This document shows, one piece after another, positions 1 to 64,000 of a stretch of DNA of 64,000 nt; position 1 is the first letter of the stretch; each line of letters starts with the position of its first letter. Position numbers and translations under genes: made by a program. Location of the stretch: IMG/VR virus record IMGVR_UViG_3300043773_002340, positions 7,913 through 71,912 of that record, one strand, 5' to 3'. Origin of the DNA: a virus. The notes beneath the pieces are model-generated. The model ran no database searches, was not told where the DNA came from, and saw only the letters and a list, made by a program, of their open reading frames with translations.

Positions 1-193
1 CACGGGGTTGGTTGCCGTAGAAGGCGGAGTTAGGCTGCCAGGGCTCATCTTCCTTCTTCAGCTTGCTGACCTGAGGGGAGAGAACAGGCACGTCTTCGGC
101 TTCGATGCCGGTGCCGTGGGAGCCACGCTCGCTGAATTCATACAGCTCGTACGCCTGCTTAAGTGCGGCGTCGGCAATCGAATCTTTACGCAT
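1..193 (-). CDS. Hypothetical protein, runs off left edge; putative internal head protein
   Basis: Not in ORF track. ATG at 193 reads MRKDSIADAALKQAYELYEFSERGSHG... open to position 1; GGGTAAAA motif 22 nt upstream; contains FSE motif. Confidence 0.7.
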   Translation of the reverse strand, partial: MRKDSIADAALKQAYELYEFSERGSHGTGIEAEDVPVLSPQVSKLKKEDEPWQPNSAFYGNQPR

Positions 194-215
194 TTGTCGG
201 AGGACTTTAGAACTA

Positions 216-223
216 TTTTACCC
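216..223 (-). promoter_or_regulatory. GGGTAAAA motif (putative late promoter)
   Basis: ttttaccc on + strand, 22 nt upstream of ATG 193; overlaps the TAA of the upstream gene. Confidence 0.65.
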
Positions 224-631
224 TGGATTGACGCGTTGTGATTGAATTTTCTGCAGGTTTCTCATCTGGGCCTGCCGTCCAGCATTATTTGCCTGCTTGT
301 TGAAAGCTGTCGCCGTGCCCCTTACTTGAGCTGTTTGAGAGGATTGGCTGACACCTGACTGGGTCGCTCCCTTCGGAAGTTGCTTATTTTTCTTCCCTTT
401 GCTGGGTGCTGCGGGCGCCTCGTCTTTAACCGCGGATGCCAAAACCGGTTTACCGTCCTTCATCACCCAACTGACCTTCTCCTCCTCAAATGTCGAGGGC
501 ATTCCTCTAGATGGCATGTTGGTCTCGAGGCCACGATCACGTGCGTGACCCTCAGCGAAGGACCAGTCGATGACGTTATAGTGAACACCTTCGATGAGGT
601 GGTCGACAGAAGGAAGGTTGAAAGTGTTCAT
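218..631 (-). CDS. Hypothetical protein (putative internal head protein)
   Basis: ATG at 631 (MNTFNLPS) just after upstream stop; FAE motif; low-complexity Q/K/A tail. Confidence 0.7.
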   Translation of the reverse strand: MNTFNLPSVDHLIEGVHYNVIDWSFAEGHARDRGLETNMPSRGMPSTFEEEKVSWVMKDGKPVLASAVKDEAPAAPSKGKKNKQLPKGATQSGVSQSSQTAQVRGTATAFNKQANNAGRQAQMRNLQKIQSQRVNPG

Positions 632-633
632 TG

Positions 634-1002
634 TTACCACTTCACCTTGTCGGCCCAATAAGCGGCTGAACTTGGACCTTTAGCGATGTTACGACCGTGA
701 CGGGCTTTGAAAGAAGCGCGCTTCGCTTTCATTCGATCTGACTCGCCCTCTTTGGGTTTGCCAGCTGTGGAGGCACCAGCTTGGCCGAAACGGATCAGTT
801 TGCCACCCTCGGGAAGACCTTCACCACAGGCGCGAACGACATGGCTTTTGCCGTTGTGCGACTCGGCCTTCGGTTTGTTGCAAGCCAAATCCTCTTTGTC
901 GGTGTAGGATTGTTGGGGATAGCCGATGGCCATCGCGTGACGACGTTCTTCGTAGGCTTCTTTGAACTCCGAGAGCAAGTCTGGAGGAAATGACCCAAAC
1001 AT
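634..1002 (-). CDS. Small basic phage protein, DUF5754-like C-terminal domain
   Basis: KSHVVRAC...LIRFGQAG...RASFKARH..NIAKG..SAAYWADKVKW pattern recalled from aquatic phage proteins; N-terminal FPPDLL..FKEAY helix. Confidence 0.7.
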   Translation of the reverse strand: MFGSFPPDLLSEFKEAYEERRHAMAIGYPQQSYTDKEDLACNKPKAESHNGKSHVVRACGEGLPEGGKLIRFGQAGASTAGKPKEGESDRMKAKRASFKARHGRNIAKGPSSAAYWADKVKW

Positions 1003-1478
1003 CAGTCTTCCTCAGCGAAACTCGGCGAACCAGCACTGGGTCCGGCGATGAGCGGCTTGTGCTTCATCTCTTCGGCGAATCCTTGCTGCATTTTCTTTGC
1101 CGCGCGACTCGCCCTCTTGGCGTCCCTCGCCCGTTTTGCCTGCTCACGTGCTTCCTGACGCTGAGCCTTGTTCTGAGCGGCGACCACCCGCTTCCGCATC
1201 TTGGCCTCACGGAGTTCGGCGGGTGTGGAAAGTGGGAGGTTGGTGTCACACTCAACGTCGACCAGCAAATCCCCGCCCATCTGAATCTGGCGGAAGTCCT
1301 CGCTTTCCGAATGTTCGGATTTCTTGATGGGGACACAGTTCGGAACTTCGCGTCCGCCTTTCTTCTTGGTGCCTACAGCAGTATATCCCTTCCAGCAGGC
1401 GTCTTTCAAGTCACCGGTTGCCTTTTCGGTGTATCCAAGCCCGAGCAGGCGATCGAAGTCGTAGTCGTGTAAATTCAT
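1002..1478 (-). CDS. Hypothetical protein with CWKGY...PNCVP mini-domain (putative internal head protein)
   Basis: ACWKGYTAVGTKKKGGREVPNCVP motif familiar from cyanophage proteins; HSE, FAE and FAE motifs. Confidence 0.75.
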   Translation of the reverse strand: MNLHDYDFDRLLGLGYTEKATGDLKDACWKGYTAVGTKKKGGREVPNCVPIKKSEHSESEDFRQIQMGGDLLVDVECDTNLPLSTPAELREAKMRKRVVAAQNKAQRQEAREQAKRARDAKRASRAAKKMQQGFAEEMKHKPLIAGPSAGSPSFAEED

Positions 1479-1762
1479 CGGTGGTGACTCCAGTCCCGAA
1501 GGGACGACATTTCTTCTCGGATTTGAATGAGTTGGGAGTTGATGTTTTCGTGCCAGCTTTCTTCGGCTTGCATGTGAGTCAGGAGTTCTTCCTTCGTCAC
1601 ATATGATTTGGGGATCTCAACTCGAAGTTCGGTGAGGGTGCTCTCCACACTGGTGAGAGTGTTTGTCATCTCATCGAGATTTCTCTTTCCGAGGTAGAGA
1701 ATCACCGAGAGCATGAAGCCGGCAACTGGACCTGCGATGGCAATGAGCAATGAAGCAGTCAT
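1475..1762 (-). CDS. Small membrane-anchored coiled-coil protein (possibly lysis-related)
   Basis: N-terminal hydrophobic helix LLIAIAGPVAGFMLSVILYLG, then heptad coiled coil with YVTKEE. Confidence 0.6.
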   Translation of the reverse strand: MTASLLIAIAGPVAGFMLSVILYLGKRNLDEMTNTLTSVESTLTELRVEIPKSYVTKEELLTHMQAEESWHENINSQLIQIREEMSSLRDWSHHR

Positions 1763-2460
1763 CAGCCTGGCAGACCCGAACCACCTTCTTCAAGACGCTG
1801 TTTCACGGACTCGGGCAGGGCCGACTCCAGACCCATTTCCTTGGCGATGGCGATGATACGCTTCATCACAGCACGTGGTTTTTTCGCGCGACCGACGGAC
1901 GACCACGCGGCTTTCACATCAGTGGCATTGGAGATAGGGAAGCTCTGGTCCGGACCGGCGAACTTGCCCTTTACATCACCTTTGGCGAGCTCTTTACGCT
2001 TCTCTGTGCTCCACTCGCGATACTCGGCGTCTTTGCGCTTTTTGTCATTACAGGAGGCGCAGGAACCACAGGCGCAGCCCTCTTCAAATGCGGGCATGAA
2101 CGAGCCCATCGCGAGATACTCATCCTCTTGTTCGGAGAATGTGTATTCCTTCGACTTCAATTCGCGATGTTCGGCGGCACGGAGAGAGCGGCGACCCATG
2201 ATCTCGCTCATCGCTTGACCACCGTCGGCGTACTCATTCATGTCACGATTGATGAGATTGACACGACTGTCACGGCGCTCCTTGTGATTGGCGAGCCGCA
2301 TCTCGTTATGATCGGTTTTTCCGATGGTCATGAATCCTTCTTCATTGACTCCAGCACCCCACTTCCGACGTTCTTTGTTCTCCTTCTTGAGACCGGGACC
2401 TGACTGGGAGTTGGAGGCATTGATAAAGCCCCCAGCTCCAGGTAGAACGACGCCGTCCAT
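1762..2460 (-). CDS. Hypothetical protein with DUF6582-like C-terminal domain
   Basis: AGPDQSFPISNATDVKAAWSSVGRAKKPRAVMKRIIAIAKEMGLESALPES; CACGSCASC cluster; FSE motif. Confidence 0.7.
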   Translation of the reverse strand: MDGVVLPGAGGFINASNSQSGPGLKKENKERRKWGAGVNEEGFMTIGKTDHNEMRLANHKERRDSRVNLINRDMNEYADGGQAMSEIMGRRSLRAAEHRELKSKEYTFSEQEDEYLAMGSFMPAFEEGCACGSCASCNDKKRKDAEYREWSTEKRKELAKGDVKGKFAGPDQSFPISNATDVKAAWSSVGRAKKPRAVMKRIIAIAKEMGLESALPESVKQRLEEGGSGLPG

Positions 2461-2482
2461 GAAACACTCTGAACTATCGGTG

Positions 2483-2490
2483 TTTTACCC
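2483..2490 (-). promoter_or_regulatory. GGGTAAAA motif (putative late promoter)
   Basis: Intergenic, 22 nt upstream of ATG 2460. Confidence 0.65.
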
Positions 2491-2495
2491 TAGAT

Positions 2496-2864
2496 TCACT
2501 CGTCTTCGTCAGACTCGAGAAGTTCCTGAATGAGGGCATCGACTTCCTCCTCACTCAAAGTCTCTTCATCCTCGTCACCGTCATCATCACCGACTTCGTG
2601 ATCGCTCTCGTCATAGATTCCGTCATCCTTGACAGCCTCGTCCTCACCGCCACCACGGTACATGATGGGAGATGTCTCGAGTTTGTTCTTGCCGTCCGGA
2701 TACTTCCACAGATCAACAGTGCCATGCCACGGTGAAGTATTGCTCACCTGATTTGTGGGCATCCCAGTCAGCTGGTCGATATCCATATCGTCCGGCGTAG
2801 TCAACTGGTTAGCGTAGGCCTCTTGAAGTGCCTCTAGTGCCTCTGGGCTGAAATAAGAATGCAT
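2496..2864 (-). CDS. Acidic hypothetical protein
   Basis: N-terminal YFSPEALEALQEAY helix, D/E-rich tail; tight gene packing. Confidence 0.75.
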   Translation of the reverse strand: MHSYFSPEALEALQEAYANQLTTPDDMDIDQLTGMPTNQVSNTSPWHGTVDLWKYPDGKNKLETSPIMYRGGGEDEAVKDDGIYDESDHEVGDDDGDEDEETLSEEEVDALIQELLESDEDE

Positions 2865-2866
2865 TG

Positions 2867-3184
2867 TTACTTACCGTTTTGGTTGTTAGGACCGCCGGCA
2901 TTTTTGCCGGGAATGTAGGGGTCGACTTTGGGTTTGTTCTTGCGAGTGTCTTTGATCACTCGGTGAGTGCCGGCTCCAACACCAAGCATTTTTTCCTGAA
3001 GGTCGAGATGACGGCGTTGCTCATCAAACTGTTGCTTCTGCTTGTCGAGTTGACGCTCCATGTCCTCGGTGTCGAGGCGCTCCACGAGTTTGTGGAGTCC
3101 GGAATGAATGTTTTTGTGAAGTTTCTTTCTGCAAATCCCGTCCGGATGGACTTTCGATTTGGCGCATGGCACTGTGTAATCCAT
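2867..3184 (-). CDS. Hypothetical protein
   Basis: ORF coupled to neighbours; C/H cluster CAKSKVHPDGIC, short coiled coil. Confidence 0.65.
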   Translation of the reverse strand: MDYTVPCAKSKVHPDGICRKKLHKNIHSGLHKLVERLDTEDMERQLDKQKQQFDEQRRHLDLQEKMLGVGAGTHRVIKDTRKNKPKVDPYIPGKNAGGPNNQNGK

Positions 3185-3627
3185 CAGGCTCCTCGACGAA
3201 TTTGGAGTTGGGGATCATTCCAGGTAGGCGCGTTATGTCCCACTTGAGTCTGTCTGCGGGGTTTTTTAGTTTTTGCCTCTTGCTCTTTCATGTCCGAAAT
3301 CATAACGTCCCTCATGCGCCTTAACACATTATGAGGGACGCTGCAGTATTTTGAATTTTTGTACGAACGGTACAAGTGGCAGACATGAGAGGGGTCATCG
3401 GCACCCTTAAACATATTCCAGATGCCGAGTTGCTCTTGGTTAGAGAGATCTGCTCTCACGAGCTCCTCGGAAAAAGACACGCCGGTGTCGACCTTTGACT
3501 TGGAAGGAGGCGGGTTGTTATCGTCGCTACTGACACCCATAGGGCGCAAGTAAGGTAGCGCAGGCGCCATGACCATGGCGTCCAGGTCATGCGAAGGCGA
3601 ACGATTCCAGCGTGTCGATTTTCTCAT
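3184..3627 (-). CDS. Hypothetical protein
   Basis: TGATG coupling to phoH; FSE motif. Confidence 0.65.
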   Translation of the reverse strand: MRKSTRWNRSPSHDLDAMVMAPALPYLRPMGVSSDDNNPPPSKSKVDTGVSFSEELVRADLSNQEQLGIWNMFKGADDPSHVCHLYRSYKNSKYCSVPHNVLRRMRDVMISDMKEQEAKTKKPRRQTQVGHNAPTWNDPQLQIRRGA

Positions 3628-4355
3628 CAGTCGTCGTAACGGTCCAGAATGTGGGCGATGACAGAGTTGCGAACAATGTCCTCTTTGTGGAACTCCAGGA
3701 TGCCCACGTCCTGAAGGTGACGCAGACGGTATATGGCGTCAACCAGACCGTTCTCACGGCGGAAGACGTCAAGGTCTGCCTGTTTGGTGTCACCGATCAA
3801 CACCATCTTGCTGTCCTGTCCCACACGAGTTAGACAGGTTTTAACGTGTGATGGGAGGAAGTTTTGAACTTCGTCGACAATGACGAACGACTTGTTCAGT
3901 GAACGACCTCGGATGTCCTCGAGGAGCAGTGGCTCAACTATGCCCTTGTCAAGCAGGTAGTTAGCGGCTCCATGCGACCGGCAACACACGGGGATGTTGT
4001 CAAGAATCGGTCCAAGGAGCGGAGCGATTTTCTCGCTCATGTCGCCGGGAAGCGCACCACGTCCACGTTGAAACTCGACTCCGACGTCGGAGCGAACGTA
4101 GACGACCTTGTCAAAGTCACCTTTGGCGACGAGACTGAGGCCGGTCCAGAGAGCCAACAGGGTTTTGCCTGTTCCTGCTGAACCGTGAGCGATGGTAACT
4201 GTGTTTGTTTTGATGAGTCGGTTGAACTCCTCCTGGCGGTGAGTCTGAAACTTCACGGGGAGGATGTCCATCCCACGTGATTCGTAACCCATCTTCGTCT
4301 CGATCATGTCGACTTGACGACGAAGTTTTCTTTTTTCGCGCGCGCTAACACTCAT
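3627..4355 (-). CDS. phoH: PhoH-family ATPase
   Basis: Walker A GSAGTGKT, GALPGD, IRGRSL, IVDEVQN, TRVG..SKMVLIGD..Q.D, DIVRN; start placed at MSVSAREKRK (alternative ATG 4451). Confidence 0.95.
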   Translation of the reverse strand: MSVSAREKRKLRRQVDMIETKMGYESRGMDILPVKFQTHRQEEFNRLIKTNTVTIAHGSAGTGKTLLALWTGLSLVAKGDFDKVVYVRSDVGVEFQRGRGALPGDMSEKIAPLLGPILDNIPVCCRSHGAANYLLDKGIVEPLLLEDIRGRSLNKSFVIVDEVQNFLPSHVKTCLTRVGQDSKMVLIGDTKQADLDVFRRENGLVDAIYRLRHLQDVGILEFHKEDIVRNSVIAHILDRYDD

Positions 4356-4480
4356 ACAATAAGGGAAAGTGAAACTCTTGGGGATCTCACAATGTGAGAG
4401 TACTTGGGTCTTAAGCCACCTATCACCTCCTGTATGGTAGAGGTGCGTCATTTCTCATACGAGAGATGCGATCACTCCAG

Positions 4481-4488
4481 TTTTACCC
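4481..4488 (-). promoter_or_regulatory. GGGTAAAA motif (putative late promoter)
   Basis: Immediately after terL stop, upstream of the phoH leader. Confidence 0.65.
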
Positions 4489-4490
4489 GG

Positions 4491-6215
4491 TTAGCCGTCC
4501 CATCCCACGCCTCTTCCACGACTCCGCCGTCCACGCATAATCCTTTCGCTTGTCGTCTCCACGATGTCCGCGGTCTCGATTCCCCATCCCTCCGGTCTGA
4601 GTGTGCGGGTTGGCGTTTTCCCCAACGTGGTGAACACCGAAGAGTCGTCGACTTCGGCGCGTCTTGTCGAACCGAGAAACTTACGGTGAGTGATGATAGA
4701 CTCGGCCAACATCCTATTTCCAGAGTCAACATGTTCTAGGAAATAATGTAATCCCCAAACCATGGAGTCAGTGCGGTCATCATGCGCGACATACGGAAAC
4801 TGTGTGAGTTCGCGGATGAACGGATCACACCAGATCCCCTCGACAAACTTCACCCTTCCCTGTTCAAAGAGTGGGGAGACCGCCTGAAGACGAATCGTCT
4901 TTGACTTAAGTGGTTTGAATTCCTCAATGGGGATTTTCGCCTCACGCCTTAGAACTTGAATCAGCGACTGTCCCGAGGCCGCTTTTTCAATGCAGAGAAC
5001 TCGAGCGGAATAAAGACGATAGAGATGTTTGACAGACTCAATGAGGTCTGGAAATGCCCATCTTCCAGTGATAATTTCAATTAAGTAGACAGTTTGTGGG
5101 TCCTCTTTGTTAATCCCACACACGGCCACTGCAGTTTCGTCGGCCATTTCTCTTTCTGAGAAAGCACAGTCAACTGCTAGCCAAGTCACATCAAACTTTG
5201 GAGCTTCTTCGGGCTCAACTTTTGAAATCCACCCAGGCCGGATAATCTGGCCCTCATCACTTTTGGGGACGCCTTGATAAAGAGCTGCGAACTTAAAGCT
5301 CCCCATCGCCTTTTTCTGCGACTGGAGCATGTCTACAGTGAATGCCGTGTTTGTTGGCCAATGAGACTCGCCAAACTGTCTGCCAAGAGGATCACCTGCC
5401 ACGTCTTCACAAAGACCCGCTATGTTAATCCAACGCCAGCCAAAAGGATTTTCTTCTTCATCATATAGTCCGTCTCTCTCCATTAGCACGCCATGCAGAT
5501 CCCGCTCATGAAATCGGGTTGCAATCACCATCTGGCACCAATGGTTTGTTCGACGAGTAGACGCCTGTTCTGCCCACCATGATTCAAGGCTTTCTAATGC
5601 AGCCTTAGAGTCGGAAGATTTCAGCGGGTCATCAATCACCATGGCGCCCACACCTGGGGATTCCATGTCTGTGGTTCCTGCTGTGAAACCCGTCAACACA
5701 CCACCCACCGACGTGGCGAGAATGTATCCGCCGCCAAGCAGGTCATATTTAGAATCGGGGCTAAACCCTGAAAACTCCGGAAAAATCTTTTTGAAGGTCG
5801 GCATCTTCATCATTTGCACAGCTTCTCGGTGAAACTTTCCGGACAGCTGAGCACCGTACGATGCGATAACGTGCTGTGTCTTTTGGTCTCTCCCGAGTAA
5901 CCACGACAAAAACATCGTGGCCAGCATTGACTTTCCAGAACGAGGAGGGCATGACACAATAAGACGCCGCTGGCGCTTAGTGGCTAAATCTTCAAAAGCA
6001 GAACCCAGAATCTCATGAAACTCGGCCACTTGCAGGTCGCCGCCTTTCATCAACTCAGCAAAAGCCAGAAAGCAGTCGCGTGCCGCTCTATGTTTGAACT
6101 CGTGAATAACGCTTTTCGGCGCTTCCATCACCACGAGCTCGTGCAGTCCCCGCTGGTACTTTCTCCAGCTGCTGTGTTCCTCAAGCTGCGAGACGTGCGT
6201 GATGATTGGTCTCAT
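4491..6215 (-). CDS. terL: Terminase large subunit
   Basis: RLIVSCPPRSGKS (Walker A), MVIDDP (Walker B), TRFHERDL, ALYQG.P, nuclease motifs AVDCA, IEKAASG, FP..AHDDRTDS; ATG 6215 overlaps the HNH stop (ATGA). Confidence 0.95.
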   Translation of the reverse strand: MRPIITHVSQLEEHSSWRKYQRGLHELVVMEAPKSVIHEFKHRAARDCFLAFAELMKGGDLQVAEFHEILGSAFEDLATKRQRRLIVSCPPRSGKSMLATMFLSWLLGRDQKTQHVIASYGAQLSGKFHREAVQMMKMPTFKKIFPEFSGFSPDSKYDLLGGGYILATSVGGVLTGFTAGTTDMESPGVGAMVIDDPLKSSDSKAALESLESWWAEQASTRRTNHWCQMVIATRFHERDLHGVLMERDGLYDEEENPFGWRWINIAGLCEDVAGDPLGRQFGESHWPTNTAFTVDMLQSQKKAMGSFKFAALYQGVPKSDEGQIIRPGWISKVEPEEAPKFDVTWLAVDCAFSEREMADETAVAVCGINKEDPQTVYLIEIITGRWAFPDLIESVKHLYRLYSARVLCIEKAASGQSLIQVLRREAKIPIEEFKPLKSKTIRLQAVSPLFEQGRVKFVEGIWCDPFIRELTQFPYVAHDDRTDSMVWGLHYFLEHVDSGNRMLAESIITHRKFLGSTRRAEVDDSSVFTTLGKTPTRTLRPEGWGIETADIVETTSERIMRGRRSRGRGVGWDG

Positions 6216-6784
6216 GACAGAAACTCCGCTGTGAAACCGCACGTTTGACGATTTCGACCACTGAGAACATTCGAAATCATCGACTGATGAATCCCGAGGA
6301 ACTCAGCTGCTGCTTTCACCGATGGAAATACGGCAGTTTCCCCTGTGTCAACATCACGAATCTTCACGGTTTTTCTGCATGCCTCCGCTCTCCTGGCATC
6401 TGCGAGAGCGTGAAGTTCTGGATTTTTTCTGTGCCACTCTTGAAGGTTTTTCCCGTTCGCCACTTTCACATCGCGCGGACCATTTTTTCCACCCCACCTT
6501 CCCCACTCTTTCTTCGCCTCCGCATGACGACTGTTCGTCACACGAGAACCTTTCTTCCCTGCGAGGGACAGAATCTCGAGGAGAATCTCTTCTTTCGTTT
6601 TCTGTCCCGCAAGACCTTTCCAGGCCAGAAGATCTTCGGGTTTCCCCCACAACTGCCAGTTCGTGAAGTGAAACATCGCGTGGCGAGTGAGAGAAATGTC
6701 GCGAATCAGGTTCGACTCATCGTCAGTCCCACCCATGTGTCTCGGCAGAAGGTGGTGTGTGTGCGTAAGGTGTTTTTTCCCCAT
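6212..6784 (-). CDS. Free-standing HNH homing endonuclease with C-terminal NUMOD1/IENR1-like HTH
   Basis: HHLLPRHMGGTDDESNL...HAMFH core; FPSVKAAAEFLGIHQSMISNVLSGR tail. Confidence 0.85.
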   Translation of the reverse strand: MGKKHLTHTHHLLPRHMGGTDDESNLIRDISLTRHAMFHFTNWQLWGKPEDLLAWKGLAGQKTKEEILLEILSLAGKKGSRVTNSRHAEAKKEWGRWGGKNGPRDVKVANGKNLQEWHRKNPELHALADARRAEACRKTVKIRDVDTGETAVFPSVKAAAEFLGIHQSMISNVLSGRNRQTCGFTAEFLS

Positions 6785-6816
6785 TCGGGCGTCTCTTCTC
6801 TTAGGGAATATAGAAG

Positions 6817-7092
6817 TTAGGATGAAAATTTGCGCAAAAGGTCATCAACTTTGGACGAATACTCCTTCGCGAGATTTTTCTCCTCGGAACTCTCCTTCGG
6901 TGCGGTCAGATCTACGATGTCCGAACACAAGTCACGATGGGTTTTAACGGCTGAGTTGAAAATAGTGATGAGATCGCGAATACCCGCGTCGGGCATCGCA
7001 TCCTCAATATAACTCAGGGCCTCAGTCGCAACCTTTAGCGCATCTTGAGCGAGTACTTCCTTGACTTTGAGAATGTCTTCGGTCTTTTTCAT
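6817..7092 (-). CDS. Putative terminase small subunit
   Basis: Small all-helical protein upstream of HNH/terL; assignment is positional. Confidence 0.5.
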   Translation of the reverse strand: MKKTEDILKVKEVLAQDALKVATEALSYIEDAMPDAGIRDLITIFNSAVKTHRDLCSDIVDLTAPKESSEEKNLAKEYSSKVDDLLRKFSS

Positions 7093-7250
7093 CGTGGGAA
7101 TCTTCGGTTGCAGCAGCCGCCACCACCCGGAATTGGGTGTGACGATGCTGGGCGTTGGTTGATCATGGCAAGAATCTGCCTAGCTCGCGAGGTGTCTCCT
7201 TGAGCGAGTGCTTGATAGTACTGAGACCAGAGTTGGGGATTCTCTCTCAT
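7089..7250 (-). CDS. Small hypothetical protein
   Basis: MRENPQLWSQYYQALAQGD...GGGGCCNRRFPR; ATGA overlap with next gene; start uncertain. Confidence 0.55.
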   Translation of the reverse strand: MRENPQLWSQYYQALAQGDTSRARQILAMINQRPASSHPIPGGGGCCNRRFPR

Positions 7251-7358
7251 ATTTTTCAGACTCGACAAGAGCCTCGAAGGTTTCCTCCCACTCCTCGTCA
7301 CTGTTTTCGGCGAAGAAGAATGAGAAACAGAGTGGCGGTTTCTGCTTTTTCATAGAGT

Positions 7359-7366
7359 TTTTACCC
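7359..7366 (-). promoter_or_regulatory. GGGTAAAA motif (putative late promoter)
   Basis: Directly after the stop of 7368..8606, heading the terminase operon. Confidence 0.6.
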
Positions 7367-7367
7367 G

Positions 7368-8606
7368 TCACGACCGAATAGCTGGGCGGCACCCCGGGCA
7401 GCCCAACTTCCAGAGTTCGTTCTCTGATGTATATTCGATTCCCGTCTGTTTAATCCAACCACGCCCGACTGGCGACTGTTGCACCATGATGAACCGTTCC
7501 GGTCCCACCTGAATGAACACGTCTGGCTCGACCCCGATTACGATTCCACCATCGACCATCCGCTGTGTGGCTTGTGGATTGGTCGGGTCAGTGTAGATCG
7601 CTTGAGCATTGCTGAGAACGATTGCCAAAACGCCCGTGGAAGTGCTTTGATTCCAATCATCATCGAATGCGGATCTGCCGTAGCTTTCGTTGGTGAGTTG
7701 GTCGACCCTGGATTTCCACAATCCGATCGTGTAGCGCATCAGATATTGTGGATACCCGTCAATGTCACCGAGACTGCAGTAGATGGCCTCGGCAATGGTC
7801 TCATTGGTCTCCAAGTCTGTGATGGCGACCATGATTTTTTCTTTGTTGTCTCCGAGGTACTGTCCAGTCCACGTGAGACGGACCTTGTTAATAAGTTGTG
7901 CGGGCAGGAAAACGATGGAGGGGTCAGCGTAATACACCATGTTCCCCGACCGGGTGATTTCATTCTCCCAAATGATGCTTCCGCCATTTCCGCCGTCAGC
8001 ATCGACAACATCAGCGCAGGAACCGTCCGGGAAAGCGGGGACATAGATGCGATACTCACCGTCAATGACGCCGGCGAGAGGAAGATTGGTGCGAGTGTAT
8101 CTCCCTGGAAAGATCTGTGAACAGTCACCGCGTTGAACGCATGGATCGAGTGCCACGTACGGCGATGTTTCAGAGGCGGTGATGCCCCACACCTGCGTGT
8201 ACGTGTATTGAGAGTTCTCGGTGATTCCGGTGAAGTTTTCGGACTGAAGGGTGAACGGTTCCGAAAATGAAACACCGGTGTCGGAGGGAACACCGCTCAC
8301 GAGCGTAGTGTAAGCTCCCGCCAAAAGTTGAGTGGCGAAGTCGTGTCCGCTACTCGAAAGATAGTTTTGGGTGCTGAAGTTCAGTTCGAATGTGATAATC
8401 CTCTCGTACACAAGTGGAATACGAGATTTCACATTGAAGAACGAACTGACATACCGCACCACAATGTTGTTGGTGTTTTGAACCACACCTTCTTTGTCAA
8501 TCGCGTCTGCAAGACGCAAAATGTTCACACTGAGAGGTATTTCAGGCGACGCAATCAAAGCGTCGCAAATGTACTGCTCAATGCGCGAGATGGTGTAGAG
8601 TTGCAT
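7368..8606 (-). CDS. Mu gp37-like tail terminator/completion protein with C-terminal extension
   Basis: TISRIEQYICDAL...IVVRY...FELNF...GHDFATQLLAGAYTTL...FTLQSE.F...YTYTQVW pattern in the first ~145 aa. Confidence 0.6.
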   Translation of the reverse strand: MQLYTISRIEQYICDALIASPEIPLSVNILRLADAIDKEGVVQNTNNIVVRYVSSFFNVKSRIPLVYERIITFELNFSTQNYLSSSGHDFATQLLAGAYTTLVSGVPSDTGVSFSEPFTLQSENFTGITENSQYTYTQVWGITASETSPYVALDPCVQRGDCSQIFPGRYTRTNLPLAGVIDGEYRIYVPAFPDGSCADVVDADGGNGGSIIWENEITRSGNMVYYADPSIVFLPAQLINKVRLTWTGQYLGDNKEKIMVAITDLETNETIAEAIYCSLGDIDGYPQYLMRYTIGLWKSRVDQLTNESYGRSAFDDDWNQSTSTGVLAIVLSNAQAIYTDPTNPQATQRMVDGGIVIGVEPDVFIQVGPERFIMVQQSPVGRGWIKQTGIEYTSENELWKLGCPGCRPAIRS

Positions 8607-8616
8607 GTGTAGGGTG

Positions 8617-8644
8617 GTGAAAGAGGGGGAACCGAAGCTCCCCC
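8617..8644 (-). terminator. GC hairpin with short U-rich tail (putative terminator)
   Basis: GGGGAG-CTTCGG-TTCCCC-CTCTTTCAC on minus strand, at the end of the fibre array. Confidence 0.6.
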
Positions 8645-8651
8645 ATCATTC

Positions 8652-8816
8652 TCAGAATGTACCGCAGTTGATAATGCCGGGGATGTTGGCGGCATTCACT
8701 TCGATTTTTCCGTTTTCGGTGATGTAGAGGCCGTCGCCCATCTGCATCGGGCCGTTCTGAGTGTAAATCTCGTATTGAGCGAGAGATGGAGCTGGGGGAA
8801 CTGTAGGAACTGCCAT
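8652..8816 (-). CDS. 54-aa fibre-associated adaptor-like protein (paralog of 26734..26958)
   Basis: Below ORF-track cutoff. MAVPTVPPAPSLAQYEIYTQNGPMQMGDGLYITENGKIEVNAANIPGIINCGTF aligns with DIYTTTGPLPLENGLVVT...FDCGVF. Confidence 0.8.
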   Translation of the reverse strand: MAVPTVPPAPSLAQYEIYTQNGPMQMGDGLYITENGKIEVNAANIPGIINCGTF

Positions 8817-8821
8817 GATAA

Positions 8822-10474
8822 TTACTTGATGCGCATGATGAACTGAACGGCCATGTTGACGGGGACCGTCTCATCGGAACCGCCTTCGGTGGAGGTGTAG
8901 GGAAGGCTCGCCCAAACGTTTCCGCTGGAAGTCAGACCGCCGAGGAAGCCGGTTCCGGGGTTACCCGAGCCCAGGGTGTCAAACGAGTTCCTCCACTGCG
9001 ACTGAAGCGGAGTTCCGTTCACGTCCAGAAGTTTGTGATTGTGGCTACGGAACGCATCCACTTGGGTGCTACCGGGAAGACGCCCGGCTGTTCCAGCTTT
9101 GGTGCCATTCGATTCGTTCACAGTCCCGTTCTGGTCGCAACCACGCAGGAACAGACCGCGATAATCGGGGATCTTGAAAGTGGTGCCGCTGCTCGATCCG
9201 TAGGTGGTGCCGATCAGCGCGAAGAGTGTGGCATACGTGGTCCGGTCAAGGGATTGACCTTCGCAACGTGCCCAGTCACCGTAGGTCGGAAGAACACCGG
9301 TAGGCATCGTGAGAATCGCAGCCAGCGGAAGCAGCTGTGAAGCCAAGTTCGCACCATTGACGGTGGCGTCATTGGCGGAGGCCAGCTTGAACTTGCCTTG
9401 GACGTCCAGGGTTGTGCCAGCGGCAAAAGTGGTGGTCTTGAGGCCGGAGAAGCTGTTGTCGTCGGAGAAGTTGGCTGCTGCGGAGAACGTGGCAGGCTGT
9501 GTGAACGACGAGGCGGCTTGAACCACCATGCTGTCGCCACCAGCAGCAGTTCCCACGTTCAGGGACTGAGCGACGCTGAGGATGTTGGATGTGATTGCAC
9601 CAACGAAGCTCGAGGTGCTGGACACAGCCAGAGTGCCGAACGAGCCGGAAGCACCAGTCACAGCAGCAGTCGCTGTCACGGCACCTGTCACGATCACGCT
9701 TCCGTTGGAAGTCACGCCGGAGCAGGAAACAGAACCACCGGAGACGATGGCGCCCGTGGCGGTCAGAGTGTCGCCGAAAGTGACGGCTCCGTCCACATTG
9801 AGCTCGCCCTCAATCTGGGCGCCACCACCACTCAGAATCGACAGGGCATCTGCGTCAGCCAGGCCAGTGTCAATGATGACCTTGCCGCCGATGGGCCCGC
9901 CAGCTTGGTCGTACTTCTGAGTGTCGAGCTCTTGAATAGCCGACTGAACATTCGTGGAGGTGATGTCACCAGTTGGGACCACGGTCACATTCTGTGCCGG
10001 AATGGTCACGCTGCTCTGGTTGATCAGGCTCCAGCCGTTGCCAGTCGAGATGATCCAGTCACCCACTTCGGCATCGCCGGTGGGAGCGGGAGGAGTCATG
10101 GTGCCGCCGACTTGGACGAGCACGTAGACGTCGGTGTTGCCAGCAGCTGATGCAGGCAGGGGGTCGCCCGCTGTGAGACCTGCGGTGATGCCAGCGGCAG
10201 TGGTAGCTGTGACTTCGTTGATGATGGCGTCGTAGAGGCCGCCAAGGATGGCGGAACCGTTAACTGGGGAGGCGTTAAAGATCGCCTGCTGCCAACCTTG
10301 ACCGGTGATGATCGCCGGGCCAATCACATTACCCAGGGTGTCCAGGTAGTTGTTGCCGCCGTTTCCGAGATATACGTATCCATCAGAGAGGTTGTAAGCG
10401 ACCTGGCCGGGAAGAAGATCCCCGGGCAGATTGCCCGCGCTCAGACTGTGGAGGTTTTGAATAGTTGTTGCCAT
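8822..10474 (-). CDS. Tail fibre with Mtd_N-like N-terminus and tail-collar/T4 gp12-like tip
   Basis: LLPGQVAYNLSDGYVYLGNG; collar WARCEGQSLDRTTYATLFALIGTTYG...FKIPDYRGLFLRG; SHNH; ETVPVNMAVQFIMRIK. Confidence 0.9.
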   Translation of the reverse strand: MATTIQNLHSLSAGNLPGDLLPGQVAYNLSDGYVYLGNGGNNYLDTLGNVIGPAIITGQGWQQAIFNASPVNGSAILGGLYDAIINEVTATTAAGITAGLTAGDPLPASAAGNTDVYVLVQVGGTMTPPAPTGDAEVGDWIISTGNGWSLINQSSVTIPAQNVTVVPTGDITSTNVQSAIQELDTQKYDQAGGPIGGKVIIDTGLADADALSILSGGGAQIEGELNVDGAVTFGDTLTATGAIVSGGSVSCSGVTSNGSVIVTGAVTATAAVTGASGSFGTLAVSSTSSFVGAITSNILSVAQSLNVGTAAGGDSMVVQAASSFTQPATFSAAANFSDDNSFSGLKTTTFAAGTTLDVQGKFKLASANDATVNGANLASQLLPLAAILTMPTGVLPTYGDWARCEGQSLDRTTYATLFALIGTTYGSSSGTTFKIPDYRGLFLRGCDQNGTVNESNGTKAGTAGRLPGSTQVDAFRSHNHKLLDVNGTPLQSQWRNSFDTLGSGNPGTGFLGGLTSSGNVWASLPYTSTEGGSDETVPVNMAVQFIMRIK

Positions 10475-10532
10475 GCTTTCTAGATAGAAGACTGCTTCAA
10501 TTTGAAGTTTAAGTGGCTTGTTTGTAAAGTGG

Positions 10533-10540
10533 TTTTACCC
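10533..10540 (-). promoter_or_regulatory. GGGTAAAA motif (putative late promoter)
   Basis: Intergenic, 58 nt upstream of ATG 10474. Confidence 0.6.
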
Positions 10541-10548
10541 CGTGGATG

Positions 10549-12408
10549 TCAATACTCCTCAATCAGCATGGAGCAGTAGTTTGCTCTCATAGTCATCGCT
10601 CCGCTGATTTCTCGGAGGTTTAAGCCGAAATACTTGCCCTCCATGGCTGCAGTGACAGTGAAAACTCCGGTGCAGCTGGGGACTTCCGTTTCCCCGGTGT
10701 CTCTGTTGTTCGAGAACACGAGGTTTTGCAGAATTGGAAGGGGTGAAACCCAGTCATTACCACCCTGACCAGTGCTGTAAACTAACCCCCAGACTACGTA
10801 AGTAGAGCCGGAAGTAAAGTTATAACCTGCAAGATCTATCGTTGCCTTGTAGGTTCCTGGGCGAATCGTGAACCATGACTTCCCAAGGTTTTGAACGCCA
10901 AATACGAAAGCATCTCCTCTCTGCTCCACTACACTCCACTTCATGTTAGAGTACAGAGGATACCCGTCTGGGGTAGTGATGATTTGATCTTGCGTCAGAT
11001 AGACTTGCAAATAGCTCTTACTACGCCAAGTTGGGGGCGAGCCCGCCCCATTCGAGGTGAGTGCTTGACCGTAGGTTCCCTTGTTGTAGTTACTGAATGA
11101 CAGACCGCCAGTCAGAGTATCAAGGGACAAAAAGTGACTGTTGGTGCCGAAAATGGCGATGTTGTTTTGATCTTCTTTCCCGTTATGGGTGCCAATGACT
11201 ATCTGGTTATTCTCCACAGTTAACACAGTTCCGGCGCCGTGGCCGACGATCACATTGCCGCTTCCTCCAGTGATGTTTTGCCCAGCGTTACCACCAACGA
11301 TCACGTTGTTTAAGGCGGCTCCATTGAAGTTTCTCCCCGCCTGATTACCCACAACAACGTTGCTTTGCGTGGTGGACCCGCCTCCGCTAAGTTGGCCCCC
11401 AGCCAGGTACCCAATGAATACTCCGTTCCCGTTACTTGCGTTGGAGAGGCCCACCGCAGTGGTTTTCACGTTTGTTGTAGTTGAGTTGGATGTCCAGGCA
11501 GTATCAAAGTTAGACGAGCTCGTCTTTGTCAGAATCTGACCAGCAAGGCCACCCAAAGGAACCCCAACCCCATTGGTGCCATTTATACCGGCGGGAATAG
11601 TGAAGTTCAGGACCGCATTCTGAACCGTCCCCGCATTTACAACTGAAGCCGATGTCCCAGGAAACCCTGTAGTTGTGGTACCAACTGATACTGTTGCCGG
11701 ATCACCATCGGCACCGGCGGGACCAGGGTCACCGTCAGAACCTCTCGGTCCTTGAGCGCCGTTGGCACCTGCAGGACCCGTTGCTCCTGTCGCACCTGGG
11801 GCTCCTGCAGCTCCTGTAGGACCCGAAGGACCTTGAGGACCTTGAGGGCCTCTCAGTTGGCCAAAATCCTCCCAGCCAGTTAAAGTGTAAATCCAGAGGT
11901 CTCCCGTGTCAAGAGTCTGGTAAGCGTACCCTATGGTGCTGGGAGTGGGCAGATTGGCAGCAGTGGGGACAGTTCCTTGAATGTAAATCCCAGTTCCTGG
12001 TGGGCCCTCTGGCCCTATGGGCCCCTCAGGCCCTCTAGATCCAGCTGCGCCGGTATCTCCCTTAGAGCCGGCTGGTCCTTGTGGTCCAGCAGAACCTTGA
12101 ATGCCTGGTGGCCCTTGATCACCGGGAGCACCGTCTTGGCCATCTTGACCCTGTGGGCCGTCCGGTCCTTGAGGCCCAGTCGGGCCCGGGGGCCCAGGAG
12201 TTCCTCCTCCGATACCAAACGTGCCAAACCCCATTCCCGGAGGTGGGTCGGGCAGAATTACATTCCCCTCAGCATCTTTCCTGGTGTTACTCCCATCGCC
12301 AATAAACTGGTAGTTATCAGCCAAGTTGAAAGCAATTTCACCCGGAAGTAAAGAATTAGGAAGCTCAAAGGGGACTTCACTGCGAAAGTTCTGAATGTGA
12401 AGGGTCAT
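10549..12408 (-). CDS. Collagen-like tail fibre (paralog of 19179..21005)
   Basis: Mtd_N-like head, two Gly-X-Y tracts, NVVVG.QAG beta-roll repeats, beta-rich C-terminal tip. Confidence 0.9.
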
Positions 12409-12499
12409 TAGTTAGGCCAGTAAACAGAAACTACCACAATTAAAATTCCTTCCGCGAAATTAAAGCTGGGTTTTTGTAAAGTGGACCCCAATAGGGGGT

Positions 12500-12507
12500 T
12501 TTTACCC
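12500..12507 (-). promoter_or_regulatory. GGGTAAAA motif (putative late promoter)
   Basis: Just after the stop of 12511..13839. Confidence 0.6.
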
Positions 12508-12510
12508 TGG

Positions 12511-13839
12511 TCACAATTGCACAATTTCTGTTACCAGACCGTACTTGATTGTGATGCGTTTGTTGTCAGCGGAGACAAATACGGCCCGAGGGCCGTCATT
12601 GAACCAGCGAGTTGGGCCGTTGCCCCGCCCGCCGCTTGTGGGGTCTTGAATGAGCGGGGCGCCTGGATCACCAAAATTGTTGGGGCCGAAGGACACAGCA
12701 CCCATCTTATTGATGCGCATTATGATATTCGAGGAACCCACAATAAACTCCGAATCGAGATCGCCCAAATTGCGAACATAAAATGGATCTAACGACCCCA
12801 GAAAGACGCAGTTTGAGATTGTCTGGGCCAAAGGGGAGCCAGTGTCAGTGGAGAGACATCCGGGTCCAATCAAAACGTTGTTGATTGATGCATTCAGCGC
12901 TTTGCCAGTGTCTCTGCCAATAAATATGCTATTGGTGATCACTCCTGTGGAGCTGAGATTCGGACGAGCCTCCTTGCCGATCATTATATTTCCGTTGGAC
13001 CCACTTTTTGTGCCTTGCCCCGCGGCCGACCCTATACAAATGTTGTCCGAGCAGCCATTCACGCCAATCATGGCATTGCCGCCTATCGCGATGTTGTTTG
13101 ATCCTGTGGTGTTGTCAAGAAGGGCGCTAAAGCCCATCGCAATGTTGTACTGCCCGGTGGTGTTTGCGGCAAGGGCATTGTAGCCTACGGCTGTGTTGCC
13201 CACTCCCTGGTTTTTCATCAGCGTGTTCGCGCCGACGGCGGTGCAAAGTGAGAGATTGGTGGCCTGAGACATGCTCAGATCGCCGACGGCGACGGCGAAG
13301 TCACCAAGAGTTGGTGAAGCGGTCGCCGAACCGAGAGTCTGATAGCCGATTCCCACACAATTGTTACTCGTCGTGAGAGTGCTCCCCGCATTTGAGCCGA
13401 GAAGGGTGTTGAACCCGCCAGTTGTGAGACTTTTTCCTGAGTCGAAGCCAACAGACGTGTTGTCCGTGCCCGTGGGCAGGGTCGGAATCGTGACGCCGAT
13501 GTAGGATGTGCGAGTGGCAAAATTTGTCAGACCCTCGATGGGATTGCCCCAAGAGAGCGACCAACCCGAACCGGTATAAACTTTCAGTTGTGTCTTAAGT
13601 GGGTCGCTTGTGTCTATCCAAAACTCACCCGGACTGTTTCCAGGTGAGCCCGCTGGGTTGGAGTTTGGGGCGGTCACGCCCACATACGGAGGCGCGGCGA
13701 CCACAAGTGAACCATTGGCGTTCTTGAAGAACAGTCCCGGACTTTCCTCTGAGTAATTCATGAGGACCTCACCAGCTACCATCGTTGCGGGGTCCGGGCG
13801 CTTATTCGGGGTGCTTGACCGTTTGAAAAGGTAGTTCAT
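12511..13839 (-). CDS. Tail fibre/adhesin with YadA-like 14-aa beta-roll repeats
   Basis: KRSSTPNKRP...GEVLMNY...LFFKN head; NTAVGYNALAANTTGQYNIAMG repeats. Confidence 0.85.
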   Translation of the reverse strand: MNYLFKRSSTPNKRPDPATMVAGEVLMNYSEESPGLFFKNANGSLVVAAPPYVGVTAPNSNPAGSPGNSPGEFWIDTSDPLKTQLKVYTGSGWSLSWGNPIEGLTNFATRTSYIGVTIPTLPTGTDNTSVGFDSGKSLTTGGFNTLLGSNAGSTLTTSNNCVGIGYQTLGSATASPTLGDFAVAVGDLSMSQATNLSLCTAVGANTLMKNQGVGNTAVGYNALAANTTGQYNIAMGFSALLDNTTGSNNIAIGGNAMIGVNGCSDNICIGSAAGQGTKSGSNGNIMIGKEARPNLSSTGVITNSIFIGRDTGKALNASINNVLIGPGCLSTDTGSPLAQTISNCVFLGSLDPFYVRNLGDLDSEFIVGSSNIIMRINKMGAVSFGPNNFGDPGAPLIQDPTSGGRGNGPTRWFNDGPRAVFVSADNKRITIKYGLVTEIVQL

Positions 13840-15260
13840 GCGATAGATGTGATGAGACCGTTTTTGACTGTGTAAATTTTGCCCGAGTCATCCTTAAATG
13901 AGCCGCTTGCCGCAGTGTAACCAGAGGCGGATACTGCGTCTCCAAACACGAACTGTTTTGAAGTTCCATTTGAGACGTATGGCCCAAAAGAACCCCTTGA
14001 TCCCAATGGAGATTCCCAAGAGGTGCTCCAGCTGTCTGGATTTCCAGCCGAGGTTCGGGCCTGGATCTCGAAAAACTGATATTCTCTATTTCCAGGCCTG
14101 TAGAAAGAGGTGAACTCAGTAGTTCCTGACTTAATCACAGCATAGTTAGCAAGTGCAAAGGCACCACCGGCTGAGTCTAAATATGCCATTTGATTTGGAG
14201 TAGCCGCGATGGATGTGCAATTTATCGTGTTCCACGTCACCCCAACATTATCAATTTTTGTTGGCGCTGGGCCTATGAGGGTGGAGTTGTAAAGGAAATT
14301 TTTGCTGTCTGGGGTAGAATTACCAACATTGTTTCCAATGCACACTGAGTTGCTAATTGAAAAACCCGTAGTCGTACTTGCGAACTCCACTTGATAACTG
14401 CCGCTTCCGAGAAACACTGAGGTCCCCCAAACACCGTTGTCGCTGTTCGGAGGTCCATCAGACGACGCCCAAAAAGATTTCGCCCCAACTACTGTGAATT
14501 GTGCTTTGGCTCCGGAAGCTCCGGACTTAACTTTGCCCAAAAGACCCAATCCACTTTTGTATCCAACCACCGTAGCCTCTGACGCCGCCGATTTGTACTT
14601 CGGAGGAGGTGATGACATTCCCATCGCCTCCGCCCCGAGGGCCACATTCGAGGAGTTTGGATACGAGTATTCACCGGTTTGAGCTTGAGAAAACAAGCCC
14701 GACATCGAATTGTAACCAATGGAAATGTTCATATCGACGGGAAGAGCCCCGGCCACGATCGGATTCGCCTGCGCTGAGGAACCGACTGAGACCGTCCTCT
14801 TTCCAGCGGCTCCACTGTTGGCTCCGAGTGACAAAGTGTCTCCCACCAGTGAAGAGCTTGGCGTGGCGAATGTCTGAGGGTTGGAATCAGGCCCGATCAG
14901 GAGAATCTTGTTTGAGTTCTGTTGAAATGACCCGGCCAAGATGTCCGAACTGGGAGTGGGAGACGTTTTTCCCGGCTCTTGAAAGAAAAGGCCCGGACCG
15001 ATGCTTCGGCTTGTCGAGAACATGAACTCACTCGACTTGATGGATGTGTCCCGAGGGGCGGGGAACACGAGGCCATTCGTGATGAGTGAGGGCCCGAAAA
15101 CTGCCGTGGAAATGGAGGGTGACGGGGCGTCATTGACAGTCTGAAGGGCCATCGCTGGCCTGATCGTGTTCAGGATGAGTTGCCCCAGGCGAGCCGGTGT
15201 TGTGGGTGGGAGAGCGCTGCCTCCTGTCTGGCCCTGTCGAAGAAATTGGATTTTGGTCAT
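13836..15260 (-). CDS. Tail fibre/adhesin with degenerate beta-roll repeats
   Basis: MTKIQFLR...GQLILN head; NISIGYNSM and NVALGAEAM repeats; ends YTVKNGLITSIA. Confidence 0.8.
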   Translation of the reverse strand: MTKIQFLRQGQTGGSALPPTTPARLGQLILNTIRPAMALQTVNDAPSPSISTAVFGPSLITNGLVFPAPRDTSIKSSEFMFSTSRSIGPGLFFQEPGKTSPTPSSDILAGSFQQNSNKILLIGPDSNPQTFATPSSSLVGDTLSLGANSGAAGKRTVSVGSSAQANPIVAGALPVDMNISIGYNSMSGLFSQAQTGEYSYPNSSNVALGAEAMGMSSPPPKYKSAASEATVVGYKSGLGLLGKVKSGASGAKAQFTVVGAKSFWASSDGPPNSDNGVWGTSVFLGSGSYQVEFASTTTGFSISNSVCIGNNVGNSTPDSKNFLYNSTLIGPAPTKIDNVGVTWNTINCTSIAATPNQMAYLDSAGGAFALANYAVIKSGTTEFTSFYRPGNREYQFFEIQARTSAGNPDSWSTSWESPLGSRGSFGPYVSNGTSKQFVFGDAVSASGYTAASGSFKDDSGKIYTVKNGLITSIA

Positions 15261-18200
15261 CAGTAGGTTCCGGCGTCGAGATCAGTCACCCATGCGGGCA
15301 CTCCAGTGTTTGACATTTGAAGGACTTGTCCACTTGTCCCGGCCGAGAGACGTGCGGGCACACCGGCAGCGCCTCCATAGATCATATCCCCCTTACTTTG
15401 AATGACGGACGTCTGAACAAACTTGGTCGAGTTCACACCGATGGTCCCTGTTCCCGTGATGGGACTCGGGGTCATCAGGATAGTGTCGTCGGCGGGAGTC
15501 AGACTGATTGGGCTGCCCGGGCTTGATGGGTTGGCCCACACTGGAGTTCCACTGGCACTGACTGTCAGAACCTGACCGTTGTTGCCAATGTTCAGGGCCG
15601 AGAAAGTGCCCGCGCCAGTTCCATAGAGCAACTGACCGGTGAGAGCAAACGAGCTCTTGGGGATGTATTGAGTGAGCGCAGTGGTGTTAATGTCGAAGCC
15701 TATCACAGGAGCTCTTGCCGATCCTGAGTTGATGATCGGGGCAGTTACCTGGACACTCGAGACAAAGTGATCCGCAGCATTCTTCCAAGCCGGTTTCCAA
15801 GCCTTGTCAGAAGTGAGAGGGAAACTCTGGAAGTCGCCACTCAAAAAGTAGAGTCTGTCAGTGTTGAGCGGAGGCGGGTTAAGATTGGTTGTGTAGTTGG
15901 TGTCACCTAAGGTTGTTCCAGAGGGATATCCATAGGCAATTTGGCCTGCCGAGATAGTTGCGGCATTATTATTCCAATTTAGTAACCGCTGTTCTTGGTA
16001 CGGAGTCGAAATCTCAAAGACGAATTCATTTGCGTATTGTGTCGGGGCGAGAGACTTACGGAACGTGATGCTGGGACTATTTTGAAATCCGCCAACGTTC
16101 GGGTCTCCCCAACTAACAAATGTCGCGGCAGCAGTAGTCCACCCTTGGAGAACCGCTTTATTGCCCGATGTGTTGTTTACTGGAATTCTTCCAGTCCAGT
16201 CGTGGCCGGTGGTGTCAGTGTAGAGCATGCTGCCGGGAGGCCGCCCGTCGTAATCCGGATAGCGAACAACAATGTTGTTGTCAATGGCGAGGGTGCCAGA
16301 GGTCGTGATTGTGCCGCCGATCAGACCGGAGCCGGCTGTGACGCTGGTCACGGTACCAGATCCACCGCCACCACCACCAGTCGAGGCGATGGTGAAGTTT
16401 CCACTTCCGGGAGTCGTCTCAGTGATCGTGACGTTGGCACCGGCCGTGAGACCCAGAACGCCGGTGTTCTTGATGGTGAAGTTGCCGGAGTTGTTCGTCA
16501 GATCGATGCCCGCACCGGCCGTCAGACCAGCAACGGTCGCGGAGATGCTGCGAGTGTTGCCAGTTCCTGCGACCGCGATGCCGCTGTTTCCAGCGGTCAC
16601 GTTGGTCAACACATTCGTGCCAATGTCAAGCGTGACGGCTCCCGCCGCCGAACTCGCCGTGATGTTTCCAGTTGTTCCGGTGATTGAAGTGACACCCGTG
16701 TTTTGAACGACGACCGCGCCAGACGTAGGGGACACACTGATTCCAGCTCCCTGACCAGAGACGGAGAGGACCGAGCTCGCGGCTTGAGTGTTGACGATCG
16801 TGAACTTGCCAGGGCCATTGGGATCCACACGGATGCCAGTTCCGCCTGCGACCTCTAGAACACCGGTGTTTGCCAAAGTGACGACGGGACCGGTGCCGGA
16901 TGTCACAGAGATGCCGGAGCCAGCGGCAGAAGTGATCTGAGTGATTGAGCCACCACCACCACCTCCAGCCGCGGAGATTGTCACCTCGCCCACGCCAGAA
17001 GTTGGGGAGAGGGAGATGTTCGAACCGGCGACCAGCTTCGTGACGCCAGTGCCACCATTCACCGAGAGACTCGCGACACCATTGGTCACGGTGACGTCAA
17101 GAGTTCCCGGGGTCGCGGAAACGACATTCAGAATGCCGGAGTTGGCGATCGTGGGAGACGGACCGCTCGGGTTTGTGATCGTGATGCCTGTTCCCTGGGT
17201 GAGTGACGTGATTCCGCCACCGCCACCGCCAGTCGCATTCACTTTCCATACGCCACCACCGACATTCTCCACAGTGGTGTTGGTGCCGTTCTGAAGTTGG
17301 ACGACTCCGGTGTTGGTCACCGTGCGAGAGTTGCCCGTGCCAGAGACGGTGATGCCGGTCCCCTGTTGTAGGTCGCTCAAAACATTGGGAGCGGACAATG
17401 TGATATTTCCGCCCGCGTTTGCGGCAACGATTGGAGAATTTGCCGCCACGCTCAGCACACCCTCATTGCTGATGGTGAGAGTCGTTCCAGCGATGTCAGT
17501 CGAAATGCCGGGACCGTCGTTGACGTCAGTGATTGGAGCGTTGATAGGAGCGATCCATCGCGGCGCCGCTCCCGAACCCTGCGATGTCAGGACTTGACCG
17601 GCCTGACCGAATTGAGTGTCACCAGAGATGCTCCACGCACCAGCAGAGTTTGAGAAGAAGCGAACTGAGCCGGCGCCAGTCGACAGCGCGACTGAGTTCG
17701 ACATTCCTGACGTGCCCTGGTAGGCTCCCACCACCGTGTTGTTCGCACCTGCTCCAATGTTTGTGCCGGCATTCAAGCCAAGAAGCACGTTGTTGGTGCC
17801 GGTGATGCCAGTCCCACTGCCATATCCGTAGAATGCACCGGTGTTGCCGGTCGCACCATAGACCAGTCCAAAGGTGGTCGGAGTGGCTGGAGACGCGGAC
17901 GGGATAGAAGCCCAATTGACGGCGCCGGCCTGAGACACTTGGAGAACCTGGCCGGCTGTCCCCACTGGGAGTTGAGCAGGTCCGCTGGACGAACCAATGA
18001 GGAGTGTGCCATTGGTGTTATAGAGAGAGGTCGCAACCACCTTGGTGAAGTCAACCTCGAGACCACCAGAAGTGATGATGGGGTTGGTGCCGCCACCAGA
18101 AACGAGCAGACCGTTGTTCGCCTGAATGGCTGTCACTCCACCGCCACCGCCACCACCGCCAGAAGCGCTGATGGTCACCACGCCGGTTCCACCAGAAGGG

Positions 18201-19138
18201 CTGATGGTGACGTTGCTGCCTGCGACGATGCGTGTCACGCCCGCGTCGGAGGCCGCGCTCCATGTAGGCGGAGCACCATCTCCCTGACTCGTCAGGATGT
18301 AGCCAGCCTGACCAAAGTTCGTGCCGTCAGTTGACCAAGCACCAGCCTGATTGGCGAGGAACTTGAGATCGCCGAGACCGTCCGAAATGGCGACATTGCC
18401 ATTCCAATCACTTCCACCGGGATAGGCGCCAATGATGACGTTCCCGTCTCCACCGCGCACCCCTGAGCCAGCCTCACGGCCAAGAAAAATGTTGCTATCA
18501 CCCTCTGTCAGGTTGTAGCCCGACTTGAAACCGATGGCAATGTTCCCCGAGGCCTGACCACCGGGATCATTTCCAAGGGCCTCTGAGCCAATGATGACGT
18601 TCTCCCCACCGTCAATGTTCCAGCCCGCTTGATGTCCAATGACGACGTTGTCGCTGACATCATTCTGGTTGAGACCGGCTTGGAAACCGATGACGACGTT
18701 GCGAAGACCAGAGCCGATGCTATTTCCGGCTTGATAGCCGAGAAACGTGCTTGAGTTACCACCAAGGGAGGTCGTTGTCAGGCCGAAGACCACACCCACA
18801 TCGGTGGGAGTGGCGGAGTCGAAGTTGTCGACCCAACCCGTGACGTAGTCTCCGTCAGTCAGTTTAGAGAGGACTTGGCCGGTCAAGCCGCCTTCGGGAA
18901 CTCCCGGACCCGGGGGTCCCGGTTGGTCACCACCGCCTGTGACGAATGTTTTCCAGCCCAGTCCCGGTGGAGGAAGATCGGGTAGAGGATCGCCATAGAC
19001 ATCGTAGTTGACGTCCCCACCGTAACCAACAAATTGGAGGTTGTCAGCGACGTTAAAGGCGATCTCGCCGGGAAGAAGACCGTTGGGCGGAACATTTCCC
19101 GAAGTAAGACTATGAAGGAGTTGGAGCTTTGTCGTCAT
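15260..19138 (-). CDS. Long tail fibre (1292 aa)
   Basis: Mtd_N-like head [12 protein letters not shown]; beta-roll; many GVTxLxAGxNITI shaft repeats; GQVL...W repeats; ends LDAGTY. Confidence 0.9.
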   Translation of the reverse strand: MTTKLQLLHSLTSGNVPPNGLLPGEIAFNVADNLQFVGYGGDVNYDVYGDPLPDLPPPGLGWKTFVTGGGDQPGPPGPGVPEGGLTGQVLSKLTDGDYVTGWVDNFDSATPTDVGVVFGLTTTSLGGNSSTFLGYQAGNSIGSGLRNVVIGFQAGLNQNDVSDNVVIGHQAGWNIDGGENVIIGSEALGNDPGGQASGNIAIGFKSGYNLTEGDSNIFLGREAGSGVRGGDGNVIIGAYPGGSDWNGNVAISDGLGDLKFLANQAGAWSTDGTNFGQAGYILTSQGDGAPPTWSAASDAGVTRIVAGSNVTISPSGGTGVVTISASGGGGGGGGVTAIQANNGLLVSGGGTNPIITSGGLEVDFTKVVATSLYNTNGTLLIGSSSGPAQLPVGTAGQVLQVSQAGAVNWASIPSASPATPTTFGLVYGATGNTGAFYGYGSGTGITGTNNVLLGLNAGTNIGAGANNTVVGAYQGTSGMSNSVALSTGAGSVRFFSNSAGAWSISGDTQFGQAGQVLTSQGSGAAPRWIAPINAPITDVNDGPGISTDIAGTTLTISNEGVLSVAANSPIVAANAGGNITLSAPNVLSDLQQGTGITVSGTGNSRTVTNTGVVQLQNGTNTTVENVGGGVWKVNATGGGGGGITSLTQGTGITITNPSGPSPTIANSGILNVVSATPGTLDVTVTNGVASLSVNGGTGVTKLVAGSNISLSPTSGVGEVTISAAGGGGGGSITQITSAAGSGISVTSGTGPVVTLANTGVLEVAGGTGIRVDPNGPGKFTIVNTQAASSVLSVSGQGAGISVSPTSGAVVVQNTGVTSITGTTGNITASSAAGAVTLDIGTNVLTNVTAGNSGIAVAGTGNTRSISATVAGLTAGAGIDLTNNSGNFTIKNTGVLGLTAGANVTITETTPGSGNFTIASTGGGGGGSGTVTSVTAGSGLIGGTITTSGTLAIDNNIVVRYPDYDGRPPGSMLYTDTTGHDWTGRIPVNNTSGNKAVLQGWTTAAATFVSWGDPNVGGFQNSPSITFRKSLAPTQYANEFVFEISTPYQEQRLLNWNNNAATISAGQIAYGYPSGTTLGDTNYTTNLNPPPLNTDRLYFLSGDFQSFPLTSDKAWKPAWKNAADHFVSSVQVTAPIINSGSARAPVIGFDINTTALTQYIPKSSFALTGQLLYGTGAGTFSALNIGNNGQVLTVSASGTPVWANPSSPGSPISLTPADDTILMTPSPITGTGTIGVNSTKFVQTSVIQSKGDMIYGGAAGVPARLSAGTSGQVLQMSNTGVPAWVTDLDAGTY

Positions 19139-19178
19139 CTATCGATCCTGACTTGCGGGGGATGGGTGTTAAAGGTTG

Positions 19179-21005
19179 TCAAAAGTCTTCAACGAGGATT
19201 TGGCAAAACCCTTCTCTAAGGGTGAGCTGACCCGTTATTTCTGTGCACACAAGTTCATACCTGTCAGTGCGGTCGGCAGTAGCCGTGAAGATTGAGGTGA
19301 ATGAACTCACCACGCTCTCCCCGTTGGTCCTGTTATTTGCGAACAAAAGTGCTTTGGCGCATGGAACCACCGGCGACCCGTCAGCCCTGTTACTAAACGC
19401 AAAGACCGCGTACCCGTCTACTGAAGTGAAGTTGTATGCACCCAGATTGACAGTGACCTTGTAAGTTCTTCCTGGAGTTAGGTTGAAGTAGGTGCGAGAA
19501 GACAGGCCCGGGGTGACATAGTCCCCGCGAAAGATAATCGCCTGAGTCCAGACCACACTTCCTCTGTTGATAATGGTTTCATTTGAGGTCAATGAGCCGT
19601 AGCCATATGACTTGCTTTTCCAAGCAGGAGGGACTCCAGGCCCCATTGAAGTGAGTTGTTGTCCAGCAAGACCGACGTTGTAGTCGTTGAAACTGAGGGA
19701 ACCCGTGCCTGTATTGAGGGCGACAAAACCAGTGCTGTCACCGATGATCGTCAGATTGTTTGTTCCGACCTTTCCTGGGTGACTTCCAATAACCACAACC
19801 CCAGACTCGGTGGTGAGGTTGGAGCCAATGCTTCGGTTGCCAATGATAACGCAATTAGCGATCTCTGTCGCATTGTTTGCAATGTTAGTACCGACGATGA
19901 CGTTATGTGAACAAGTGGCATTGAGGCTTTGGCCTGAAGTGTTACCAATTACCACACTGGAAACCGAGGAGTTTACTCCAGCGGTGCCCGCGGTATTGTA
20001 ACCGATGTAGATGCCGGTTCGATAAGGATACTGTCCAAGAGTTGTACCGCCGCCTATGGCGATTTTATCGGAGACGGCGATAATGTTGGGGAAAGTTTCC
20101 CACTTACTGTTGTAAGGAGTGGTGGAGTCTGGGGTGAGATAGTCACCGGGGGTTCCGCCAGGAGGCACTCCGAAAGCGTCCTGTCCTCTCGGGATAGTGA
20201 AGTTGAGAACCGCGTTTTGAACTGTTCCGCTGTTGACGACAGTGGCGTTTGTGCCCGGAAGGCCTGTGCTGGTGGTCCCAACCTCGACTGTCGCGGGGTC
20301 ACCGTCAGCACCTGCTGGACCTGGGTCACCGTCAGAACCTCTGGGTCCTTGGAGACCGGTGGCGCCTCTGGGGCCGGTCGCTCCAGTCTGACCGGGAGTT
20401 CCGGGAAGTCCCGGCAGACCTTGAGGCCCCTGTGGACCCTGCGGTCCTCTCAGAGGGCCGAAATCTTCCCAGCCGGTCGGAGTGTAGATCCAAATGTCGC
20501 CTGTGTCGAGAGTTTGGTAGGCGAAACCCGGAGTGCTAGGGACCGGCAAGTCCTCTGAAGTTGGGACCGTTCCCTGAAGATAGATCCCCGTTCCAGGAGG
20601 ACCCTCTGGGCCCATGGGACCGACAGCACCCCTAGACCCGGGAGCGCCTGTGGCACCAGTGGGACCTGTCAGTCCTTGAGGGCCTTCTGGTCCCTGAACA
20701 CCTGGGGGACCTTGATCTCCGGGTGCACCATCTTGACCATCCTGACCCTTCGGACCGTCGGGTCCTTGAGGCCCGACTGGGCCACGAGGCCCGGGGGTTC
20801 CGGCCCCGATTCCGAATGTGCCAAAGCCCTGTCCGGGCGGAGGATTGGGCAGGATTACATTTCCTTCCGCATCTTTCCTAGTGTTGCTTCCGTCACCGAT
20901 GAACTGATAGTTGTCGGCCAGGTTGAAAGCGATCTCGCCTGGAAACAGGGAGTCAGGGAGTTCGTAAGGGACTTCACTGCGAAAGTTCTGAATGTGAAGG
21001 GTCAT
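19179..21005 (-). CDS. Collagen-like tail fibre (paralog of 10549..12408)
   Basis: First ~270 aa nearly identical to 10549..12408, divergent C-terminal tip. Confidence 0.9.
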
Positions 21006-21036
21006 TTATCTAACAGTAGAAAAGCAGTGAGAAGCG

Positions 21037-24000
21037 TCAAGGAAGGGCGACTAGCACGGCAGAGAAATTGCTGGCGGTACCCTGCCCCATCGAACATCCT
21101 CCCGTCGCATTACGTATTTGCACGCACATAGCGTCGGTCGTCCCGTTCATGTAGGCGAGTGCTCCCGCATTTCCGCTAACTAAATTGTAACCGCCACTTG
21201 TTGAGATGACGGTGCCGTTGCAGACCAAGGAGAGAACATTTTCGCAGGCTCCCGCAAAAATCCTCCCTCCAGCGGTAACCTGGTACCAACCTGGGACGGT
21301 CGGTGTGAACACTCCGGTGGTCGAGTTGTACCAGGAGGTGGAGTCAGAAACCGCCGTGCAGTATCTGAGAACTTGAGGCGTGTAAGAGGCACAGGAGGTG
21401 AGAGTTATACCGTTTGCGTTGCGGGTCATCGCGCAGCCCGCATTGGAGCCGTTCGACCACTTGACCGCGTTGGCGCCGGTGCTCGAGAGGACTTGACCCG
21501 CAGTGCCGCAGCATCCGGCACAGTCGATGATGCCAGCGCCAGGCTTGATGGCGAACGTGCAGTCGCCGCTCAGCCAGTTGATGTTGTTCACGCCGATAGC
21601 GAGTTGGCAACTGCCAGTGGCGCTCGGGAAACAGACGTTCGTGCCGATGGCGATGTTGCTGTTTCCGGAGGCCATGTTGTAGCCGGCCTGCACACCGATG
21701 AAGATGTTGCAGATGCCCGTGCTGACCCCACAGCCCGCGTTCGTTCCTAGAGCGACGGAGTTGCAGCCACCAGTTCCACTTGTGTTGCGAAGTGTGCCCT
21801 GACCGATCGCGGTGACCGAACACGCCGTTGTCGCGGCAGCTGTAGCGAAAGCCGCCTCACCGAGTGCGACGTTGTAGCAGCCGGTCGTGGCGCACCTGCC
21901 GGCGACGCCGCCGATGTAGGTGTTCAGGCAGCCGACGTCAGAGAGGGCGGCGTTTGTGCCAAGGTAGGTGTTGCCGCACCCGGTGTTCTGTGAACAACCG
22001 GCATTGAAGCCGATGGCGATGTTGCCGCTGGTCCCGTCAAGGGCACATCCGGCATTTCCACCAATGGCCACGTTGAAGTTGCCGCTTGTGAGGGCGAGGC
22101 CGGCGCTGCAACCCATCACGGTGTTTGAACTGCCGGTGGTGAGGCAACGACCGGCGTTGCTGCCGATGACGACGTTGTTCGAGGTGGCGACTCCAGAACC
22201 TGCGTTGCATGCAGCATTAAGGCCGATGTAGACATTGTTGTTGAGGCCGGCTCCGGCGCTGATGCCGAGCGAAGTGTTTGTTCCGGCGGTGCAGCCGAAC
22301 ACGATACCCGCCACTGCCGGGGTGGCGGTCATGGTGCGCCAGCGAATGGGGCCTAGGCCAGTGCTGACCAGGAACTGGTTGCATGTTCCCGTGGTGCCCA
22401 AGCAGTCGATGATGCCGGCACCGGGTTTGATGTTCCTGTCGCTATCACCTGTGAGCCAGTACTGACCAGCAGCGAAACCGATGGCGAGTTGACAGGACCC
22501 CGTGGCCACAGCGACATCCACCGCGTTGCCGATGGCGACGTTCTGGTCACCGGCGGTCGTGCAACAACCAGCCTCACTACCGATGAAGACGTTTCGGTTG
22601 CCGGAGCTGTTCTGTCCCGCCGCGAGACCGAGAGCCGTGTTGTTGACTCCGACAAGATTGTTCAGAAGAGCTCCTGCACCCACGGCGGTGTTATTTCCGC
22701 CGGTGGTGGTCGCACAGCTCGTGTTCACACCCACAAAGGTGTTTTGAGAGCCTGTGGTCAACTGTCTGCCGGAGTTCAAACCGACGGAGGTGTTGGCACA
22801 ACCGGTGGAAACAGTGCTGAGACTGAAACTGCCAACACCGGTGTTGCTTCCGCCATTGCCTCCGGTGAACAGTGCGCCGTAACCGACCGCAGTGTTGTAG
22901 AGAGCTGTGGAGGTACCGCAACTGGCGCTCGGCCCGACAGCCACGTTGTAGCAGCCAGTGGTTATTCCTCGAAGAGCATTTTCACCGACGCCGACGTTCC
23001 TCACGCCTGTGGTGAGACCCCGCATTGCGGAGAAGCCGATGCCGACGTTGCACCCACCGCCACCGTTTGTGGCCATGGCGTAGGAGCCGAAAGCCGTGTT
23101 TCCTTCACCGGCGGACGAGCCGCTCAGGGCACAGAAACCTACCGTCGTGTTGTCAGCGCCTGTGGCACTCGCCAAAGCGCACTGACCGAGTGATGTGCTG
23201 CGGTTGGTGATGTCCTTTGTGCATCCAAAGACCGTGCCTAGAACGATCGGGGTCGCTGCGGGGACTTCAGCCGCGGAGCACCAAGCGAGGCCAGTGCCAG
23301 TCGATGTTAGGAGCTGACCCGCAGTTCCAACACAACCGGCAGCGTCGATGATGCCTGCGCCGGGTTTGATGTTCAAGTTGGAACACCCGGTCAACCAGTT
23401 GCAACCCTGATTGAAACCGATGACGAGCTGGCAGCTTCCTGTCGCGACAGGAGCGTTGACGTTGGGTCCGATGATGACGTTGCAACCACCGGATGTGAGG
23501 TTCTTGCCCGCGAGAGCGCCCAGGGCGACGTTGCTATTATCTACCGCCGGGTTGGACGCGGAGTAGGCGCAGAGTGCAAGTGCACCGATCGCGGTATGGT
23601 AGTTTCCGGAGGCCGTGGCGGGGAGGGCCGCGGTGCCAACGGCGGTGATGCAACTGCCTGTGCTGTAGCACTGAGCCGCCGCCCATCCTATCGCCACAGC
23701 GCAGGTCGCAGTCGTGACTCCGCCCAAAGCACAGCGTCCGAGAGCAGCGTTGAGTGTTGTGGTGCAGCCGAGAACGGTGCCGGCCACAAGAGGTGTGGCG
23801 GCGACAGGCAGAGCGGGCCCCCACTTGACTCCAGATGGGAAGGCGGAGTCTACTGTGAGGACTTGGCCGTCAGTTCCAAGAGCGAGATTGGCGGGAGTTG
23901 AAGCGGCTGTCGCAACGAGAATGCTGCCGCATGCCGTGTAGTTGCTCAGTGGGACGTAGGTGGCTTTCGCTCCCGCAGGAGTGACGGCCAGAGTCGCGTC

Positions 24001-26730
24001 AGTGCCAGTTCCAGTTTCGGCATTTGTCGCGAGCTGAACGATTCCGGGAGCGGAGGTCGAAGCGGTGGGAATGTCAACACCGACGTTCAGGAACTCCCAA
24101 AGTGCCCCGTTGGAGAGAAGCCAGTCCCCCTGATTGGTGACGAAGGGAGTGGCGGGGCCGATCGTGTCTACTGGAATGCTCCACGGTGTGCCACTTGTGG
24201 AGAATGCCGTGAGACTGTTGCCAACAGTGTAGTCCGATCCACCACTCACCAGCACGACGTTGGTGACGACACCAGCACCATCAACCGTGATGTCAGCAGT
24301 TGCACCATTACCAGTTCCGCCAACGAGAGGCTCAGCGAGGTAGGTTCCGGGAGTGTAGCCTGTCCCTCCGACGAGAGTCCCGAGGGTCAAGATCGGCCCA
24401 CCCGCACCTGGAGGTGTGTAGGTGCCGCCATTCGTGACGATCACGAAGTAGTCCGTGTTCGAAACAGCAGCGTTGGGAAGGTCGTCCCCAATAGTGAAAC
24501 CTTCGCCTTCTCCAGCGCTGGTCACCGTGAGCATTTCAGCGGCGGTCGCGTCAAATGTCCCGGCGAGTGTCAAACTCGTGGCAACCAACAGATCGTCGAT
24601 CTGGTTCTGAAGAAGCCGTCCCTGATTCGCCGTCAGAGCTTGAGTGGTCGAAGTCGAGGATGTGGTGTTGTTGAGTTGGACCACACCAGCGGCGGTCGTC
24701 GAAGCGGCCGCGACACTGACAACTGGTGCAGTTCCGGCGGTCACCGAGACAGGAGCCGTTCCTGTCACTCCGGTCACCACTCCCGGGAAAGTCTGGCCCG
24801 CGTTGAAAGTGATGTTGCCGGTCATTGTCCCGCCTGTCCTCGGCAGGGCGGCATTCGCTGTCGCGCTTGCCGTGTTGGCGACACCCGCGGCGCTGGTGGC
24901 GGCCTGGAAAGCGTTCTTGACCGAGTTCGGAGTCGCGGCAGTCGTTGTGCTGCTGCTTCCAGTCGAGTCGGTAAGTTGGAGAACGCCAGCGGCGGTTGTG
25001 GAGCCAGCATTGACGCTGATGACTCCAGAGGCGACTTGGATGTTGTCGCCGATTTGGACGACCCCTTTCGAAGATGTCGTCGCGTCAGAAATGCTTGTGC
25101 CTGGGAACGTCTGACTCGCGCTGAACACGATGTCGCCAGTCATTGTCCCGCCCGACTTAAGCAGTGCGCCACTCGCCAGGTTATAGGCGAGTTTCACCGA
25201 GTTGGGGGTCGCAGCGGTTGTCGTGCTGCTGCTGTCTGTGGCGTCTGTGAGCTGAAGCACACCAGCGACGCTTGTCGATCCAGCGGCGACACTGATGATG
25301 CCAGAGGAAACGTCGATGTTGCTGCCGATCTGAACGACACCAAGTGAAGATGTGGTGGCGGGGTCGACACCGCTTGGCGGAAACGTCTGAGTGGGACTGA
25401 AGACGATGTCGCCAGTCATGGTCCCACCCGCTGTGGGCAGAGCCGCATCAGCGGTCGCCTGAGCTGCGGCCGCATCGAGAGCGGCCTGGTCAGCAGCATC
25501 CTGTGCAGAGGACGCGGCGGTTCCAGCGGCTAGAGCGGCATCATTGGCCGTCTTGGCAGCTGTGCTCGAGGCGATGATGGCGCTCGAAGTTGTGGACACA
25601 CTGTCGCTGAGTTTGCTCTGCAGACCAGCTGGTGTGACGACGGTGGAGGTGTTGGAGCCGGTTTGAACCTGTGCGTCGGTGGCGAGGATGACCTCACCTT
25701 GGACGGTGGTCGAAGCGTAGGGAGCGTCCAAACCGACGTTCAGGAACTGCCACGCAACTCCGTCCGAAACGAACCAGTCACCCACGGTGTAGGGAGGAGT
25801 TCCGGCTGGTCCTGTGCTTCCGGCAACGTCAACGATGACAAAATATCCGTCATTGGCAACCGCTGCCGCCGGGAGTGGGTCACCGACAACAAAACCCTCA
25901 CTGGTTCCCTGTGGGGTCACACCATCCACCAGTCCGGTGTTCGCGTCGAACGTGCCGGCGAAGGTGAGGTTGGTGGTGAATGAGAGAACGTTGATCTGGT
26001 CCTGAAGGGCCTTGCCTCGGGCCGCTGTCAAGGCTTCCGTTGTAGAAGTGCTCGTGGTCGTGTTGTTCAGTTGGACAACACCGGGAGCGGAAGTGCTCGC
26101 CGCTGAAACACCCACAGCGGGCTGAGTCGGGTCAGCGTTGTCAACCGTGATGGCGGAGCCGCCTGTCGCGGAAACACTGGTGACCACGCCGGGGAATGTT
26201 TGTCCCGCTTTGAAAGAGATATTTCCAGTCATCGTGCCGCCTGCTTTAGGCAGCGCGGCATTCGCTGTCACCTGAGCGGTGTTCGCCAGTGTCTGAGCCG
26301 TGATGGCGGTGTTGTCCGCTTGAAATGCTAAGTTGTAGGCGGAGCGCACAGCATTTGCTGTGGCCGCCAGTGTGGTGGAAGTGCTTGAGGTCGAATCGGC
26401 GAGTTGAACTGCACCCGCATTCGACACTGAGGCGGCATCAATCGACACCACAGGGGTGCTGACTGAACCTGTGACCTGGATAGGAGCGGCTCCCTGAACG
26501 ATGTTCACCGATCCACCGCCGCCTCCCCCGGCCAGCAAGAAGGAGACCCAACCTTGACCGGCGGGAGGGGGAGGGAGAACGGGATTTCCGCCTATGTCGG
26601 TCCTTTCGTCGCTGCCGTTTCCGAGAAACAGAATGTTGTCCGCCAAGTTGAAGGCGAGTTGCCCAGGCAACAGTCCTTCGGGGGACTCGCCGGGGACGGA
26701 CGATCGGGTTTGCTGTACGGATAATGACAT
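21037..26730 (-). CDS. Giant tail fibre (1897 aa) with Cys-rich beta-roll distal half
   Basis: Mtd_N-like head; ASTxxxGxVQL fibre repeats; three beta-roll + IKPGAGIID modules; C1q-like tip (GVFTPTVPGWYQV). Confidence 0.9.
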   Translation of the reverse strand: MSLSVQQTRSSVPGESPEGLLPGQLAFNLADNILFLGNGSDERTDIGGNPVLPPPPAGQGWVSFLLAGGGGGGSVNIVQGAAPIQVTGSVSTPVVSIDAASVSNAGAVQLADSTSSTSTTLAATANAVRSAYNLAFQADNTAITAQTLANTAQVTANAALPKAGGTMTGNISFKAGQTFPGVVTSVSATGGSAITVDNADPTQPAVGVSAASTSAPGVVQLNNTTTSTSTTEALTAARGKALQDQINVLSFTTNLTFAGTFDANTGLVDGVTPQGTSEGFVVGDPLPAAAVANDGYFVIVDVAGSTGPAGTPPYTVGDWFVSDGVAWQFLNVGLDAPYASTTVQGEVILATDAQVQTGSNTSTVVTPAGLQSKLSDSVSTTSSAIIASSTAAKTANDAALAAGTAASSAQDAADQAALDAAAAQATADAALPTAGGTMTGDIVFSPTQTFPPSGVDPATTSSLGVVQIGSNIDVSSGIISVAAGSTSVAGVLQLTDATDSSSTTTAATPNSVKLAYNLASGALLKSGGTMTGDIVFSASQTFPGTSISDATTSSKGVVQIGDNIQVASGVISVNAGSTTAAGVLQLTDSTGSSSTTTAATPNSVKNAFQAATSAAGVANTASATANAALPRTGGTMTGNITFNAGQTFPGVVTGVTGTAPVSVTAGTAPVVSVAAASTTAAGVVQLNNTTSSTSTTQALTANQGRLLQNQIDDLLVATSLTLAGTFDATAAEMLTVTSAGEGEGFTIGDDLPNAAVSNTDYFVIVTNGGTYTPPGAGGPILTLGTLVGGTGYTPGTYLAEPLVGGTGNGATADITVDGAGVVTNVVLVSGGSDYTVGNSLTAFSTSGTPWSIPVDTIGPATPFVTNQGDWLLSNGALWEFLNVGVDIPTASTSAPGIVQLATNAETGTGTDATLAVTPAGAKATYVPLSNYTACGSILVATAASTPANLALGTDGQVLTVDSAFPSGVKWGPALPVAATPLVAGTVLGCTTTLNAALGRCALGGVTTATCAVAIGWAAAQCYSTGSCITAVGTAALPATASGNYHTAIGALALCAYSASNPAVDNSNVALGALAGKNLTSGGCNVIIGPNVNAPVATGSCQLVIGFNQGCNWLTGCSNLNIKPGAGIIDAAGCVGTAGQLLTSTGTGLAWCSAAEVPAATPIVLGTVFGCTKDITNRSTSLGQCALASATGADNTTVGFCALSGSSAGEGNTAFGSYAMATNGGGGCNVGIGFSAMRGLTTGVRNVGVGENALRGITTGCYNVAVGPSASCGTSTALYNTAVGYGALFTGGNGGSNTGVGSFSLSTVSTGCANTSVGLNSGRQLTTGSQNTFVGVNTSCATTTGGNNTAVGAGALLNNLVGVNNTALGLAAGQNSSGNRNVFIGSEAGCCTTAGDQNVAIGNAVDVAVATGSCQLAIGFAAGQYWLTGDSDRNIKPGAGIIDCLGTTGTCNQFLVSTGLGPIRWRTMTATPAVAGIVFGCTAGTNTSLGISAGAGLNNNVYIGLNAACNAGSGVATSNNVVIGSNAGRCLTTGSSNTVMGCSAGLALTSGNFNVAIGGNAGCALDGTSGNIAIGFNAGCSQNTGCGNTYLGTNAALSDVGCLNTYIGGVAGRCATTGCYNVALGEAAFATAAATTACSVTAIGQGTLRNTSGTGGCNSVALGTNAGCGVSTGICNIFIGVQAGYNMASGNSNIAIGTNVCFPSATGSCQLAIGVNNINWLSGDCTFAIKPGAGIIDCAGCCGTAGQVLSSTGANAVKWSNGSNAGCAMTRNANGITLTSCASYTPQVLRYCTAVSDSTSWYNSTTGVFTPTVPGWYQVTAGGRIFAGACENVLSLVCNGTVISTSGGYNLVSGNAGALAYMNGTTDAMCVQIRNATGGCSMGQGTASNFSAVLVALP

Positions 26731-26733
26731 CTA

Positions 26734-26958
26734 TCAGCCCTGCGAACCAAAGACGCCACAATCAAATGTTCCTTCGGTGACGTAGTTTGGATCCAGAGCA
26801 ATAGAGTCTGTTGTTACAACAAGCCCATTCTCCAGGGGCAGGGGGCCCGTAGTTGTGTAAATATCCGGGGCATCCTCAGAATTCAGGATGCGGTCGGGGA
26901 GCGGTGTGCTGCCAGGATATTGAGGAGAGGGCGGTACGATGAAAGTGAAGTTGGGCAT
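26734..26958 (-). CDS. Small fibre-associated adaptor-like protein
   Basis: 74 aa from ATG 26958; ends TFDCGVFGSQG; paralog of 8652..8816. Confidence 0.75.
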   Translation of the reverse strand: MPNFTFIVPPSPQYPGSTPLPDRILNSEDAPDIYTTTGPLPLENGLVVTTDSIALDPNYVTEGTFDCGVFGSQG

Positions 26959-26983
26959 TATCAAACAGACCCAGATGAAGGTG

Positions 26984-26991
26984 TTTTACCC
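26984..26991 (-). promoter_or_regulatory. GGGTAAAA motif (putative late promoter)
   Basis: Overlaps the glycosyltransferase stop; 25 nt upstream of ATG 26958. Confidence 0.65.
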
Positions 26992-27885
26992 TCCCAGGGA
27001 TTCGACAATTTCGTCGACGTTGAAGAGATCTCCCAGATCCTCCTCTTCGTACGGAAACTCGTTCTCGTTCCCGTCGAATTGATAGTCGAAGAGGTACGAA
27101 CCCGGCAGCGAACGCTTCGGCTTCTGTTTGGCTTGGATGTTCGTGTGGAGACCGTGACCGAAAATCACCGAAGATGTCGCATTCCACAGAACAGTGCTAG
27201 GCAGCTCAAATGCGGCAGCGGCGTGTTGGAGTGAGGAGTCGATCAGGAGGCGTTTGTCGGTCAGTTCCAGAAGACCAACGAGTTCCGTGTTGCTCAGAGG
27301 CTCACTGCGCACGAAAACATCGGGGATCTTCTCAGAATTCTGCCGAGTGATCTGCATGATGAAGTGTGTGTCACGGAAGTGATCCGCCACTTTGCAGGCC
27401 ACATCGAAAGGCATGTCGCGAGCCCAGCTGTAGGGACGCTCGTTACTGTAGAGTCCACCATTGGTGTGGATCAGCAGGAATGGCTTACCTTCGAACTTCG
27501 GCTCGTAGAAATTCTTGATCGCCTTGCGCTGCTCTGGGTTGATTTTCAGAGAGGGCTTCTCCCCGTTGTACTCGAGACCGAGAGTCTTGCACCAGGACTC
27601 GACGAGGGAGTGAGTCTTGTTGACGTGGGTAGTGGTGAAATATGGCTCTTGGGCGAAAATCAGCGAGTCTTTATCTTCGACAAACTCTTCGTAGAAATAC
27701 TGTGTCTGGCCAAGCGGATACACTCGGTAGACGAAAGGCAGGTTTGCCCAGAGCTCCGGCCACGCACAGACGACCACGAGCTCCCGGTCAGGGTGGTTGT
27801 TTTTGATGGCCTTGGCTACCGCTGTCGCAGCGATGTGCTTGCCGAGGCCACCGTTGATCTGGAAGATGCTGTATTTTTTAGACAT
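26986..27885 (-). CDS. GT-B fold glycosyltransferase, GT9/heptosyltransferase-like
   Basis: GGLGKHIAATAVAKAIKNNHPDRELVVV...ELWANLPFV and LIDSSLQHAAAAFELPSTVLW match the GT9 N- and C-terminal signatures. Confidence 0.85.
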   Translation of the reverse strand: MSKKYSIFQINGGLGKHIAATAVAKAIKNNHPDRELVVVCAWPELWANLPFVYRVYPLGQTQYFYEEFVEDKDSLIFAQEPYFTTTHVNKTHSLVESWCKTLGLEYNGEKPSLKINPEQRKAIKNFYEPKFEGKPFLLIHTNGGLYSNERPYSWARDMPFDVACKVADHFRDTHFIMQITRQNSEKIPDVFVRSEPLSNTELVGLLELTDKRLLIDSSLQHAAAAFELPSTVLWNATSSVIFGHGLHTNIQAKQKPKRSLPGSYLFDYQFDGNENEFPYEEEDLGDLFNVDEIVESLGG

Positions 27886-27911
27886 GGAGACCGAGGGTTT
27901 GTCTTAGTATA

Positions 27912-27940
27912 GTGAAAGAGGGGAGGCCGAAACCTCCCCC
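27912..27940 (-). terminator. GC hairpin with short U-rich tail (putative terminator)
   Basis: GGGGAGG-TTTCGG-CCTCCCC-TCTTTCAC on minus strand; followed directly by TATACT upstream of the glycosyltransferase. Confidence 0.6.
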
Positions 27941-27947
27941 TTGGTCA

Positions 27948-29363
27948 TCAGGCGCCGACGGGGACGACGGTCGTGATGATGGACGGGATGGCGGGGTACG
28001 GAGCGACAGCGTTCTCTGCGAGCAGTTGGACGTCGGTGTCAAGCGACCACCACCAGATCTCGATGAAATCACCAGCGGCCAGGGTCATGATGAAGTTGAC
28101 AGTGGCGAGCTGGGGAGTGTTGTTACCGACCAGGGTGATGTTCGATGCCGAGTTGTCGACGTTGACACCGTTCTTCTTGAACCAGATGTTGATGTCGTCG
28201 CTACCTGCGTCCGTCTTCGTCACCTGCATCGAGAACTGGATGTTGTAGGTTCCAGCGGAGGCCACTGTGAGCTTGGTTCCGTCAACGATGCTGACGTTGC
28301 GGCTCTCAGTCGTGGTGTTGTAGGTGACTGCGTTTCCGTTGGTGGTGTCTAGGTTGTTCTGAGGAACTGTGCTGAGGAAGGAACCGTAGTTCGGCAGCAG
28401 GGCGGCGGAGCCTGTCCAAGCAGGAGCGGATCCAGTGCCTGTCGACATCAGGATCTGACCGTTGGTTCCGTAGGACGGGGTCGTACCGACACCCACGGCA
28501 CCGTTCTCGTTGACCTGCAGTTTGATGGTTGTACCGGCGGCCAGGATAAGGTTGTCGGCAAGGGCCGCTGTACCGGAAATGTCACCGATGATGGTGTTGT
28601 TGCTTCCAGTTGTAACAGCGTCGCCAGTGGTGTAACCGAGGAAGGTGTTGCCACCACCAGTAGTTACGGAGTCGCCCGCCTGGAAGCCCAAGGCCACGTT
28701 GCCCAGACCCGTGGTCACAGCGAGCAGGGCACAAGCGCCGACGGCAGTCGTTCCGCTTTGGTTATGAGCCGCACCGAGAGCATTCCATCCAATAGCCACG
28801 CCGCAGGAAGTCGCCACGGTCGTATCACCAGCGCCGCTTCCGATAAACGTGTTGCATCCGCCAGTGTTAGCGAAACCGGCTGTGGCTCCGACGAACGTGT
28901 TGTCACAGGATGTGACTAAAGCTCCTCCAACGAAAGCTCCCACCAAGGTGTTGCGAGCGCCGGTTTGAATAGCCTTGCCCGTGTTGGCCCCATAGGCTGT
29001 GTTACGTTGGCCCGATGTCACGGCGCAAAGGGTGCAAGAACCAAATGCGCTATTCAGGGAGGATCCAGTAGTTGCAGATCTCAGTGCGCATAAGCCATAA
29101 CTTAGATTGTCTTTGGGCGCATCCCAAAGGCCATATACGGTGCCAAGCGCTGTGGGCGTGGCCGCGGCTCCGGCACTTGCCGCTAAGTCGTAGGCGGCTT
29201 TTACTGCGTTGGCCGTGGCGGCTTCGGATGTGGAAGTGCTACTAGTAGTGTCGTTGAGTTGTACGATACCAGCCCCCGAAGTCGAGGAGGCCGGCAGGTT
29301 GGCGATGGCGATGGTGGAGCCGTTCTGAATAAAAACGTCACCAATGTAGAAAGATTCGGACAT
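27948..29363 (-). CDS. Tail fibre/adhesin with Cys-containing beta-roll and C1q/BclA-like tip
   Basis: ASSTSGAGIVQL repeat; NTFIGSGAG repeats with 7 Cys; AGTYNIQFSMQ...IWFKKNG...LAAGDFIEIWW tip. Confidence 0.85.
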   Translation of the reverse strand: MSESFYIGDVFIQNGSTIAIANLPASSTSGAGIVQLNDTTSSTSTSEAATANAVKAAYDLAASAGAAATPTALGTVYGLWDAPKDNLSYGLCALRSATTGSSLNSAFGSCTLCAVTSGQRNTAYGANTGKAIQTGARNTLVGAFVGGALVTSCDNTFVGATAGFANTGGCNTFIGSGAGDTTVATSCGVAIGWNALGAAHNQSGTTAVGACALLAVTTGLGNVALGFQAGDSVTTGGGNTFLGYTTGDAVTTGSNNTIIGDISGTAALADNLILAAGTTIKLQVNENGAVGVGTTPSYGTNGQILMSTGTGSAPAWTGSAALLPNYGSFLSTVPQNNLDTTNGNAVTYNTTTESRNVSIVDGTKLTVASAGTYNIQFSMQVTKTDAGSDDINIWFKKNGVNVDNSASNITLVGNNTPQLATVNFIMTLAAGDFIEIWWWSLDTDVQLLAENAVAPYPAIPSIITTVVPVGA

Positions 29364-29381
29364 GATTAGCGAGGGTCAGAT

Positions 29382-32300
29382 TCAGAGAACGGTGGGCTGG
29401 GAGCCGAAGGAGGCGGTGTACTTGTAAACAGCGTTTACAGTGGCCAGTGACACGGACGGGGTGAAGGTCACAAGGGTGTCGTTGCCTGCGTTGGTCTCAA
29501 GTGTGAAGAAACCGAATGTTCCAGTCGAAGAAGTGATGATGCTGGATCCGACTCCGCTGTCAGAGGCGATGGTGATGTTCGCCCATGCGACGTTCGTGGA
29601 GTTGTCTGTCAGCATCACGGTCAGCGTGCCCATGCGAATCGCGCCGGAGAAGCTGAGGAGGTCGAGTGGCGTGGCGGCGACTGTGGCCTTTGTGGTGGCA
29701 GTTGAAAGTGTCTGAGGTGTGGACCAAGTGGGAGCGCCACCAGTTCCAGCAGATGTGAGGACCTGACCAGAAGTACCGTAGCTCGGGGTGGAGCCAACAC
29801 CCACGGCACCGTTCTCGTTCACCTGCAGCTTGATGGTCGAACCAGCGGCAAGAACGAGGTTGTTGCTCAGGGTTGTGGTTCCGGCGTAGGAGCCAACGAT
29901 GGTGTTGGTGGTTCCAGTCGTGATGTTATTACCGGCGTTGTAGCCGATGAGCGTGTTAGCGTTTCCAGACACGTTCTGTCCAGCACCGAAACCAACTGCT
30001 GTGCTCTGCGAACCGGTGATGTTGAGGCTGAGAGCGGTGTAGCCGAGGGCGGTGTTGGCGGTTCCAGTGGTGTTGGCTTGGAGTGCGTTGTGGCCGACAG
30101 CCACGAGGTTGGCGGCAGTGGAGGCAGTGAGGGCGTTGTTACCAACGGCGACGTTGTTACCACTGGTGGTAGCTGTGGTCAGGGCATTGAAGCCGATGGC
30201 AACGTTGTTGGCGCCCGAGGTTACAGAGTCACCAGCAAGACCGCCAACGAAGGTGTTGACCGATCCATTAGTAACTGCGGTACCAGCGTTGAAACCAACA
30301 GCGACGTTGCACCCACCACTTGTCGCAACAGCGAGTGTGTTTGCACCGATGGCCACGGATCCCGGAGCAGTGGCGACACCACCGAGGGCATTCAAACCGA
30401 CGGCGACCGTGTTGTCAGCTGTAGTAGCAGCGTCACCAGCATTCGCCCCGACGAAGGTGTTTCCTCCGCCCGTGGTCAGTGCGGCACCCGTATTGGCTCC
30501 CAAACCAGTGTTATTGTTAGTTCCACCAGCACCAAGGGCGTTGGAGCCCAATCCAGTGTTATTGTCGCCGGATGTGGCGGCGTCACCTGAGCCGAAGCCA
30601 ACATAAGTGTTGTTATTGCCAGCGGTGATTGCCGTTCCAGCGTTGTATCCCAGAGCGGTATTGTTAACGCCACTCGTGATACTGTTACCAGCATTTCCAC
30701 CAAGGGCCGTGTTGAACGGAGTGGCTGTGCAGGTGTAGCCAGACAGAGGAGCTGCGGGAGCGGCCCAAGTCGGGACGCCAGCGGCGACTGTCAGAACTTG
30801 ACCGGCGGAGCCGATAGGCAGAGCGGCAGCAGTGCTCGCAGCGGAGGCGTAGATGATGTCACCGGTCGCGGTCAGCAGGGAAGGAGCGATGACGGCAGAA
30901 CTGTCGAGTGACAGGGTCACATCACCGGAAGTGCCACCACCGGTGAGGCCAGTGCCGGCGGTCACGGCAGTGATGTCACCGATCTGAGGAGTCGTCCAAG
31001 TTGGAACGGCTCCACTTCCTCCTGAGGTCAGGACTTGACCGGCAGTACCGAAGTTGGTACCATCGGGGGACCAAGCACCAGAGGTATTTGCCTGGAACTT
31101 GACAGTGCTTCCGGCGGCGAGGATGACGGTGTCGGTGAGGGCGGCGGAGCCGTTCACATCGCCGATGATGGTGTTATTGAAGCCAGTTGTGATGACGTCA
31201 CCAGCGTTGGCACCGATGAGGATGTTAGTGCCACCCAGTGTTAGAGCTGAGCCAGCATTTGAACCGACGAGAGTGTTGTTGCTGCCTGTGGCAGTGTCGC
31301 CAGCGGCGAAGCCGATGTAAGTGTTGTCGGAACTAGTGGTAACAGCTTGACCCGCACTGGTCCCCACTGCGGTGTTACGAAGACCCGATGAGTTAGCAGC
31401 AAGAGCTTGGAAACCAACCGCAACAAGGTTCGAGCCTGATGTGGTAGATTGTAGCGACCCAGCACCGACGGCTACGTTGGTACCACCGCTTGTGACGCCG
31501 GCAAGGGCGTTGAAGCCAAGAGCTGTGTTGGCTCCACCGTTGGTGATAGAGTCACCGGCGTTTGCACCAACAAGAGTATTGCTTACACCGGTTGTAACAG
31601 CTGTTCCAGCATTGTAACCGATTGAAGTATTGCCTGTTCCACTGGTGATTGAGTCACCAGCGTTGCCACCCAGAGCGGTGTTGAATGGTGTGGCGGTGTT
31701 GGTGTAGCCAGACAGAGAAGCGCCCCATGCGATCTCCCCGGCGGAGACGATCAGCGACTGACCGTTTGTGCCGATCGGCAGAACATCATAGGTGCCAGCG
31801 CCAGTTCCGTAGAGCAGTTCACCAGCAGTCGTGAAGGTCGCGTCGGGAATGGCAGCATCTGCTGTGGACTGGGCAGCAGCAGCGTCGATAATCGCCTGAT
31901 CGGCGGTCGACTGAGCGGCGGCAGCGTCGATCAGAGCTTGATCTGCATCAGTCTGGGCAGCAGCAGCATCCGTCTGACCTTGAATACCGGCGTCGTAGGC
32001 GGCCTTGACCGCAGTCGCAGAAGCGGCAGTGGTGCTGGAGGTGACGTTCGTCGCGTCGGTGACAGCGTTAAGGGAGCCGTTGACACCACCTGCGAACTGC
32101 AGCGAGTAGGTGCCTTGAACGTTGACGTTTTGGGCGGTGATCGTGCCCGTCATCGTGCCGCCAGCTTTCGGCAGAGAGGCATTTGCCACGGCCAAAGCAG
32201 CGGCGGCGTCGGTCTGACCCTGAACGCCGGCGTCGTAGGCGGTCTTGACAGCAGTGGCGGAAGCGATTTGGCTGCTGTTGGTCACGTTGACCGCATCGAT

Positions 32301-34100
32301 CACGTTGTCCTGCAGAGCCTGAGGAGTGATCGCTGTGGTGTCGGATGTGCCAGCAAGGACCGCGGCAGCGTCAGCCAGTTGGACGATGCCTTGTTGGTCG
32401 TAGGTCGCCTGTGGAGGACGGGCTCCAACTCCGAGGACCAACCAGTTGGTGCCGTCGGAAAGCAGCCAGTCGCCATTCTCCATGGCGCTCGGGTTTGGAC
32501 CGGAGACCACGCAGACGAGGTAGTAGTCTTCGTTTGAGGGATCAGCTGGAGGCAGTGGGTCACCATTGACAAAACCGGCGGCGAGACCGGCGGCGGTCAC
32601 ACCGTCGACCACACCGTTGAGAGCGTCCCAACCACCGGCCAGTGTCGTGTTGGCGGCGATCGTCAGCGCGTCGATCTGTCCCTGAAGCACCGCACCTTGG
32701 GCAGCAGTCAGGGCTTGAGTGGTGGAGCTGGAGCTGAGAGTATTGTTGAGGGAGACCGCACCCTTGACCGTTGTCGAAGCGTCGGGGACGTTGATGACAC
32801 CGGCGACGAGAGTCAGGTTGCCGGTCAGCTCGACCTGGACCACACCGGGAGCGGCTGTGGTTGCGAGGTTGACACCGACGATCGGGGTCTGGGGATCGGT
32901 GTTGTCGACTGTGATTGGAGCGGTTCCTGTGACAGATGTCACGTCGCCAGGGGCGTCATCGGTCCAGGCGGGTGTGCCTGAGACCACCGTTAGAACTTGG
33001 CCGTCAGAGCCAACACCGAGAGGGCCGAATGTGCCGGCGCCAGTGCCGACGAGGATGTCACCCTCAGCCGTGTAGGAAGCACGGGGGATGGCTGCCACAG
33101 CCACGTCGTTGACCGCCTTGATGGCGAACGGAGTGGTGGCTTGAGTGATTGAAGTGCTGTCCAGGGCTGTGCTCAGTTGAACAGCGCCAGGAGCGGAAGT
33201 CGAGGCGGCGTTGATGCCGACGACTGGAGTCTGGGGATCAGTGTTGTCGACGGTGATGGGGGACGTTCCGGTCACTCCGGTCACGTCACCCTGGGCGTCA
33301 TCCACCCACAGTTGGCCAGTGCCGTCAAAACTGAGGATCTGGCCCGCGATTGGTGTGTTGGAAGCTTTGTTCAGCTTGTTGATTTCGAGATCGTTGATGT
33401 CAGTCTGGGCCTGCGCCATCTCGCCTTGGAGAGTGGCGATGTCGCCATCATTCGAAGTGATCTGGGACTGCAGACCGTCATCGACGAGCTTGAGGGCACT
33501 GAGCACAGCCTGTGTGGAGGCTGCGGTCAAAGTCATCGGGTTGGTGGCAGGCACCTGGTCCGAAGTGTTGAAGGCGAAGTGAGCGCCGAACAGCCACTCG
33601 GTTCCGCTGTAGATGTAGAGGCCTTCGTAGGTGGTGCCTGGAGCACCTTGAACGATGCAGGTGGCGTTGCGCCCGATGTAGGAAGGGCTGCCGATAGCGG
33701 AAGAAATCTTCTGGCTCGTTGTGGCACCCGGAGCTGCGGAAACAGCGGCGTTGTCTGTCTGATAGGAGAAACCGGTGCCGGCGTCCTGCCACTCGGCCAC
33801 TCCAAGAGCGGCGTTGTAGGTCAACACTTGCTCATTGGTCGGAGCGGGACGACCCTCAGCCTCGGGATTAGCGACAAAGAAGTCGTTCAGAGCAGTGCGC
33901 TCAAGCAGCACCTGAACCCAGCCCTTACCAGCGGGGGGATTCGGGGTGACGACTGTGCCGGAGAAATCAATACGGGTGTCCGAGCCCGTACCAAGATACA
34001 TGGTACCGTCAGAGACGTTAAACGCAACCTGACCTGGATCGAGTTGGGAAGGCTGGGCTCCGGGGATAGCGGAGCGGAGTTGTTGGAACGAGATAGTCAT
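29382..34100 (-). CDS. Giant tail fibre (1572 aa)
   Basis: Mtd_N-like head LDPGQVAFNVSDGTMYLG; fibre repeats; two long NTALG.NAG beta-roll tracts; only 4 Cys. Confidence 0.9.
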   Translation of the reverse strand: MTISFQQLRSAIPGAQPSQLDPGQVAFNVSDGTMYLGTGSDTRIDFSGTVVTPNPPAGKGWVQVLLERTALNDFFVANPEAEGRPAPTNEQVLTYNAALGVAEWQDAGTGFSYQTDNAAVSAAPGATTSQKISSAIGSPSYIGRNATCIVQGAPGTTYEGLYIYSGTEWLFGAHFAFNTSDQVPATNPMTLTAASTQAVLSALKLVDDGLQSQITSNDGDIATLQGEMAQAQTDINDLEINKLNKASNTPIAGQILSFDGTGQLWVDDAQGDVTGVTGTSPITVDNTDPQTPVVGINAASTSAPGAVQLSTALDSTSITQATTPFAIKAVNDVAVAAIPRASYTAEGDILVGTGAGTFGPLGVGSDGQVLTVVSGTPAWTDDAPGDVTSVTGTAPITVDNTDPQTPIVGVNLATTAAPGVVQVELTGNLTLVAGVINVPDASTTVKGAVSLNNTLSSSSTTQALTAAQGAVLQGQIDALTIAANTTLAGGWDALNGVVDGVTAAGLAAGFVNGDPLPPADPSNEDYYLVCVVSGPNPSAMENGDWLLSDGTNWLVLGVGARPPQATYDQQGIVQLADAAAVLAGTSDTTAITPQALQDNVIDAVNVTNSSQIASATAVKTAYDAGVQGQTDAAAALAVANASLPKAGGTMTGTITAQNVNVQGTYSLQFAGGVNGSLNAVTDATNVTSSTTAASATAVKAAYDAGIQGQTDAAAAQTDADQALIDAAAAQSTADQAIIDAAAAQSTADAAIPDATFTTAGELLYGTGAGTYDVLPIGTNGQSLIVSAGEIAWGASLSGYTNTATPFNTALGGNAGDSITSGTGNTSIGYNAGTAVTTGVSNTLVGANAGDSITNGGANTALGFNALAGVTSGGTNVAVGAGSLQSTTSGSNLVAVGFQALAANSSGLRNTAVGTSAGQAVTTSSDNTYIGFAAGDTATGSNNTLVGSNAGSALTLGGTNILIGANAGDVITTGFNNTIIGDVNGSAALTDTVILAAGSTVKFQANTSGAWSPDGTNFGTAGQVLTSGGSGAVPTWTTPQIGDITAVTAGTGLTGGGTSGDVTLSLDSSAVIAPSLLTATGDIIYASAASTAAALPIGSAGQVLTVAAGVPTWAAPAAPLSGYTCTATPFNTALGGNAGNSITSGVNNTALGYNAGTAITAGNNNTYVGFGSGDAATSGDNNTGLGSNALGAGGTNNNTGLGANTGAALTTGGGNTFVGANAGDAATTADNTVAVGLNALGGVATAPGSVAIGANTLAVATSGGCNVAVGFNAGTAVTNGSVNTFVGGLAGDSVTSGANNVAIGFNALTTATTSGNNVAVGNNALTASTAANLVAVGHNALQANTTGTANTALGYTALSLNITGSQSTAVGFGAGQNVSGNANTLIGYNAGNNITTGTTNTIVGSYAGTTTLSNNLVLAAGSTIKLQVNENGAVGVGSTPSYGTSGQVLTSAGTGGAPTWSTPQTLSTATTKATVAATPLDLLSFSGAIRMGTLTVMLTDNSTNVAWANITIASDSGVGSSIITSSTGTFGFFTLETNAGNDTLVTFTPSVSLATVNAVYKYTASFGSQPTVL

Positions 34101-34103
34101 GGA

Positions 34104-34661
34104 TTAGGCAGGAACAAAGGAGCCGCAATCGACATTTGTAACAAACTGTGTGGCCGGATCAATCTCTACGCCATTGCCGGCGCGAACCATGTTCTTAACG
34201 AAGCCGACGTTGATCGCTTGTTGAAGAGCGTTGGGATTGATTGGGGCAGTCAGGAAGAGTGGACCGTTGACGGTTCCGCCAAGGTCGCTGATGGTGTGGT
34301 CGAGGAAAAAGCCCAAAGTCACAGGCTGATTGTTCTCGAGAATCGGGGCGGAGAAATAAGCCGGACCAACGACGGTCCATCCTCCAGCCTCAGTCAGAAC
34401 ACCATTCGGGAGTGGCATCGTGGTGACCCACTGGCCGCCTCCGGTGTCCACATAATAAAGCCATAAGGTTCCAGTGCTGGCTTGGTACCAGAGGTCACCC
34501 TGTTTGGGGCGGTTAGGCGGACAGTCAGACACGTACACCGGAGCGTCGTCCGGAGTTGGAAGTGCTTGTGGTGCCCACCCGTAACCGTTGAAGATGTAGG
34601 ATACGCCTTTGTAGAGGTAAGTATCCCCAATCTGCGGATTTGCGGGGAAATTCAATGCCAT
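34104..34661 (-). CDS. Fibre-associated structural protein
   Basis: MALNFPANPQIGDTY..W; P..P..GDLWY....GTLWLYY.D..GGQWV module; ends VDCGSFVPA. Confidence 0.75.
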   Translation of the reverse strand: MALNFPANPQIGDTYLYKGVSYIFNGYGWAPQALPTPDDAPVYVSDCPPNRPKQGDLWYQASTGTLWLYYVDTGGGQWVTTMPLPNGVLTEAGGWTVVGPAYFSAPILENNQPVTLGFFLDHTISDLGGTVNGPLFLTAPINPNALQQAINVGFVKNMVRAGNGVEIDPATQFVTNVDCGSFVPA

Positions 34662-34763
34662 GTTACATGACCCATCTCAGTAGAGAGTTTAACAGGGGTT
34701 GGCTCTTGCTTACTCGTTTCCAACCTCGAGCGGCTTTTTGTCTTGTTTCGCCACGATATTCCG

Positions 34764-35927
34764 CTACTCTGGGCAGCGGGGCTGATCATCATAGAAGACC
34801 GGACCGTTGGTGTTGTTCGGAGTGCCTCCGTACCACGAGCCTGGTCCGCCGAAAGTCTGGTCGGAACCAGACAGTCTCCATCCACCACCATCGGTGGGCT
34901 GGAGTGTGACGTTGGAGTTTCCGTCGAGACGCTCCATGGAGTATGGATCGCCCCATCCGGAGCCAGAGTAGTTTGGTTCGTCATTGTTCTGGCCGATGGC
35001 GCCCCACCCGATGCGATAGTCAGGTGCGAGGTCGCCCGCTGCGTCGGTTTGCCAGCCACTGAATCCTTTGCCAGACACTCCATTGTAGCGCTGAGGGACG
35101 CGCCAAGAGCGCATAATCCCACGCGGAGTGTCGATCGCCGAGTCTTGGTTTCCGGCGCGGATGTTGGTCATGCGCATCTGCGCATCCAACAACTTCAGAC
35201 AGTTTTCATAGTCGCGGTAGACATCCTCACGACGGCGGACCGTGTCGAGATAGTACCGAGCGATAATGAGAGCGGTGCGTTTCCTGTTTGAGGAGATGAC
35301 GACTTGACCCGCCTTTCCCGCCTGTTCGATGTGGGAGTCGATCAGTGAATTCGCGTCCTGAATCGCCATCCAGAGTTTGGCGTTGTTGACGTTGATCGCC
35401 GCGGCGTCATCGATGTTTGTGAGTTGGATGGCCTCCTTGAGACCGAACGCCATGATGAAATCATCGGGAGTGGCGTTGCGTGGGTCCGCGTTGCGATTCT
35501 GGAAGGGAAAACCGTAGCCGCCGATGGTGTGGCCCAGGTTTGACTGCTGCACCCAGCCATTGGCCTCCTCACTGTAGGAGACCTTGTTCGTCGCCGGAAC
35601 ACGATGAAACGCCCTGACCGAGGCCCGTTTGATGGTGGTCGCCGTCGCACCAGCGGGAGTCGGTCCGCGCAGACACACGTTCAAGTCATTCGGCGGGTCG
35701 TAAGATACGAACACCTCATCCAACTGACTGAGATTTTCTGCCAGACCAAGAGCGACAACGGTGTCGCTCGAGTAAAGCATGGTGGAGATCACGACTTGAC
35801 CGTAGTTGACCGTCCAACTTTGGATCGGGACCACCACGTTTGTGTCGAGAGGCTCGGTAAAGTATATGATTATGGTGCGTTGGTTAGTGACCTCGATCTG
35901 ACTAACTTGTGGAGTGAGCACGGCCAC
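34764..35927 (-). CDS. Mu gp36/DUF1320-like head-tail adaptor fused to an N-terminal SwmB-like domain
   Basis: ATPDDFIMAFGLKEAIQLT...AIQDANSLIDSHI...IARYYL...YRDYENCLKLL; N-terminal IIIYFTEPLD...WTV...VFVSYDPP; GTG start. Confidence 0.8.
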   Translation of the reverse strand: MAVLTPQVSQIEVTNQRTIIIYFTEPLDTNVVVPIQSWTVNYGQVVISTMLYSSDTVVALGLAENLSQLDEVFVSYDPPNDLNVCLRGPTPAGATATTIKRASVRAFHRVPATNKVSYSEEANGWVQQSNLGHTIGGYGFPFQNRNADPRNATPDDFIMAFGLKEAIQLTNIDDAAAINVNNAKLWMAIQDANSLIDSHIEQAGKAGQVVISSNRKRTALIIARYYLDTVRRREDVYRDYENCLKLLDAQMRMTNIRAGNQDSAIDTPRGIMRSWRVPQRYNGVSGKGFSGWQTDAAGDLAPDYRIGWGAIGQNNDEPNYSGSGWGDPYSMERLDGNSNVTLQPTDGGGWRLSGSDQTFGGPGSWYGGTPNNTNGPVFYDDQPRCPE

Positions 35928-35944
35928 ACTTCTTCTTTGAGGTG

Positions 35945-35952
35945 TTTTACCC
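35945..35952 (-). promoter_or_regulatory. GGGTAAAA motif (putative late promoter)
   Basis: Directly after the upstream stop; 17 nt before GTG 35927. Confidence 0.65.
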
Positions 35953-36516
35953 TCAGGGAATCCACTCCGGAGTGGTTGTCAGGTATGGATCATCATGTCC
36001 GCCAACTGGTAGGAAACGTTCAGACTGCCAGAAAGCGATCGGATCCTTTATCACACGGAAGACAGTGCCCGCTCCAGTGCCGGGTCTAAACAAACAGTTG
36101 GTGAGATAACTCATGCCAAGACGAATGGGCCACTCATCTCTCCACGTGTGTTGCCATCCCACTATGGTGACCAACTTCGGCCGGCCTAGCCCCACGCCGG
36201 GCATCAGTTGCACTTCATATTCAATGGAGGCCACTTCGTTGTTGAAGAGCTCACGCTTTGTCTCAGGCGGCTCGTCAAAAAACTTGACCTTGAGGGACCG
36301 AAACTGTGTTGGCACCGCAGTGTCTGGTCCCTTGCTGTAGAAACCCTGAAGAAAGCCTTCCGTTATGAGCGGGAAGTCCTCCACGTATGTGTACATCGGA
36401 TAGTAGTGGTCCGGGTCATACACTGCGAACCCTGACGCAAACTCCGTGACCTCATACTCGAGAACGTCTTCGTAGTACCACTGCAGAGAGTAACGACTCG
36501 CTTTACGGATGGCCAT
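35953..36516 (-). CDS. Hypothetical protein (baseplate region)
   Basis: Coupled ORF, aromatic-rich; no recognised motif. Confidence 0.65.
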   Translation of the reverse strand: MAIRKASRYSLQWYYEDVLEYEVTEFASGFAVYDPDHYYPMYTYVEDFPLITEGFLQGFYSKGPDTAVPTQFRSLKVKFFDEPPETKRELFNNEVASIEYEVQLMPGVGLGRPKLVTIVGWQHTWRDEWPIRLGMSYLTNCLFRPGTGAGTVFRVIKDPIAFWQSERFLPVGGHDDPYLTTTPEWIP

Positions 36517-36791
36517 CAGTACACCGCCAAAACTAGATGAGGACCGGAAATCGTGTTGATTACGATAGGAGTAAAAGTTTGACCGCCGACTGTAATCGCA
36601 GCGGGGCGGATCGAGGTCGGGCCTAAAGACGTGGAGCCCTGAACCGTCAAGTTCATATTTATGGTGACGTCTTGGCAGAAAATTTGTGGGCGAGCATTAT
36701 ACTCTGGACCGCCACACTCTAAATCACCACACTTTCCTTCGACTTCACATGGAACGGGGTACGTTAAGGAGTAATTCGTAGGTGCACTCAT
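36516..36791 (-). CDS. Small Cys-containing beta-rich protein, possible spike tip
   Basis: Directly downstream of the spike gene; CEVEGKCGDLEC, then beta-strand repeats. Confidence 0.55.
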   Translation of the reverse strand: MSAPTNYSLTYPVPCEVEGKCGDLECGGPEYNARPQIFCQDVTINMNLTVQGSTSLGPTSIRPAAITVGGQTFTPIVINTISGPHLVLAVY

Positions 36792-37576
36792 TTCGGGGGC
36801 TCATACCATTTTGCGTCGCCACCGAGAGGGTTGGCTCGAGGATCAGTTCCGTACCTGGAGTATTTTTGCATTGCTCCTCTCGACGTTGGAAAGACAAAGT
36901 CCCAGATGGACTGCTCGTTCACCGGTTGCTCTGCGTCACCGTGTGTGTCATTCGGTTGGATGCCATCATTCTCACCAGCGTGACCGTGGGCCAAATCCAC
37001 ATGGCGAACCCAAATATATTCGCCAGCGCGTTTGAGACAGACACACAACCAGTCGGAGTCCATGGGCCCGCCCAATTCTATGACCATCAGGCCCACATTT
37101 TCGGCGCTTGCGGCTGGAAACTCCCCGCTTTCGTAACACGGGAGACGGACCATGGTGCCCGTATCTGGCTGCTGGGTCTTTTTGTTGAGAACGCCTTCGT
37201 CCCAAATGACATCGCGAGCGACTGCGTACTGATATTGCCCGTCCGTCGCTTCAAGAGTGACTCTCTTGCCCACCAGTCTTTTGGGTTGTTTGCCTTTGAA
37301 AGCGGGGCTGAAGTCGACCCACTGGCTTTTCTGCTCCACGCCTTCACGTTTTCCGTAGGCGTTCGAACCCTCAACCTGGGGTTTTTCGGGGTTCATGTCA
37401 TCGAAGACGACCTTGACCCGACCTCTTTCCTCTGGGTCATCAACACTGACGATGGTCGCCCGAATCGAACCCTTCGGTCCAGCAGCGATGGAGTCGATGG
37501 CGTCACGCTGTGTGGAATAGTGGGCGAGAGCCAACAGAAGGGGGTTTGTTTCCAGTCTGGGTTCGAACTGATTCAT
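36788..37576 (-). CDS. Baseplate central spike (P2 gpV/T4 gp5 OB-fold-like)
   Basis: IRATIVSVDDPEERGRVKVVF...SQWV; HxH motif in LAHGHAG. Confidence 0.75.
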   Translation of the reverse strand: MNQFEPRLETNPLLLALAHYSTQRDAIDSIAAGPKGSIRATIVSVDDPEERGRVKVVFDDMNPEKPQVEGSNAYGKREGVEQKSQWVDFSPAFKGKQPKRLVGKRVTLEATDGQYQYAVARDVIWDEGVLNKKTQQPDTGTMVRLPCYESGEFPAASAENVGLMVIELGGPMDSDWLCVCLKRAGEYIWVRHVDLAHGHAGENDGIQPNDTHGDAEQPVNEQSIWDFVFPTSRGAMQKYSRYGTDPRANPLGGDAKWYEPPK

Positions 37577-37920
37577 CCTTTCCTACGACGGGTGTTTTCG
37601 CGAAGAATGTAGCGCGGGCGGCGTTTCGGTGGCGCGACTGGAGCAACGGGGATGAAATCCACCGGTGGGGCTGGATACCGAATCTCGGGCTCAGGGGAGT
37701 TTTCGATTTCTGCTTCTTCTTCCACCTTTTGAATGGCCTCGAAGGTGTCAGCGGGGGAGGCGGCGAGGAAAGCCTCCAGTTCCACCTCCTCTGTCTCCTC
37801 TTCAACCACAGGCTCAGCTTCACACTCAGCGGCCACCTCAAGCATTTCCTCATGGGCGGGTTCCACCTGGACTGGCATCTCGGGTTTGGGTTGAGTTGTG
37901 CGGCGGCGACGTGTGGCCAT
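37573..37920 (-). CDS. Hypothetical acidic/Pro-rich protein
   Basis: MATRRRR start, E/P-rich middle, basic C-terminus. Confidence 0.6.
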   Translation of the reverse strand: MATRRRRTTQPKPEMPVQVEPAHEEMLEVAAECEAEPVVEEETEEVELEAFLAASPADTFEAIQKVEEEAEIENSPEPEIRYPAPPVDFIPVAPVAPPKRRPRYILRENTRRRKG

Positions 37921-37921
37921 G

Positions 37922-40900
37922 TCAGTTCAGCATGTAGAGTGTTTGATCCTCAACCAGCGGCTCGCGCCATGCGACGTCCTTCTGTTGGTCGAAGAAGCCA
38001 TCCTCAGCACCGGCAAGATCGGCGGCGAAGTAGGCGTAGGTGACCTTGCAGTTGTTGGGATCTTCGAGGTAGCTCTCGGGTCCTTGAGGACAAAGCGGAG
38101 GATATTTGTAGATGCTGGCGTCCCAAACTGGGGCAGCTATCGGTATGATCGATTTTACCCGAAGGTCACGTTGGACGAAGCCTGTCAGTGCACGATTGCC
38201 AGTTGGCTCCAGATAAACTCCATCCCAGTCGCCATTGTCGAGTGCTTGGCGAAGGTGGAGTGGGTCGTACTCGTTCAAGTAGGTTTCGGTCCACTCATCG
38301 TACTTTTCGTCTATCGTGAATTCAAGTGCCGCCGGAGCAAACTCACCCGACGGAGTAGGCGAATCTTCGAAGTATTCGTCGATGTTGTAGAAACCCTCAA
38401 CGTCAGAATAGAGGAACGGTTCGCTGTAGAGAACGGCTCCGACTCCGGGATCTTGGCGGTAGAAGACGACCTCTTCGTAGATTTGTGGTTTGATGATTTC
38501 TGTCGGACAACGCATGTCCTTGAGAGAACCGTCTGTGCCCCCGTAAGTGAAGTCCTCAACGACCAAATTTGCTCTGCTCCACTTGGCGCCATTCCGCCCA
38601 TACTCAGACGGGAGGCGGATGAAGGAGCGGTCCCAATTCTCGTCTCCGGGGCCGAGATTCAGGTCAGAGAGAAGCGGGTTGGCGTAGGTGTCGTTGGCGA
38701 AGGTGCGGGAGTCGGTGACCTCCAAAGACTGCGTCTTCCACGGTCGCAGTGTGACACCGGCATTTTGAACTGCGGGCGCGAGATAGAATTTCGCAGTGGA
38801 GAACACCCACTCGGTGATTTGCGCGGGAGGATAGGAGTTGTTCGAGGGTCCCACCCAAATTTTGGGGAACGACTGAATGCCCGCTTCTGACAGGGCCTTG
38901 TACTCAAATCTCAACGCGCAATTCAGTTCTTCCACCGTCACAAACAGGGAGAAATCCTCTGTTTCGTACAGTTGCCCGAATGTAATGGGATCGAAGGCGT
39001 CAGTCACATAGATCGCGATTTGAGAGAAGTCCGGTCCAGGATCTGGAGACTGCGAGAATTCCCAGCCGATGCCAGTTTCCATGTTCCAGTTTGTTTCGAC
39101 CCAGCCATTGACACCGTTGGGTGACTCATAGAACATGGCAACACCAGGAGTTTCTGGATCCTGCCAAAGATCTCCCTGGTCAATGACACACGAACCGTTG
39201 GAGAGAATGGGTTTAAGAGGGAAATAGTCACAGTCGGGAGTACCAAATTGACACACCGACGTAGGATAGTCGATCTCCACCCACAACTCTTGACGATCAC
39301 GATCGAGATAAAGAACTGCGAACGCGCCTGTTTCGGTGTTCCAGTAGTAGTCACCCACATTAGCGCTCGCCGGAGGTTGATCACCAACGTAACACTTGTT
39401 CCCCGTCACCAATCCCAACAGCTTGTCGAAGTTGATGAGAGTGTCGACAGGGGCGAGATAGAGTGCCTCCTGTTCGTCGAAACCGTGAATGTCGAGGGCG
39501 TCGAAGACGAAGTCCATCGGGCGAGCGCCACCCTTGTTGCCCCACACTCCGAGGAAGTTGTTGAGCGGTCCACGCTCATTGTAGGGAACCGAGGTGACGA
39601 GTTCGACTCGGCCGGTGAAGTCGGCACTGATGTCGATCACCTGAGGGTTGGCGCCGAATGCGGAAAGAATGGTGATGCTGGGGACGAAGGTTTCTCCCTG
39701 AGTCGTGGTCGCCCTGTAACTCACATACAGGAAGTCACCACGAATCTCCCAATTCAGTTTGTAGTCGCCTGTTTGATAGATGTTCGGAACCGCGGTTCCA
39801 TTGACCTGCACAGACAGGTTCGAAGCGTAGGCGGGAGTGAATACCGTCGTTTGAAGGGCGTTGTTGAAGAACTCAATCTCGTACCACTCCGGTTGACGGA
39901 CGTCGGCGTCATTTACGTAGAATCCCTCGTCGTCCAACACGCAGTTGAAGAAGACGAATCCTTCTGCGGTGACCCCGTTGGGATTGTGAATGTAGAAGTT
40001 GTCCGGATTGAAGATGTAAAGACCTTCGACACTCTGGAAACTCGGGTTGATGTAGATGAACCCGTTGGCGAAGGAGTCAGGGAAGAAGTAGTAGAACTCG
40101 TCTGGGCTATCTCCCGCATCCCAGATAAACACACGACCTTCCGGTGACTGCCAGATTGTGCCCGGCTTGATGTCATACGTGTATGGCGGTGGTGCTGCCT
40201 GATTTTGAAGACTTATGAACGCCGTCGCGGTGCCAGTTTGAACCCACTGGTCGCCGATGTTGGCGTACAACGAGTTCACTCCAGCGTCATACCACAGAGG
40301 ATTGGTGTTAGCGGGAGGAAGATCGCCCAGGTGGAGATACGTGCCTAGACTGAAGTTCAGACCAGCAACGTTATACGATCTCTCAATGTTGTAGACGTCA
40401 GTGACCGGATTGAAGCCAGCCCCCGCTTCACCCCAGTCGGAAGGGTCTGTCCACTCGACGATCTGAACTTGCTTTGACGCAATTGAACGTTTGATCTGTG
40501 CGGCGTACGCCCACACGAGTTCCACCCTGTTCCCAATCGCTTCCGGTGGAACATACAGTTGCCACAGACCTTTGGACTCCACCCACTGACATTCCACCCA
40601 AGGGGTGAAATTGTTCTGGTCTACCGACAGGTAAACGGCACGATCGAAATAGTAGTATGATCCGCCGTAGAGATTGAGTTGGACGTAATCGAGAAGAGTG
40701 TCGTTCTGACTAAACGGACTGACGATGAGATCGTAGTAGTCGTAGAATTGTGTGGCTCGAGTCAGATTGCCGGTCGAACAACGAAAATCGGCATCACCAC
40801 TCGCAAGCGGCTCAGGGCGGTAGAAGGGAAATGGGCGGTTCTCGGCACAATCTACTTTGACCGCTGCGCCGAGTTCGAGCAGCGAGAGGATTTCGGATGA

Positions 40901-41302
40901 GATCTCACCGATGTTCAACGAGAGGAAATCCGCCCCCTCTGTGAGGTCGTAGATATATGCCTGCTGATCACCGATGATCACGCGCTGACCGACTTTGATA
41001 TTGGGCTTCTTGTCCGTGATAAGCGCAGGCTCCCACGAGCGGACTTCCCTCAGTCGCAGAAGCGTGTAGCTGTTATAAACACCGAATGTTCCGCCAAGAA
41101 GTGCCCTTTTCTGGGCGACCGTTGTTGGGAGATCCGTCCAATAGTTATCACCACTCCACCCAAGAATCTGCGCGACCCAATTCAATTGGACATTGACTCT
41201 TTCGGCAACCTGTGAAATCTGAGCGAATTGCTCAGCTGACACTACCGAAGGCAGCTCATTTCTGAGCTCAAATTGAACCGGATTGAATATGGGTTTGGCC
41301 AT
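37922..41302 (-). CDS. Large baseplate/virion structural protein (possible P2 gpI-like N-terminus)
   Basis: LNWVAQILGWSGDNYW...KRALL; repeated P...GD.W modules; located in the baseplate cluster. Confidence 0.65.
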   Translation of the reverse strand: MAKPIFNPVQFELRNELPSVVSAEQFAQISQVAERVNVQLNWVAQILGWSGDNYWTDLPTTVAQKRALLGGTFGVYNSYTLLRLREVRSWEPALITDKKPNIKVGQRVIIGDQQAYIYDLTEGADFLSLNIGEISSEILSLLELGAAVKVDCAENRPFPFYRPEPLASGDADFRCSTGNLTRATQFYDYYDLIVSPFSQNDTLLDYVQLNLYGGSYYYFDRAVYLSVDQNNFTPWVECQWVESKGLWQLYVPPEAIGNRVELVWAYAAQIKRSIASKQVQIVEWTDPSDWGEAGAGFNPVTDVYNIERSYNVAGLNFSLGTYLHLGDLPPANTNPLWYDAGVNSLYANIGDQWVQTGTATAFISLQNQAAPPPYTYDIKPGTIWQSPEGRVFIWDAGDSPDEFYYFFPDSFANGFIYINPSFQSVEGLYIFNPDNFYIHNPNGVTAEGFVFFNCVLDDEGFYVNDADVRQPEWYEIEFFNNALQTTVFTPAYASNLSVQVNGTAVPNIYQTGDYKLNWEIRGDFLYVSYRATTTQGETFVPSITILSAFGANPQVIDISADFTGRVELVTSVPYNERGPLNNFLGVWGNKGGARPMDFVFDALDIHGFDEQEALYLAPVDTLINFDKLLGLVTGNKCYVGDQPPASANVGDYYWNTETGAFAVLYLDRDRQELWVEIDYPTSVCQFGTPDCDYFPLKPILSNGSCVIDQGDLWQDPETPGVAMFYESPNGVNGWVETNWNMETGIGWEFSQSPDPGPDFSQIAIYVTDAFDPITFGQLYETEDFSLFVTVEELNCALRFEYKALSEAGIQSFPKIWVGPSNNSYPPAQITEWVFSTAKFYLAPAVQNAGVTLRPWKTQSLEVTDSRTFANDTYANPLLSDLNLGPGDENWDRSFIRLPSEYGRNGAKWSRANLVVEDFTYGGTDGSLKDMRCPTEIIKPQIYEEVVFYRQDPGVGAVLYSEPFLYSDVEGFYNIDEYFEDSPTPSGEFAPAALEFTIDEKYDEWTETYLNEYDPLHLRQALDNGDWDGVYLEPTGNRALTGFVQRDLRVKSIIPIAAPVWDASIYKYPPLCPQGPESYLEDPNNCKVTYAYFAADLAGAEDGFFDQQKDVAWREPLVEDQTLYMLN

Positions 41303-41308
41303 CAGGTG

Positions 41309-42241
41309 TTAGTAGTAGAAGAACGGGAATTCTTTGTAAATTTGAAGCTGAGCGTCGGCCGGGAAACCAAATTGGGCTTGGGGAGAGAGGTCTCCTGTCG
41401 GGTTTGCCACACCTGGGAAGTTCCAGGGGACTACACCGTCCGCGAAGACATCATTGCCGAAGACCCACATTTGCACTCGTCCCCTCCATCGTGGATATTC
41501 TTGAACCCAACCTCCGCAAGTGTCCCAGCCGGTTTGAGTGCCTGATGAGATAACGTTGTTGAGAATGGATGGAGCCGGGAGAGGATACGGTGGGAAGAGC
41601 GGAGTGATGGTCTGAATGAAGGGTATTCCAAACTGGCTGAAGGAATAGTAGAAAGGCGGCTCCCAAACGAAGGGGATTCCCTCACTCTCACGGTTGGGTT
41701 TCCAAGTGTAGTTGCACCAGATGTAGAAGTTTCCGCCCGCCCACATCTGATCCGGGATCTCCATATTATTCTCCCAGGGACCGACTTTCAGACCGACCTG
41801 CGGGGCGACATTTCCTGGACAGATTGCGCCAGGAGGAACGATCCGACCGATTTCCCAACCATCGTCCCTGACTTCTGGGTTGGAGAAATATGGGCGAATT
41901 GTTGTGTTGTAGATTTCGAAATCTTCGCCAATTTTGAAGTCAACCGGGTTGCCGTAGATGTCCTGAGCACCGCCCACCCGTTCAAAAACTCCGAGCGCAC
42001 CGTCACCAAATGGGGTGACCTGCATTGTGTAGCTCAACTGTGTGGGGACAAACTGAACAGGCTTTGCGGCCATCTGCCCAAAAATCTCGTTTGGATTGCT
42101 GGTGTTTTTGGTGTAGAAAATGAGTTTGAAATCCTCGGTGACGATGACGGGATGGTCAAACTCCTGCACAATAGTCATGACCTGGGGCCATGAACCAAGC
42201 TGGGGTGCCGTTACTGTTGTGGAGATGAGATTGGCCATCAA
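41309..42241 (-). CDS. Hypothetical virion protein
   Basis: Aromatic/Pro-rich ORF in the baseplate cluster. Confidence 0.65.
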   Translation of the reverse strand: MMANLISTTVTAPQLGSWPQVMTIVQEFDHPVIVTEDFKLIFYTKNTSNPNEIFGQMAAKPVQFVPTQLSYTMQVTPFGDGALGVFERVGGAQDIYGNPVDFKIGEDFEIYNTTIRPYFSNPEVRDDGWEIGRIVPPGAICPGNVAPQVGLKVGPWENNMEIPDQMWAGGNFYIWCNYTWKPNRESEGIPFVWEPPFYYSFSQFGIPFIQTITPLFPPYPLPAPSILNNVISSGTQTGWDTCGGWVQEYPRWRGRVQMWVFGNDVFADGVVPWNFPGVANPTGDLSPQAQFGFPADAQLQIYKEFPFFYY

Positions 42242-42242
42242 T

Positions 42243-43397
42243 TTAAGGAAGTGGGGTGGTGGTGTAAATCCAGTTGAGCTGGAAATAGACTTGAATTAGC
42301 ATTGGGACGGGGTCTGTATCTTTTGCCAATCTCCATGGGGCTAGGCAGTTAAGGTTAGCTGACGACGGCCTTTGATTGGTCCATGTCGATGGCATGTTCT
42401 TGAGTGGATCTCCATTGGCAGGGTTTGCCAAAATCCAGCCCTCAAAACGGCCTATAGCCGAATTTTGACCCGCACCCGTGGCCGTGGTGGCTGGGCCATA
42501 ATAAGGACAAGGATTGTAAGCGTGGTCCTGAGCGGCGGTTCCACCAAAAGTGTTGGAAGCCAATCTGCTGCCGTAGCTATTGTACGCCGTCTCGTAGTTA
42601 ATCGGTGCCAAATAAGTGGGGAGTTGAGTAGTGGTGATGTCTTGCCCACCTAGGCCAGCAAAGTTGTAAGCCTGTGGTCCAGAACAGGTACGAGTGTCAT
42701 TGCTGCTGTAGTATTTTTGGAAGAACGGGTAGATAAAGGGGTTTTGCCAATAACTGGCACCTCCCGCCGTCCACCACCAGAAGTTACCCCCGTCCCAAGG
42801 CACAATCGGGCGAGGAGTGAAGTCAGAGGTGTCGCTGATTTTAATGTCTGTTCCGGGGTAGTTGTAAGTTACAGACCCGGGACCGCCACAAGCCCAGTTA
42901 GAGCGGAGTGTAGGCAATCCGTTTATAGTAGGTGCGGGACTGATACTTGTGGTGTTTGACTGAAAGTAGGGATAATACGTCAAACACTTAACGTTACTAA
43001 ATACACTTGAGGCCAAAAATGGTGTCCAGTCCCCCTCCACACCTGCCGCATTGACAACCTTCAAGACCAGCGGTTTATTCCACGACTGTCTGGAAACACG
43101 AAGAGTTCCCACCATGAAAGGTGACACAGTAAATGAAAACTGTATCGTGTAGGGGTCGAGAACCTTGATGTCTTTTTGTTGAATGAGCGTCTGCCCTAAA
43201 AACACTCTAGAGGGGGTCGGCGCTGTACCTTCAACGGGGTTATAGCCCGTAATTGTAATTCCGGGCTCTCGCTCAGTCTCGAAAATCAAGTTTTTGATCT
43301 CATAACTGACAAATGCCTGGTCCCAAACCACCGTGATGGCAATTCTCTGAGGGTAGGTCGCTTCCGTGGCGTTCACTGAGATATTTACGATTCTCAT
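42243..43397 (-). CDS. Hypothetical virion protein
   Basis: Aromatic/Thr/Pro-rich; N-terminus weakly resembles that of 41309..42241 (YPQRIAITVVWD vs WPQVMTIVQEFD). Confidence 0.65.
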   Translation of the reverse strand: MRIVNISVNATEATYPQRIAITVVWDQAFVSYEIKNLIFETEREPGITITGYNPVEGTAPTPSRVFLGQTLIQQKDIKVLDPYTIQFSFTVSPFMVGTLRVSRQSWNKPLVLKVVNAAGVEGDWTPFLASSVFSNVKCLTYYPYFQSNTTSISPAPTINGLPTLRSNWACGGPGSVTYNYPGTDIKISDTSDFTPRPIVPWDGGNFWWWTAGGASYWQNPFIYPFFQKYYSSNDTRTCSGPQAYNFAGLGGQDITTTQLPTYLAPINYETAYNSYGSRLASNTFGGTAAQDHAYNPCPYYGPATTATGAGQNSAIGRFEGWILANPANGDPLKNMPSTWTNQRPSSANLNCLAPWRLAKDTDPVPMLIQVYFQLNWIYTTTPLP

Positions 43398-44899
43398 GGG
43401 TTCATAACCTCAAGCGTGATCTCGGTGATCGCTGGGTTGCCTGGTTGAGTGAAGAGCGACACAGTAGCCCCAGTGAGTGAAGTATTTTCGGGAAGTGGCG
43501 GATAGAGCAACACAGAAGCTCCCACAATGAGGGTGGCAGGCGGCAACAGCGGCGGCGGCGGATAGGGCAGAGGGTCGGAGTTGACGTCTACGCCATACAA
43601 CTCCAGGCCTTCGTATGATGTCCGAAGAAGGGTGGGAGGGGCGAGATAGCGAGGTGTGAAGTTTCTTACTTCCTCCCACAGATTGATCAGCTGCTCGTCC
43701 CAATAGACTGTCAGCCAGTCGGCGATGGGCTCGTAGTCCCGATTTACGATCTCCCGAATGTCATCTTTGAAAAGCTCGCCATTGGGCTTGTAGGGAATCT
43801 GATAGTTATCGACACTGACGATGGCAAGACGGCAAAGTGACACGTTCTCGGGGACGAGATTCGTCGGATAGATCGCGAGTTGCGCACGAGGCCGCGGAGC
43901 GGTCGGTCTTGTGGGAATGTAGAGCAGTCCGGACACGGTGAGTTGGGATGCACTGGTGCGAACGTTGAAGCCCCAGTCCAGTCTCCACCTTTTCTGTGGC
44001 ACAAGATCCGTCTGAAATTCCCAGTAGAATCCCTCACTGTCTCTCTTCGCCTGTTGTTGCTGGACAAGTTTCCACCGTACACCCACTTCTGAGGAGGCGA
44101 CGCTCAATGAACATGGCGGCACGTTCTCCGTCAGTTCTGTGCGAATCTTGATGGTGTCCAACTTCCAGGGGAGAACCGACTCCCACTCGACCCAGCTGTC
44201 AGTGGGTTGCTCGTAGTCTGGCATTCCGGGCAAAATGCCCGCCTGAGCGCCCGGAGTGCGATTGACGAGATCAATGAAGTTCTGCCAGCCCAGTCCGTCT
44301 GTGGCTTGTGCGAACAGATTAATCCCAGGAAACGGCCACGGGTCCGCGACATCATCGCTCCTTCTAAAACTGGCCGAAGCACTGTCATCCACATTGAAGT
44401 TCAGTCCGGCGAGGCAGTAGTCCTCTACCTGAAATGGCAGCGGTTGCGGCTCGTCATCATAAATGAGCTGATAGCAGATGAGATATCGCCCGTCTGCAAC
44501 TCCCACCTCCCGAAAATCCACGAAAGTTTTGTAGATGGGAGTCGTTCCCTCTTCCCACACGACAACGCCGTCCTCGATAAGGAGAACATCACGATTTTCG
44601 GACTGATTGACGTACAGAGAGCCCGGGCCAAACTGATCGTTTCCCGGGGGAATGAGCACGTATCCACGACCGCTCTCCTCAAAGAAGTCCAGCTGGTACT
44701 GCTCAGAGGCTGCGGGCAGCCGCCCGTAAATCGGCCTACCGACGGGGTTCCACTCGGTGGGCTGAACACGCAGTCCTTTCACCTCTTTGTACTGCTCTGA
44801 GAGCAGTTTCACCCTCTGCGGGTTGACCGTTGTGGTGAGTTGAGGGGAGATGCCGAGAACTCCCGAGGAAGAGGGAACTGGAGTGAGGGCTTGACTCAT
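43394..44899 (-). CDS. Hypothetical baseplate-associated protein
   Basis: ATGA-type overlap with the baseplate J gene; no recognised motif. Confidence 0.65.
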   Translation of the reverse strand: MSQALTPVPSSSGVLGISPQLTTTVNPQRVKLLSEQYKEVKGLRVQPTEWNPVGRPIYGRLPAASEQYQLDFFEESGRGYVLIPPGNDQFGPGSLYVNQSENRDVLLIEDGVVVWEEGTTPIYKTFVDFREVGVADGRYLICYQLIYDDEPQPLPFQVEDYCLAGLNFNVDDSASASFRRSDDVADPWPFPGINLFAQATDGLGWQNFIDLVNRTPGAQAGILPGMPDYEQPTDSWVEWESVLPWKLDTIKIRTELTENVPPCSLSVASSEVGVRWKLVQQQQAKRDSEGFYWEFQTDLVPQKRWRLDWGFNVRTSASQLTVSGLLYIPTRPTAPRPRAQLAIYPTNLVPENVSLCRLAIVSVDNYQIPYKPNGELFKDDIREIVNRDYEPIADWLTVYWDEQLINLWEEVRNFTPRYLAPPTLLRTSYEGLELYGVDVNSDPLPYPPPPLLPPATLIVGASVLLYPPLPENTSLTGATVSLFTQPGNPAITEITLEVMNP

Positions 44900-47742
44900 A
44901 ACGCTAACGTTCCATCACCGTAGGAGACGGGATTTAACGCCTCCTTTCCGCCAGTGGCATAAGAAAGCGCCGGCACCTCACTCGCGTAGTCCGTGTTCTC
45001 CCACACAAAGACACTCTCTGCGCCGAGCGCATTCTTAGAGCGGAGGGAAAACTGAGTGATGCCGAGTTTGATTCCCGACGTATCGGGACCATTTGGAGCT
45101 TTGATCTGCTCCTCGCACTTGTAGAGACTGACGACTCTCAGCAATTTTCCGCTGAGTTCTTCAATGCGCGCAGTGTCGACCACCTCTTGCCCGTCCCAGT
45201 TGTAGGCCGGAGATTTCGCGGTGAAGTATTTTGTCACGCGGAACATATTTTTTCCATTCTCAGAGAGAACGAGCTCTTCAAAGTTCCGCAGTCCAGTCGA
45301 TGCGAAAAATGGAATGGCCGCTTGGTTCGACACGTCGGTCGGAACAAGGATTCCCGCGCTGATGTAGACTGCGGGAGTGAATAGCGGTGAGAAGTGTCTC
45401 GTCGCCACGTACGAAAGGATGGTGTTCTGTTGTCTGAAGAGTGTGGTGTCCCCAGGCGCGAACACGAACATAGGCTTGGGCGGACACAGTTGCGCCACGC
45501 CATTCTCCGAACTTGGGGAGATTTGCCGCTCCAACTCGAGACGGATACTGGGAGAAGTGTCAATTCGCGAGATAAGTCCCTGATCGACGAGCTCGGTCAT
45601 GTCTGCCGATGTTGGGGTGAAGCCAGTCAGCGAGAAATAGTACTCGTTCTCCGATTGAGCCGTAGCGCGATAGCTAATCAGAGTTTGTGGAGCAAAACGC
45701 GGAGAATACTGAAACAGCGGTTGCGAAAGCAAAGCATTGGCAACATTCACAGTCTGAAGCATTCCGCTTTGAATCAGATCGTCAAAACTCTCCGACAAAG
45801 TTCTTCCAGCGGACGGAAGGAAGGTGAATGTTTTGGCAACATAGGCATATTTCGTGATCACACCCGCGTTGAGATCTACATAGAAATAGTATGGATCCAC
45901 CTCTTCATCGGGTCCACCACCGACTGATGGAGTTTTCACCCAACTTCCCTGTGTGTAGGTTCCACCACTTTTTAAGATACTGAGAGTGGCTTGAATATTG
46001 GAGACATTACCGGTTGTTTGCGCTCCAACAGTGTCGTTTGTTGAAGGTTGAAGGGTGAAGTCTGCCGTCGCAACGAAACAGTACCATCCCACTCGATAGT
46101 AGAGATTATCAATCCCCGCCGGTTCATAGAATCGTTTCTGACATCTTCCATTGGAGTCAGGATTCAACTCCTGGTCCATAGCGATGATATCCGGATCGTA
46201 GAAACTTGTGCCCTTGTTGTTGACATAGTACTCCGAACCCTCCGCCCACGCGACAAAATCCTTTGGCGCACTGAGTTTACCTTCGAGGATAAACGGGGTG
46301 GGAGAGAGCGACGCATCAGAAAACTCAAAGTTCTTGAGAACCACAATAAGCGAGTTTTCTGCGTCGGGATTCCTGAACACCTGCCCCTGGGCGTAGACTC
46401 CTGGCGCCCACTTCAGAATCTTTTGGATACAGAGATTTTCGTACAGAACTTGAGCAGTTTTGGACGAGCTATAAGGTGTGTAGGCCTTAATGACTGGCCA
46501 CGCTGCTTCAGTTTGTGGAGAGTTCGGATCGCCAATGGTCAACAAGTCATTGACGGAGAACGTCTCCTGTTGTGTTTTAAAGTCGAGAAGTCTTGTCGAT
46601 ACGACCGACGTGGGATTGACCCCGAGAGGGGTGTTGTACGCCCGAGATCCAAGAATGTCTGGCTCAGAATAACGTGTGTCGGCCGGGAAAGTTTGTATCA
46701 GCGCGGAGTTGACATCCGCCACAGATGGGTCATAGTTCGACGGGAATGTCGCTCCCGGGGTGAGAATGCTGAAAAGATCATTTCTCAGACCCAACGAGAA
46801 TGTCTTCAGAAAACCCGCATACTCTGCAGATGGATCATACGAAAGATCGATCTCATACTGAACTTGACTCAGGTTGATGGGATAGACATGACCCTGCATC
46901 TCCAGCGGCATGGAGAAATCGACGATGTTTTGAGCGCGCTGAATCTGTTCGTTTGTGGGTTCTGTACCGTCTGGGTTTAGGAAGAAGAATGAGATGTGGC
47001 CATTGGCGGCCATGTAGTCATTCAACCAAAGATATGTGTATTGCGAGGAACGATTTGGCAGCACCGCAGTGAAAGTGCCCGCACCAAAGAGATCTTCAAA
47101 GAGGTCTTGCCAGTCTTGGGCGGATACTGGGTTCCGACGACGAATGAGAGTGAAGAAACGTTCCTTCGTCTGGTCGAGGGGTTCGACGTCCGAACCACCC
47201 ACCGCGGCGATGGGGTTGGTGACACTGTCAACAACAACATCAAGCGAAGACTGCAGGGTGATCGTGTTCGGGGCGACATTGTTGAAACTGCCGACCAGAA
47301 CAGAAGACGCCGGGACCTCACCCACGGACTCATTTGCGCCAAAGACGAGATCCTCTGAGGTGACAAATTCAAAAGACTCTCCGCCTGTGAGATTGGAATT
47401 CGTGGAGAAAGTGGTGCCCGCCAGGATTGTGCTTTGGAATCCCTGCGGCTGAATTTGAATTCTCAAACGTGTGGTCGATGGCGTGCCAAGGCGACGCATC
47501 GCGCCAAGGAATGGGCCGATCCACTCGATCAGCACCGACTCCGGCAGTTGATTTGCCCAGAACAGGAATTCACCCTGAGCGAACGCTTGACCTTCAAGCA
47601 ACGCCATCAGCGGGTTGCCCGCGCTGAAATCGTTCAGCTTGGCGTTTGAAGAATCGTAGACCCTTTTCGCAGCCTCGTTGACAAGCTGCGCCTCGGTCCG
47701 AGGGTCAATGTTTACCGCCGGTAACGGAGCATAACGAGGCAT
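44896..47742 (-). CDS. Baseplate wedge J/Mu gp47-like protein, extended
   Basis: IDPRTEAQLV...LNDFSAGNP..ALLE; GSFNNVAPNTI; VTNPIAAVGGSDVE; RRNPVSAQDW. Confidence 0.9.
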   Translation of the reverse strand: MPRYAPLPAVNIDPRTEAQLVNEAAKRVYDSSNAKLNDFSAGNPLMALLEGQAFAQGEFLFWANQLPESVLIEWIGPFLGAMRRLGTPSTTRLRIQIQPQGFQSTILAGTTFSTNSNLTGGESFEFVTSEDLVFGANESVGEVPASSVLVGSFNNVAPNTITLQSSLDVVVDSVTNPIAAVGGSDVEPLDQTKERFFTLIRRRNPVSAQDWQDLFEDLFGAGTFTAVLPNRSSQYTYLWLNDYMAANGHISFFFLNPDGTEPTNEQIQRAQNIVDFSMPLEMQGHVYPINLSQVQYEIDLSYDPSAEYAGFLKTFSLGLRNDLFSILTPGATFPSNYDPSVADVNSALIQTFPADTRYSEPDILGSRAYNTPLGVNPTSVVSTRLLDFKTQQETFSVNDLLTIGDPNSPQTEAAWPVIKAYTPYSSSKTAQVLYENLCIQKILKWAPGVYAQGQVFRNPDAENSLIVVLKNFEFSDASLSPTPFILEGKLSAPKDFVAWAEGSEYYVNNKGTSFYDPDIIAMDQELNPDSNGRCQKRFYEPAGIDNLYYRVGWYCFVATADFTLQPSTNDTVGAQTTGNVSNIQATLSILKSGGTYTQGSWVKTPSVGGGPDEEVDPYYFYVDLNAGVITKYAYVAKTFTFLPSAGRTLSESFDDLIQSGMLQTVNVANALLSQPLFQYSPRFAPQTLISYRATAQSENEYYFSLTGFTPTSADMTELVDQGLISRIDTSPSIRLELERQISPSSENGVAQLCPPKPMFVFAPGDTTLFRQQNTILSYVATRHFSPLFTPAVYISAGILVPTDVSNQAAIPFFASTGLRNFEELVLSENGKNMFRVTKYFTAKSPAYNWDGQEVVDTARIEELSGKLLRVVSLYKCEEQIKAPNGPDTSGIKLGITQFSLRSKNALGAESVFVWENTDYASEVPALSYATGGKEALNPVSYGDGTLAL

Positions 47743-47748
47743 GATTTA

Positions 47749-48291
47749 TCAACCAACAGGGCACTGATTGCTGGCAGCGGTGCCAGCGTAGTTATTGCAA
47801 GTGGAGTCTGCGCGGGCGTAGAACCCGTTGTCGATGAAGAGATTGTCAAGGCGCTGCTTCAGCATCAGCACGGTGACGAGATCCGCGTCTCCCATCGAGC
47901 TGAACTTTTGATCAAAGGTGGGATTTGAAACACCACCAGCAAACTGATATTTCGAGTTAGTGGTGAAAGAGAGAGGAGCGTTGAGAGGATTGTTTGCCGG
48001 AACCCCCAAATCAAAACAGCCGGCACCCGCGGATTGTTCGTATCCGAAGTTCCAAGGACCGGTGACGGTCTTAGCGCCAGAAATAGGAGGTGTATTGTAG
48101 CAACCCGACTGCTCTCCAGCAAGAGTCACATAGCGGGAGTCAACACCGTTGGGCCCGCTAAACTGGAGGGAATCGAGACCAAGTTGAGGATAGTGCCAAT
48201 CAAGGTCTGCACCATCAAAATATATCTGTTTCGCTCCGTTCAGCCACTGAGAGGTGACAATAACACCGCTCGAAAAAGTCGTCTTCGCCAT
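47749..48291 (-). CDS. Tail fibre attachment-like protein
   Basis: MAKTTFSSGVIVTSQWLN resembles fibre N-termini; contains IDNGFY. Confidence 0.55.
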   Translation of the reverse strand: MAKTTFSSGVIVTSQWLNGAKQIYFDGADLDWHYPQLGLDSLQFSGPNGVDSRYVTLAGEQSGCYNTPPISGAKTVTGPWNFGYEQSAGAGCFDLGVPANNPLNAPLSFTTNSKYQFAGGVSNPTFDQKFSSMGDADLVTVLMLKQRLDNLFIDNGFYARADSTCNNYAGTAASNQCPVG

Positions 48292-48317
48292 CCGAAGTGT
48301 TCGGTTCTGTGTTAGGG

Positions 48318-48325
48318 TTTTACCC
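48318..48325 (-). promoter_or_regulatory. GGGTAAAA motif (putative late promoter)
   Basis: Just downstream of a terminator; 26 nt upstream of ATG 48291. Confidence 0.7.
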
Positions 48326-48332
48326 TCACACT

Positions 48333-48358
48333 AAAAAGCCCCCGCCGAAGCGAGGGCC
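48333..48358 (-). terminator. Intrinsic terminator after the tail tube gene
   Basis: GGCCCTCGC-TTCG-GCGGGGGCT-TTTT on minus strand. Confidence 0.85.
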
Positions 48359-48374
48359 GAGTGTAGGGTTTGGA

Positions 48375-48818
48375 TCAGTTACGTTCCCAGTAGTTGCATG
48401 TCATCGAGATCTCGATGGTCTGCACATCACCGGAGTCGCGAGCGACTTCAGCGGTGGTGATACTGGTCAGCAGGCATTCGTAAAGAATGTACTGACCACC
48501 ACCAGGACCAGAGTTCAGACCGTCACAGCTGCGAGGAGTCACCGTTACGGTGATCTTCTGACAGTTGTAATCGATCCAAAACTGTTCGAGGGGTTTGAAG
48601 ATCGCTGGATCGTACGGGGCGCCGAGAGTAATATCGTCGGCGGTACGAGGACCAACAACGTGGTAGATCCGGTTCCCTGTGCCGTTGGCGTAAGTTGACG
48701 AGTCGCTGGAGTCCTGTACTCCGGAAAACTCGGTGAAGACCGCAGTGAAGGTCGGTCCGCCGGCAGCGGTGAACGAAACTTCGTACTGGGCCTTTGTTAG
48801 TGGGCGCAGAATAGCCAT
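48375..48818 (-). CDS. Tail tube protein
   Basis: 147 aa beta-rich; FTEFSG..D; DITL; YILYECLLTSI...V.R.SGDV.TIEI tube-like pattern; strong SD. Confidence 0.75.
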   Translation of the reverse strand: MAILRPLTKAQYEVSFTAAGGPTFTAVFTEFSGVQDSSDSSTYANGTGNRIYHVVGPRTADDITLGAPYDPAIFKPLEQFWIDYNCQKITVTVTPRSCDGLNSGPGGGQYILYECLLTSITTAEVARDSGDVQTIEISMTCNYWERN

Positions 48819-48846
48819 GGGATCACCTCCTTAGTAACTAGCCTTA

Positions 48847-49902
48847 TCAGGCCAGAATGTTGGTGATCATCGCGCCAGAACCGATCAGACCGGTGGTGCC
48901 AAGGCCCACAGGGTGCACAGCGCGCTCGACGGTGATCTCAGCGCGGACCACGCGACGCTCACGGATGTAGTACTCAGGACGCACGGCAGGGGTGCCGGTC
49001 AGCTGGTAGGTGTAAGCGAAAGCCGGAGTAGCGGCGTTAGCACCACCAGCAGGCATCACAGCGTCAGAAGGACCATTCGGGCTATAGAACAGCAGGACGC
49101 CGTTCTCAGGGAACACGGGCAGCAGCTGACCGTTCTCGGCCAGATAACGACCCTCAGCCACGCGGATGCCGCGCTCCAGACCGAAGTAACGAGCAAGCAT
49201 GTCCACGTCGATCGAATCGGCGGTGGTGTACTTGATACGCTCGAGGATGCTCTGGTTGGTCAGCAGTTGGTCGAAGATCGCAGTACCAACGATCATCGAG
49301 TTCGGGCGGATGCCGATCTGGTAGGAGACGGCACGCTTTAGGGTCAGAACAGCTTCGATCGGGTTCGAAGTGGGGTCGCTCCAAGGAGCAGCACCAGCAG
49401 CGGCACCGTAGGAAGTCTCAAACTGAGTGAAGGTCTCGAAACCGAGGCCGGTCTGGGAACCAGGAACGCCGCTGTAAGGCTCGTAAGGGTTGAAGGAACC
49501 GGTCACGGTCACGACTTCAGCCACGGTCTTCTCGTAGGCGTTCATCAGGCGGGACATGGCGTTGCGAGTTTCGATCGCACGCAGGTCAACCTGAGCAGGA
49601 CCTTCGCCGGCGTTCTCGATGACTTCTTCGGGAAGTTCCCAAGCCACCACTTCCTGTTCCAGGGCGTAGGGCTCAGAATCGTAACGAGTCTGAACGTAAG
49701 GGATGTTGGTGCCATATGCACGACGGAAGTCGTTGATGGCGAACTGCTCTTTGCCGAAGCGCAGGATGCGGCCGGCACGAGTCGGAGTATCCACAACAGG
49801 CGCGATGAAGTTCGCGATGTTGGTGGAGGGGAGCATGAAACCTTGTGCCAGCGTAGTCAGAATAGGATCTACGCCCGCATAGGTTTGGGCTAGGTTCATC
49901 AT
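48847..49902 (-). CDS. Major capsid protein
   Basis: VDPILTTLAQGF...IAPVV...ILRFGKE.F...RRAYG; WSDPTSNPI; IGIRPNSMIVG; strongly biased codons; follows the cement gene. Confidence 0.9.
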   Translation of the reverse strand: MMNLAQTYAGVDPILTTLAQGFMLPSTNIANFIAPVVDTPTRAGRILRFGKEQFAINDFRRAYGTNIPYVQTRYDSEPYALEQEVVAWELPEEVIENAGEGPAQVDLRAIETRNAMSRLMNAYEKTVAEVVTVTGSFNPYEPYSGVPGSQTGLGFETFTQFETSYGAAAGAAPWSDPTSNPIEAVLTLKRAVSYQIGIRPNSMIVGTAIFDQLLTNQSILERIKYTTADSIDVDMLARYFGLERGIRVAEGRYLAENGQLLPVFPENGVLLFYSPNGPSDAVMPAGGANAATPAFAYTYQLTGTPAVRPEYYIRERRVVRAEITVERAVHPVGLGTTGLIGSGAMITNILA

Positions 49903-49943
49903 GGGAGGGAGTACTCCGTAAGTCTATAAAGATGATTTCAACG

Positions 49944-49997
49944 GGTTGCAACCGCTTGGACTTACACCCCGAAAGAGTAGCCAAGCGGTGAGCAACC
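49944..49997 (-). other. Long intergenic RNA hairpin upstream of the major capsid gene
   Basis: GGTTGC/GCAACC and ACCGCTTGG/CCAAGCGGT stems, capped by a TTCG loop on the minus strand. Confidence 0.7.
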
Positions 49998-50004
49998 AGA
50001 TTAC

Positions 50005-50433
50005 TCAGCTGAACGAAACTGTCACCATACGGCGACCACCGATGTCGATGAGATCGCGAATGGTGGGCACAGTGCCGTCGGCTTGAACAGCGGTGCCGGA
50101 AGCCGAAGCTTGACCGATGGCATTCACCAGCAGGGGGCTGTTGAAGGCGATAGGGCCGGAAGCGGGATCCACTTCGATCAGCAGCAGACCGGATGTGGCG
50201 ACAGTGGCCAGACGGGGGCTGGCAGGAGCGTCAGCGAACAGGGGGATGAAGGCTTGGTTCACACCCAGGATGGTGGTAGGAGTTGCGCCAGGCAGGGTGC
50301 AGATGCCCATGGAGGCACCCGCGCTCACGGCACGGAATTCACCGATGGCGACGGAAGGGTCGGCGGTGAAGGTTTCGGCGAAACGGATGTACTGCTTGCC
50401 GTAAGCAGGAGCAGCGTTAGTCGAAGTAAACAT
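50005..50433 (-). CDS. Capsid cement/decoration protein (DUF2190-like)
   Basis: Small Ala/Gly-rich beta protein directly upstream of the major capsid gene; ILGVN...ATVATSG...V...G.A pattern. Confidence 0.75.
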   Translation of the reverse strand: MFTSTNAAPAYGKQYIRFAETFTADPSVAIGEFRAVSAGASMGICTLPGATPTTILGVNQAFIPLFADAPASPRLATVATSGLLLIEVDPASGPIAFNSPLLVNAIGQASASGTAVQADGTVPTIRDLIDIGGRRMVTVSFS

Positions 50434-50490
50434 GTCTCAATTACGATTGGACTTTAATGTTGGCAAACGTGGGTTTACCAGTTGGAATGG

Positions 50491-50498
50491 TTTTACCC
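50491..50498 (-). promoter_or_regulatory. GGGTAAAA motif (putative late promoter)
   Basis: Directly after the upstream stop; heads the cement-capsid-tube unit. Confidence 0.7.
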
Positions 50499-51272
50499 CT
50501 ATCGGTACTCAATTCGACACCTGCAGCGGTCATAGCACCGACAGCCCTTGCCGGGCATCGGAAGCGAGCCGAGAGGCTGCCATCCTGAAGCGTCGTAGTT
50601 TTTGCAGTCAGGACACACGCGTGGGTCGTGTCTCGAGATTCTCCTCATCTCCTTGTATCCACCATCCTGTTTGTCCATAAAGACGCCCAGTTGGAAGAAA
50701 CTGTAAGCGGGAGAAGAGACGTAGCGAAGAACACGACCGAACAAAGAAGGCCAGGTCTTACCGACCGCCCTTTTCTGAGTCGTCTCAATGGAGGCCTGCT
50801 CAGCGGGTGATGTATCCATCCACTCTTCCGGAAAATCCGGGTCAAGATCGGGATCCACGTCTAAAACTCGGTTGAGATCAGGATCGGCAAAATCGAGAGA
50901 GTCGTCTCCGTATTTGAGAGTGCCATCATCTAAATAGTCCTTGGTTTCTTTTAGGAAGACGTTAAGAGGAGGGAGCATGTCGCCGACGATCGACGGCCAC
51001 GCTTTCTCCATTTTTTCTTTCGGCCGACCGCTGCCCGCTCCGAGATAGACCGCCGCGAGAGCAGAAGTGAGGGTTTTGTCTACGAGAGCACGTTCGTACT
51101 CATCGAATTTCATCTGTCGGTCACGAAGACCTTTGACGATGACTCGACCCTCAGCCTCCATCCTCGCCTCCAGCTTGCCGAGGTCTGGATATTTTTTAGC
51201 CAGACGCTCAGCTTGCTTGTAGTAGGTCTCTCTCTGACGGGTGGCTAGGCCAACCATCGAGAGAAGATCCAT
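50499..51272 (-). CDS. Minor head protein (Mu gpF/SPP1 gp7-like C-terminus)
   Basis: D.RVCPDC...GWQPLGSLPMPG..CRCYDRCRCRIEY. Confidence 0.7.
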   Translation of the reverse strand: MDLLSMVGLATRQRETYYKQAERLAKKYPDLGKLEARMEAEGRVIVKGLRDRQMKFDEYERALVDKTLTSALAAVYLGAGSGRPKEKMEKAWPSIVGDMLPPLNVFLKETKDYLDDGTLKYGDDSLDFADPDLNRVLDVDPDLDPDFPEEWMDTSPAEQASIETTQKRAVGKTWPSLFGRVLRYVSSPAYSFFQLGVFMDKQDGGYKEMRRISRHDPRVCPDCKNYDASGWQPLGSLPMPGKGCRCYDRCRCRIEYR

Positions 51273-51273
51273 C

Positions 51274-53850
51274 TCAGGAGTACATTGCCTTCTTCAGGGC
51301 CTCGACGTAGTCGAGCTCGCCGCCAGACTTCTCTACCATCGAGAGAGCCTTTTGGTGAGGGTCCAGGTCCACCTCATCCACGAACTTCATGGAACCACCA
51401 GCGTACTCGCTGAAGTCCACCAGGTTGGGAAGACGATCCAGGATGCTGAACAGCAGGCCAGTGGCGGTCTCACCTTCGGAGAACTCCATGGTGCCGAACT
51501 CCAGACCTTCAGCGAACTCCATGAGTTTTTTCTCGGGGATGATGGAATCCACCATCTTGCCTTGCTCATAGAGACCTTCGACGAAGCTGTGAATCTGATC
51601 GCGACGACGAGCGATCTGAGCCTCACGGTACTCGTGCTTGATGCGAGCGTTCTCGGCTTTCAGGGCCTGCAGCTCGGCGTAGAACTCACTGAACTCCTCG
51701 GACTCCGAGTAGTTCATCTTCTTGCCACCCTTCTTGCCGCAGTCCTCTCCCATTTCCATCTCATCTTCATCGTAGTCGCACCCTTCTTTGTAGGTGGATC
51801 CGAATCCGGTCTTGGAGTAGGGGTTCTGGTCCTTCTCATGCTCGGCATAGCCGGTGCTAACACCGCTGGGGCCTGTCTCTTCAGCCACGCCACCTTCGAA
51901 CTCGCCCGAGAGCATGTCCTTCTTGGAACGGGGCATGCCAGCTTGAGCATCGACTTCGTTGTGGTCTTCGGCGAAGTGACCCTTTTCTTTCACTTCCATC
52001 GCACGCTTTTTCAGCGCGGGGGGAAGCTTGTCCATCTTGCTCTCGGCATGATCATCGGACATATGCTCCTCTTTCTCCTTCATCTTTTTCTTGATGAAGT
52101 CGGGCATTTCCTTGTGGTCGGCACCGCCGGTCACGCCGGAAGGACCTGTCACCTCTGCGGGCTCTTCGTCCTCATCGGAGTCGAAAGCACCAGGAGTCAG
52201 GGCTTTCTTACTGGACTTGGGCTCACCTTTGTAGGACTCAGCGTGCTCAGCGTAGACTCCACCGGACTTCAGAGTTGTCTCGTTAGGACCACCCTCGAAC
52301 TCGCCGGAGAGTTGCTTTTTCTTGCCTTCGGCATAGACGCCTTCCTTGCCAGTCACCTCAGCAGGCTGGGGCTCGGCATAGTCAGCCATCACGGAACCAG
52401 GGATACCACCACCGTGAGACTTGGGCATCTTCTCGCCGCCCTTGATGTACATCACACGAGCGTTCTTGGCCTTAGCGACGTTCTCCACGCCAACGGCGAA
52501 GATCTCGTCATCGGGCATCTCTTCGGTCTCAGTTGGGACCTTGGTCTCACCATCGACACGACCAGCAGGATTGCTGCCGGAGGCTGCTTCAGCATCGTTG
52601 ACGCCGTAATCCACGTCGTCATCGTACTGGTTGTTGTTCATCATTTGATCGCGACTCATTTCGTCGTACCGTCCTTCATCGTCAGGGTCAACATAACGAC
52701 CGGTCTTACGACGGTCTTCTTCGATCTCATTGTTCTTGGCAGGGGGACGACCAGCGTCATGCTGCTCTTTGCCAGTCGAGATCTTGTCACGGCCGAAAGT
52801 GGCCTTTTCAGGAGTGGTCTTGCCTGTTTTGTAACGATCGGCCTGCTGCTCACCGCTCTTGGCGGTTTCGTAGCGGTCGTCGCCGTTGTAGCCGCCTTTA
52901 GGGCCGCCTTCGGCGTAGTTCACCTTGCCGGGCTCCATGCGGGGATTCCGCATTTTGGGAGCGTCGGCGCCACGCTCTTCGTGGTCAGTGTGCATTTCGT
53001 CTTCGTCTTCTTTGTAGACGTTCTCAACCACCTGCGACACTTGGCCGTGGGGGGTTTTCTTCTTTTTCCGGCTGATGCCTTGTTCTTCCATGAATTCGTC
53101 CTTAGGGAACTGGTCTTCAAGATCTGCGACTGACCGAGCGTTATCCCCACGGCGTGGGCGTTCGGAAAAGTTTGCAGGGTTGCTGGGGTTTTCGATTTCG
53201 GATGCGTTGTCCTCTTGCTCCTCCACCTCAGCCGACGTGTCTTCCACTTTCTGTTCCTCCGGAGTTCCGACGGCGTCCGCGACAGCGGCACGCATCTCAC
53301 CCCTGGCGAGATCAAGTTTCTCCTTGAGCATTTCAAGGGGACTCAAGTCACGAACGAGAGTTGGTCCCAGGTCCTTGTCAAACACCGTCATCGGATCGAT
53401 GGCTACGGCGAAGTCATAGACTCCGACGCGCTGATCCCATTCGGCAAAATTGAAGGGTTCCAAACCTTTCACCGCAGGGGGAGCGGCACCAAGCAGCGCC
53501 AAATGGCGAGCGGTCCACTTTCCGGGATGCGGATTGATTTGGGAGTCTGGGGAGTAGAAGGAGATAGACACCTTTCGATAGTGTCCATCTTTCACCAGGT
53601 CTTTCGCTACGTCAGTAAACGCAACGTTTGCGTACAGGTTATCACCCTGACGTTCAAAGCCTTTGATCCACCCGTATGAAGGCAGACTATCAGAGTCACC
53701 CTGATGACCAAGCACAAGAGGTGCTTCGTGAATCTGGGGATCGTAGGAGGCAACGACCTGGTCTAGGTCTTTGGCACTGAAGCTTCGGGCCACACCCTGA
53801 GCTGACGTTTGATCGCCAGCCATAAACACATGAATGCGTTTTTGGAACAT
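51274..53850 (-). CDS. Prohead protease/scaffold (Mu gpI-like), with long acidic insert
   Basis: IHVFMAG; EAPLVLGH; PSYGWI; YRKVSISFY; HLALLGAAPPAVKGL; C-terminal coiled coil and YVEALK. Confidence 0.9.
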   Translation of the reverse strand: MFQKRIHVFMAGDQTSAQGVARSFSAKDLDQVVASYDPQIHEAPLVLGHQGDSDSLPSYGWIKGFERQGDNLYANVAFTDVAKDLVKDGHYRKVSISFYSPDSQINPHPGKWTARHLALLGAAPPAVKGLEPFNFAEWDQRVGVYDFAVAIDPMTVFDKDLGPTLVRDLSPLEMLKEKLDLARGEMRAAVADAVGTPEEQKVEDTSAEVEEQEDNASEIENPSNPANFSERPRRGDNARSVADLEDQFPKDEFMEEQGISRKKKKTPHGQVSQVVENVYKEDEDEMHTDHEERGADAPKMRNPRMEPGKVNYAEGGPKGGYNGDDRYETAKSGEQQADRYKTGKTTPEKATFGRDKISTGKEQHDAGRPPAKNNEIEEDRRKTGRYVDPDDEGRYDEMSRDQMMNNNQYDDDVDYGVNDAEAASGSNPAGRVDGETKVPTETEEMPDDEIFAVGVENVAKAKNARVMYIKGGEKMPKSHGGGIPGSVMADYAEPQPAEVTGKEGVYAEGKKKQLSGEFEGGPNETTLKSGGVYAEHAESYKGEPKSSKKALTPGAFDSDEDEEPAEVTGPSGVTGGADHKEMPDFIKKKMKEKEEHMSDDHAESKMDKLPPALKKRAMEVKEKGHFAEDHNEVDAQAGMPRSKKDMLSGEFEGGVAEETGPSGVSTGYAEHEKDQNPYSKTGFGSTYKEGCDYDEDEMEMGEDCGKKGGKKMNYSESEEFSEFYAELQALKAENARIKHEYREAQIARRRDQIHSFVEGLYEQGKMVDSIIPEKKLMEFAEGLEFGTMEFSEGETATGLLFSILDRLPNLVDFSEYAGGSMKFVDEVDLDPHQKALSMVEKSGGELDYVEALKKAMYS

Positions 53851-53932
53851 GACTCTTACTTAACAACGACGGGTTTATTGGGGGTGCGAAACTTTGTCTC
53901 CCCTGGTAGTTTCCGTCGAATGACTGAGAGAG

Positions 53933-53940
53933 TTTTACCC
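53933..53940 (-). promoter_or_regulatory. GGGTAAAA motif (putative late promoter)
   Basis: Directly after the portal stop; 82 nt upstream of the protease ATG. Confidence 0.65.
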
Positions 53941-55356
53941 TCAACCAAAGATTTCGTTGTAGAGATCATCATCGTCAGATGATTCTGAAACGGCTTCATC
54001 TTCGGTTATTTTCTCATCTCCAAAGGGTTTCTCTTCACCGCCGAAGATCTTGTCATAGAGATCACCGTCTGCCTCAGGATCGTAAGATTCTGGAGTTCCT
54101 TCGACCTCAGCTTGAGGCGCCGCGGCTTGGAAATCCTCTTCATCGGCTAGGTCAACTTTGAAGTGATTTTGAATCCATTCTTTCTTCGGTTTGTAGCCCG
54201 ACTGAATCATTAGGCTCACGTCAGCCATCGTCAAGGTGGATTCTTCGAGACGGAATTGACGACTGATTGTTGGTGCCTCGACATTGACACCGAAGTTCAG
54301 ATCGACGATCCAGCGGATGAGGGTGTCGCTCAAAGTCTGTGAAATCAGCTGGGAAAGCTCGGAAGCGCGGATGACACGGACCAAGTTTGCCACCTGAGAA
54401 GAAGCACGAGAGCCAGCTTCGGCTGTGCCTGCTTCATCCTCACCACACACCAACAGGGAAATCTCCTTGTCGATGTACTCGATGAGATTCATGAAGATAT
54501 CAGCTGAACCTGACGGATTGAGGAATTCGAGTTCGTATCCCTCAGGTAGAATCATCGCTGTCTCTTGAGACAGGTTGGAGAGGTGGTCGTACAGAGTGTC
54601 GATCTCAACATTGGAGGCTGAGAGAGGAGCTTTTGCGATCGCGGTTGGCGTTGCGTAACGATCGCCGTACAGAACATAAGACTCGATAGCACGACGACGA
54701 AACTTAACGATCGGATACAGAATCCTGCCCAGTCCGGTACCATAGGGATCTCCAGTGTGCGAGAGCCAATAACGTTGAATGATGAACTTGCGAGCGGGAA
54801 GCTCGATGCCTTCAAACATTCGGTTGAAGGTCAGCACACGCATTGTGAAACCGGTGTCGGCTTCTTCCGATTCCTGGAACACAAAACGACGCTGGTCGCG
54901 GATGCGAACATCAAATGGGATGATGCCCTGTTTCGTCTTCTTCCACATCACCTCACCGACGGAGAATCCACAGACGAGCGCCTCACCGAGTCCTTTGTAG
55001 AGATCGTCAATGTCGAGAGAGGAAAGTGCCTGCTCAACGTAGTCCTTGACGGCAAGATCGCCCGGCTTTTCGGAAGCGGGGGTGATGAGCCAGTCTCGGG
55101 CTGTGATCTCCTGCATCAGTTTCATGAACGACGCCTGGACTGAAGAGTCCCACAGTAGTCGTTTGTAGATGACGAGGGCGCGGTTGCCGCCCTTCTGAAT
55201 GATGAGGTCGTCATCAGGTCTGACAATGGTGTTCCCCTGTCCCGTGAAGGGAGAGGAACTGCCGAACATGTAGATCGACGATAAATTGTACGGATCGGTT
55301 GTATACTTAGCGACTTCACCCTGTGGAACGGGCGGGATTTGGAAACGTTTCGCCAT
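53941..55356 (-). CDS. Portal protein (DUF935/Mu gp29-like)
   Basis: GFSVGEVMW; LPARKFI; PYGTGL..ILY; RYATP; ILPEG..LEF; ISLL..G; GSRA..QV; LIRWIVDLNFG. Confidence 0.92.
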   Translation of the reverse strand: MAKRFQIPPVPQGEVAKYTTDPYNLSSIYMFGSSSPFTGQGNTIVRPDDDLIIQKGGNRALVIYKRLLWDSSVQASFMKLMQEITARDWLITPASEKPGDLAVKDYVEQALSSLDIDDLYKGLGEALVCGFSVGEVMWKKTKQGIIPFDVRIRDQRRFVFQESEEADTGFTMRVLTFNRMFEGIELPARKFIIQRYWLSHTGDPYGTGLGRILYPIVKFRRRAIESYVLYGDRYATPTAIAKAPLSASNVEIDTLYDHLSNLSQETAMILPEGYELEFLNPSGSADIFMNLIEYIDKEISLLVCGEDEAGTAEAGSRASSQVANLVRVIRASELSQLISQTLSDTLIRWIVDLNFGVNVEAPTISRQFRLEESTLTMADVSLMIQSGYKPKKEWIQNHFKVDLADEEDFQAAAPQAEVEGTPESYDPEADGDLYDKIFGGEEKPFGDEKITEDEAVSESSDDDDLYNEIFG

Positions 55357-55727
55357 TAGATGCTCAGGGTGAATGAGAGTTGCGGTTGCGGAACTCCGTT
55401 GATGTAATATGTGATGATGACTCTATATAAACCACTGTCAGAGCCGGACCAATCGCCAGTGACGGTCACAGCGCTCAATTCCGGAACATCTTGTTCGATG
55501 GCTTGTTGAAATTGAGAGTTGATGACCGATGGCTTTATGACTTGGAAGATGAAGTCGTCTGTGCCATAGCTCGCTCTCATCACTCGCTCATACCAGCGAG
55601 TTTCAACGACCGAAAGCACGTGTTGACTCACGAGATCGAGATCTGCGGAGACAGCAAGACTGCCATTCGATAGTGTGAGGGGATATGTCAGCCCCTGAAT
55701 TCTTGGCTGAAGCGGATTAACACTCAT
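55356..55727 (-). CDS. Baseplate wedge protein, T4 gp25/P2 gpW-like
   Basis: GLTYPL...QHVLSVVETRWYERVMRASYG. Confidence 0.85.
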   Translation of the reverse strand: MSVNPLQPRIQGLTYPLTLSNGSLAVSADLDLVSQHVLSVVETRWYERVMRASYGTDDFIFQVIKPSVINSQFQQAIEQDVPELSAVTVTGDWSGSDSGLYRVIITYYINGVPQPQLSFTLSI

Positions 55728-56032
55728 CGACGATACCGTTTGGCCATTTCAGAATTGAGTTTCATCATGCGGGAGCTTTTCTCCCTGAGGTCTATCTTTG
55801 CGTCTGCCACTCTTCCCAGTTCCTCGCGGAGTTTGTCAAGCGGCAGAGAGATGTAGAGGACTGGTTCGAACAGCTCGTGTCGATGTTCGGTGTGAGTCTC
55901 AGGTTCCCTTTCTTCGGACTCTTCAAGAATGCGGGCGCAGAGGGCGCTCAAAGAGACGCCCTCCATTGCCGCACGTTGTTTGAGCTTCGAGTGAAGGGAA
56001 TCCTCGACGTTGAATAGAATTCGTTTCGCCAT
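55724..56032 (-). CDS. Ribbon-helix-helix DNA-binding protein
   Basis: KRILFNVEDSLHSKLKQRAAMEGVSLSALCARIL (Arc/HicB-type RHH); alternative start 56047. Confidence 0.8.
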   Translation of the reverse strand: MAKRILFNVEDSLHSKLKQRAAMEGVSLSALCARILEESEEREPETHTEHRHELFEPVLYISLPLDKLREELGRVADAKIDLREKSSRMMKLNSEMAKRYRR

Positions 56033-56046
56033 GGATTCCCCTTTCA

Positions 56047-59000
56047 TCAGATAGCGTTGTCTTGACCGACACCGATTGCGTCGAGCTCGTTCTGCATGTT
56101 GCCGATGGCGACACGGATGAGATCGACTTCGATGCGCTCCAGTGTAGGCACTGGAACCACGAACACCTTAGCGTGAACGATGCCAGCTTCCAGCGATGCG
56201 GAAGTCTGGATGCGCTCGTCGCAGATGACCTGGAACGCCTGAGAAGGCCGGTATCCGAACAGAGCTCCACGGACATACAGCTCGTTGAGGATGCTGTTGC
56301 CGATGGAGATGATCTTGTTGTAAACGAGGCCGAAACCGTCGATCACGTTGAAGATCTGGCTGTCGAAGGCGCGACGCAGAGAACCATAAACCACGTTCAT
56401 GATCACGCGAGTGTTCACGAACTGGAATTGGCGCTGTTCGGCGTCCTGCTGGTTGATGCGTGTACGGCCACCCCAGATGAACACGGTCGAACCGTATCCA
56501 GGCAGTGTGCGGCAGACATTGCAACCACGTGGGTTGAGAATGTCTTGCTGGGTGCTGTTGATCGGGATCTGAACAGCGGACACACCATTGAGCGGGAACT
56601 TGACGCCAGCGGGCGGATACTGGAACCCTTCGCTGCGGTAGCGGCGGATGGCCACACCGGTAACGTATGGGCTGGCAGGAATCCAAGCGCCGGAGCCGTT
56701 CTTGAGATAAGGGCCGTAGTAGGCGATGAAACCGCGGGGGTTGTAGTACTGCTGACTGTCGTCGAGCAGCTTCTGAGCATCGTCGATACCGGTGGCGACC
56801 AGCACACATGCGGGAACACCTTCGTTGAAGGTTCCACGCAGGCCGTAGTCGACCAGCTCTTCGGATGTCACAGCGTTGAAACGCCACAGGTTGCCCGGGG
56901 CTTCCTTATAGGCATTGTAACGCAGGGACAGGGAAGCACCCCACAGAACACGCTTAACTCCACCACCGTCAGTGTAAGTCGGGGTGATGTAAGCCTGATC
57001 GGAACGGTCGTTGGCGACCAGAGGCGTGCAGAAGAAGCTCTGTGTGTCTTGATCACCCAGGATCAGATCGCCCAGGAATCCAGCGTTGTCGGGATTCGGG
57101 ATGCCGGCGTCGAACTCACCATAGGGAGAGTAGTACTTCTCGTCGGGTTGATTCTCCACGCGGTAGAAACCGAGTGTGTGAACCAGACCTTGACCGGCAG
57201 GTCCTGTCAGGGGATCGAGGTTTGCGGGATAGAAGGTCGGCAACACGTTGAAGGTGTTGAAACCATACTTACGACCGCGGATGATGTTCACCACACCCTC
57301 ATTGTTGTAGAGGCTGGTGTTCTCAGGAGCGACAAGCAGTCCGCTGTAGGATAGCGTAGTCTGTCCAGCGGTAAATCCGCCCGTCGGGAACTGAATGAAG
57401 ATCCGGCTATTGAGGTTCGTCAGGGTTGTGGCCAGACGGAACTGATTGCCATTGATCACACTCACGTAGTACTTCACAGAAGCCTGAGAAGTCGAGGCGG
57501 TCACCAATGTTCCACCGGTCGCCTTAGTAATGGGAGCGGTGAAGTAGATGACGGAACCGTTCACCAGACCGTGGTTGAGACATCCGAACACGACCGGGCT
57601 GTTGGCCACCGAAGGATTTTCCTTGGTGAGATCAGTCTCGGCGAATGTCCGAGTGAACTGGGCCAACTGATAGTCCTCTGTGCTATTCTGGAGTGTTCCA
57701 GGCAAGTGCAGAGTGTTCAGATCGAGAACGTTATTGCTGTCGTTCAGGATCAGGTCGGAAGTCTGACCGTCGATCTCCACATAGAGGTCCCAAGCGGGAA
57801 CTTCGTAGGTGAGGACGCCGGTGCCTTTGGTCTGCAGAGTTGCGAAACCAGCGGCGGAAACCAGTGGCGAACCGCCGGTGAAGACCAAGGTCAGAGGCAT
57901 GTCAGCCTCAGTGTAACCGGAGCCAGCGTTGGTGATTTCCACATCCACGATGCCGAAACCGAGCACAGTAGCGCCGGAAGCCGGAACAATCGTGTTGCCC
58001 GAATCCAGCGGCGAGGCCGTGAAGGTCAGCGAAGGTGCGGTGAGATAGCCAGCGCCTCGGTCGGCGATGGTCACACCCGACACGGGGAAGCCCTTAGTCG
58101 CAACGGCTGTGGCCGGAGCGGAGGGGTTACCGCTAGTGAAGGACACAGAGACCACGTCAGTCGCGGCGTAGCCGGAACCGCCAGAGGTCAGGCTCACCGA
58201 AGCGACAGCACGTCCGATGGCATAGGTCAGACCAGCACCCGAACCGAAGGAATCGGAGGGGTCGTTGATCACGCTCACCAAAGCGCTCTCATCGTAGCCG
58301 GAACCGCCAGTGTTCAGAGTGACCGAAGCCAGGGGGAATCCCTTGTACACGGTAGCAGTTGCTCCAGCGCCTGTGGTGTCTCCACCAGCCGGAGTAATGG
58401 TGAGTGCGACAGGGTCAGCAGCCGTGTATCCGGAACCAGCGTTGGTCACGGAGATGCTGGCCACAGCTTTACCGATCGCCACGGCACCTGCGACAGCGCC
58501 TGCACCGGTGGTATCACCAGGGGCGTTGGCAAAACCAGCCGAAGCGGTCGTGTAGCCCAGACCGTTGGTTCCCACGGTGACAGAAACCACGGCGTAGCCG
58601 AGGGTCACAGTCAGTGTCGGAGCAGTGGTCCAGTTTGTGGGGTCGGAGTCAGTTACGGTACCGTAGCTGCCTGCCAGAGCCAGGTTCACGTTGGCCTGTG
58701 TCCAGCCAGAGCCGGCGGAGCCGACACTAAACGAGGCGACAGAGCCAGCATCGATGACATAGTCGATGACGATGTCAGTCTCAGCACCAGCACCAGCGAG
58801 GGTGATGGTTCCACTCAGGCTAGGGGCAGAAGCGACTTCACCAGCGGAAGCCACGACAGCGGCGCCACCCTCAGTCGCGAGAACTGCAGTAGCGGCGGCA
58901 CTAGCACCGTCACCAGCGAAGGAGACGATAGGGGGCAGAGTGTAGCCAGATCCACCGTTGGAGACCGCCACAGTTGCCACACCGCCGGAAGCGGCGAGGA

Positions 59001-61203
59001 TGGCGGAGAAGGTCGCACCAACGCCTGTTGTACCAGGCAGGGTGACAGACGGAACAGCGGTGTACAGCGAACCACCAGAGAAGGCATTGATGGCCACGAT
59101 ACGACCACCTGTGGTGGAGAGAGTCGCGGAGGCGGAGGCAGACGAACCACCGGTGAAGCTCACCGAGGGAGTCGCGATGAAGTTCTGACCAGGGGTGGCC
59201 AGAGTCAGAGTCTTGACTGTACCAGTCGCGGCCAGAGTCGCGGTGGCAGTAGCAGCCACACCACCAGCAGCGGCGGGAGCCGTGATGCCGACAGACGGAG
59301 TCGACTCATAGTCAGCTCCACCGGAGGTGAGAGCCAGTTTGGCGACTTTACCACCGACAGTTGCCAGGGTGCAGGTCACGCTAGCACCAGCACCAGGATC
59401 ACCACCAGCATTCACAACGTTGACGGTTGGAGTGTTGGTGTAGCCGGAACCAGCAACGGTCACCGAAGCCTCGTCCACCAAGCCTGTGTCGCCGAGAACG
59501 GCGTTACCAGTGGCTGTGACGCCGCCAGCGGCTGCGGGAGCGGGGAAGGCGACGCTGGGCAGGAAGCCCGCGTTGTAGCCACTACCCGGGTTGGTGATTG
59601 TGACGCCTGTCACGGCGTCGCCGAGTTCACCGGAGCCGGAGGAAGTATCCACGGGGATACAGCCAGGAGGCAGGGTGTTCACGCCTGGGTACTGAGGAGT
59701 GCCATCACCGTCGAGTCCGCCTTGGCTGATGACCCAGTTGTAGGCGGTGACGGCCTGAGGATAGGTCTCAGCGAAGTAGACGTAACCGGTGAGGGTCTTG
59801 TTGGAGGGGGTCAGGTAGGTGGGAACCACATACACTGTCTCGCCTTCCAAGGAGGAGAGTGCACCAACACAGTCGCTCAGGGTCACGGGAGTACCAGCTT
59901 CCTTGGTGGAAGGCCAGTTTTCACCTTGAAGGTCGAGCAGACCGGGACGGTCGTAGGCGGGAGTGGTGCTTGTCGAGAACGAGATGATTCCATTGTCGCG
60001 AAGCGACAGGAAGTTGTTGAAAGGAACGTTCAGGTTCTGGGAACCGTTGACGGCCGTTTCAGGGTTGCTCTCAGTGCCACTCAGAGGAGTGTAGCGCAGT
60101 TGAACGTAGTCGGTATTGTCAGCGGTCCACTCATAGACAGAGTTGCCAACAAGGAAATCCTGACCGGTCTTCAGCGGGGCAGCAGCGGCGTGCTGAGTGA
60201 AGCCATTGTACTCGAGAATGTCAGTCACGTTGTACGGACCGGCATCAGCGATGGCCATCCACTTGTGGCTGTTCAGCTCGGCCTGGAAAGCCATTTCTTG
60301 GCCAACCAGACGGCGGCCTTCGGGACCAAACTTGGCGAAAGCACAAGGAGCGGTCAGGTAGCCCTGATCCTCTTGATCCACGAAAGCGGTGCGCAGGCAC
60401 TGCAGGTAGTCAGCAACAAGTTCGTTGGTGTTCTCGCTATCGGGGATAACGGGACCCACGGTGTACGCGTTCAGAGTGAACACGTAGTAGGAACCATCGC
60501 TCGGGGGCTCACTCTCGGGAACCACACTGATGGGAGCGTTGAACTCACGACCGGCGAGGTACTCGAAAGCACACTCGGCGAACTGCTCACTGCAGACTCC
60601 CAGATCGCGGACGATGGTGCCAGCGGAGACGTTAGGGTCTGTGGTGACAGCGCGAGCGATTGCGTCGCGAATGGCAATAGCAATCTTCTTGTTATTGTCG
60701 AAGTTACCCTCGACGTAGTCCACAGGGATCCCGACGGGAACGCCTTTCCAGGTGCCGGAGGCGGTGAACTCACCGAGGCGGGCGCCGTTGATCAGCAGTT
60801 GAGCATGGACGATGTCACCAGCTTCCAGAGGGGTGGAAACACCCAGACCGTTGGTCTTGAAGCCAGAGGGGTTGAGCTGCACTTCCATCACGTTGGCGGG
60901 AGTGCCAACGCGGATCACACGCAGGTCACCGACGTAGCTTTGTGTGAAGAAAGCGTCGACGCACTGGTAGGACAGCAGTTCGATCTTGCCGCTAGGAATA
61001 GCGCCGCCGATCAGACGTACATACTCACGAGTGTTGGTGACTTGCACTGGCTCGTTGAAGGGGAAGAGAGTCGTGGGAATCTCAGGCTCCACTTCGACCA
61101 GCATGTAGACAGTGCTAAATGCCGCGATTGCGGGGGTCGCCGACTGTCCGGCGACCTCATTGATATAAACTCCGGGGGCTCCCCCGAAAGAAATTGTTGC
61201 CAT
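56047..61203 (-). CDS. Contractile tail sheath protein with ~600-aa repeat insertion
   Basis: APGVYINE N-terminus; AYYGPYL; PPAG; QDILNPRGCN; IWGGRT; FVNTR; FQVICDE; VPTLERI; start placed at MATISFGG (61203). Confidence 0.93.
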   Translation of the reverse strand: MATISFGGAPGVYINEVAGQSATPAIAAFSTVYMLVEVEPEIPTTLFPFNEPVQVTNTREYVRLIGGAIPSGKIELLSYQCVDAFFTQSYVGDLRVIRVGTPANVMEVQLNPSGFKTNGLGVSTPLEAGDIVHAQLLINGARLGEFTASGTWKGVPVGIPVDYVEGNFDNNKKIAIAIRDAIARAVTTDPNVSAGTIVRDLGVCSEQFAECAFEYLAGREFNAPISVVPESEPPSDGSYYVFTLNAYTVGPVIPDSENTNELVADYLQCLRTAFVDQEDQGYLTAPCAFAKFGPEGRRLVGQEMAFQAELNSHKWMAIADAGPYNVTDILEYNGFTQHAAAAPLKTGQDFLVGNSVYEWTADNTDYVQLRYTPLSGTESNPETAVNGSQNLNVPFNNFLSLRDNGIISFSTSTTPAYDRPGLLDLQGENWPSTKEAGTPVTLSDCVGALSSLEGETVYVVPTYLTPSNKTLTGYVYFAETYPQAVTAYNWVISQGGLDGDGTPQYPGVNTLPPGCIPVDTSSGSGELGDAVTGVTITNPGSGYNAGFLPSVAFPAPAAAGGVTATGNAVLGDTGLVDEASVTVAGSGYTNTPTVNVVNAGGDPGAGASVTCTLATVGGKVAKLALTSGGADYESTPSVGITAPAAAGGVAATATATLAATGTVKTLTLATPGQNFIATPSVSFTGGSSASASATLSTTGGRIVAINAFSGGSLYTAVPSVTLPGTTGVGATFSAILAASGGVATVAVSNGGSGYTLPPIVSFAGDGASAAATAVLATEGGAAVVASAGEVASAPSLSGTITLAGAGAETDIVIDYVIDAGSVASFSVGSAGSGWTQANVNLALAGSYGTVTDSDPTNWTTAPTLTVTLGYAVVSVTVGTNGLGYTTASAGFANAPGDTTGAGAVAGAVAIGKAVASISVTNAGSGYTAADPVALTITPAGGDTTGAGATATVYKGFPLASVTLNTGGSGYDESALVSVINDPSDSFGSGAGLTYAIGRAVASVSLTSGGSGYAATDVVSVSFTSGNPSAPATAVATKGFPVSGVTIADRGAGYLTAPSLTFTASPLDSGNTIVPASGATVLGFGIVDVEITNAGSGYTEADMPLTLVFTGGSPLVSAAGFATLQTKGTGVLTYEVPAWDLYVEIDGQTSDLILNDSNNVLDLNTLHLPGTLQNSTEDYQLAQFTRTFAETDLTKENPSVANSPVVFGCLNHGLVNGSVIYFTAPITKATGGTLVTASTSQASVKYYVSVINGNQFRLATTLTNLNSRIFIQFPTGGFTAGQTTLSYSGLLVAPENTSLYNNEGVVNIIRGRKYGFNTFNVLPTFYPANLDPLTGPAGQGLVHTLGFYRVENQPDEKYYSPYGEFDAGIPNPDNAGFLGDLILGDQDTQSFFCTPLVANDRSDQAYITPTYTDGGGVKRVLWGASLSLRYNAYKEAPGNLWRFNAVTSEELVDYGLRGTFNEGVPACVLVATGIDDAQKLLDDSQQYYNPRGFIAYYGPYLKNGSGAWIPASPYVTGVAIRRYRSEGFQYPPAGVKFPLNGVSAVQIPINSTQQDILNPRGCNVCRTLPGYGSTVFIWGGRTRINQQDAEQRQFQFVNTRVIMNVVYGSLRRAFDSQIFNVIDGFGLVYNKIISIGNSILNELYVRGALFGYRPSQAFQVICDERIQTSASLEAGIVHAKVFVVPVPTLERIEVDLIRVAIGNMQNELDAIGVGQDNAI

Positions 61204-61345
61204 TTTAATATGGTCGGAAGTCCCTTCTTTTCTCAAGACGTGATGGTGGCCTCGGGGAAGCTCCACCTACGGTCTCCGCAGAGTCACGCTCAAGGTTCTG
61301 TCGCTTTTCGACGGCCCGCTCTATCCTCCGTTTCCGGCGCGGTCG
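61204..61345 (-). ncRNA. Candidate structured leader RNA upstream of the sheath gene
   Basis: 142-nt intergenic with several nested stems folded by eye; no known family recognised. Confidence 0.35.
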
Positions 61346-61714
61346 TTATCGATTGCCTGTAAGTGCTTCAGGCGTGTCCATCGTGTAGCCGTTCACCTCA
61401 TTGTAGTTGACCAAACTGTACAGATTGTACTTGCTGGCCTGTGCTTCATATTCTTCGAGTGATTCGAACGGAAAGATTCTCTCAAGAACTCCAGCATTCT
61501 CCGTGTTGACGAAGAAGCCGTCATTGTTTGTGGAGGAGAGCACTCGCTGACTGTTGACGTCAAGCGAGAGCACGACTCCGACAGGTGGTTCCTCAGTGAC
61601 GGACCACTGGGGATTTTGCTCGATCACCGAGCGAAAGTCGAGCGAGTTCGTGTAGTAGAAGTAGCCGAGTTTTCTCCAGGTGTCCCCCGGATTCCAGGTG
61701 ATCGAGATGTTCAT
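61346..61714 (-). CDS. P2 gpX/LysM-like baseplate protein
   Basis: GDTWRKLGYFYY......VIEQNP......PVGVVL. Confidence 0.7.
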   Translation of the reverse strand: MNISITWNPGDTWRKLGYFYYTNSLDFRSVIEQNPQWSVTEEPPVGVVLSLDVNSQRVLSSTNNDGFFVNTENAGVLERIFPFESLEEYEAQASKYNLYSLVNYNEVNGYTMDTPEALTGNR

Positions 61715-61721
61715 CGTTCAA

Positions 61722-62240
61722 TCAGACGAAACCGCCATTGCGGCGAGCGTTGAACATGAGGCGGGCGGCAATCTCACGACCGCGGGTCTTCTCGACGCCG
61801 GCCTCGGCGATGATTTGGTCCACACCGGCTTTTTCGACAGAAGCGGGGGTGATGGCGGAGGCACGAATCTCAGCGAGACGCTCCTCAGTCATGGGCTTCA
61901 GGCCCTCGTCCTTCGGCTGCTCAGTTTTCTCCGGATCCTTGCGCTTGTCAGCAAGCATTTCGGCCAGCGCAGTGGTGTCAACCGGAGCCGCTGCAGCAGG
62001 CGTTTCCACCGCCACAGGAGCCTCTGGTTCCACGGCAGGTTCTTCAACAGCGGGAGCTTCTTCAGGTGCTTGTGCTTCCTCGAGGGCTTCCTCGACGACT
62101 TCGACTCCTGCTTCTTTTTCGGCTTTGATTTGTGCGGCTGTCTTTCCATCCTCCCAAGCCTCATTCACATCAGGAGTTGCGGGATTATCCCCGGCGAGTT
62201 TACCGTCAGCTGTACGGGCGCGCTTGCGACGAGTAGCCAT
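61722..62240 (-). CDS. Hypothetical E/A/P-rich protein
   Basis: RARTADGKLAGDNPATPDVNEAW motif recalled from aquatic phage proteins. Confidence 0.7.
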   Translation of the reverse strand: MATRRKRARTADGKLAGDNPATPDVNEAWEDGKTAAQIKAEKEAGVEVVEEALEEAQAPEEAPAVEEPAVEPEAPVAVETPAAAAPVDTTALAEMLADKRKDPEKTEQPKDEGLKPMTEERLAEIRASAITPASVEKAGVDQIIAEAGVEKTRGREIAARLMFNARRNGGFV

Positions 62241-62242
62241 AG

Positions 62243-62656
62243 TTACTTCCTACGTTTTGAAAAGAAAATGTTTTTGAAAGCGATGGCGCCGAGTGCTGCC
62301 AGGGCTTTCGGTGGAATGCCCATCCACGGACGCGCGGGCATTTTACTTGTGCCGAATTGGTTGTAGGCTCCGTATGGTGTGGTGTTCACCTTGAAACCCT
62401 GCTGATAGGGCACGATTTTTGCAGTGTCTTGCATTCGGCCAGTTGCCCGAAGGATGGGCTGGCCAGGGTATTTCTTATCCTTCCACGCGCGATAGTCAGG
62501 CGATAGTTGTGCCCACGGCTTCCCGTTTGTTGGGTTTCTCTCGTCCTTCCAGAATGGTTTCTGTTCGGCGAGAAGAATGGGCGCCCACTCCCTCTGTGTT
62601 TTCGGCCACCAATTGGTATTGATGGACGGCATATTTTTCACTTTGAAAGTGATCAT
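62243..62656 (-). CDS. Virion morphogenesis protein (Mu gpG/P2 gpS-like)
   Basis: P..G.PWAQLSP; ILRATGRM; YGAYNQFGTSKMPARPWMG. Confidence 0.9.
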   Translation of the reverse strand: MITFKVKNMPSINTNWWPKTQREWAPILLAEQKPFWKDERNPTNGKPWAQLSPDYRAWKDKKYPGQPILRATGRMQDTAKIVPYQQGFKVNTTPYGAYNQFGTSKMPARPWMGIPPKALAALGAIAFKNIFFSKRRK

Positions 62657-63090
62657 CGCTTCTTTGATTTCTTCATCGCGGCCTCTTCGGCCTTGATGTG
62701 CTGATTGAGAATCTCAATCATCAGCAGGATCTTAGGGACTGGAAGGGTCTCCATCCACTCGATGGAGGCATCCCAGCGCTGCTTACAGAGGTGGAATGCT
62801 GTCTGAAGCCACGATTCAACCGTCATGACTCTCGATGCGAGAACATTCTCGGCGACCCATTCGAATGCTTTTCGTGTCTCATGGACACTCAGCCATTCTA
62901 GGGACTCCTCCTCGAGAAGGACGCGAGTGACCATCGCGATGGCGACATCACTGTCGGAGAGTTTCTCGTTCTGAAGGACCTGGATGAAGTAGAAATCCTT
63001 TGGTGTGAGGTCACGGAAGCGGACTGGTCCGCGTCCATTCACCCACACCTCATAGGTGAAGTTTTCCTGGTCCTTGACGATCAGTTTGGG
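62653..63090 (-). CDS. Frameshift extension (GT-type) of the tail assembly chaperone
   Basis: -1 frame is open from the slippery site (PKLIVKDQENFTYEVWVNG...) and continuous with ORF 62653..63048. Confidence 0.75.
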   Translation of the reverse strand, partial: PKLIVKDQENFTYEVWVNGRGPVRFRDLTPKDFYFIQVLQNEKLSDSDVAIAMVTRVLLEEESLEWLSVHETRKAFEWVAENVLASRVMTVESWLQTAFHLCKQRWDASIEWMETLPVPKILLMIEILNQHIKAEEAAMKKSKKR

Positions 63091-63410
63091 TCTTCGTCCT
63101 CATCAGCTCCGCTCGCCTGTCCGACGAGTTCACTGACTTTCTTGAAGTCACGAACGCCGAGATCAAGGACTTCCTCGTAGGTGATCTTATTGATCCCTAC
63201 ACTCAGTCGCTCGATGATTTTCATCCCTTTCTCAACATCACCGGCTTTGCTGAGATCCTTCTCCATGTAGAGAAGATCACGACCGGTCATTTCACGGATG
63301 ATGATTTCGCGTCCGTCACTCAGCGTGGTGCTGAAGGTGAGGATGTCCTTTTTAGGAGCTGTGGGTTTGATGACCACTGCAGTTTCCTCTGTTTCCGAAA
63401 CGATTTTCAT
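63081..63410 (-). CDS. Tail assembly chaperone (Mu gp41/P2 gpE-like)
   Basis: LSDGREIIIREMTGRDLL...IT.EEVLDL..RDF; ends ...DPN at the slippery heptamer. Confidence 0.8.
   Translation of the reverse strand: MKIVSETEETAVVIKPTAPKKDILTFSTTLSDGREIIIREMTGRDLLYMEKDLSKAGDVEKGMKIIERLSVGINKITYEEVLDLGVRDFKKVSELVGQASGADEDEDPN
63084..63090 (-). other. -1 programmed frameshift slippery site C CCA AAC
   Basis: X XXY YYZ heptamer in the correct phase immediately before the TGA stop. Confidence 0.8.
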
Positions 63411-63685
63411 GTGGTTGGTGACTTTTCGTCTGGTGTCTGGTACATTTTTACCCCAACAAGACGCACAAAAGCCTCCAAGTCCCCGTATGAGGTCCCTGGA
63501 GGCAATTTCATGATGTTCATGTTGGCGTATGTGAGCGAAGTTTTCGCTCCCTTGATGTCTCCCTGAAGAAAACGATCGAGTGCATCAATCGCCCACTCCT
63601 CAGTGTAGACAACCTCAAGACAAGGCGAACCTTGGTCGCTGCATTGTGTTGATTGATTGGACATTTTCCCATACCTCGTTCGCAC
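63407..63685 (-). CDS. Hypothetical protein
   Basis: ORF overlapping its neighbours; start uncertain. Confidence 0.5.
   Translation of the reverse strand: MRTRYGKMSNQSTQCSDQGSPCLEVVYTEEWAIDALDRFLQGDIKGAKTSLTYANMNIMKLPPGTSYGDLEAFVRLVGVKMYQTPDEKSPTT
63446..63453 (-). promoter_or_regulatory. GGGTAAAA motif (putative late promoter)
   Basis: 35 nt upstream of the chaperone ATG, at the head of the structural block. Confidence 0.6.
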
Positions 63686-63998
63686 CCCAACCAGGTTCGA
63701 CCATGAATGATGGGAACATCGTCACATAGCGATAGAAGTTCTCCATCTCGTCGATGTAGAAGTGGTGCTCGTTCTGACGAGCCATAAACTCGTCACGGGC
63801 CATCCAATGTGATGGTTGACGCTGCCTCTTGTGAAGCTCGTCCCAATGAAGTGGGGCGCACCAGTGCCAAGGCTTGGTGACGCCCACGTGAATAACGTCG
63901 TGTTTCTTACTCAACTCAAATTCAAGATCCATGATCTCAACGAGGTGATCATGGTTTCGCTTGCGAAATCGCTCCAAAATGAAAGCGCAGAGGTAGCT
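63615..63998 (-). CDS. Hypothetical protein, 5' end probably outside the window
   Basis: Frame stays open to the right edge upstream of TTG 63977. Confidence 0.55.
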   Translation of the reverse strand, partial: SYLCAFILERFRKRNHDHLVEIMDLEFELSKKHDVIHVGVTKPWHWCAPLHWDELHKRQRQPSHWMARDEFMARQNEHHFYIDEMENFYRYVTMFPSFMVEPGWGANEVWENVQSINTMQRPRFALS

Positions 63999-64000
63999 GC

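Follow-up and report, generated by a model that had tools for sequence, protein, structure and literature searches.

The window analysed here, a stretch of 64,000 nucleotides from a 71,912-bp viral genome, contains between positions 8,652 and 34,661 the fibre array of a cyanophage-like virus, probably a myovirus, with genes for many different tail fibres. An ORF check of the window placed every ORF of the array on the minus strand, at the coordinates of the initial annotation. Read along that strand, the array opens with a 185-aa protein (34104..34661), a putative anchor or adaptor which has a beta-rich N-terminal half and the C-terminal tag VDCGSFVPA, followed by fibre 1 (29382..34100; 1572 aa), in which an N-terminal module precedes Phage_fiber_2 repeats. 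The next gene (27948..29363) encodes a fibre-like protein of 471 aa without the module. A reading of the 1572-aa and 471-aa genes as a simple split of one fibre was rejected, since the 471-aa protein resembles the first fibre of a related locus, L001, by its tip only (residues 90-471 are 62% identical to the tip of that 1952-aa fibre), and the 1572-aa protein has an end of its own. A 299-aa protein (26986..27885) inside the array has a weak match to glycosyltransferase family 9 (Pfam PF01075, E 0.0065, under the cut-off); in S-CBWM1, a glycosyltransferase likewise lies beside fibre genes. These are followed by a tag-only protein of 74 aa (26734..26958), composed of a proline-rich start, one fibre-like repeat and the end FDCGVFGSQG, and by fibre 2 (21037..26730), which is 1897 aa long and carries the N-terminal module. 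The 74-aa gene more probably starts at the ATG at 26958, since its ortholog in another locus, L003, begins at that position.

The remainder of the array consists of a collagen-repeat fibre of 608 aa with the module (19179..21005; Pfam Collagen, E 7e-20), a 1292-aa fibre (15260..19138) that opens with the module and has the tag LDAGTY as its last residues, a 474-aa protein (13836..15260) with a possible divergent module, a 442-aa fibre (12511..13839) with the gp37-type form of the module (KRS..KRPDP..GE), a second collagen-repeat fibre with the module (10549..12408; 619 aa), and a 550-aa fibre (8822..10474) that combines the module with a tail collar domain near its tip. The last gene (8652..8816) encodes a tag-only protein of 54 aa ending INCGTF; a G+C-rich hairpin follows it, which was not flagged by a terminator scan. 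Of the tips named in the initial annotation, the collar was confirmed (Pfam Collar PF07484, 62.7 bits against a cut-off of 24, E 3e-17) and the C1q-like assignment was not: the sole match to C1q PF00386 is at the tip of the 1897-aa fibre and below the cut-off (12.5 bits against 23.7, E 0.17), with none on the collagen fibres. At the DNA level the array matched nothing in 50,697 phage records.

Eight related N-terminal modules had been proposed for the array. In an alignment of the eight N-termini, one clear module of about 65 residues opens six fibre genes (starts 34100, 26730, 21005, 19138, 12408 and 10474), with a mean column identity of 65% and 16 invariant columns. The N-terminus at 13839 is a divergent version, detected with a broader HMM (E 4.5e-6) and by tblastn matches to gp37 N-termini, S-CBWM1 and S-CBS4. 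The 474-aa protein starting at 15260 is a weaker candidate, which neither module HMM reaches at 1e-3 and which aligns with gp37 N-termini in hhalign at E 4.7e-4 and a probability of 32%. The canonical module found no tblastn match in the 50,697 phage records at E up to 0.1, and only the divergent form led to gp37 there. Comparison of 12 window-family sequences with nine gp37-type N-termini by hhalign gave a probability of 97.7% and an E-value of 1.6e-12 over 47 columns, and at the level of sequence profiles the module and the N-terminal part of T4-type gp37 are homologous. It is also a terminal element: among the best 150 representatives it starts within the first 19 residues in 144, and the remaining 6 are repeat proteins or a two-copy oddity. 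One protein with two copies, P0078, looks like a faulty gene call. Proteins in which anchor and fibre are fused were absent among the longer proteins, which is weak evidence, and the best 150 representatives included no clear case; this absence counts against docking.

The module had originally been likened to the attachment domain of Mtd, and that comparison did not hold up. Mtd_N (PF18454) gave matches in two of the eight module proteins, both under the cut-off (E 0.062 and 0.084; 13.7 and 13.3 bits against 26.3), and nothing in the other six; profile alignment with Mtd of Bordetella phage BPP-1 by hhalign was not significant (probabilities of 0.25% and 1.1%). In both systems a trimeric receptor-binding protein carries a short attachment module at its N-terminus (Pfam PF18454 in Mtd), and the putative fibre gene bbp9 of BPP-1 ends ..DLGGIA-stop, 15 nt before mtd, which fits a relaxed form of the tag. 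However, sequence tests do not unite the families, and the likeness is one of resemblance only.

The four C-terminal tags, VDCGSFVPA, FDCGVFGSQG, LDAGTY and INCGTF, are present exactly as first described and share the pattern (D/N)xGx(F/Y). Of the 945 stop-to-stop frames of at least 40 aa in the whole genome, 5 have [DN].G.[FY] among their last 12 residues. These are the four tag genes and one 50-aa frame of the non-coding strand; the tag is short, and chance matches therefore occur (1 of 5 genome-wide). No protein carries more than one tag. In an alignment of 14 members of the anchor family, G162, N163, G164, D178 and G180 are invariant. The small tag genes are real, as judged by pN/pS ratios of 0.10-0.15 for the anchor (against L001 and L002), 0.27 for the 74-aa protein and 0.18-0.31 for the 54-aa protein, with synonymous sites heavily diverged (pS 0.46-0.74). 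The anchor was also considered as a gp36 homolog and rejected (hhalign of the anchor family against gp36, probability 0.07%), and no tag protein of the four had a match to PF03903 (Phage_T4_gp36) with an E-value of 1 or less; both results tell against the T4 parallel.

For three of the four tag genes, the stop codon lies 3 nt ahead of a module gene or overlaps it by 1 nt, in agreement with the adjacency first noted. The stop codon of the 185-aa gene and the start of fibre 1 are joined as TAA-TCC-ATG, those of the 74-aa and 1897-aa genes as TGA-TAG-ATG, with the ATG again 3 nt after the stop, and the 1292-aa and 474-aa genes overlap by 1 nt in TGATG. The fourth, the 54-aa gene, is followed by a 412-aa protein without a module. 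For five of the window's eight module genes there is no neighbouring tag gene; these five are set off by spacers of 31-102 nt or a 4-nt overlap, among them the collagen fibres of 608 aa (31-nt spacer) and 619 aa (102-nt spacer); two further module genes of the contig, outside the window, also lack an upstream tag gene. The five unpaired genes of the window favour an alternative in which each fibre attaches independently to the baseplate through its module and the DxGx(F/Y) tail, instead of docking, caps trimeric fibre segments in a generic way. Against it, the tag is found on proteins of 54-185 aa that have no fibre shaft to cap, and the comparative data below show that tag and module occur together. 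We regard independent attachment as unlikely.

Related loci gave a consistent picture of the first junction. In all 16 IMG/VR loci holding an anchor gene, the anchor is 156-185 aa long and ends D(C/S/P)G(S/L)(F/Y/L/I), and its gene ends 3-8 nt before the ATG of the first fibre. Adjacency statistics supported the pairing more generally: among 247 de-duplicated neighbouring gene pairs, a tag gene followed by a module gene is strongly enriched whether the tag is relaxed (17 pairs with tag and module, 8 with tag only, 13 with module only, 209 with neither; Fisher p 1e-12) or strict (8, 6, 22 and 211, respectively; p 3e-5), p-values which overstate independence since the loci are from related phages. 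In a second sample, picked by the gp37-type module only, the upstream ORF ends DxGx(F/Y)-stop in 13 of 19 loci; the upstream tag is missing in 5 of 18 assessable uncultured loci. The ortholog of the 1292-aa fibre in L017 has the same two ends, module and tag. L016 holds a three-step chain, which runs from an anchor to a 344-aa protein ending ..DAGTY, on to an 859-aa protein ending ..DAGEF, and then to a protein of at least 485 aa.

The pairing extends to cultured phages. At loci chosen by the module alone, DxGx(F/Y)-stop is the exact end of the protein encoded upstream in 6 of 9 cases, namely gp36 of T4, RB49, AB-Navy71, KP15 and CC31, and gp047 of S-CBS4; the remaining three, which have no upstream tag, are compatible with independent attachment. 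By sequence, then, the tag/module pair is not private to the window phage. The order in which T4 fibre segments assemble onto one another is known from genetics. In the T4 long tail fibre (gp34-gp35-gp36-gp37), a tag gene is likewise followed by a module gene: gp36 ends DFGYY-stop, 8 nt before gene 37, and gp37 starts with the same module. T4 has one such joint, whereas the window phage has at least 8 sockets (ten in the contig) and four tags, which are carried by unrelated bodies: the 185-aa anchor, the 54- and 74-aa mini-proteins and the 1292-aa fibre. Counterparts of gp34 or gp35 were not named by general, untargeted family searches. Trimeric gp36 binds the N-terminal region of gp37 (PMC3004832), so that in T4 a fibre with this module attaches to gp36 and not to the baseplate, contrary to what independent attachment supposes. 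The residues that make the gp36-gp37 joint were not named in the literature searched. S-CBS4, a Synechococcus siphophage and thus also a cyanophage, is similar in that gp047 ends IDCGTY-stop and the module at the start of gp048 has a form that lies between the window's two types; it differs in having a single joint on a non-contractile tail. Both proteins are annotated only as tail fibre proteins, and no study of their joint was found in the literature searched.

Docking of the tag on the module was examined in a model of three copies of fibre 1 residues 1-110 and three copies of anchor residues 96-185. The ipSAE values were 0.79, 0.77 and 0.89, while the best of three controls scored 0.00; contacts agreed completely (100%) between runs, and the pLDDT of the partners was at least 77. 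In calibration, 116 of 157 solved complexes attained this mark, as did 2 of 215 mismatched pairs; the 3+3 job does not resemble that set. The predicted interface comprises residues 1-12, 14-18, 21 and 26 of fibre 1 and residues 163-165 and 174-185 of the anchor, and the invariant C-terminal residues of the anchor lie in or next to it. The model thus places the tag on fibre residues 1-18, which supports docking and speaks against a simple end-cap. It is free of a memory effect by sequence: neither side is similar to any solved chain, and profile searches of solved structures with the module and the anchor returned chance-level matches only. The underlying alignments have little depth (13 and 14 rows, with many close sequences), and for the window phage the tag-module contact is a prediction made for this one pair. 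The AlphaFold2 monomer of the anchor was not confidently folded (pLDDT 41) and its role is inferred, points which again lean toward independent attachment.

The small tag proteins could have a different function. Like T4 gp38 or the Tfa proteins of Mu and P2, the 54- to 97-aa proteins might be chaperones that assemble the upstream fibre and are absent from the virion. They are small, and in several loci directly follow a fibre gene: the 54-aa gene begins 5 nt after the collar fibre gene, and it also follows a collar fibre in L003, L018 and L019. However, the upstream neighbour of the 74-aa family varies, from the glycosyltransferase-like gene here to differently tipped fibres in L001 and L003, while the gene downstream always opens with the module. 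In L003 the ortholog precedes a different, collagen-type fibre, and in L001 a 97-aa form precedes a 1026-aa fibre; the 74-aa protein is tied to the module rather than to a particular tip. Furthermore, the tails match gp36, which is a structural virion protein, and Pfam and PHROGs gave no chaperone-family match for the small tag proteins. A chaperone function is therefore very improbable.

These same rearrangements raise the question of whether the boundary between tag and module is mainly a recombination joint for swapping fibre cassettes, conserved for reasons other than protein binding. The array is mosaic, with the 74-aa protein and its relatives placed before fibres as different as those of 1897 aa, the collagen type (L003) and 1026 aa (L001, 97-aa form), and the tip of the 471-aa protein is shared with another phage's first fibre. 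Conservation is nevertheless at the level of protein, as the pS and pN/pS values above indicate, and the motifs are kept among T4-like phages, a siphophage and the window lineage, which have no DNA match. We consider recombination as the main explanation quite unlikely. Docking and recombination are not mutually exclusive, and a docking joint is also a natural point for swaps.

Taken together, the data make it likely that the array is built with the same head-to-tail joint as T4 gp36-gp37. With the start module corresponding to one side of that joint and the end tag to the other, the fibres probably clip both to small adaptors and to one another. In this model the socket would be the first 50-65 or so residues of a fibre, the homologue of the gp37 N-terminus, and the plug would be the terminal (D/N)xGx(F/Y) tail, no more than 4 residues from the C-terminus and preceded by one short fibre repeat, the putative counterpart of the gp36 C-terminus. 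Three plug tails are predicted to pair as strands with the first 18 or so residues of a trimeric socket. The N-terminal half of the 185-aa anchor probably sits on the baseplate while its tail holds fibre 1; the 74-aa protein would likewise hold fibre 2 and, by orthology with L003, may also serve collagen fibres. Since the 1292-aa fibre carries both ends, it would continue into the 474-aa protein, and perhaps into other gp37-type fibres. That the anchor attaches to the baseplate, and which partners the five unpaired fibres have, are matters that we infer. Docking and chaining as initially proposed are thus supported by gp36-gp37 homology, adjacency and the model; branching is not supported, no protein carrying more than one tag.

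Head-to-tail geometry separates the proposed joint from known branched complexes. In those of the CBA120, G7C and Klebsiella types, one virion carries several receptor-binding proteins that commonly share a conserved N-terminal anchoring part, as here, and these N-terminal domains dock onto internal branching domains of another spike; the partner in the window phage would be a C-terminal tail.

If tail and module are the two sides of a joint, the fibre architecture of uncultured phages becomes predictable from the ends of genes, even adaptors of 54 aa become recognisable, and a splice point is defined for swapping modular receptor-binding fibres between laboratory phages. More tentatively, tail and module may form a portable docking code, readable from sequence across myophages and siphophages, with subtypes that set the fit and with combinatorial use in this phage. 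A double-ended fibre and three adaptors with a plug but no socket (185, 74 and 54 aa) would then mount up to ten different fibres, giving virions with mixed or chained receptor-binding tips whose wiring could be read, and redesigned, from gene ends. With ten sockets and four plugs, the genome is an extreme case and a good test bed for subtype specificity of the joint.

A strict two-class code, with C or S tags pairing with the canonical module and A, F or Y tags with the gp37-type module, was tried and rejected. It fails as a rule because L011 has ..DFKTF ahead of a canonical module and S-CBS4 has ..DCGTY ahead of one of the KRPD type, and is seen as a trend only.

The initial annotation read the minus-strand fibre array (8652..34661) as a set of fibres that share an N-terminal module, into which a C-terminal tag, (D/N)xGx(F/Y), of a neighbouring protein would dock. 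All the open reading frames it placed there were found at their coordinates. Six of the eight genes credited with the module are clear: about 65 residues are common to the N-termini encoded from starts 34100, 26730, 21005, 19138, 12408 and 10474, with a mean column identity of 65% and 16 invariant columns in the six-sequence alignment. The protein starting at 13839 carries a divergent form (broader HMM, E 4.5e-6). For the protein starting at 15260, which neither HMM matched, comparison with gp37 N-termini by hhalign gives weak support (E 4.7e-4, probability 32%). The four tags read exactly as first written; they end the 185-aa anchor (34104..34661), the 74-aa protein (26734..26958), the 1292-aa fibre (15260..19138) and the 54-aa protein (8652..8816). 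Genome-wide, only 5 of 945 frames of at least 40 aa have [DN].G.[FY] in their last 12 residues, namely these four array genes and one short frame on the other strand. Three of the tag genes immediately precede a module gene, as proposed, across junctions that read TAA-TCC-ATG, TGA-TAG-ATG and TGATG. The small tag genes are real genes, since pN/pS against their orthologs is 0.10-0.31 while synonymous sites are strongly diverged.

A module-based scan of IMG/VR recovered 20 loci of relatives. The anchor ends in D(C/S/P)G(S/L)(F/Y/L/I) in 16/16 loci that show its gene, and in all 16 its stop lies 3-8 nt ahead of the first-fibre ATG; the simplest relatives (L005, L007, L012) have one anchor and one fibre each. 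Among 247 de-duplicated neighbouring gene pairs from the genome and the 20 loci, a tag-stop followed by a module start is enriched: the relaxed tag gives 17 pairs with both, 8 with tag only, 13 with module only and 209 with neither (Fisher p 1e-12), and the strict tag 8, 6, 22 and 211 (p 3e-5), values that overstate independence because the loci come from related phages. Two of the eight tag-only pairs are of the LDAGTY-to-474-aa type missed by the HMM, and one involves the 54-aa gene. Orthologs of the 74-aa protein precede different fibres (1897 aa in the window, collagen in L003, 1026 aa in L001) and follow different genes, so this protein goes with the module and not with the tip.

The canonical module had no match in cultured phages. 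Its divergent form matches the N-terminal end of gp37 (distal subunit of the long tail fibre) in RB49-, JSE- and CC31-type phages, as well as gp080 of the Synechococcus myophage S-CBWM1 and gp048 of S-CBS4. When the profile of the window-family module was compared with that of nine gp37-type N-termini, the probability was 97.7% (E 1.6e-12). In T4, gp36 ends in ..QDFGYY-stop and gene 37, with the module, begins 8 nt later. The gp36 proteins of RB49 (IDFGTF), AB-Navy71 (LDYGTF), KP15 (IDFGSY) and CC31 (QDFGTY), and gp047 of S-CBS4 (IDCGTY), are each encoded directly upstream of a module-bearing gene. In cultured loci picked by the module alone, the upstream tag is present in 6/9 and missing in vB_KpnM_17-11, S-CAM9 and ACG-2014f. 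In a second IMG/VR sample, chosen solely by the gp37-type module, the upstream frame ends in DxGx(F/Y)-stop in 13/19 loci and in a ..SGGTY variant in one more, with one locus too short to judge and two on contigs already sampled. In T4, trimeric gp36 is known to bind the N-terminal region of gp37. Tag and module are therefore, by homology, the two halves of an established joint, and the array expands this kind of joint to an unusual degree. The anchor shares its tail alone with gp36, its body being unrelated in sequence and profile tests, and it was rejected as a gp36 homologue; the tag thus behaves as a portable end piece on differing bodies. The full texts searched describe the assembly order of T4 fibres and low-resolution models; in them we found no statement on a DxGx(F/Y) tail at the C-terminus or on its partnership with the beginning of gp37.

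Docking was modelled as a complex of three copies of fibre 1 (29382..34100) residues 1-110 and three of anchor residues 96-185, with separate alignments. An interaction was predicted, with ipSAE values of 0.79, 0.77 and 0.89, whereas the highest-scoring of three controls reached 0.00; contact agreement between runs was 100% and partner pLDDT at least 77. In calibration, this mark is reached by 116/157 solved complexes and 2/215 mismatched pairs, counts that are only a rough guide for a job of 3+3 shape. The predicted interface joins fibre residues 1-12, 14-18, 21 and 26 to anchor residues 163-165 and 174-185; on the anchor side this covers the tag together with the short repeat in front of it. 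Invariant residues on both sides (module M1, Q6, L8, R9, G14 and P17; anchor G162, N163, G164, D178 and G180) lie within or beside it. Recall of solved structures is an unlikely source of this result, because neither partner has a sequence relative among solved chains. We take the model as support for docking rather than proof. Together with adjacency and gp36-gp37 homology, it leaves docking of the anchor tag into the fibre 1 module well supported.

Other parts of the initial annotation fared less well. Branching was not borne out: no protein carries two tags. A search for a fused anchor-fibre protein found none. A chain is seen in L016, where after the anchor come a 344-aa fibre (..VDAGTY), an 859-aa fibre with a gp37-type module (..FDAGEF) and a third module-bearing fibre. 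The proposed resemblance to the Mtd N-terminal domain was rejected as Mtd_N membership; two of the eight proteins scored 13.7 and 13.3 bits, below the 26.3-bit cut-off, and hhalign against BPP-1 Mtd was not significant. One point for the likeness comes from Bordetella phage BPP-1, in which bbp9 (L032:4599-6125), a putative tail fibre gene, ends in ..ADLGGIA-stop 15 nt upstream of mtd, placing a relaxed tag ahead of the founding Mtd_N member. A C1q-like tip was not supported by the domain test.

Five module genes in the window have no upstream tag gene: those for the 608-aa (19179..21005), 1292-aa, 442-aa (12511..13839), 619-aa (10549..12408) and 550-aa collar (8822..10474) fibres. Four follow spacers of 31-102 nt, and the 442-aa gene shares 4 nt with that of the 474-aa protein (13836..15260); no module gene follows that of the 54-aa tag protein. 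The 74-aa protein may also serve the collagen fibres, because their first residues are shared with the L003 fibre that follows its ortholog. The 54-aa protein, a constant companion of the collar fibre across loci, may act for the two fibres that have ..LHSL.. in their module. In the 1292-aa fibre, the ..DAGTY tail is similar to tails preceding gp37-type modules elsewhere and may accept any of the four gp37-type fibres. The 608-aa and 619-aa collagen-repeat fibres are nearly identical over their first 65 residues and similar at their ends, and look like products of recent duplication or gene conversion inside the array.

The window is most of one 71,912-bp contig whose long frames lie nearly all on the minus strand. 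PHROG matches identify the portal, maturation protease, major head protein, large terminase and PhoH, together with a tube-like protein, a baseplate wedge subunit of gp6-like type and a giant protein whose end is sheath-like. The terminase is nearest to that of S-CBWM1 (54% identity over 91% of its length) and the fibre array, searched at the DNA level, matched none of 50,697 phage records; this is thus an uncultured relative of a cyanophage lineage. A second minus-strand fibre cluster outside the window (whole-contig positions G000:C1:1-7163) encodes 1501-aa and 520-aa proteins, both opening with a gp37-type module, and a collagen-like frame left open at the end of the contig, so the genome is incomplete. 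The contig as a whole encodes at least ten fibres with the module. In a 1739-aa protein (56047-61266, minus), the C-terminal part is sheath-like (phrog_17610, E 7e-42) and long regions match virion structural and fibre families, which is unusual for a tail sheath.

Several smaller features were also seen. In L004-L020, the gene immediately upstream of the anchor gene (e.g. L007:8413-9492) encodes a protein of 359-360 aa with D(S/A)GG(Y/L/I) about 10 residues before its C-terminus, and the anchor after it opens with FPxxPxxGxxY..W, a motif with which S-CBWM1 gp076 and gp079 also begin; a second type of joint is possible, as is chance. The end of fibre 1 (1572 aa), ..ASFGSQPTVL, bears a loose likeness to ..GVFGSQG, the end of the 74-aa protein. 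A 471-aa fibre-like protein (27948-29363, minus) is without the start module, and its tip is 62% identical to that of the first fibre (1952 aa) in L001. Directly after the 54-aa gene, at the array end, lies a G+C-rich hairpin, GGGGGAGC-TTCG-GTTCCCCC (8610-8650, minus), which the terminator scan did not flag. Within the array, a 299-aa gene (26986-27885, minus) has a weak glycosyltransferase family 9 match, and in S-CBWM1 a glycosyltransferase likewise adjoins the fibre genes (L022:15189-16163); the fibres may be glycosylated.

What the first reader, a model, noticed from the sequence alone, without database searches (positions are those of the whole stretch)
21037..29363. Candidate tail-fibre S-glycosylation system: GT9-like enzyme with Asp-to-Lys active site between Cys-studded fibres
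Seen: the 1897-aa fibre has no Cys in residues 1-933 but about 53 (hand count) in residues 934-1897. The Cys fall at different positions in its three repeated modules (WLTGCSNL / WLTGDSDR / WLSGDCTF; IIDAAGCV / IIDCLGTT / IIDCAGCC), replacing S/T/N/D/A rather than forming a conserved pattern. The fibre on the other side of the glycosyltransferase (27948..29363) has 7 Cys in ~130 aa of beta-roll, whereas the paralogous fibre 29382..34100 has 4 Cys in 1572 aa and I saw none in 15260..19138. Established: GT9 enzymes (WaaC) and the related autotransporter heptosyltransferases TibC/Aah use the Asp of an N-terminal GD motif as base, and TibC/Aah hyper-glycosylate Ser on beta-helical adhesins. Here that motif reads GGLGKH while the donor-binding DS..H motif is intact. 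Inference: a Lys could favour a thiolate acceptor, so the phage may coat its distal fibre with S-linked sugars (receptor binding, shielding or stability).
Basis: partly seen in the sequence, partly recalled or inferred. Interest (0 to 1): 0.82.

Follow-up and report, generated by a model that had tools for sequence, protein, structure and literature searches.

The report
Cysteine-studded phage fibres beside glycosyltransferase
An uncultured large phage encodes a heptosyltransferase-like enzyme, with a lysine where such enzymes have their catalytic aspartate, between tail fibres whose outer parts are packed with cysteines; the same pairing recurs in many phages and some bacteria, so the enzyme probably decorates the fibre, perhaps on cysteine, but this is unproven.

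Summary
The 1897-aa fibre has 0 Cys in residues 1-933 and 53 in residues 934-1897 (5.5%, against 0.77% in the window's other proteins). The neighbouring 471-aa fibre has 7 Cys, the paralogue 4 and the 15260..19138 fibre 0.

The 299-aa protein has a GT9 fold (Z 19-23 to GT9 structures, next fold Z 11.8). It keeps the DS..H motif. Lys16 sits where WaaC has Asp13, and this Lys is family-wide (75 of 77 sequences).

- Beta-roll fibres near this enzyme have a median of 4.7% Cys; those without it have 0.43%.
- In an unbiased comparison the enzyme is the family most enriched beside Cys-rich fibres (14 of 25 contigs against 0 of 38).
- Bacteroidota chromosomes repeat the pairing on a different repeat scaffold.

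The cysteines occupy only the hypervariable, non-strand positions of a YadA/UspA1-like 17-residue roll. They show no pairing signal, and they move between orthologues while their number stays constant.

An S-linkage remains an inference (about 0.4). Rivals are O-linked decoration with redox-active Cys, or a target other than the fibre.

This scan has noted the same system on at least 14 other genomes. This window is a variant with no sulfotransferase in its 72-kb fragment.

The parts
21037..23931 (-). Distal, Cys-rich part (residues 934-1897, 53 Cys, 5.5%) of the 1897-aa fibre. It has three modules of 17-residue beta-roll coils, each ending in ATGSCQLxIG...W-L-[TS]-G...IKPGAGIID, followed by a C-terminal tip domain.
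   Evidence: AF2 model of residues 1475-1760: pLDDT 76.9 overall, 80-95 in the coils. Best structural matches are YadA-like heads: UspA1 with Z 19.4 and BpaC with Z 16.8.
23932..26730 (-). Proximal, Cys-free part (residues 1-933) of the same fibre, with Phage_fiber_2 and Phage_fiber_rpt repeats.
   Evidence: PF03406 E 2.8e-25; PF22337 E 2.1e-8.
26734..26964 (-). Small ORF (76 aa from TTG, 74 aa from a later start) between the fibre and the enzyme. No family match; function unknown.
26986..27885 (-). 299-aa glycosyltransferase-like protein with a GT-B fold closest to GT9. It belongs to a distinct 'GG[IL]GK...DSxxQH' family.
27838..27852 (-). Codons for G12-G13-L14-G15-K16, the loop between strand 1 and helix 1. 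K16 pairs with WaaC D13 in a gapless offset-3 alignment.
   Evidence: K in 75 of 77 family members; K 43 and R 2 of 45 locus homologues.
27223..27240 (-). Codons for D216-S217-S218-L219-Q220-H221, the GT9-type donor-site motif.
   Evidence: D 74, S 75 and H 75 of 77.
27948..29363 (-). 471-aa fibre protein immediately upstream of the enzyme gene. It has 7 Cys, all within the beta-roll at residues 92-211 (nt 28731-29090).
29382..34100 (-). 1572-aa paralogous fibre with two beta-roll modules but only 4 Cys (0.2% in the roll). It serves as an internal contrast.
15260..19138 (-). 1292-aa fibre-like protein with beta-roll units and no Cys. It serves as an internal contrast.

Best explanation
The 299-aa protein is a cytoplasmic GT-B glycosyltransferase. 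It belongs to a separate family derived from the GT9 heptosyltransferase fold, with signature GG[IL]GK near the N-terminus and DSxxQH in the C-domain. I propose that it decorates the phage's own fibres after translation, acting on the outer face of their YadA-like beta-roll. The most likely acceptors are the cysteine thiols that stud the hypervariable loop positions of each 17-residue coil, giving an S-linked sugar. A thiol is a good nucleophile and needs no carboxylate base, which would explain why the catalytic Asp of GT9 enzymes is replaced here by an invariant Lys/Arg. That residue could stabilise a thiolate or the leaving phosphate.

Shown: the fold, the motifs, the Cys statistics and the genomic coupling.

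Inferred: that the enzyme acts on the fibre, that the linkage is to sulfur, the identity of the donor sugar, and the role of the decoration (shielding reactive thiols, receptor binding or protection).

In most relatives a sulfotransferase, and sometimes FkbM methyltransferase, GT2/GT25 or PAPS-kinase-like genes, would then elaborate the sugar. This window's 72-kb fragment carries only the core enzyme.
For: Fold:
- The AF2 model has pLDDT 95.
- Foldseek's top hits are all GT9: 3tov at 1.7e-11, then WaaF, WaaC and TibC.
- VIA gives Z 23.2, 21.1, 19.8 and 19.3 for 3tov, WaaF, TibC and WaaC. The next fold class scores Z 11.8.
- hhalign to E. coli WaaF gives probability 90% over the C-domain.

Active site:
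- K16 is present in 75 of 77 family members.
- K16 pairs with WaaC D13 in a gapless alignment consistent with VIA's ranges.
- In TibC the equivalent Asp-110 is the catalytic base, and D110A is inactive (PMC4358343, passages read).

Coupling in phages:
- In loci fetched through the enzyme, beta-roll fibres have a median of 4.7% Cys and 19 of 22 reach 2% or more. In loci fetched through the Cys-poor paralogue the median is 0.43% and 7 of 40 reach 2%.
- Only 1 of those 39 Cys-poor-query loci has the enzyme, and it has a 73-Cys fibre.
- Of 23 contigs fetched with a Cys-rich fibre as query, 16 carry the enzyme. The other 7 are fragments that are 2-37% complete.
- In an unbiased family enrichment the enzyme ranks first, at 14 of 25 contigs against 0 of 38 (p 1.2e-7), and sulfotransferase ranks second.
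- In 76 metagenome loci holding the enzyme, 26 of the 28 that include a roll fibre have 3% Cys or more.

Coupling in bacteria:
- 9 of 19 Bacteroidota and other bacterial loci have a protein of 300 aa or more with 3% Cys or more next to the enzyme. None of 13 random 20-kb control regions of the same genomes does (0 of 106 such ORFs).
- Those bacterial proteins use a different repeat (FIGGGxxNxI), and Cys again appears only at its variable positions.

Nature of the Cys:
- Cys content across 120 homologous fibres is bimodal, either 0-0.7% or 3-7%.
- Cys occupy positions 6/7, 10/11 and 16/17 at 13-19% each. Scaffold positions hold 3% or less.
- These positions lie outside the single DSSP strand per coil.
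- There is no positive co-occurrence of Cys within or between neighbouring coils.
- Cys counts are even in 38 and odd in 28 of 66 Cys-rich fibres.
- Among three orthologues, 47 of 60 Cys columns are conserved, against 754 of 904 other columns. Totals stay at 53, 54 and 54, and individual Cys relocate within a coil.
- No thioredoxin or sulfhydryl oxidase is among the enriched neighbour families.
Against: - No experiment or structure links enzyme and fibre. The one complex prediction gave no verdict.
- No GT-B or GT9 enzyme is known to make S-glycosides. Known S-glycosyltransferases are GT2 enzymes acting on peptides (search listings).
- The coil also carries a conserved T13-T14 pair, which could be the acceptor as in TibA/AIDA-I.
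- Fusions of the enzyme family to GT25 and FkbM domains fit an enzyme that acts on a sugar as well as they fit one that starts a chain on protein.
- The phage samples are phylogenetically clustered and contain near-duplicate contigs, so the p-values overstate independence.
- Some loci with the enzyme show no Cys-rich protein in the flanks available (L003, L005, L018, L064, L072, L074, L076, L122).
- Eight contigs with Cys-rich fibres show no enzyme, though all are 2-37% complete.
- Solvent exposure of the Cys is inferred from variability, DSSP and similarity to YadA-like heads, not measured on coordinates.
- A single Cys per coil could still meet its copies from the other two chains of a trimer. 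The pairing test cannot see this.
Confidence: 0.4

Rival explanations
1. The enzyme does decorate the fibre, but on Ser/Thr, for example the conserved T13-T14 of each coil, as TibC/Aah do on TibA/AIDA-I. The cysteines then serve another purpose: they oxidise after lysis into inter-chain or inter-fibre disulfides, or bind metal, to harden the fibre. The two traits travel together because both belong to one fibre cassette.
For: - TibC heptosylates Ser on a beta-helical adhesin encoded next to it (PMC4358343, passages).
- T13/T14 are the most conserved polar residues of the coil.
- The freshwater cyanophage Pam3 uses disulfides to attach fibres to the baseplate wedge, and DTT releases them (PMC9942802, passages).
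- A trimer could bring identical Cys from three chains together without any second Cys in one chain.
Against: - T13/T14 are equally conserved in fibres without the enzyme (T 59%/37% in Cys-rich fibres against 63%/46% in Cys-poor ones). They therefore do not explain why the enzyme tracks Cys content.
- Cys occupy the same positions that hold Tyr, Arg, Gln and Glu in Cys-poor fibres, which is unlikely for a packed trimer axis.
- There is no pairing signal, no parity bias and no raised conservation.
- The catalytic Asp needed for O-glycosylation in GT9/BAHT enzymes is absent family-wide.
Confidence: 0.25
2. The enzyme builds or alters a glycan that is not on the fibre, such as host envelope polysaccharide or LPS, or another virion protein. 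Its link to Cys-rich fibres would then reflect shared ancestry of a phage lineage and its Bacteroidota-type hosts.
For: - GT9 enzymes classically act on LPS core.
- Family members are fused to GT25 ('LPS biosynthesis') and FkbM domains.
- In relatives the enzyme sits with an NDP-sugar dehydratase, a GT2-methyltransferase and sulfotransferases, like a polysaccharide cluster.
- The phage samples are clustered by descent.
Against: - The enzyme is embedded among late structural genes on the same strand.
- It is the family most enriched beside Cys-rich fibres in an unbiased test.
- The pairing recurs in chromosomal Bacteroidota loci, on a different repeat scaffold and at several paralogous loci per genome, with 0 of 13 control regions.
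- Cys-rich neighbours occur in every deep branch of the enzyme tree.
- No LPS-core genes were seen beside the bacterial copies scanned.
Confidence: 0.15
3. The protein is a pseudo-enzyme. It keeps a GT9 fold but has lost the catalytic Asp, and it serves as a fibre assembly factor or virion component, as GT9-like subunits do in the plant NDH-PSI complex.
For: - The catalytic Asp is replaced.
- GT9-like chains of plant NDH-PSI supercomplexes are among the best structural matches at Z about 18.
- Phage fibres often need dedicated chaperones encoded next to them.
Against: - Twenty-one residues, including the nucleotide-sugar site motifs (G143 G144, W154, R156 D157, D216 S217 H221), are 90% or more conserved across a family only 27-44% identical overall.
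- The replacement residue itself is invariant, which suggests function rather than decay.
- Fusions and neighbours are sugar-modifying enzymes.
Confidence: 0.07

Closest known systems
Bacterial autotransporter heptosyltransferases TibC/Aah with their adhesins TibA/AIDA-I (BAHT family; PDB 4rap, 4rb4)
   Same: - GT-B catalytic domain of the GT9 type (VIA Z 19.8, rmsd 3.3 over 263 residues).
- A cytoplasmic enzyme encoded beside a long repetitive beta-solenoid adhesin that it modifies many times over (PMC4358343, passages).
- This is the best analogy for how the system would work.
   Different: - P0002 lacks TibC's first ~90 residues, since the model aligns to TibC 91-385.
- It has Lys where BAHT and GT9 enzymes have the catalytic Asp.
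- Sequence similarity is undetectable outside the DS..H region.
- The substrate candidate is a phage fibre with a YadA-like roll rich in Cys, not a Ser-rich autotransporter helix.
- The sugar is unknown.
LPS heptosyltransferases WaaC/WaaF and GT9 structure 3tov (CAZy GT9, Pfam PF01075)
   Same: Closest fold (Z 19-23). The C-domain is homologous by profile (WaaF probability 90%). The D-S/T-G-x-x-H donor motif is kept.
   Different: - The Pfam score of 16.3 bits is below the 22-bit cut-off.
- The NCBIfam heptosyltransferase I score is 10.9 bits against a cut-off of 185.
- The N-terminal 'GD' of WaaC, WaaF and WaaU reads 'GK'.
- The genomic context is fibres, not LPS core genes.
Glycocin S-glycosyltransferases (SunS, ThuS, PalS and relatives)
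   Same: They are the only established bacterial enzymes that put a sugar on a Cys sulfur (search listings and abstracts). SunS is encoded on a prophage (recalled).
   Different: They are GT2 enzymes (GT-A fold; recalled) that act on one or two Cys of small secreted peptides. Here there is a GT-B fold and tens of candidate Cys on a structural protein. This is a resemblance of chemistry only, and an unproven one.
Mycobacteriophage virion glycosylation (Freeman et al. 2023)
   Same: Phage-encoded glycosyltransferases next to structural genes decorate the phage's own virion proteins. I saw this only as a citation and one summarising sentence in PMC12619734.
   Different: There the glycans are on C-terminal tails of capsid and tail-tube subunits and are O-linked (recalled). 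Fibres, Cys and a GT9-like enzyme are not involved.
YadA/UspA1/BpaC head domains of trimeric autotransporter adhesins
   Same: The fibre's 17-residue coils model as the same left-handed beta-roll. UspA1 3pr7 gives Z 19.4, rmsd 3.7, 237 residues aligned, 20% identity. BpaC 7o23 gives Z 16.8, rmsd 2.6, 26% identity.
   Different: The roll here sits in a phage fibre with Phage_fiber_2 repeats. The repeat is 17 rather than about 14 residues (the latter recalled). Heavy Cys loading is not a known feature of these heads.
Disulfide-tethered fibres of cyanophage Pam3
   Same: A freshwater phage whose virion uses cysteines functionally in its fibres (PMC9942802, passages).
   Different: Pam3 uses one Cys per fibre chain, paired with a few wedge Cys. 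Here there are 53 Cys per chain, spread over the roll surface, with no pairing signal.

Membership tests
GT9 (Pfam PF01075 Glyco_transf_9; heptosyltransferases) | Two-Rossmann GT-B fold closest to solved GT9 enzymes | tested here: met
   Foldseek E 1.7e-11 to 3tov, with WaaF, WaaC and TibC next. VIA Z 23.2, 21.1, 19.8 and 19.3, against 11.8 for the best non-GT9 fold.
GT9 (Pfam PF01075 Glyco_transf_9; heptosyltransferases) | Sequence score above the curated family threshold | tested here: not met
   PF01075 scores 16.3 bits against a cut-off of 22, covering only residues 201-243. TIGR02193 scores 10.9 bits against 185.3. phmmer against PDB finds nothing. The profile against PDB finds WaaF at E 0.022.
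GT9 (Pfam PF01075 Glyco_transf_9; heptosyltransferases) | C-domain donor-site motif D-[ST]-G/x-x-x-H | tested here: met
   LIDSSLQHAAAA aligns to NDSGLMHVAAAL of WaaF and VDTGLSHLTAAL of WaaC. D216, S217 and H221 are present in 74, 75 and 75 of 77 members.
GT9 (Pfam PF01075 Glyco_transf_9; heptosyltransferases) | N-terminal G-D with Asp as catalytic base (WaaC D13, recalled; TibC Asp-110, PMC4358343) | tested here: not met
   WaaC, WaaF and WaaU all read 'GD'. P0002 reads G15-K16 at the matching place. This rests on VIA ranges 4..299 against 1..318 and equal spacing of strand 1, loop and helix 1. K is present in 75 of 77 members. There was no residue-level superposition.
GT9 (Pfam PF01075 Glyco_transf_9; heptosyltransferases) | Uses ADP-heptose as donor | not testable with these tools
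No heptose-synthesis genes were looked for or seen in the window.
BAHT family (TibC/Aah) | N-terminal extension before the catalytic domain, and dodecamer assembly | tested here: not met
   P0002 is 299 aa, and its residue 1 aligns to TibC residue 91. Oligomeric state was not tested.
BAHT family (TibC/Aah) | Encoded next to the repetitive beta-solenoid adhesin that it hyper-glycosylates | tested here: inconclusive
   Adjacency to beta-roll fibres is shown here and in relatives. Modification of the fibre is not shown.
Glycocin-type S-glycosyltransferases (SunS-like, GT2) | GT-A fold GT2 catalytic domain | tested here: not met
   The model has a GT-B fold. There is no PF00535 match in the whole 71.9-kb record.
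Phage tail fibre (Phage_fiber_2 / Phage_fiber_rpt) | Pfam repeats above threshold | tested here: met
   PF03406 scores 88.1 bits (P0001), 39.2 (P0003) and 39.5 (P0004), against a cut-off of 22. PHROG tail-fibre and tail-spike families also match.
YadA-like head (trimeric autotransporter beta-roll) | Left-handed parallel beta-roll of short repeats with a conserved N-x-x-h-G strand | tested here: inconclusive
   VIA wide gives UspA1 at Z 19.4 and BpaC at Z 16.8 with 20-26% identity. Foldseek gives only E 0.019. The model is a monomer with pLDDT 76.9. Trimer state was not tested.

The most novel reading that the evidence does not exclude
GG[IL]GK enzymes form an unrecognised family of protein S-glycosyltransferases derived from the GT9 fold. 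They attach sugars to dozens of surface cysteines on beta-roll adhesins, namely tail fibres of many aquatic phages and large repeat proteins of Bacteroidota. In most lineages the sugars are then sulfated or methylated. This would be the first S-glycosylated virion, the first GT-B S-glycosyltransferase, and a new general way of coating adhesins. Cys density, rather than Cys position, would be what selection maintains.
Probability: 0.35. Interest if true: 0.88.

Novelty: new variant of a known kind. Interest (0 to 1): 0.72.

Why it matters
Fibres decide which hosts a phage can attach to and are the parts most exposed to the environment. If they are chemically coated by a phage-encoded enzyme, host-range prediction, fibre structure work and fibre engineering would all miss a layer.

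The enzyme family has more than 2000 members in public metagenomes, and every source name I saw was 'hypothetical protein'. Cys-rich roll fibres are common: 67 of 120 homologues have 2% Cys or more, though the search query was itself Cys-rich. Whatever the chemistry, it is widespread in aquatic phages and has a counterpart in Bacteroidota chromosomes.

If the bond is to sulfur, S-glycosylation would extend from a handful of small bacteriocins to large structural proteins. It would also add a catalytic solution, Lys in place of the Asp base, to a well-studied fold.

The question is directly testable with two genes expressed in E. coli.

Tried and rejected
- **Complex prediction.** Complex prediction with the enzyme (A1) and fibre residues 1475-1760 (A3) gave 'no answer', score 0.00. 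It counts neither for nor against binding.
- **Sequence-only placement of the enzyme.** phmmer against PDB found nothing relevant. NCBIfam gave only a 10.9-bit hit. PHROGs gave an unnamed family. The protein atlas gave 'hypothetical protein' clusters, one with PF01075 on 45% of members.
- **Named phage relatives.** tblastn found one unannotated record (MH319754.1, 56% identity). Megablast of 14 kb of the window found none.
- **His17 as base.** I considered that His17 of GGLGKH might be a MurG-like catalytic His (the MurG motif is recalled). I rejected this because position 17 is Asn in 49 of 77 members and His in only 7.
- **Walker-A reading.** I considered a Walker-A reading of GGLGK and rejected it by eye, because the spacing and the following residue do not fit.
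- **Intrachain disulfides.** No positive co-occurrence was found at coil offsets 0, 1 or 2. Odds ratios ran from 0.35 to 2.1, and none was significantly above 1. There was no parity bias.
- **Redox helper genes.** None appeared among the families enriched beside Cys-rich fibres.
- **Whole-protein Cys label on the enzyme tree.** Using 3% Cys or more over the whole protein gave 14 changes against 15.4 in shuffles, which is uninformative. Fibres have Cys-free proximal halves and many loci are truncated. I use the tree only to show that Cys-rich neighbours occur in all deep branches.
- **Query with the window's own Cys-rich module.** It returned only 2 loci.
- **Literature.** Searches for S-glycosylation with phage, glycosylated tail fibre, cysteine-rich tail fibre, and phage-encoded sulfotransferase with glycosyltransferase found no description of this system. 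Supplementary files were not opened; those of PMC4358343 and PMC9942802 could hold details that I did not see.

Full report
**Setting.**
The window is bases 7913-71912 of a 71,912-base IMG/VR virus record that CheckV rates 32% complete. All long ORFs lie on the minus strand. They form a myovirus-type structural module: a baseplate wedge, a head protease fusion, a very long sheath-like ORF and at least seven fibre-like proteins. No close named relative exists in the phage collection.

**The observation.**
- The 1897-aa fibre (21037..26730) has 53 Cys, none before residue 934.
- The 471-aa fibre (27948..29363) has 7 Cys, all between residues 92 and 211.
- The 1572-aa paralogue (29382..34100) has 4 Cys.
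- The 1292-aa fibre (15260..19138) has none.

The distal half of the long fibre is 5.5% Cys, against 0.77% for the other 17,470 residues encoded on the minus strand. Zero Cys in 933 residues has a probability of 3e-12 at the protein's own rate. The quoted motifs are all present.

**The enzyme.**
- *Sequence.* The 299-aa protein matches Pfam GT9 only below threshold (16.3 against 22 bits, residues 201-243). It belongs to a large unnamed family. There are 2289 proteins at E of 0.001 or better among 4054 candidates in the 90%-clustered database; the best 120 are either unnamed or 'hypothetical protein'. There are 621 representatives at 50% clustering.
- *Fold.* An AlphaFold model built on 77 diverse members is confident (pLDDT 95.1). 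Its nearest solved structures are all GT9. Foldseek gives 3tov at 1.7e-11, then WaaF, WaaC and TibC. VIA-align gives Z 23.2, 21.1, 19.8 and 19.3, and then drops to 11.8 for other GT-B enzymes. Profile comparison finds WaaF with 90% probability over the C-domain, including LIDSSLQHAAAA against NDSGLMHVAAAL.
- *Conserved residues.* Twenty-one positions are 90% or more conserved in a family only 27-44% identical to the query. Among them are G12, G13, G15, K16, T21, G143, G144, W154, R156, D157, D216, S217 and H221.
- *Lys16.* Lys16 is present in 75 of 77 members. Among 45 homologues taken from loci it is K in 43 and R in 2. His17 is not conserved. WaaC, WaaF and WaaU of E. coli all read G-D after strand 1. 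VIA aligns model residues 4..299 to WaaC 1..318, and the strand-loop-helix spacing is the same. A gapless pairing therefore puts G15-K16 on G12-D13. This is an inference from ranges, not a residue-level superposition.
- *TibC comparison.* In TibC the corresponding Asp-110 is the proposed catalytic base, and D110A is catalytically inactive (PMC4358343, passages read).
- *Conclusion.* The 'Asp-to-Lys' reading holds, and it is a family signature rather than a local mutation.

**The fibres.**
The Cys-rich region is built of 17-residue coils: N1-x-x-h-G5-x-x-A8-G/L9-x-x-x-T13-T14-G15-x-x. A model of residues 1475-1760 has pLDDT 76.9 overall and 80-95 in the coils. It shows one three-residue strand per coil, at positions 2-4. 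Its best structural matches are the beta-roll heads of trimeric autotransporter adhesins. UspA1 gives Z 19.4, rmsd 3.7 over 237 residues. BpaC gives Z 16.8, rmsd 2.6 and 26% identity. Foldseek alone was weak at E 0.019.

**Where the cysteines sit.**
I compared 651 distinct coils from Cys-rich homologues with 1093 from Cys-poor ones. Cys occupies positions 6/7 (4.5% and 12.7%), 10/11 (18.6% and 17.8%) and 16/17 (14.9% and 16.0%). It is 3% or less at all eleven scaffold positions. In Cys-poor fibres the same six positions are the hypervariable ones, holding Tyr, Arg, Asn, Ser, Gln and Glu. They lie outside the DSSP strand. By analogy with YadA-like heads (recalled), the variable part of the coil faces outward.

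**Are the cysteines structural pairs?**
Four tests say no, within their limits.
- Cys at the three hot spots do not co-occur in the same coil or in coils i+1 or i+2. Odds ratios run from 0.35 to 2.1, and the few nominally significant ones are below 1.
- Cys totals are even in 38 and odd in 28 of 66 Cys-rich fibres.
- Two orthologues of the window's fibre are 92% and 86% identical to it. Among the three, 47 of 60 Cys columns are invariant (78%), against 754 of 904 other columns (83%). Trp and Gly are more conserved than Cys.
- The total stays at 53, 54 and 54 while individual Cys move, for example from position 16 to position 10 of the same coil.

Selection therefore seems to keep the density of Cys, not particular Cys. 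These tests cannot see contacts between identical Cys of different chains in a trimer.

**A two-state trait.**
Among 120 homologues of the distal fibre, Cys content of the roll is either 0-0.7% or about 3-7%, with few values between. Sixty-seven have 2% or more and 54 have 4% or more. The query was itself Cys-rich, which biases the proportion but not the gap.

**Co-occurrence in phages.**
- *Loci fetched through the enzyme* (22 viral loci). Roll fibres have a median of 4.7% Cys in the roll, and 19 of 22 distinct fibres reach 2% or more. That count includes the one enzyme-positive locus of the next set.
- *Loci fetched through the window's Cys-poor paralogue* (39 loci). The median is 0.43% and 7 of 40 reach 2% (Mann-Whitney p 1.4e-6). 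Only one of these 39 loci carries the enzyme, and its fibre has 73 Cys.
- *Loci fetched with a Cys-rich fibre of a relative* (28 loci on 23 contigs). Thirteen contigs have the enzyme within 10 kb and three more have it elsewhere on the contig. The other seven are fragments 2-37% complete.
- *Unbiased clustering.* I clustered all non-fibre ORFs of these two sets. The enzyme is the most enriched family beside Cys-rich fibres, at 14 of 25 contigs against 0 of 38 (p 1.2e-7). Sulfotransferase is second, at 12 of 25 against 1 of 38.
- *Apparent exceptions.* Two enzyme-positive contigs that seemed to lack Cys-rich fibres have them just outside the first flank.
- *Metagenome loci.* In 76 loci holding the enzyme, 28 include a roll fibre, and 26 of those have 3% Cys or more.
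- *Closest clade.* In the clade closest to the window (74-80% identity) the order is Cys-rich fibre, a Cys-free protein of about 575 aa, the enzyme, and then optionally a 217-aa ORF and a sulfotransferase.

Caveats: the sets are related by descent and contain near-duplicate contigs (for example L082/L083/L086, L081/L094, L088/L092, L106/L107), so the p-values overstate independence. Most contigs are fragments.

**Co-occurrence in bacteria.**
- *Loci.* A scan of one genome per species found 14 loci, mostly in Bacteroidota MAGs on contigs up to 360 kb.
- *Cluster.* A conserved cluster reads as follows: a protein of 870-1140 aa with 4.6-6.7% Cys and no Pfam match; an NHL propeller with a type IX secretion sorting domain; the enzyme, sometimes fused to an FkbM methyltransferase; an FkbM methyltransferase; and a sulfotransferase. 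One copy lies beside gldM and gldN.
- *A different scaffold.* These Cys-rich proteins use a different repeat (S-F-I-G-G-G-x-x-N-x-I). Again Cys appears only at its variable positions (8-16%) and never at scaffold positions.
- *Paralogous loci.* Five of these genomes each hold two or three strong copies of the enzyme. Of five further paralogous loci, two have a neighbour with 3% Cys or more (5.4% and 3.4%) and one has 2.9%.
- *Control.* In all, 9 of 19 bacterial loci have such a neighbour, against 0 of 13 random 20-kb regions of the same genomes. In those regions 0 of 106 ORFs of 300 aa or more reach 3% Cys, and the mean is 1.07%.
- *Tree.* On a tree of the enzyme, Cys-rich neighbours occur in the bacterial clade, in three isolated deep branches, in the window and in the main phage clade.

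**Partner enzymes.**
In relatives the enzyme is flanked by sulfotransferases, a GT2-methyltransferase fusion, an NDP-sugar dehydratase and APS-kinase-like proteins. Family members are fused to FkbM or GT25 domains. A sulfotransferase is present in 24 of 30 metagenome loci of 8 kb or more. It is absent from three loci of the window's own clade that have 8 kb or more of downstream sequence. The window's whole 71.9-kb record has no sulfotransferase and no GT2 match, though two thirds of the genome is missing. The GT9-like enzyme is thus the constant partner of Cys-rich fibres and the others are optional.

**Reading.**
The simplest account of a glycosyltransferase family that tracks Cys content is that the cysteines are what the enzyme acts on. 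It tracks Cys content on two different repeat scaffolds, in phages and in bacteria. It also lacks the base needed to activate a hydroxyl. I put that at about 0.4.

The main rival (0.25) keeps fibre decoration but puts the sugar on Ser/Thr and gives the Cys a redox or metal role. Pam3 shows that freshwater phages do use virion disulfides. However, T13/T14 are equally conserved in fibres without the enzyme, so they do not explain the correlation. A non-fibre target (0.15) and a pseudo-enzyme (0.07) are less likely, for the reasons listed under each rival. Nothing here shows the bond, the sugar or even contact between the two proteins.

**Novelty and earlier notes.**
Six literature searches found no description of this system. 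This scan has noted the same pairing on at least 14 other genomes, with follow-up agents reaching similar verdicts. Those are unchecked AI notes, and I tested the claims independently here. This window and session add four things:
- a variant without a sulfotransferase in its 72-kb fragment;
- the pairing, parity and orthologue-turnover tests;
- the bimodality of Cys content;
- the bacterial paralogue and control comparison.

Noticed in passing
window 26734-26964 (-): A small ORF (76 aa from TTG) fills the gap between the Cys-rich fibre and the enzyme gene and has no family match.
   Followed up: partly
L148:11576-12370, L156:6455-7249, L198:11576-12373, L011:10896-11744 and many others: A sulfotransferase (PF13469/PF00685) lies one or two genes after the enzyme in 24 of 30 metagenome loci of 8 kb or more. 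APS-kinase-like ORFs occur nearby in some (L016:12183-13055, L092:16067-16975). None is present in this window's record.
   Followed up: partly
L066, L067, L069, L071, L126 (Bacteroidota MAG contigs): A conserved chromosomal cluster: a Cys-rich repeat protein of about 1000 aa without a signal peptide by eye, an NHL propeller with a T9SS sorting domain, the GT9-like enzyme, an FkbM methyltransferase and a sulfotransferase. In L066 it sits next to gldM and gldN. The role of the NHL protein is unexplained.
   Followed up: partly
P0275-P0393 (homologues of window 21037-23250): Cys content of roll fibres is bimodal (0-0.7% or 3-7%). Single proteins carry up to 132 Cys.
   Followed up: yes
L002:12345-14453, L002:7214-9031, L008:2743-6351: Several Cys-rich fibres of relatives end in an S74-type intramolecular chaperone region (S-D-x-R-D-K by eye). 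PF13884 is precomputed on many homologues. The window's fibre ends in a different tip domain.
   Followed up: no
L144:7602-9347, L146:3887-5614, L148:8189-9931, L152:8216-9937, L198:8176-9933: A Cys-free protein of about 575-585 aa always sits between the Cys-rich fibre and the enzyme in the clade closest to the window. Its function is unknown and it was not compared with the window's 471-aa fibre.
   Followed up: no
model m0d3193608ca9 (window 26986-27885): GT9-like subunits of plant NDH-PSI supercomplexes (9grx_1, 7wff_a, 7f9o_6) match the enzyme model nearly as well as bacterial GT9 enzymes (Z about 18). This shows that the fold can serve a non-catalytic role.
   Followed up: no
window 10549-12408 and 19179-21005 (-): Two paralogous fibre proteins of about 610 aa match collagen-like tail-fibre PHROGs (phrog_819, phrog_1806). 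They are Cys-poor (2 and 5 Cys).
   Followed up: no
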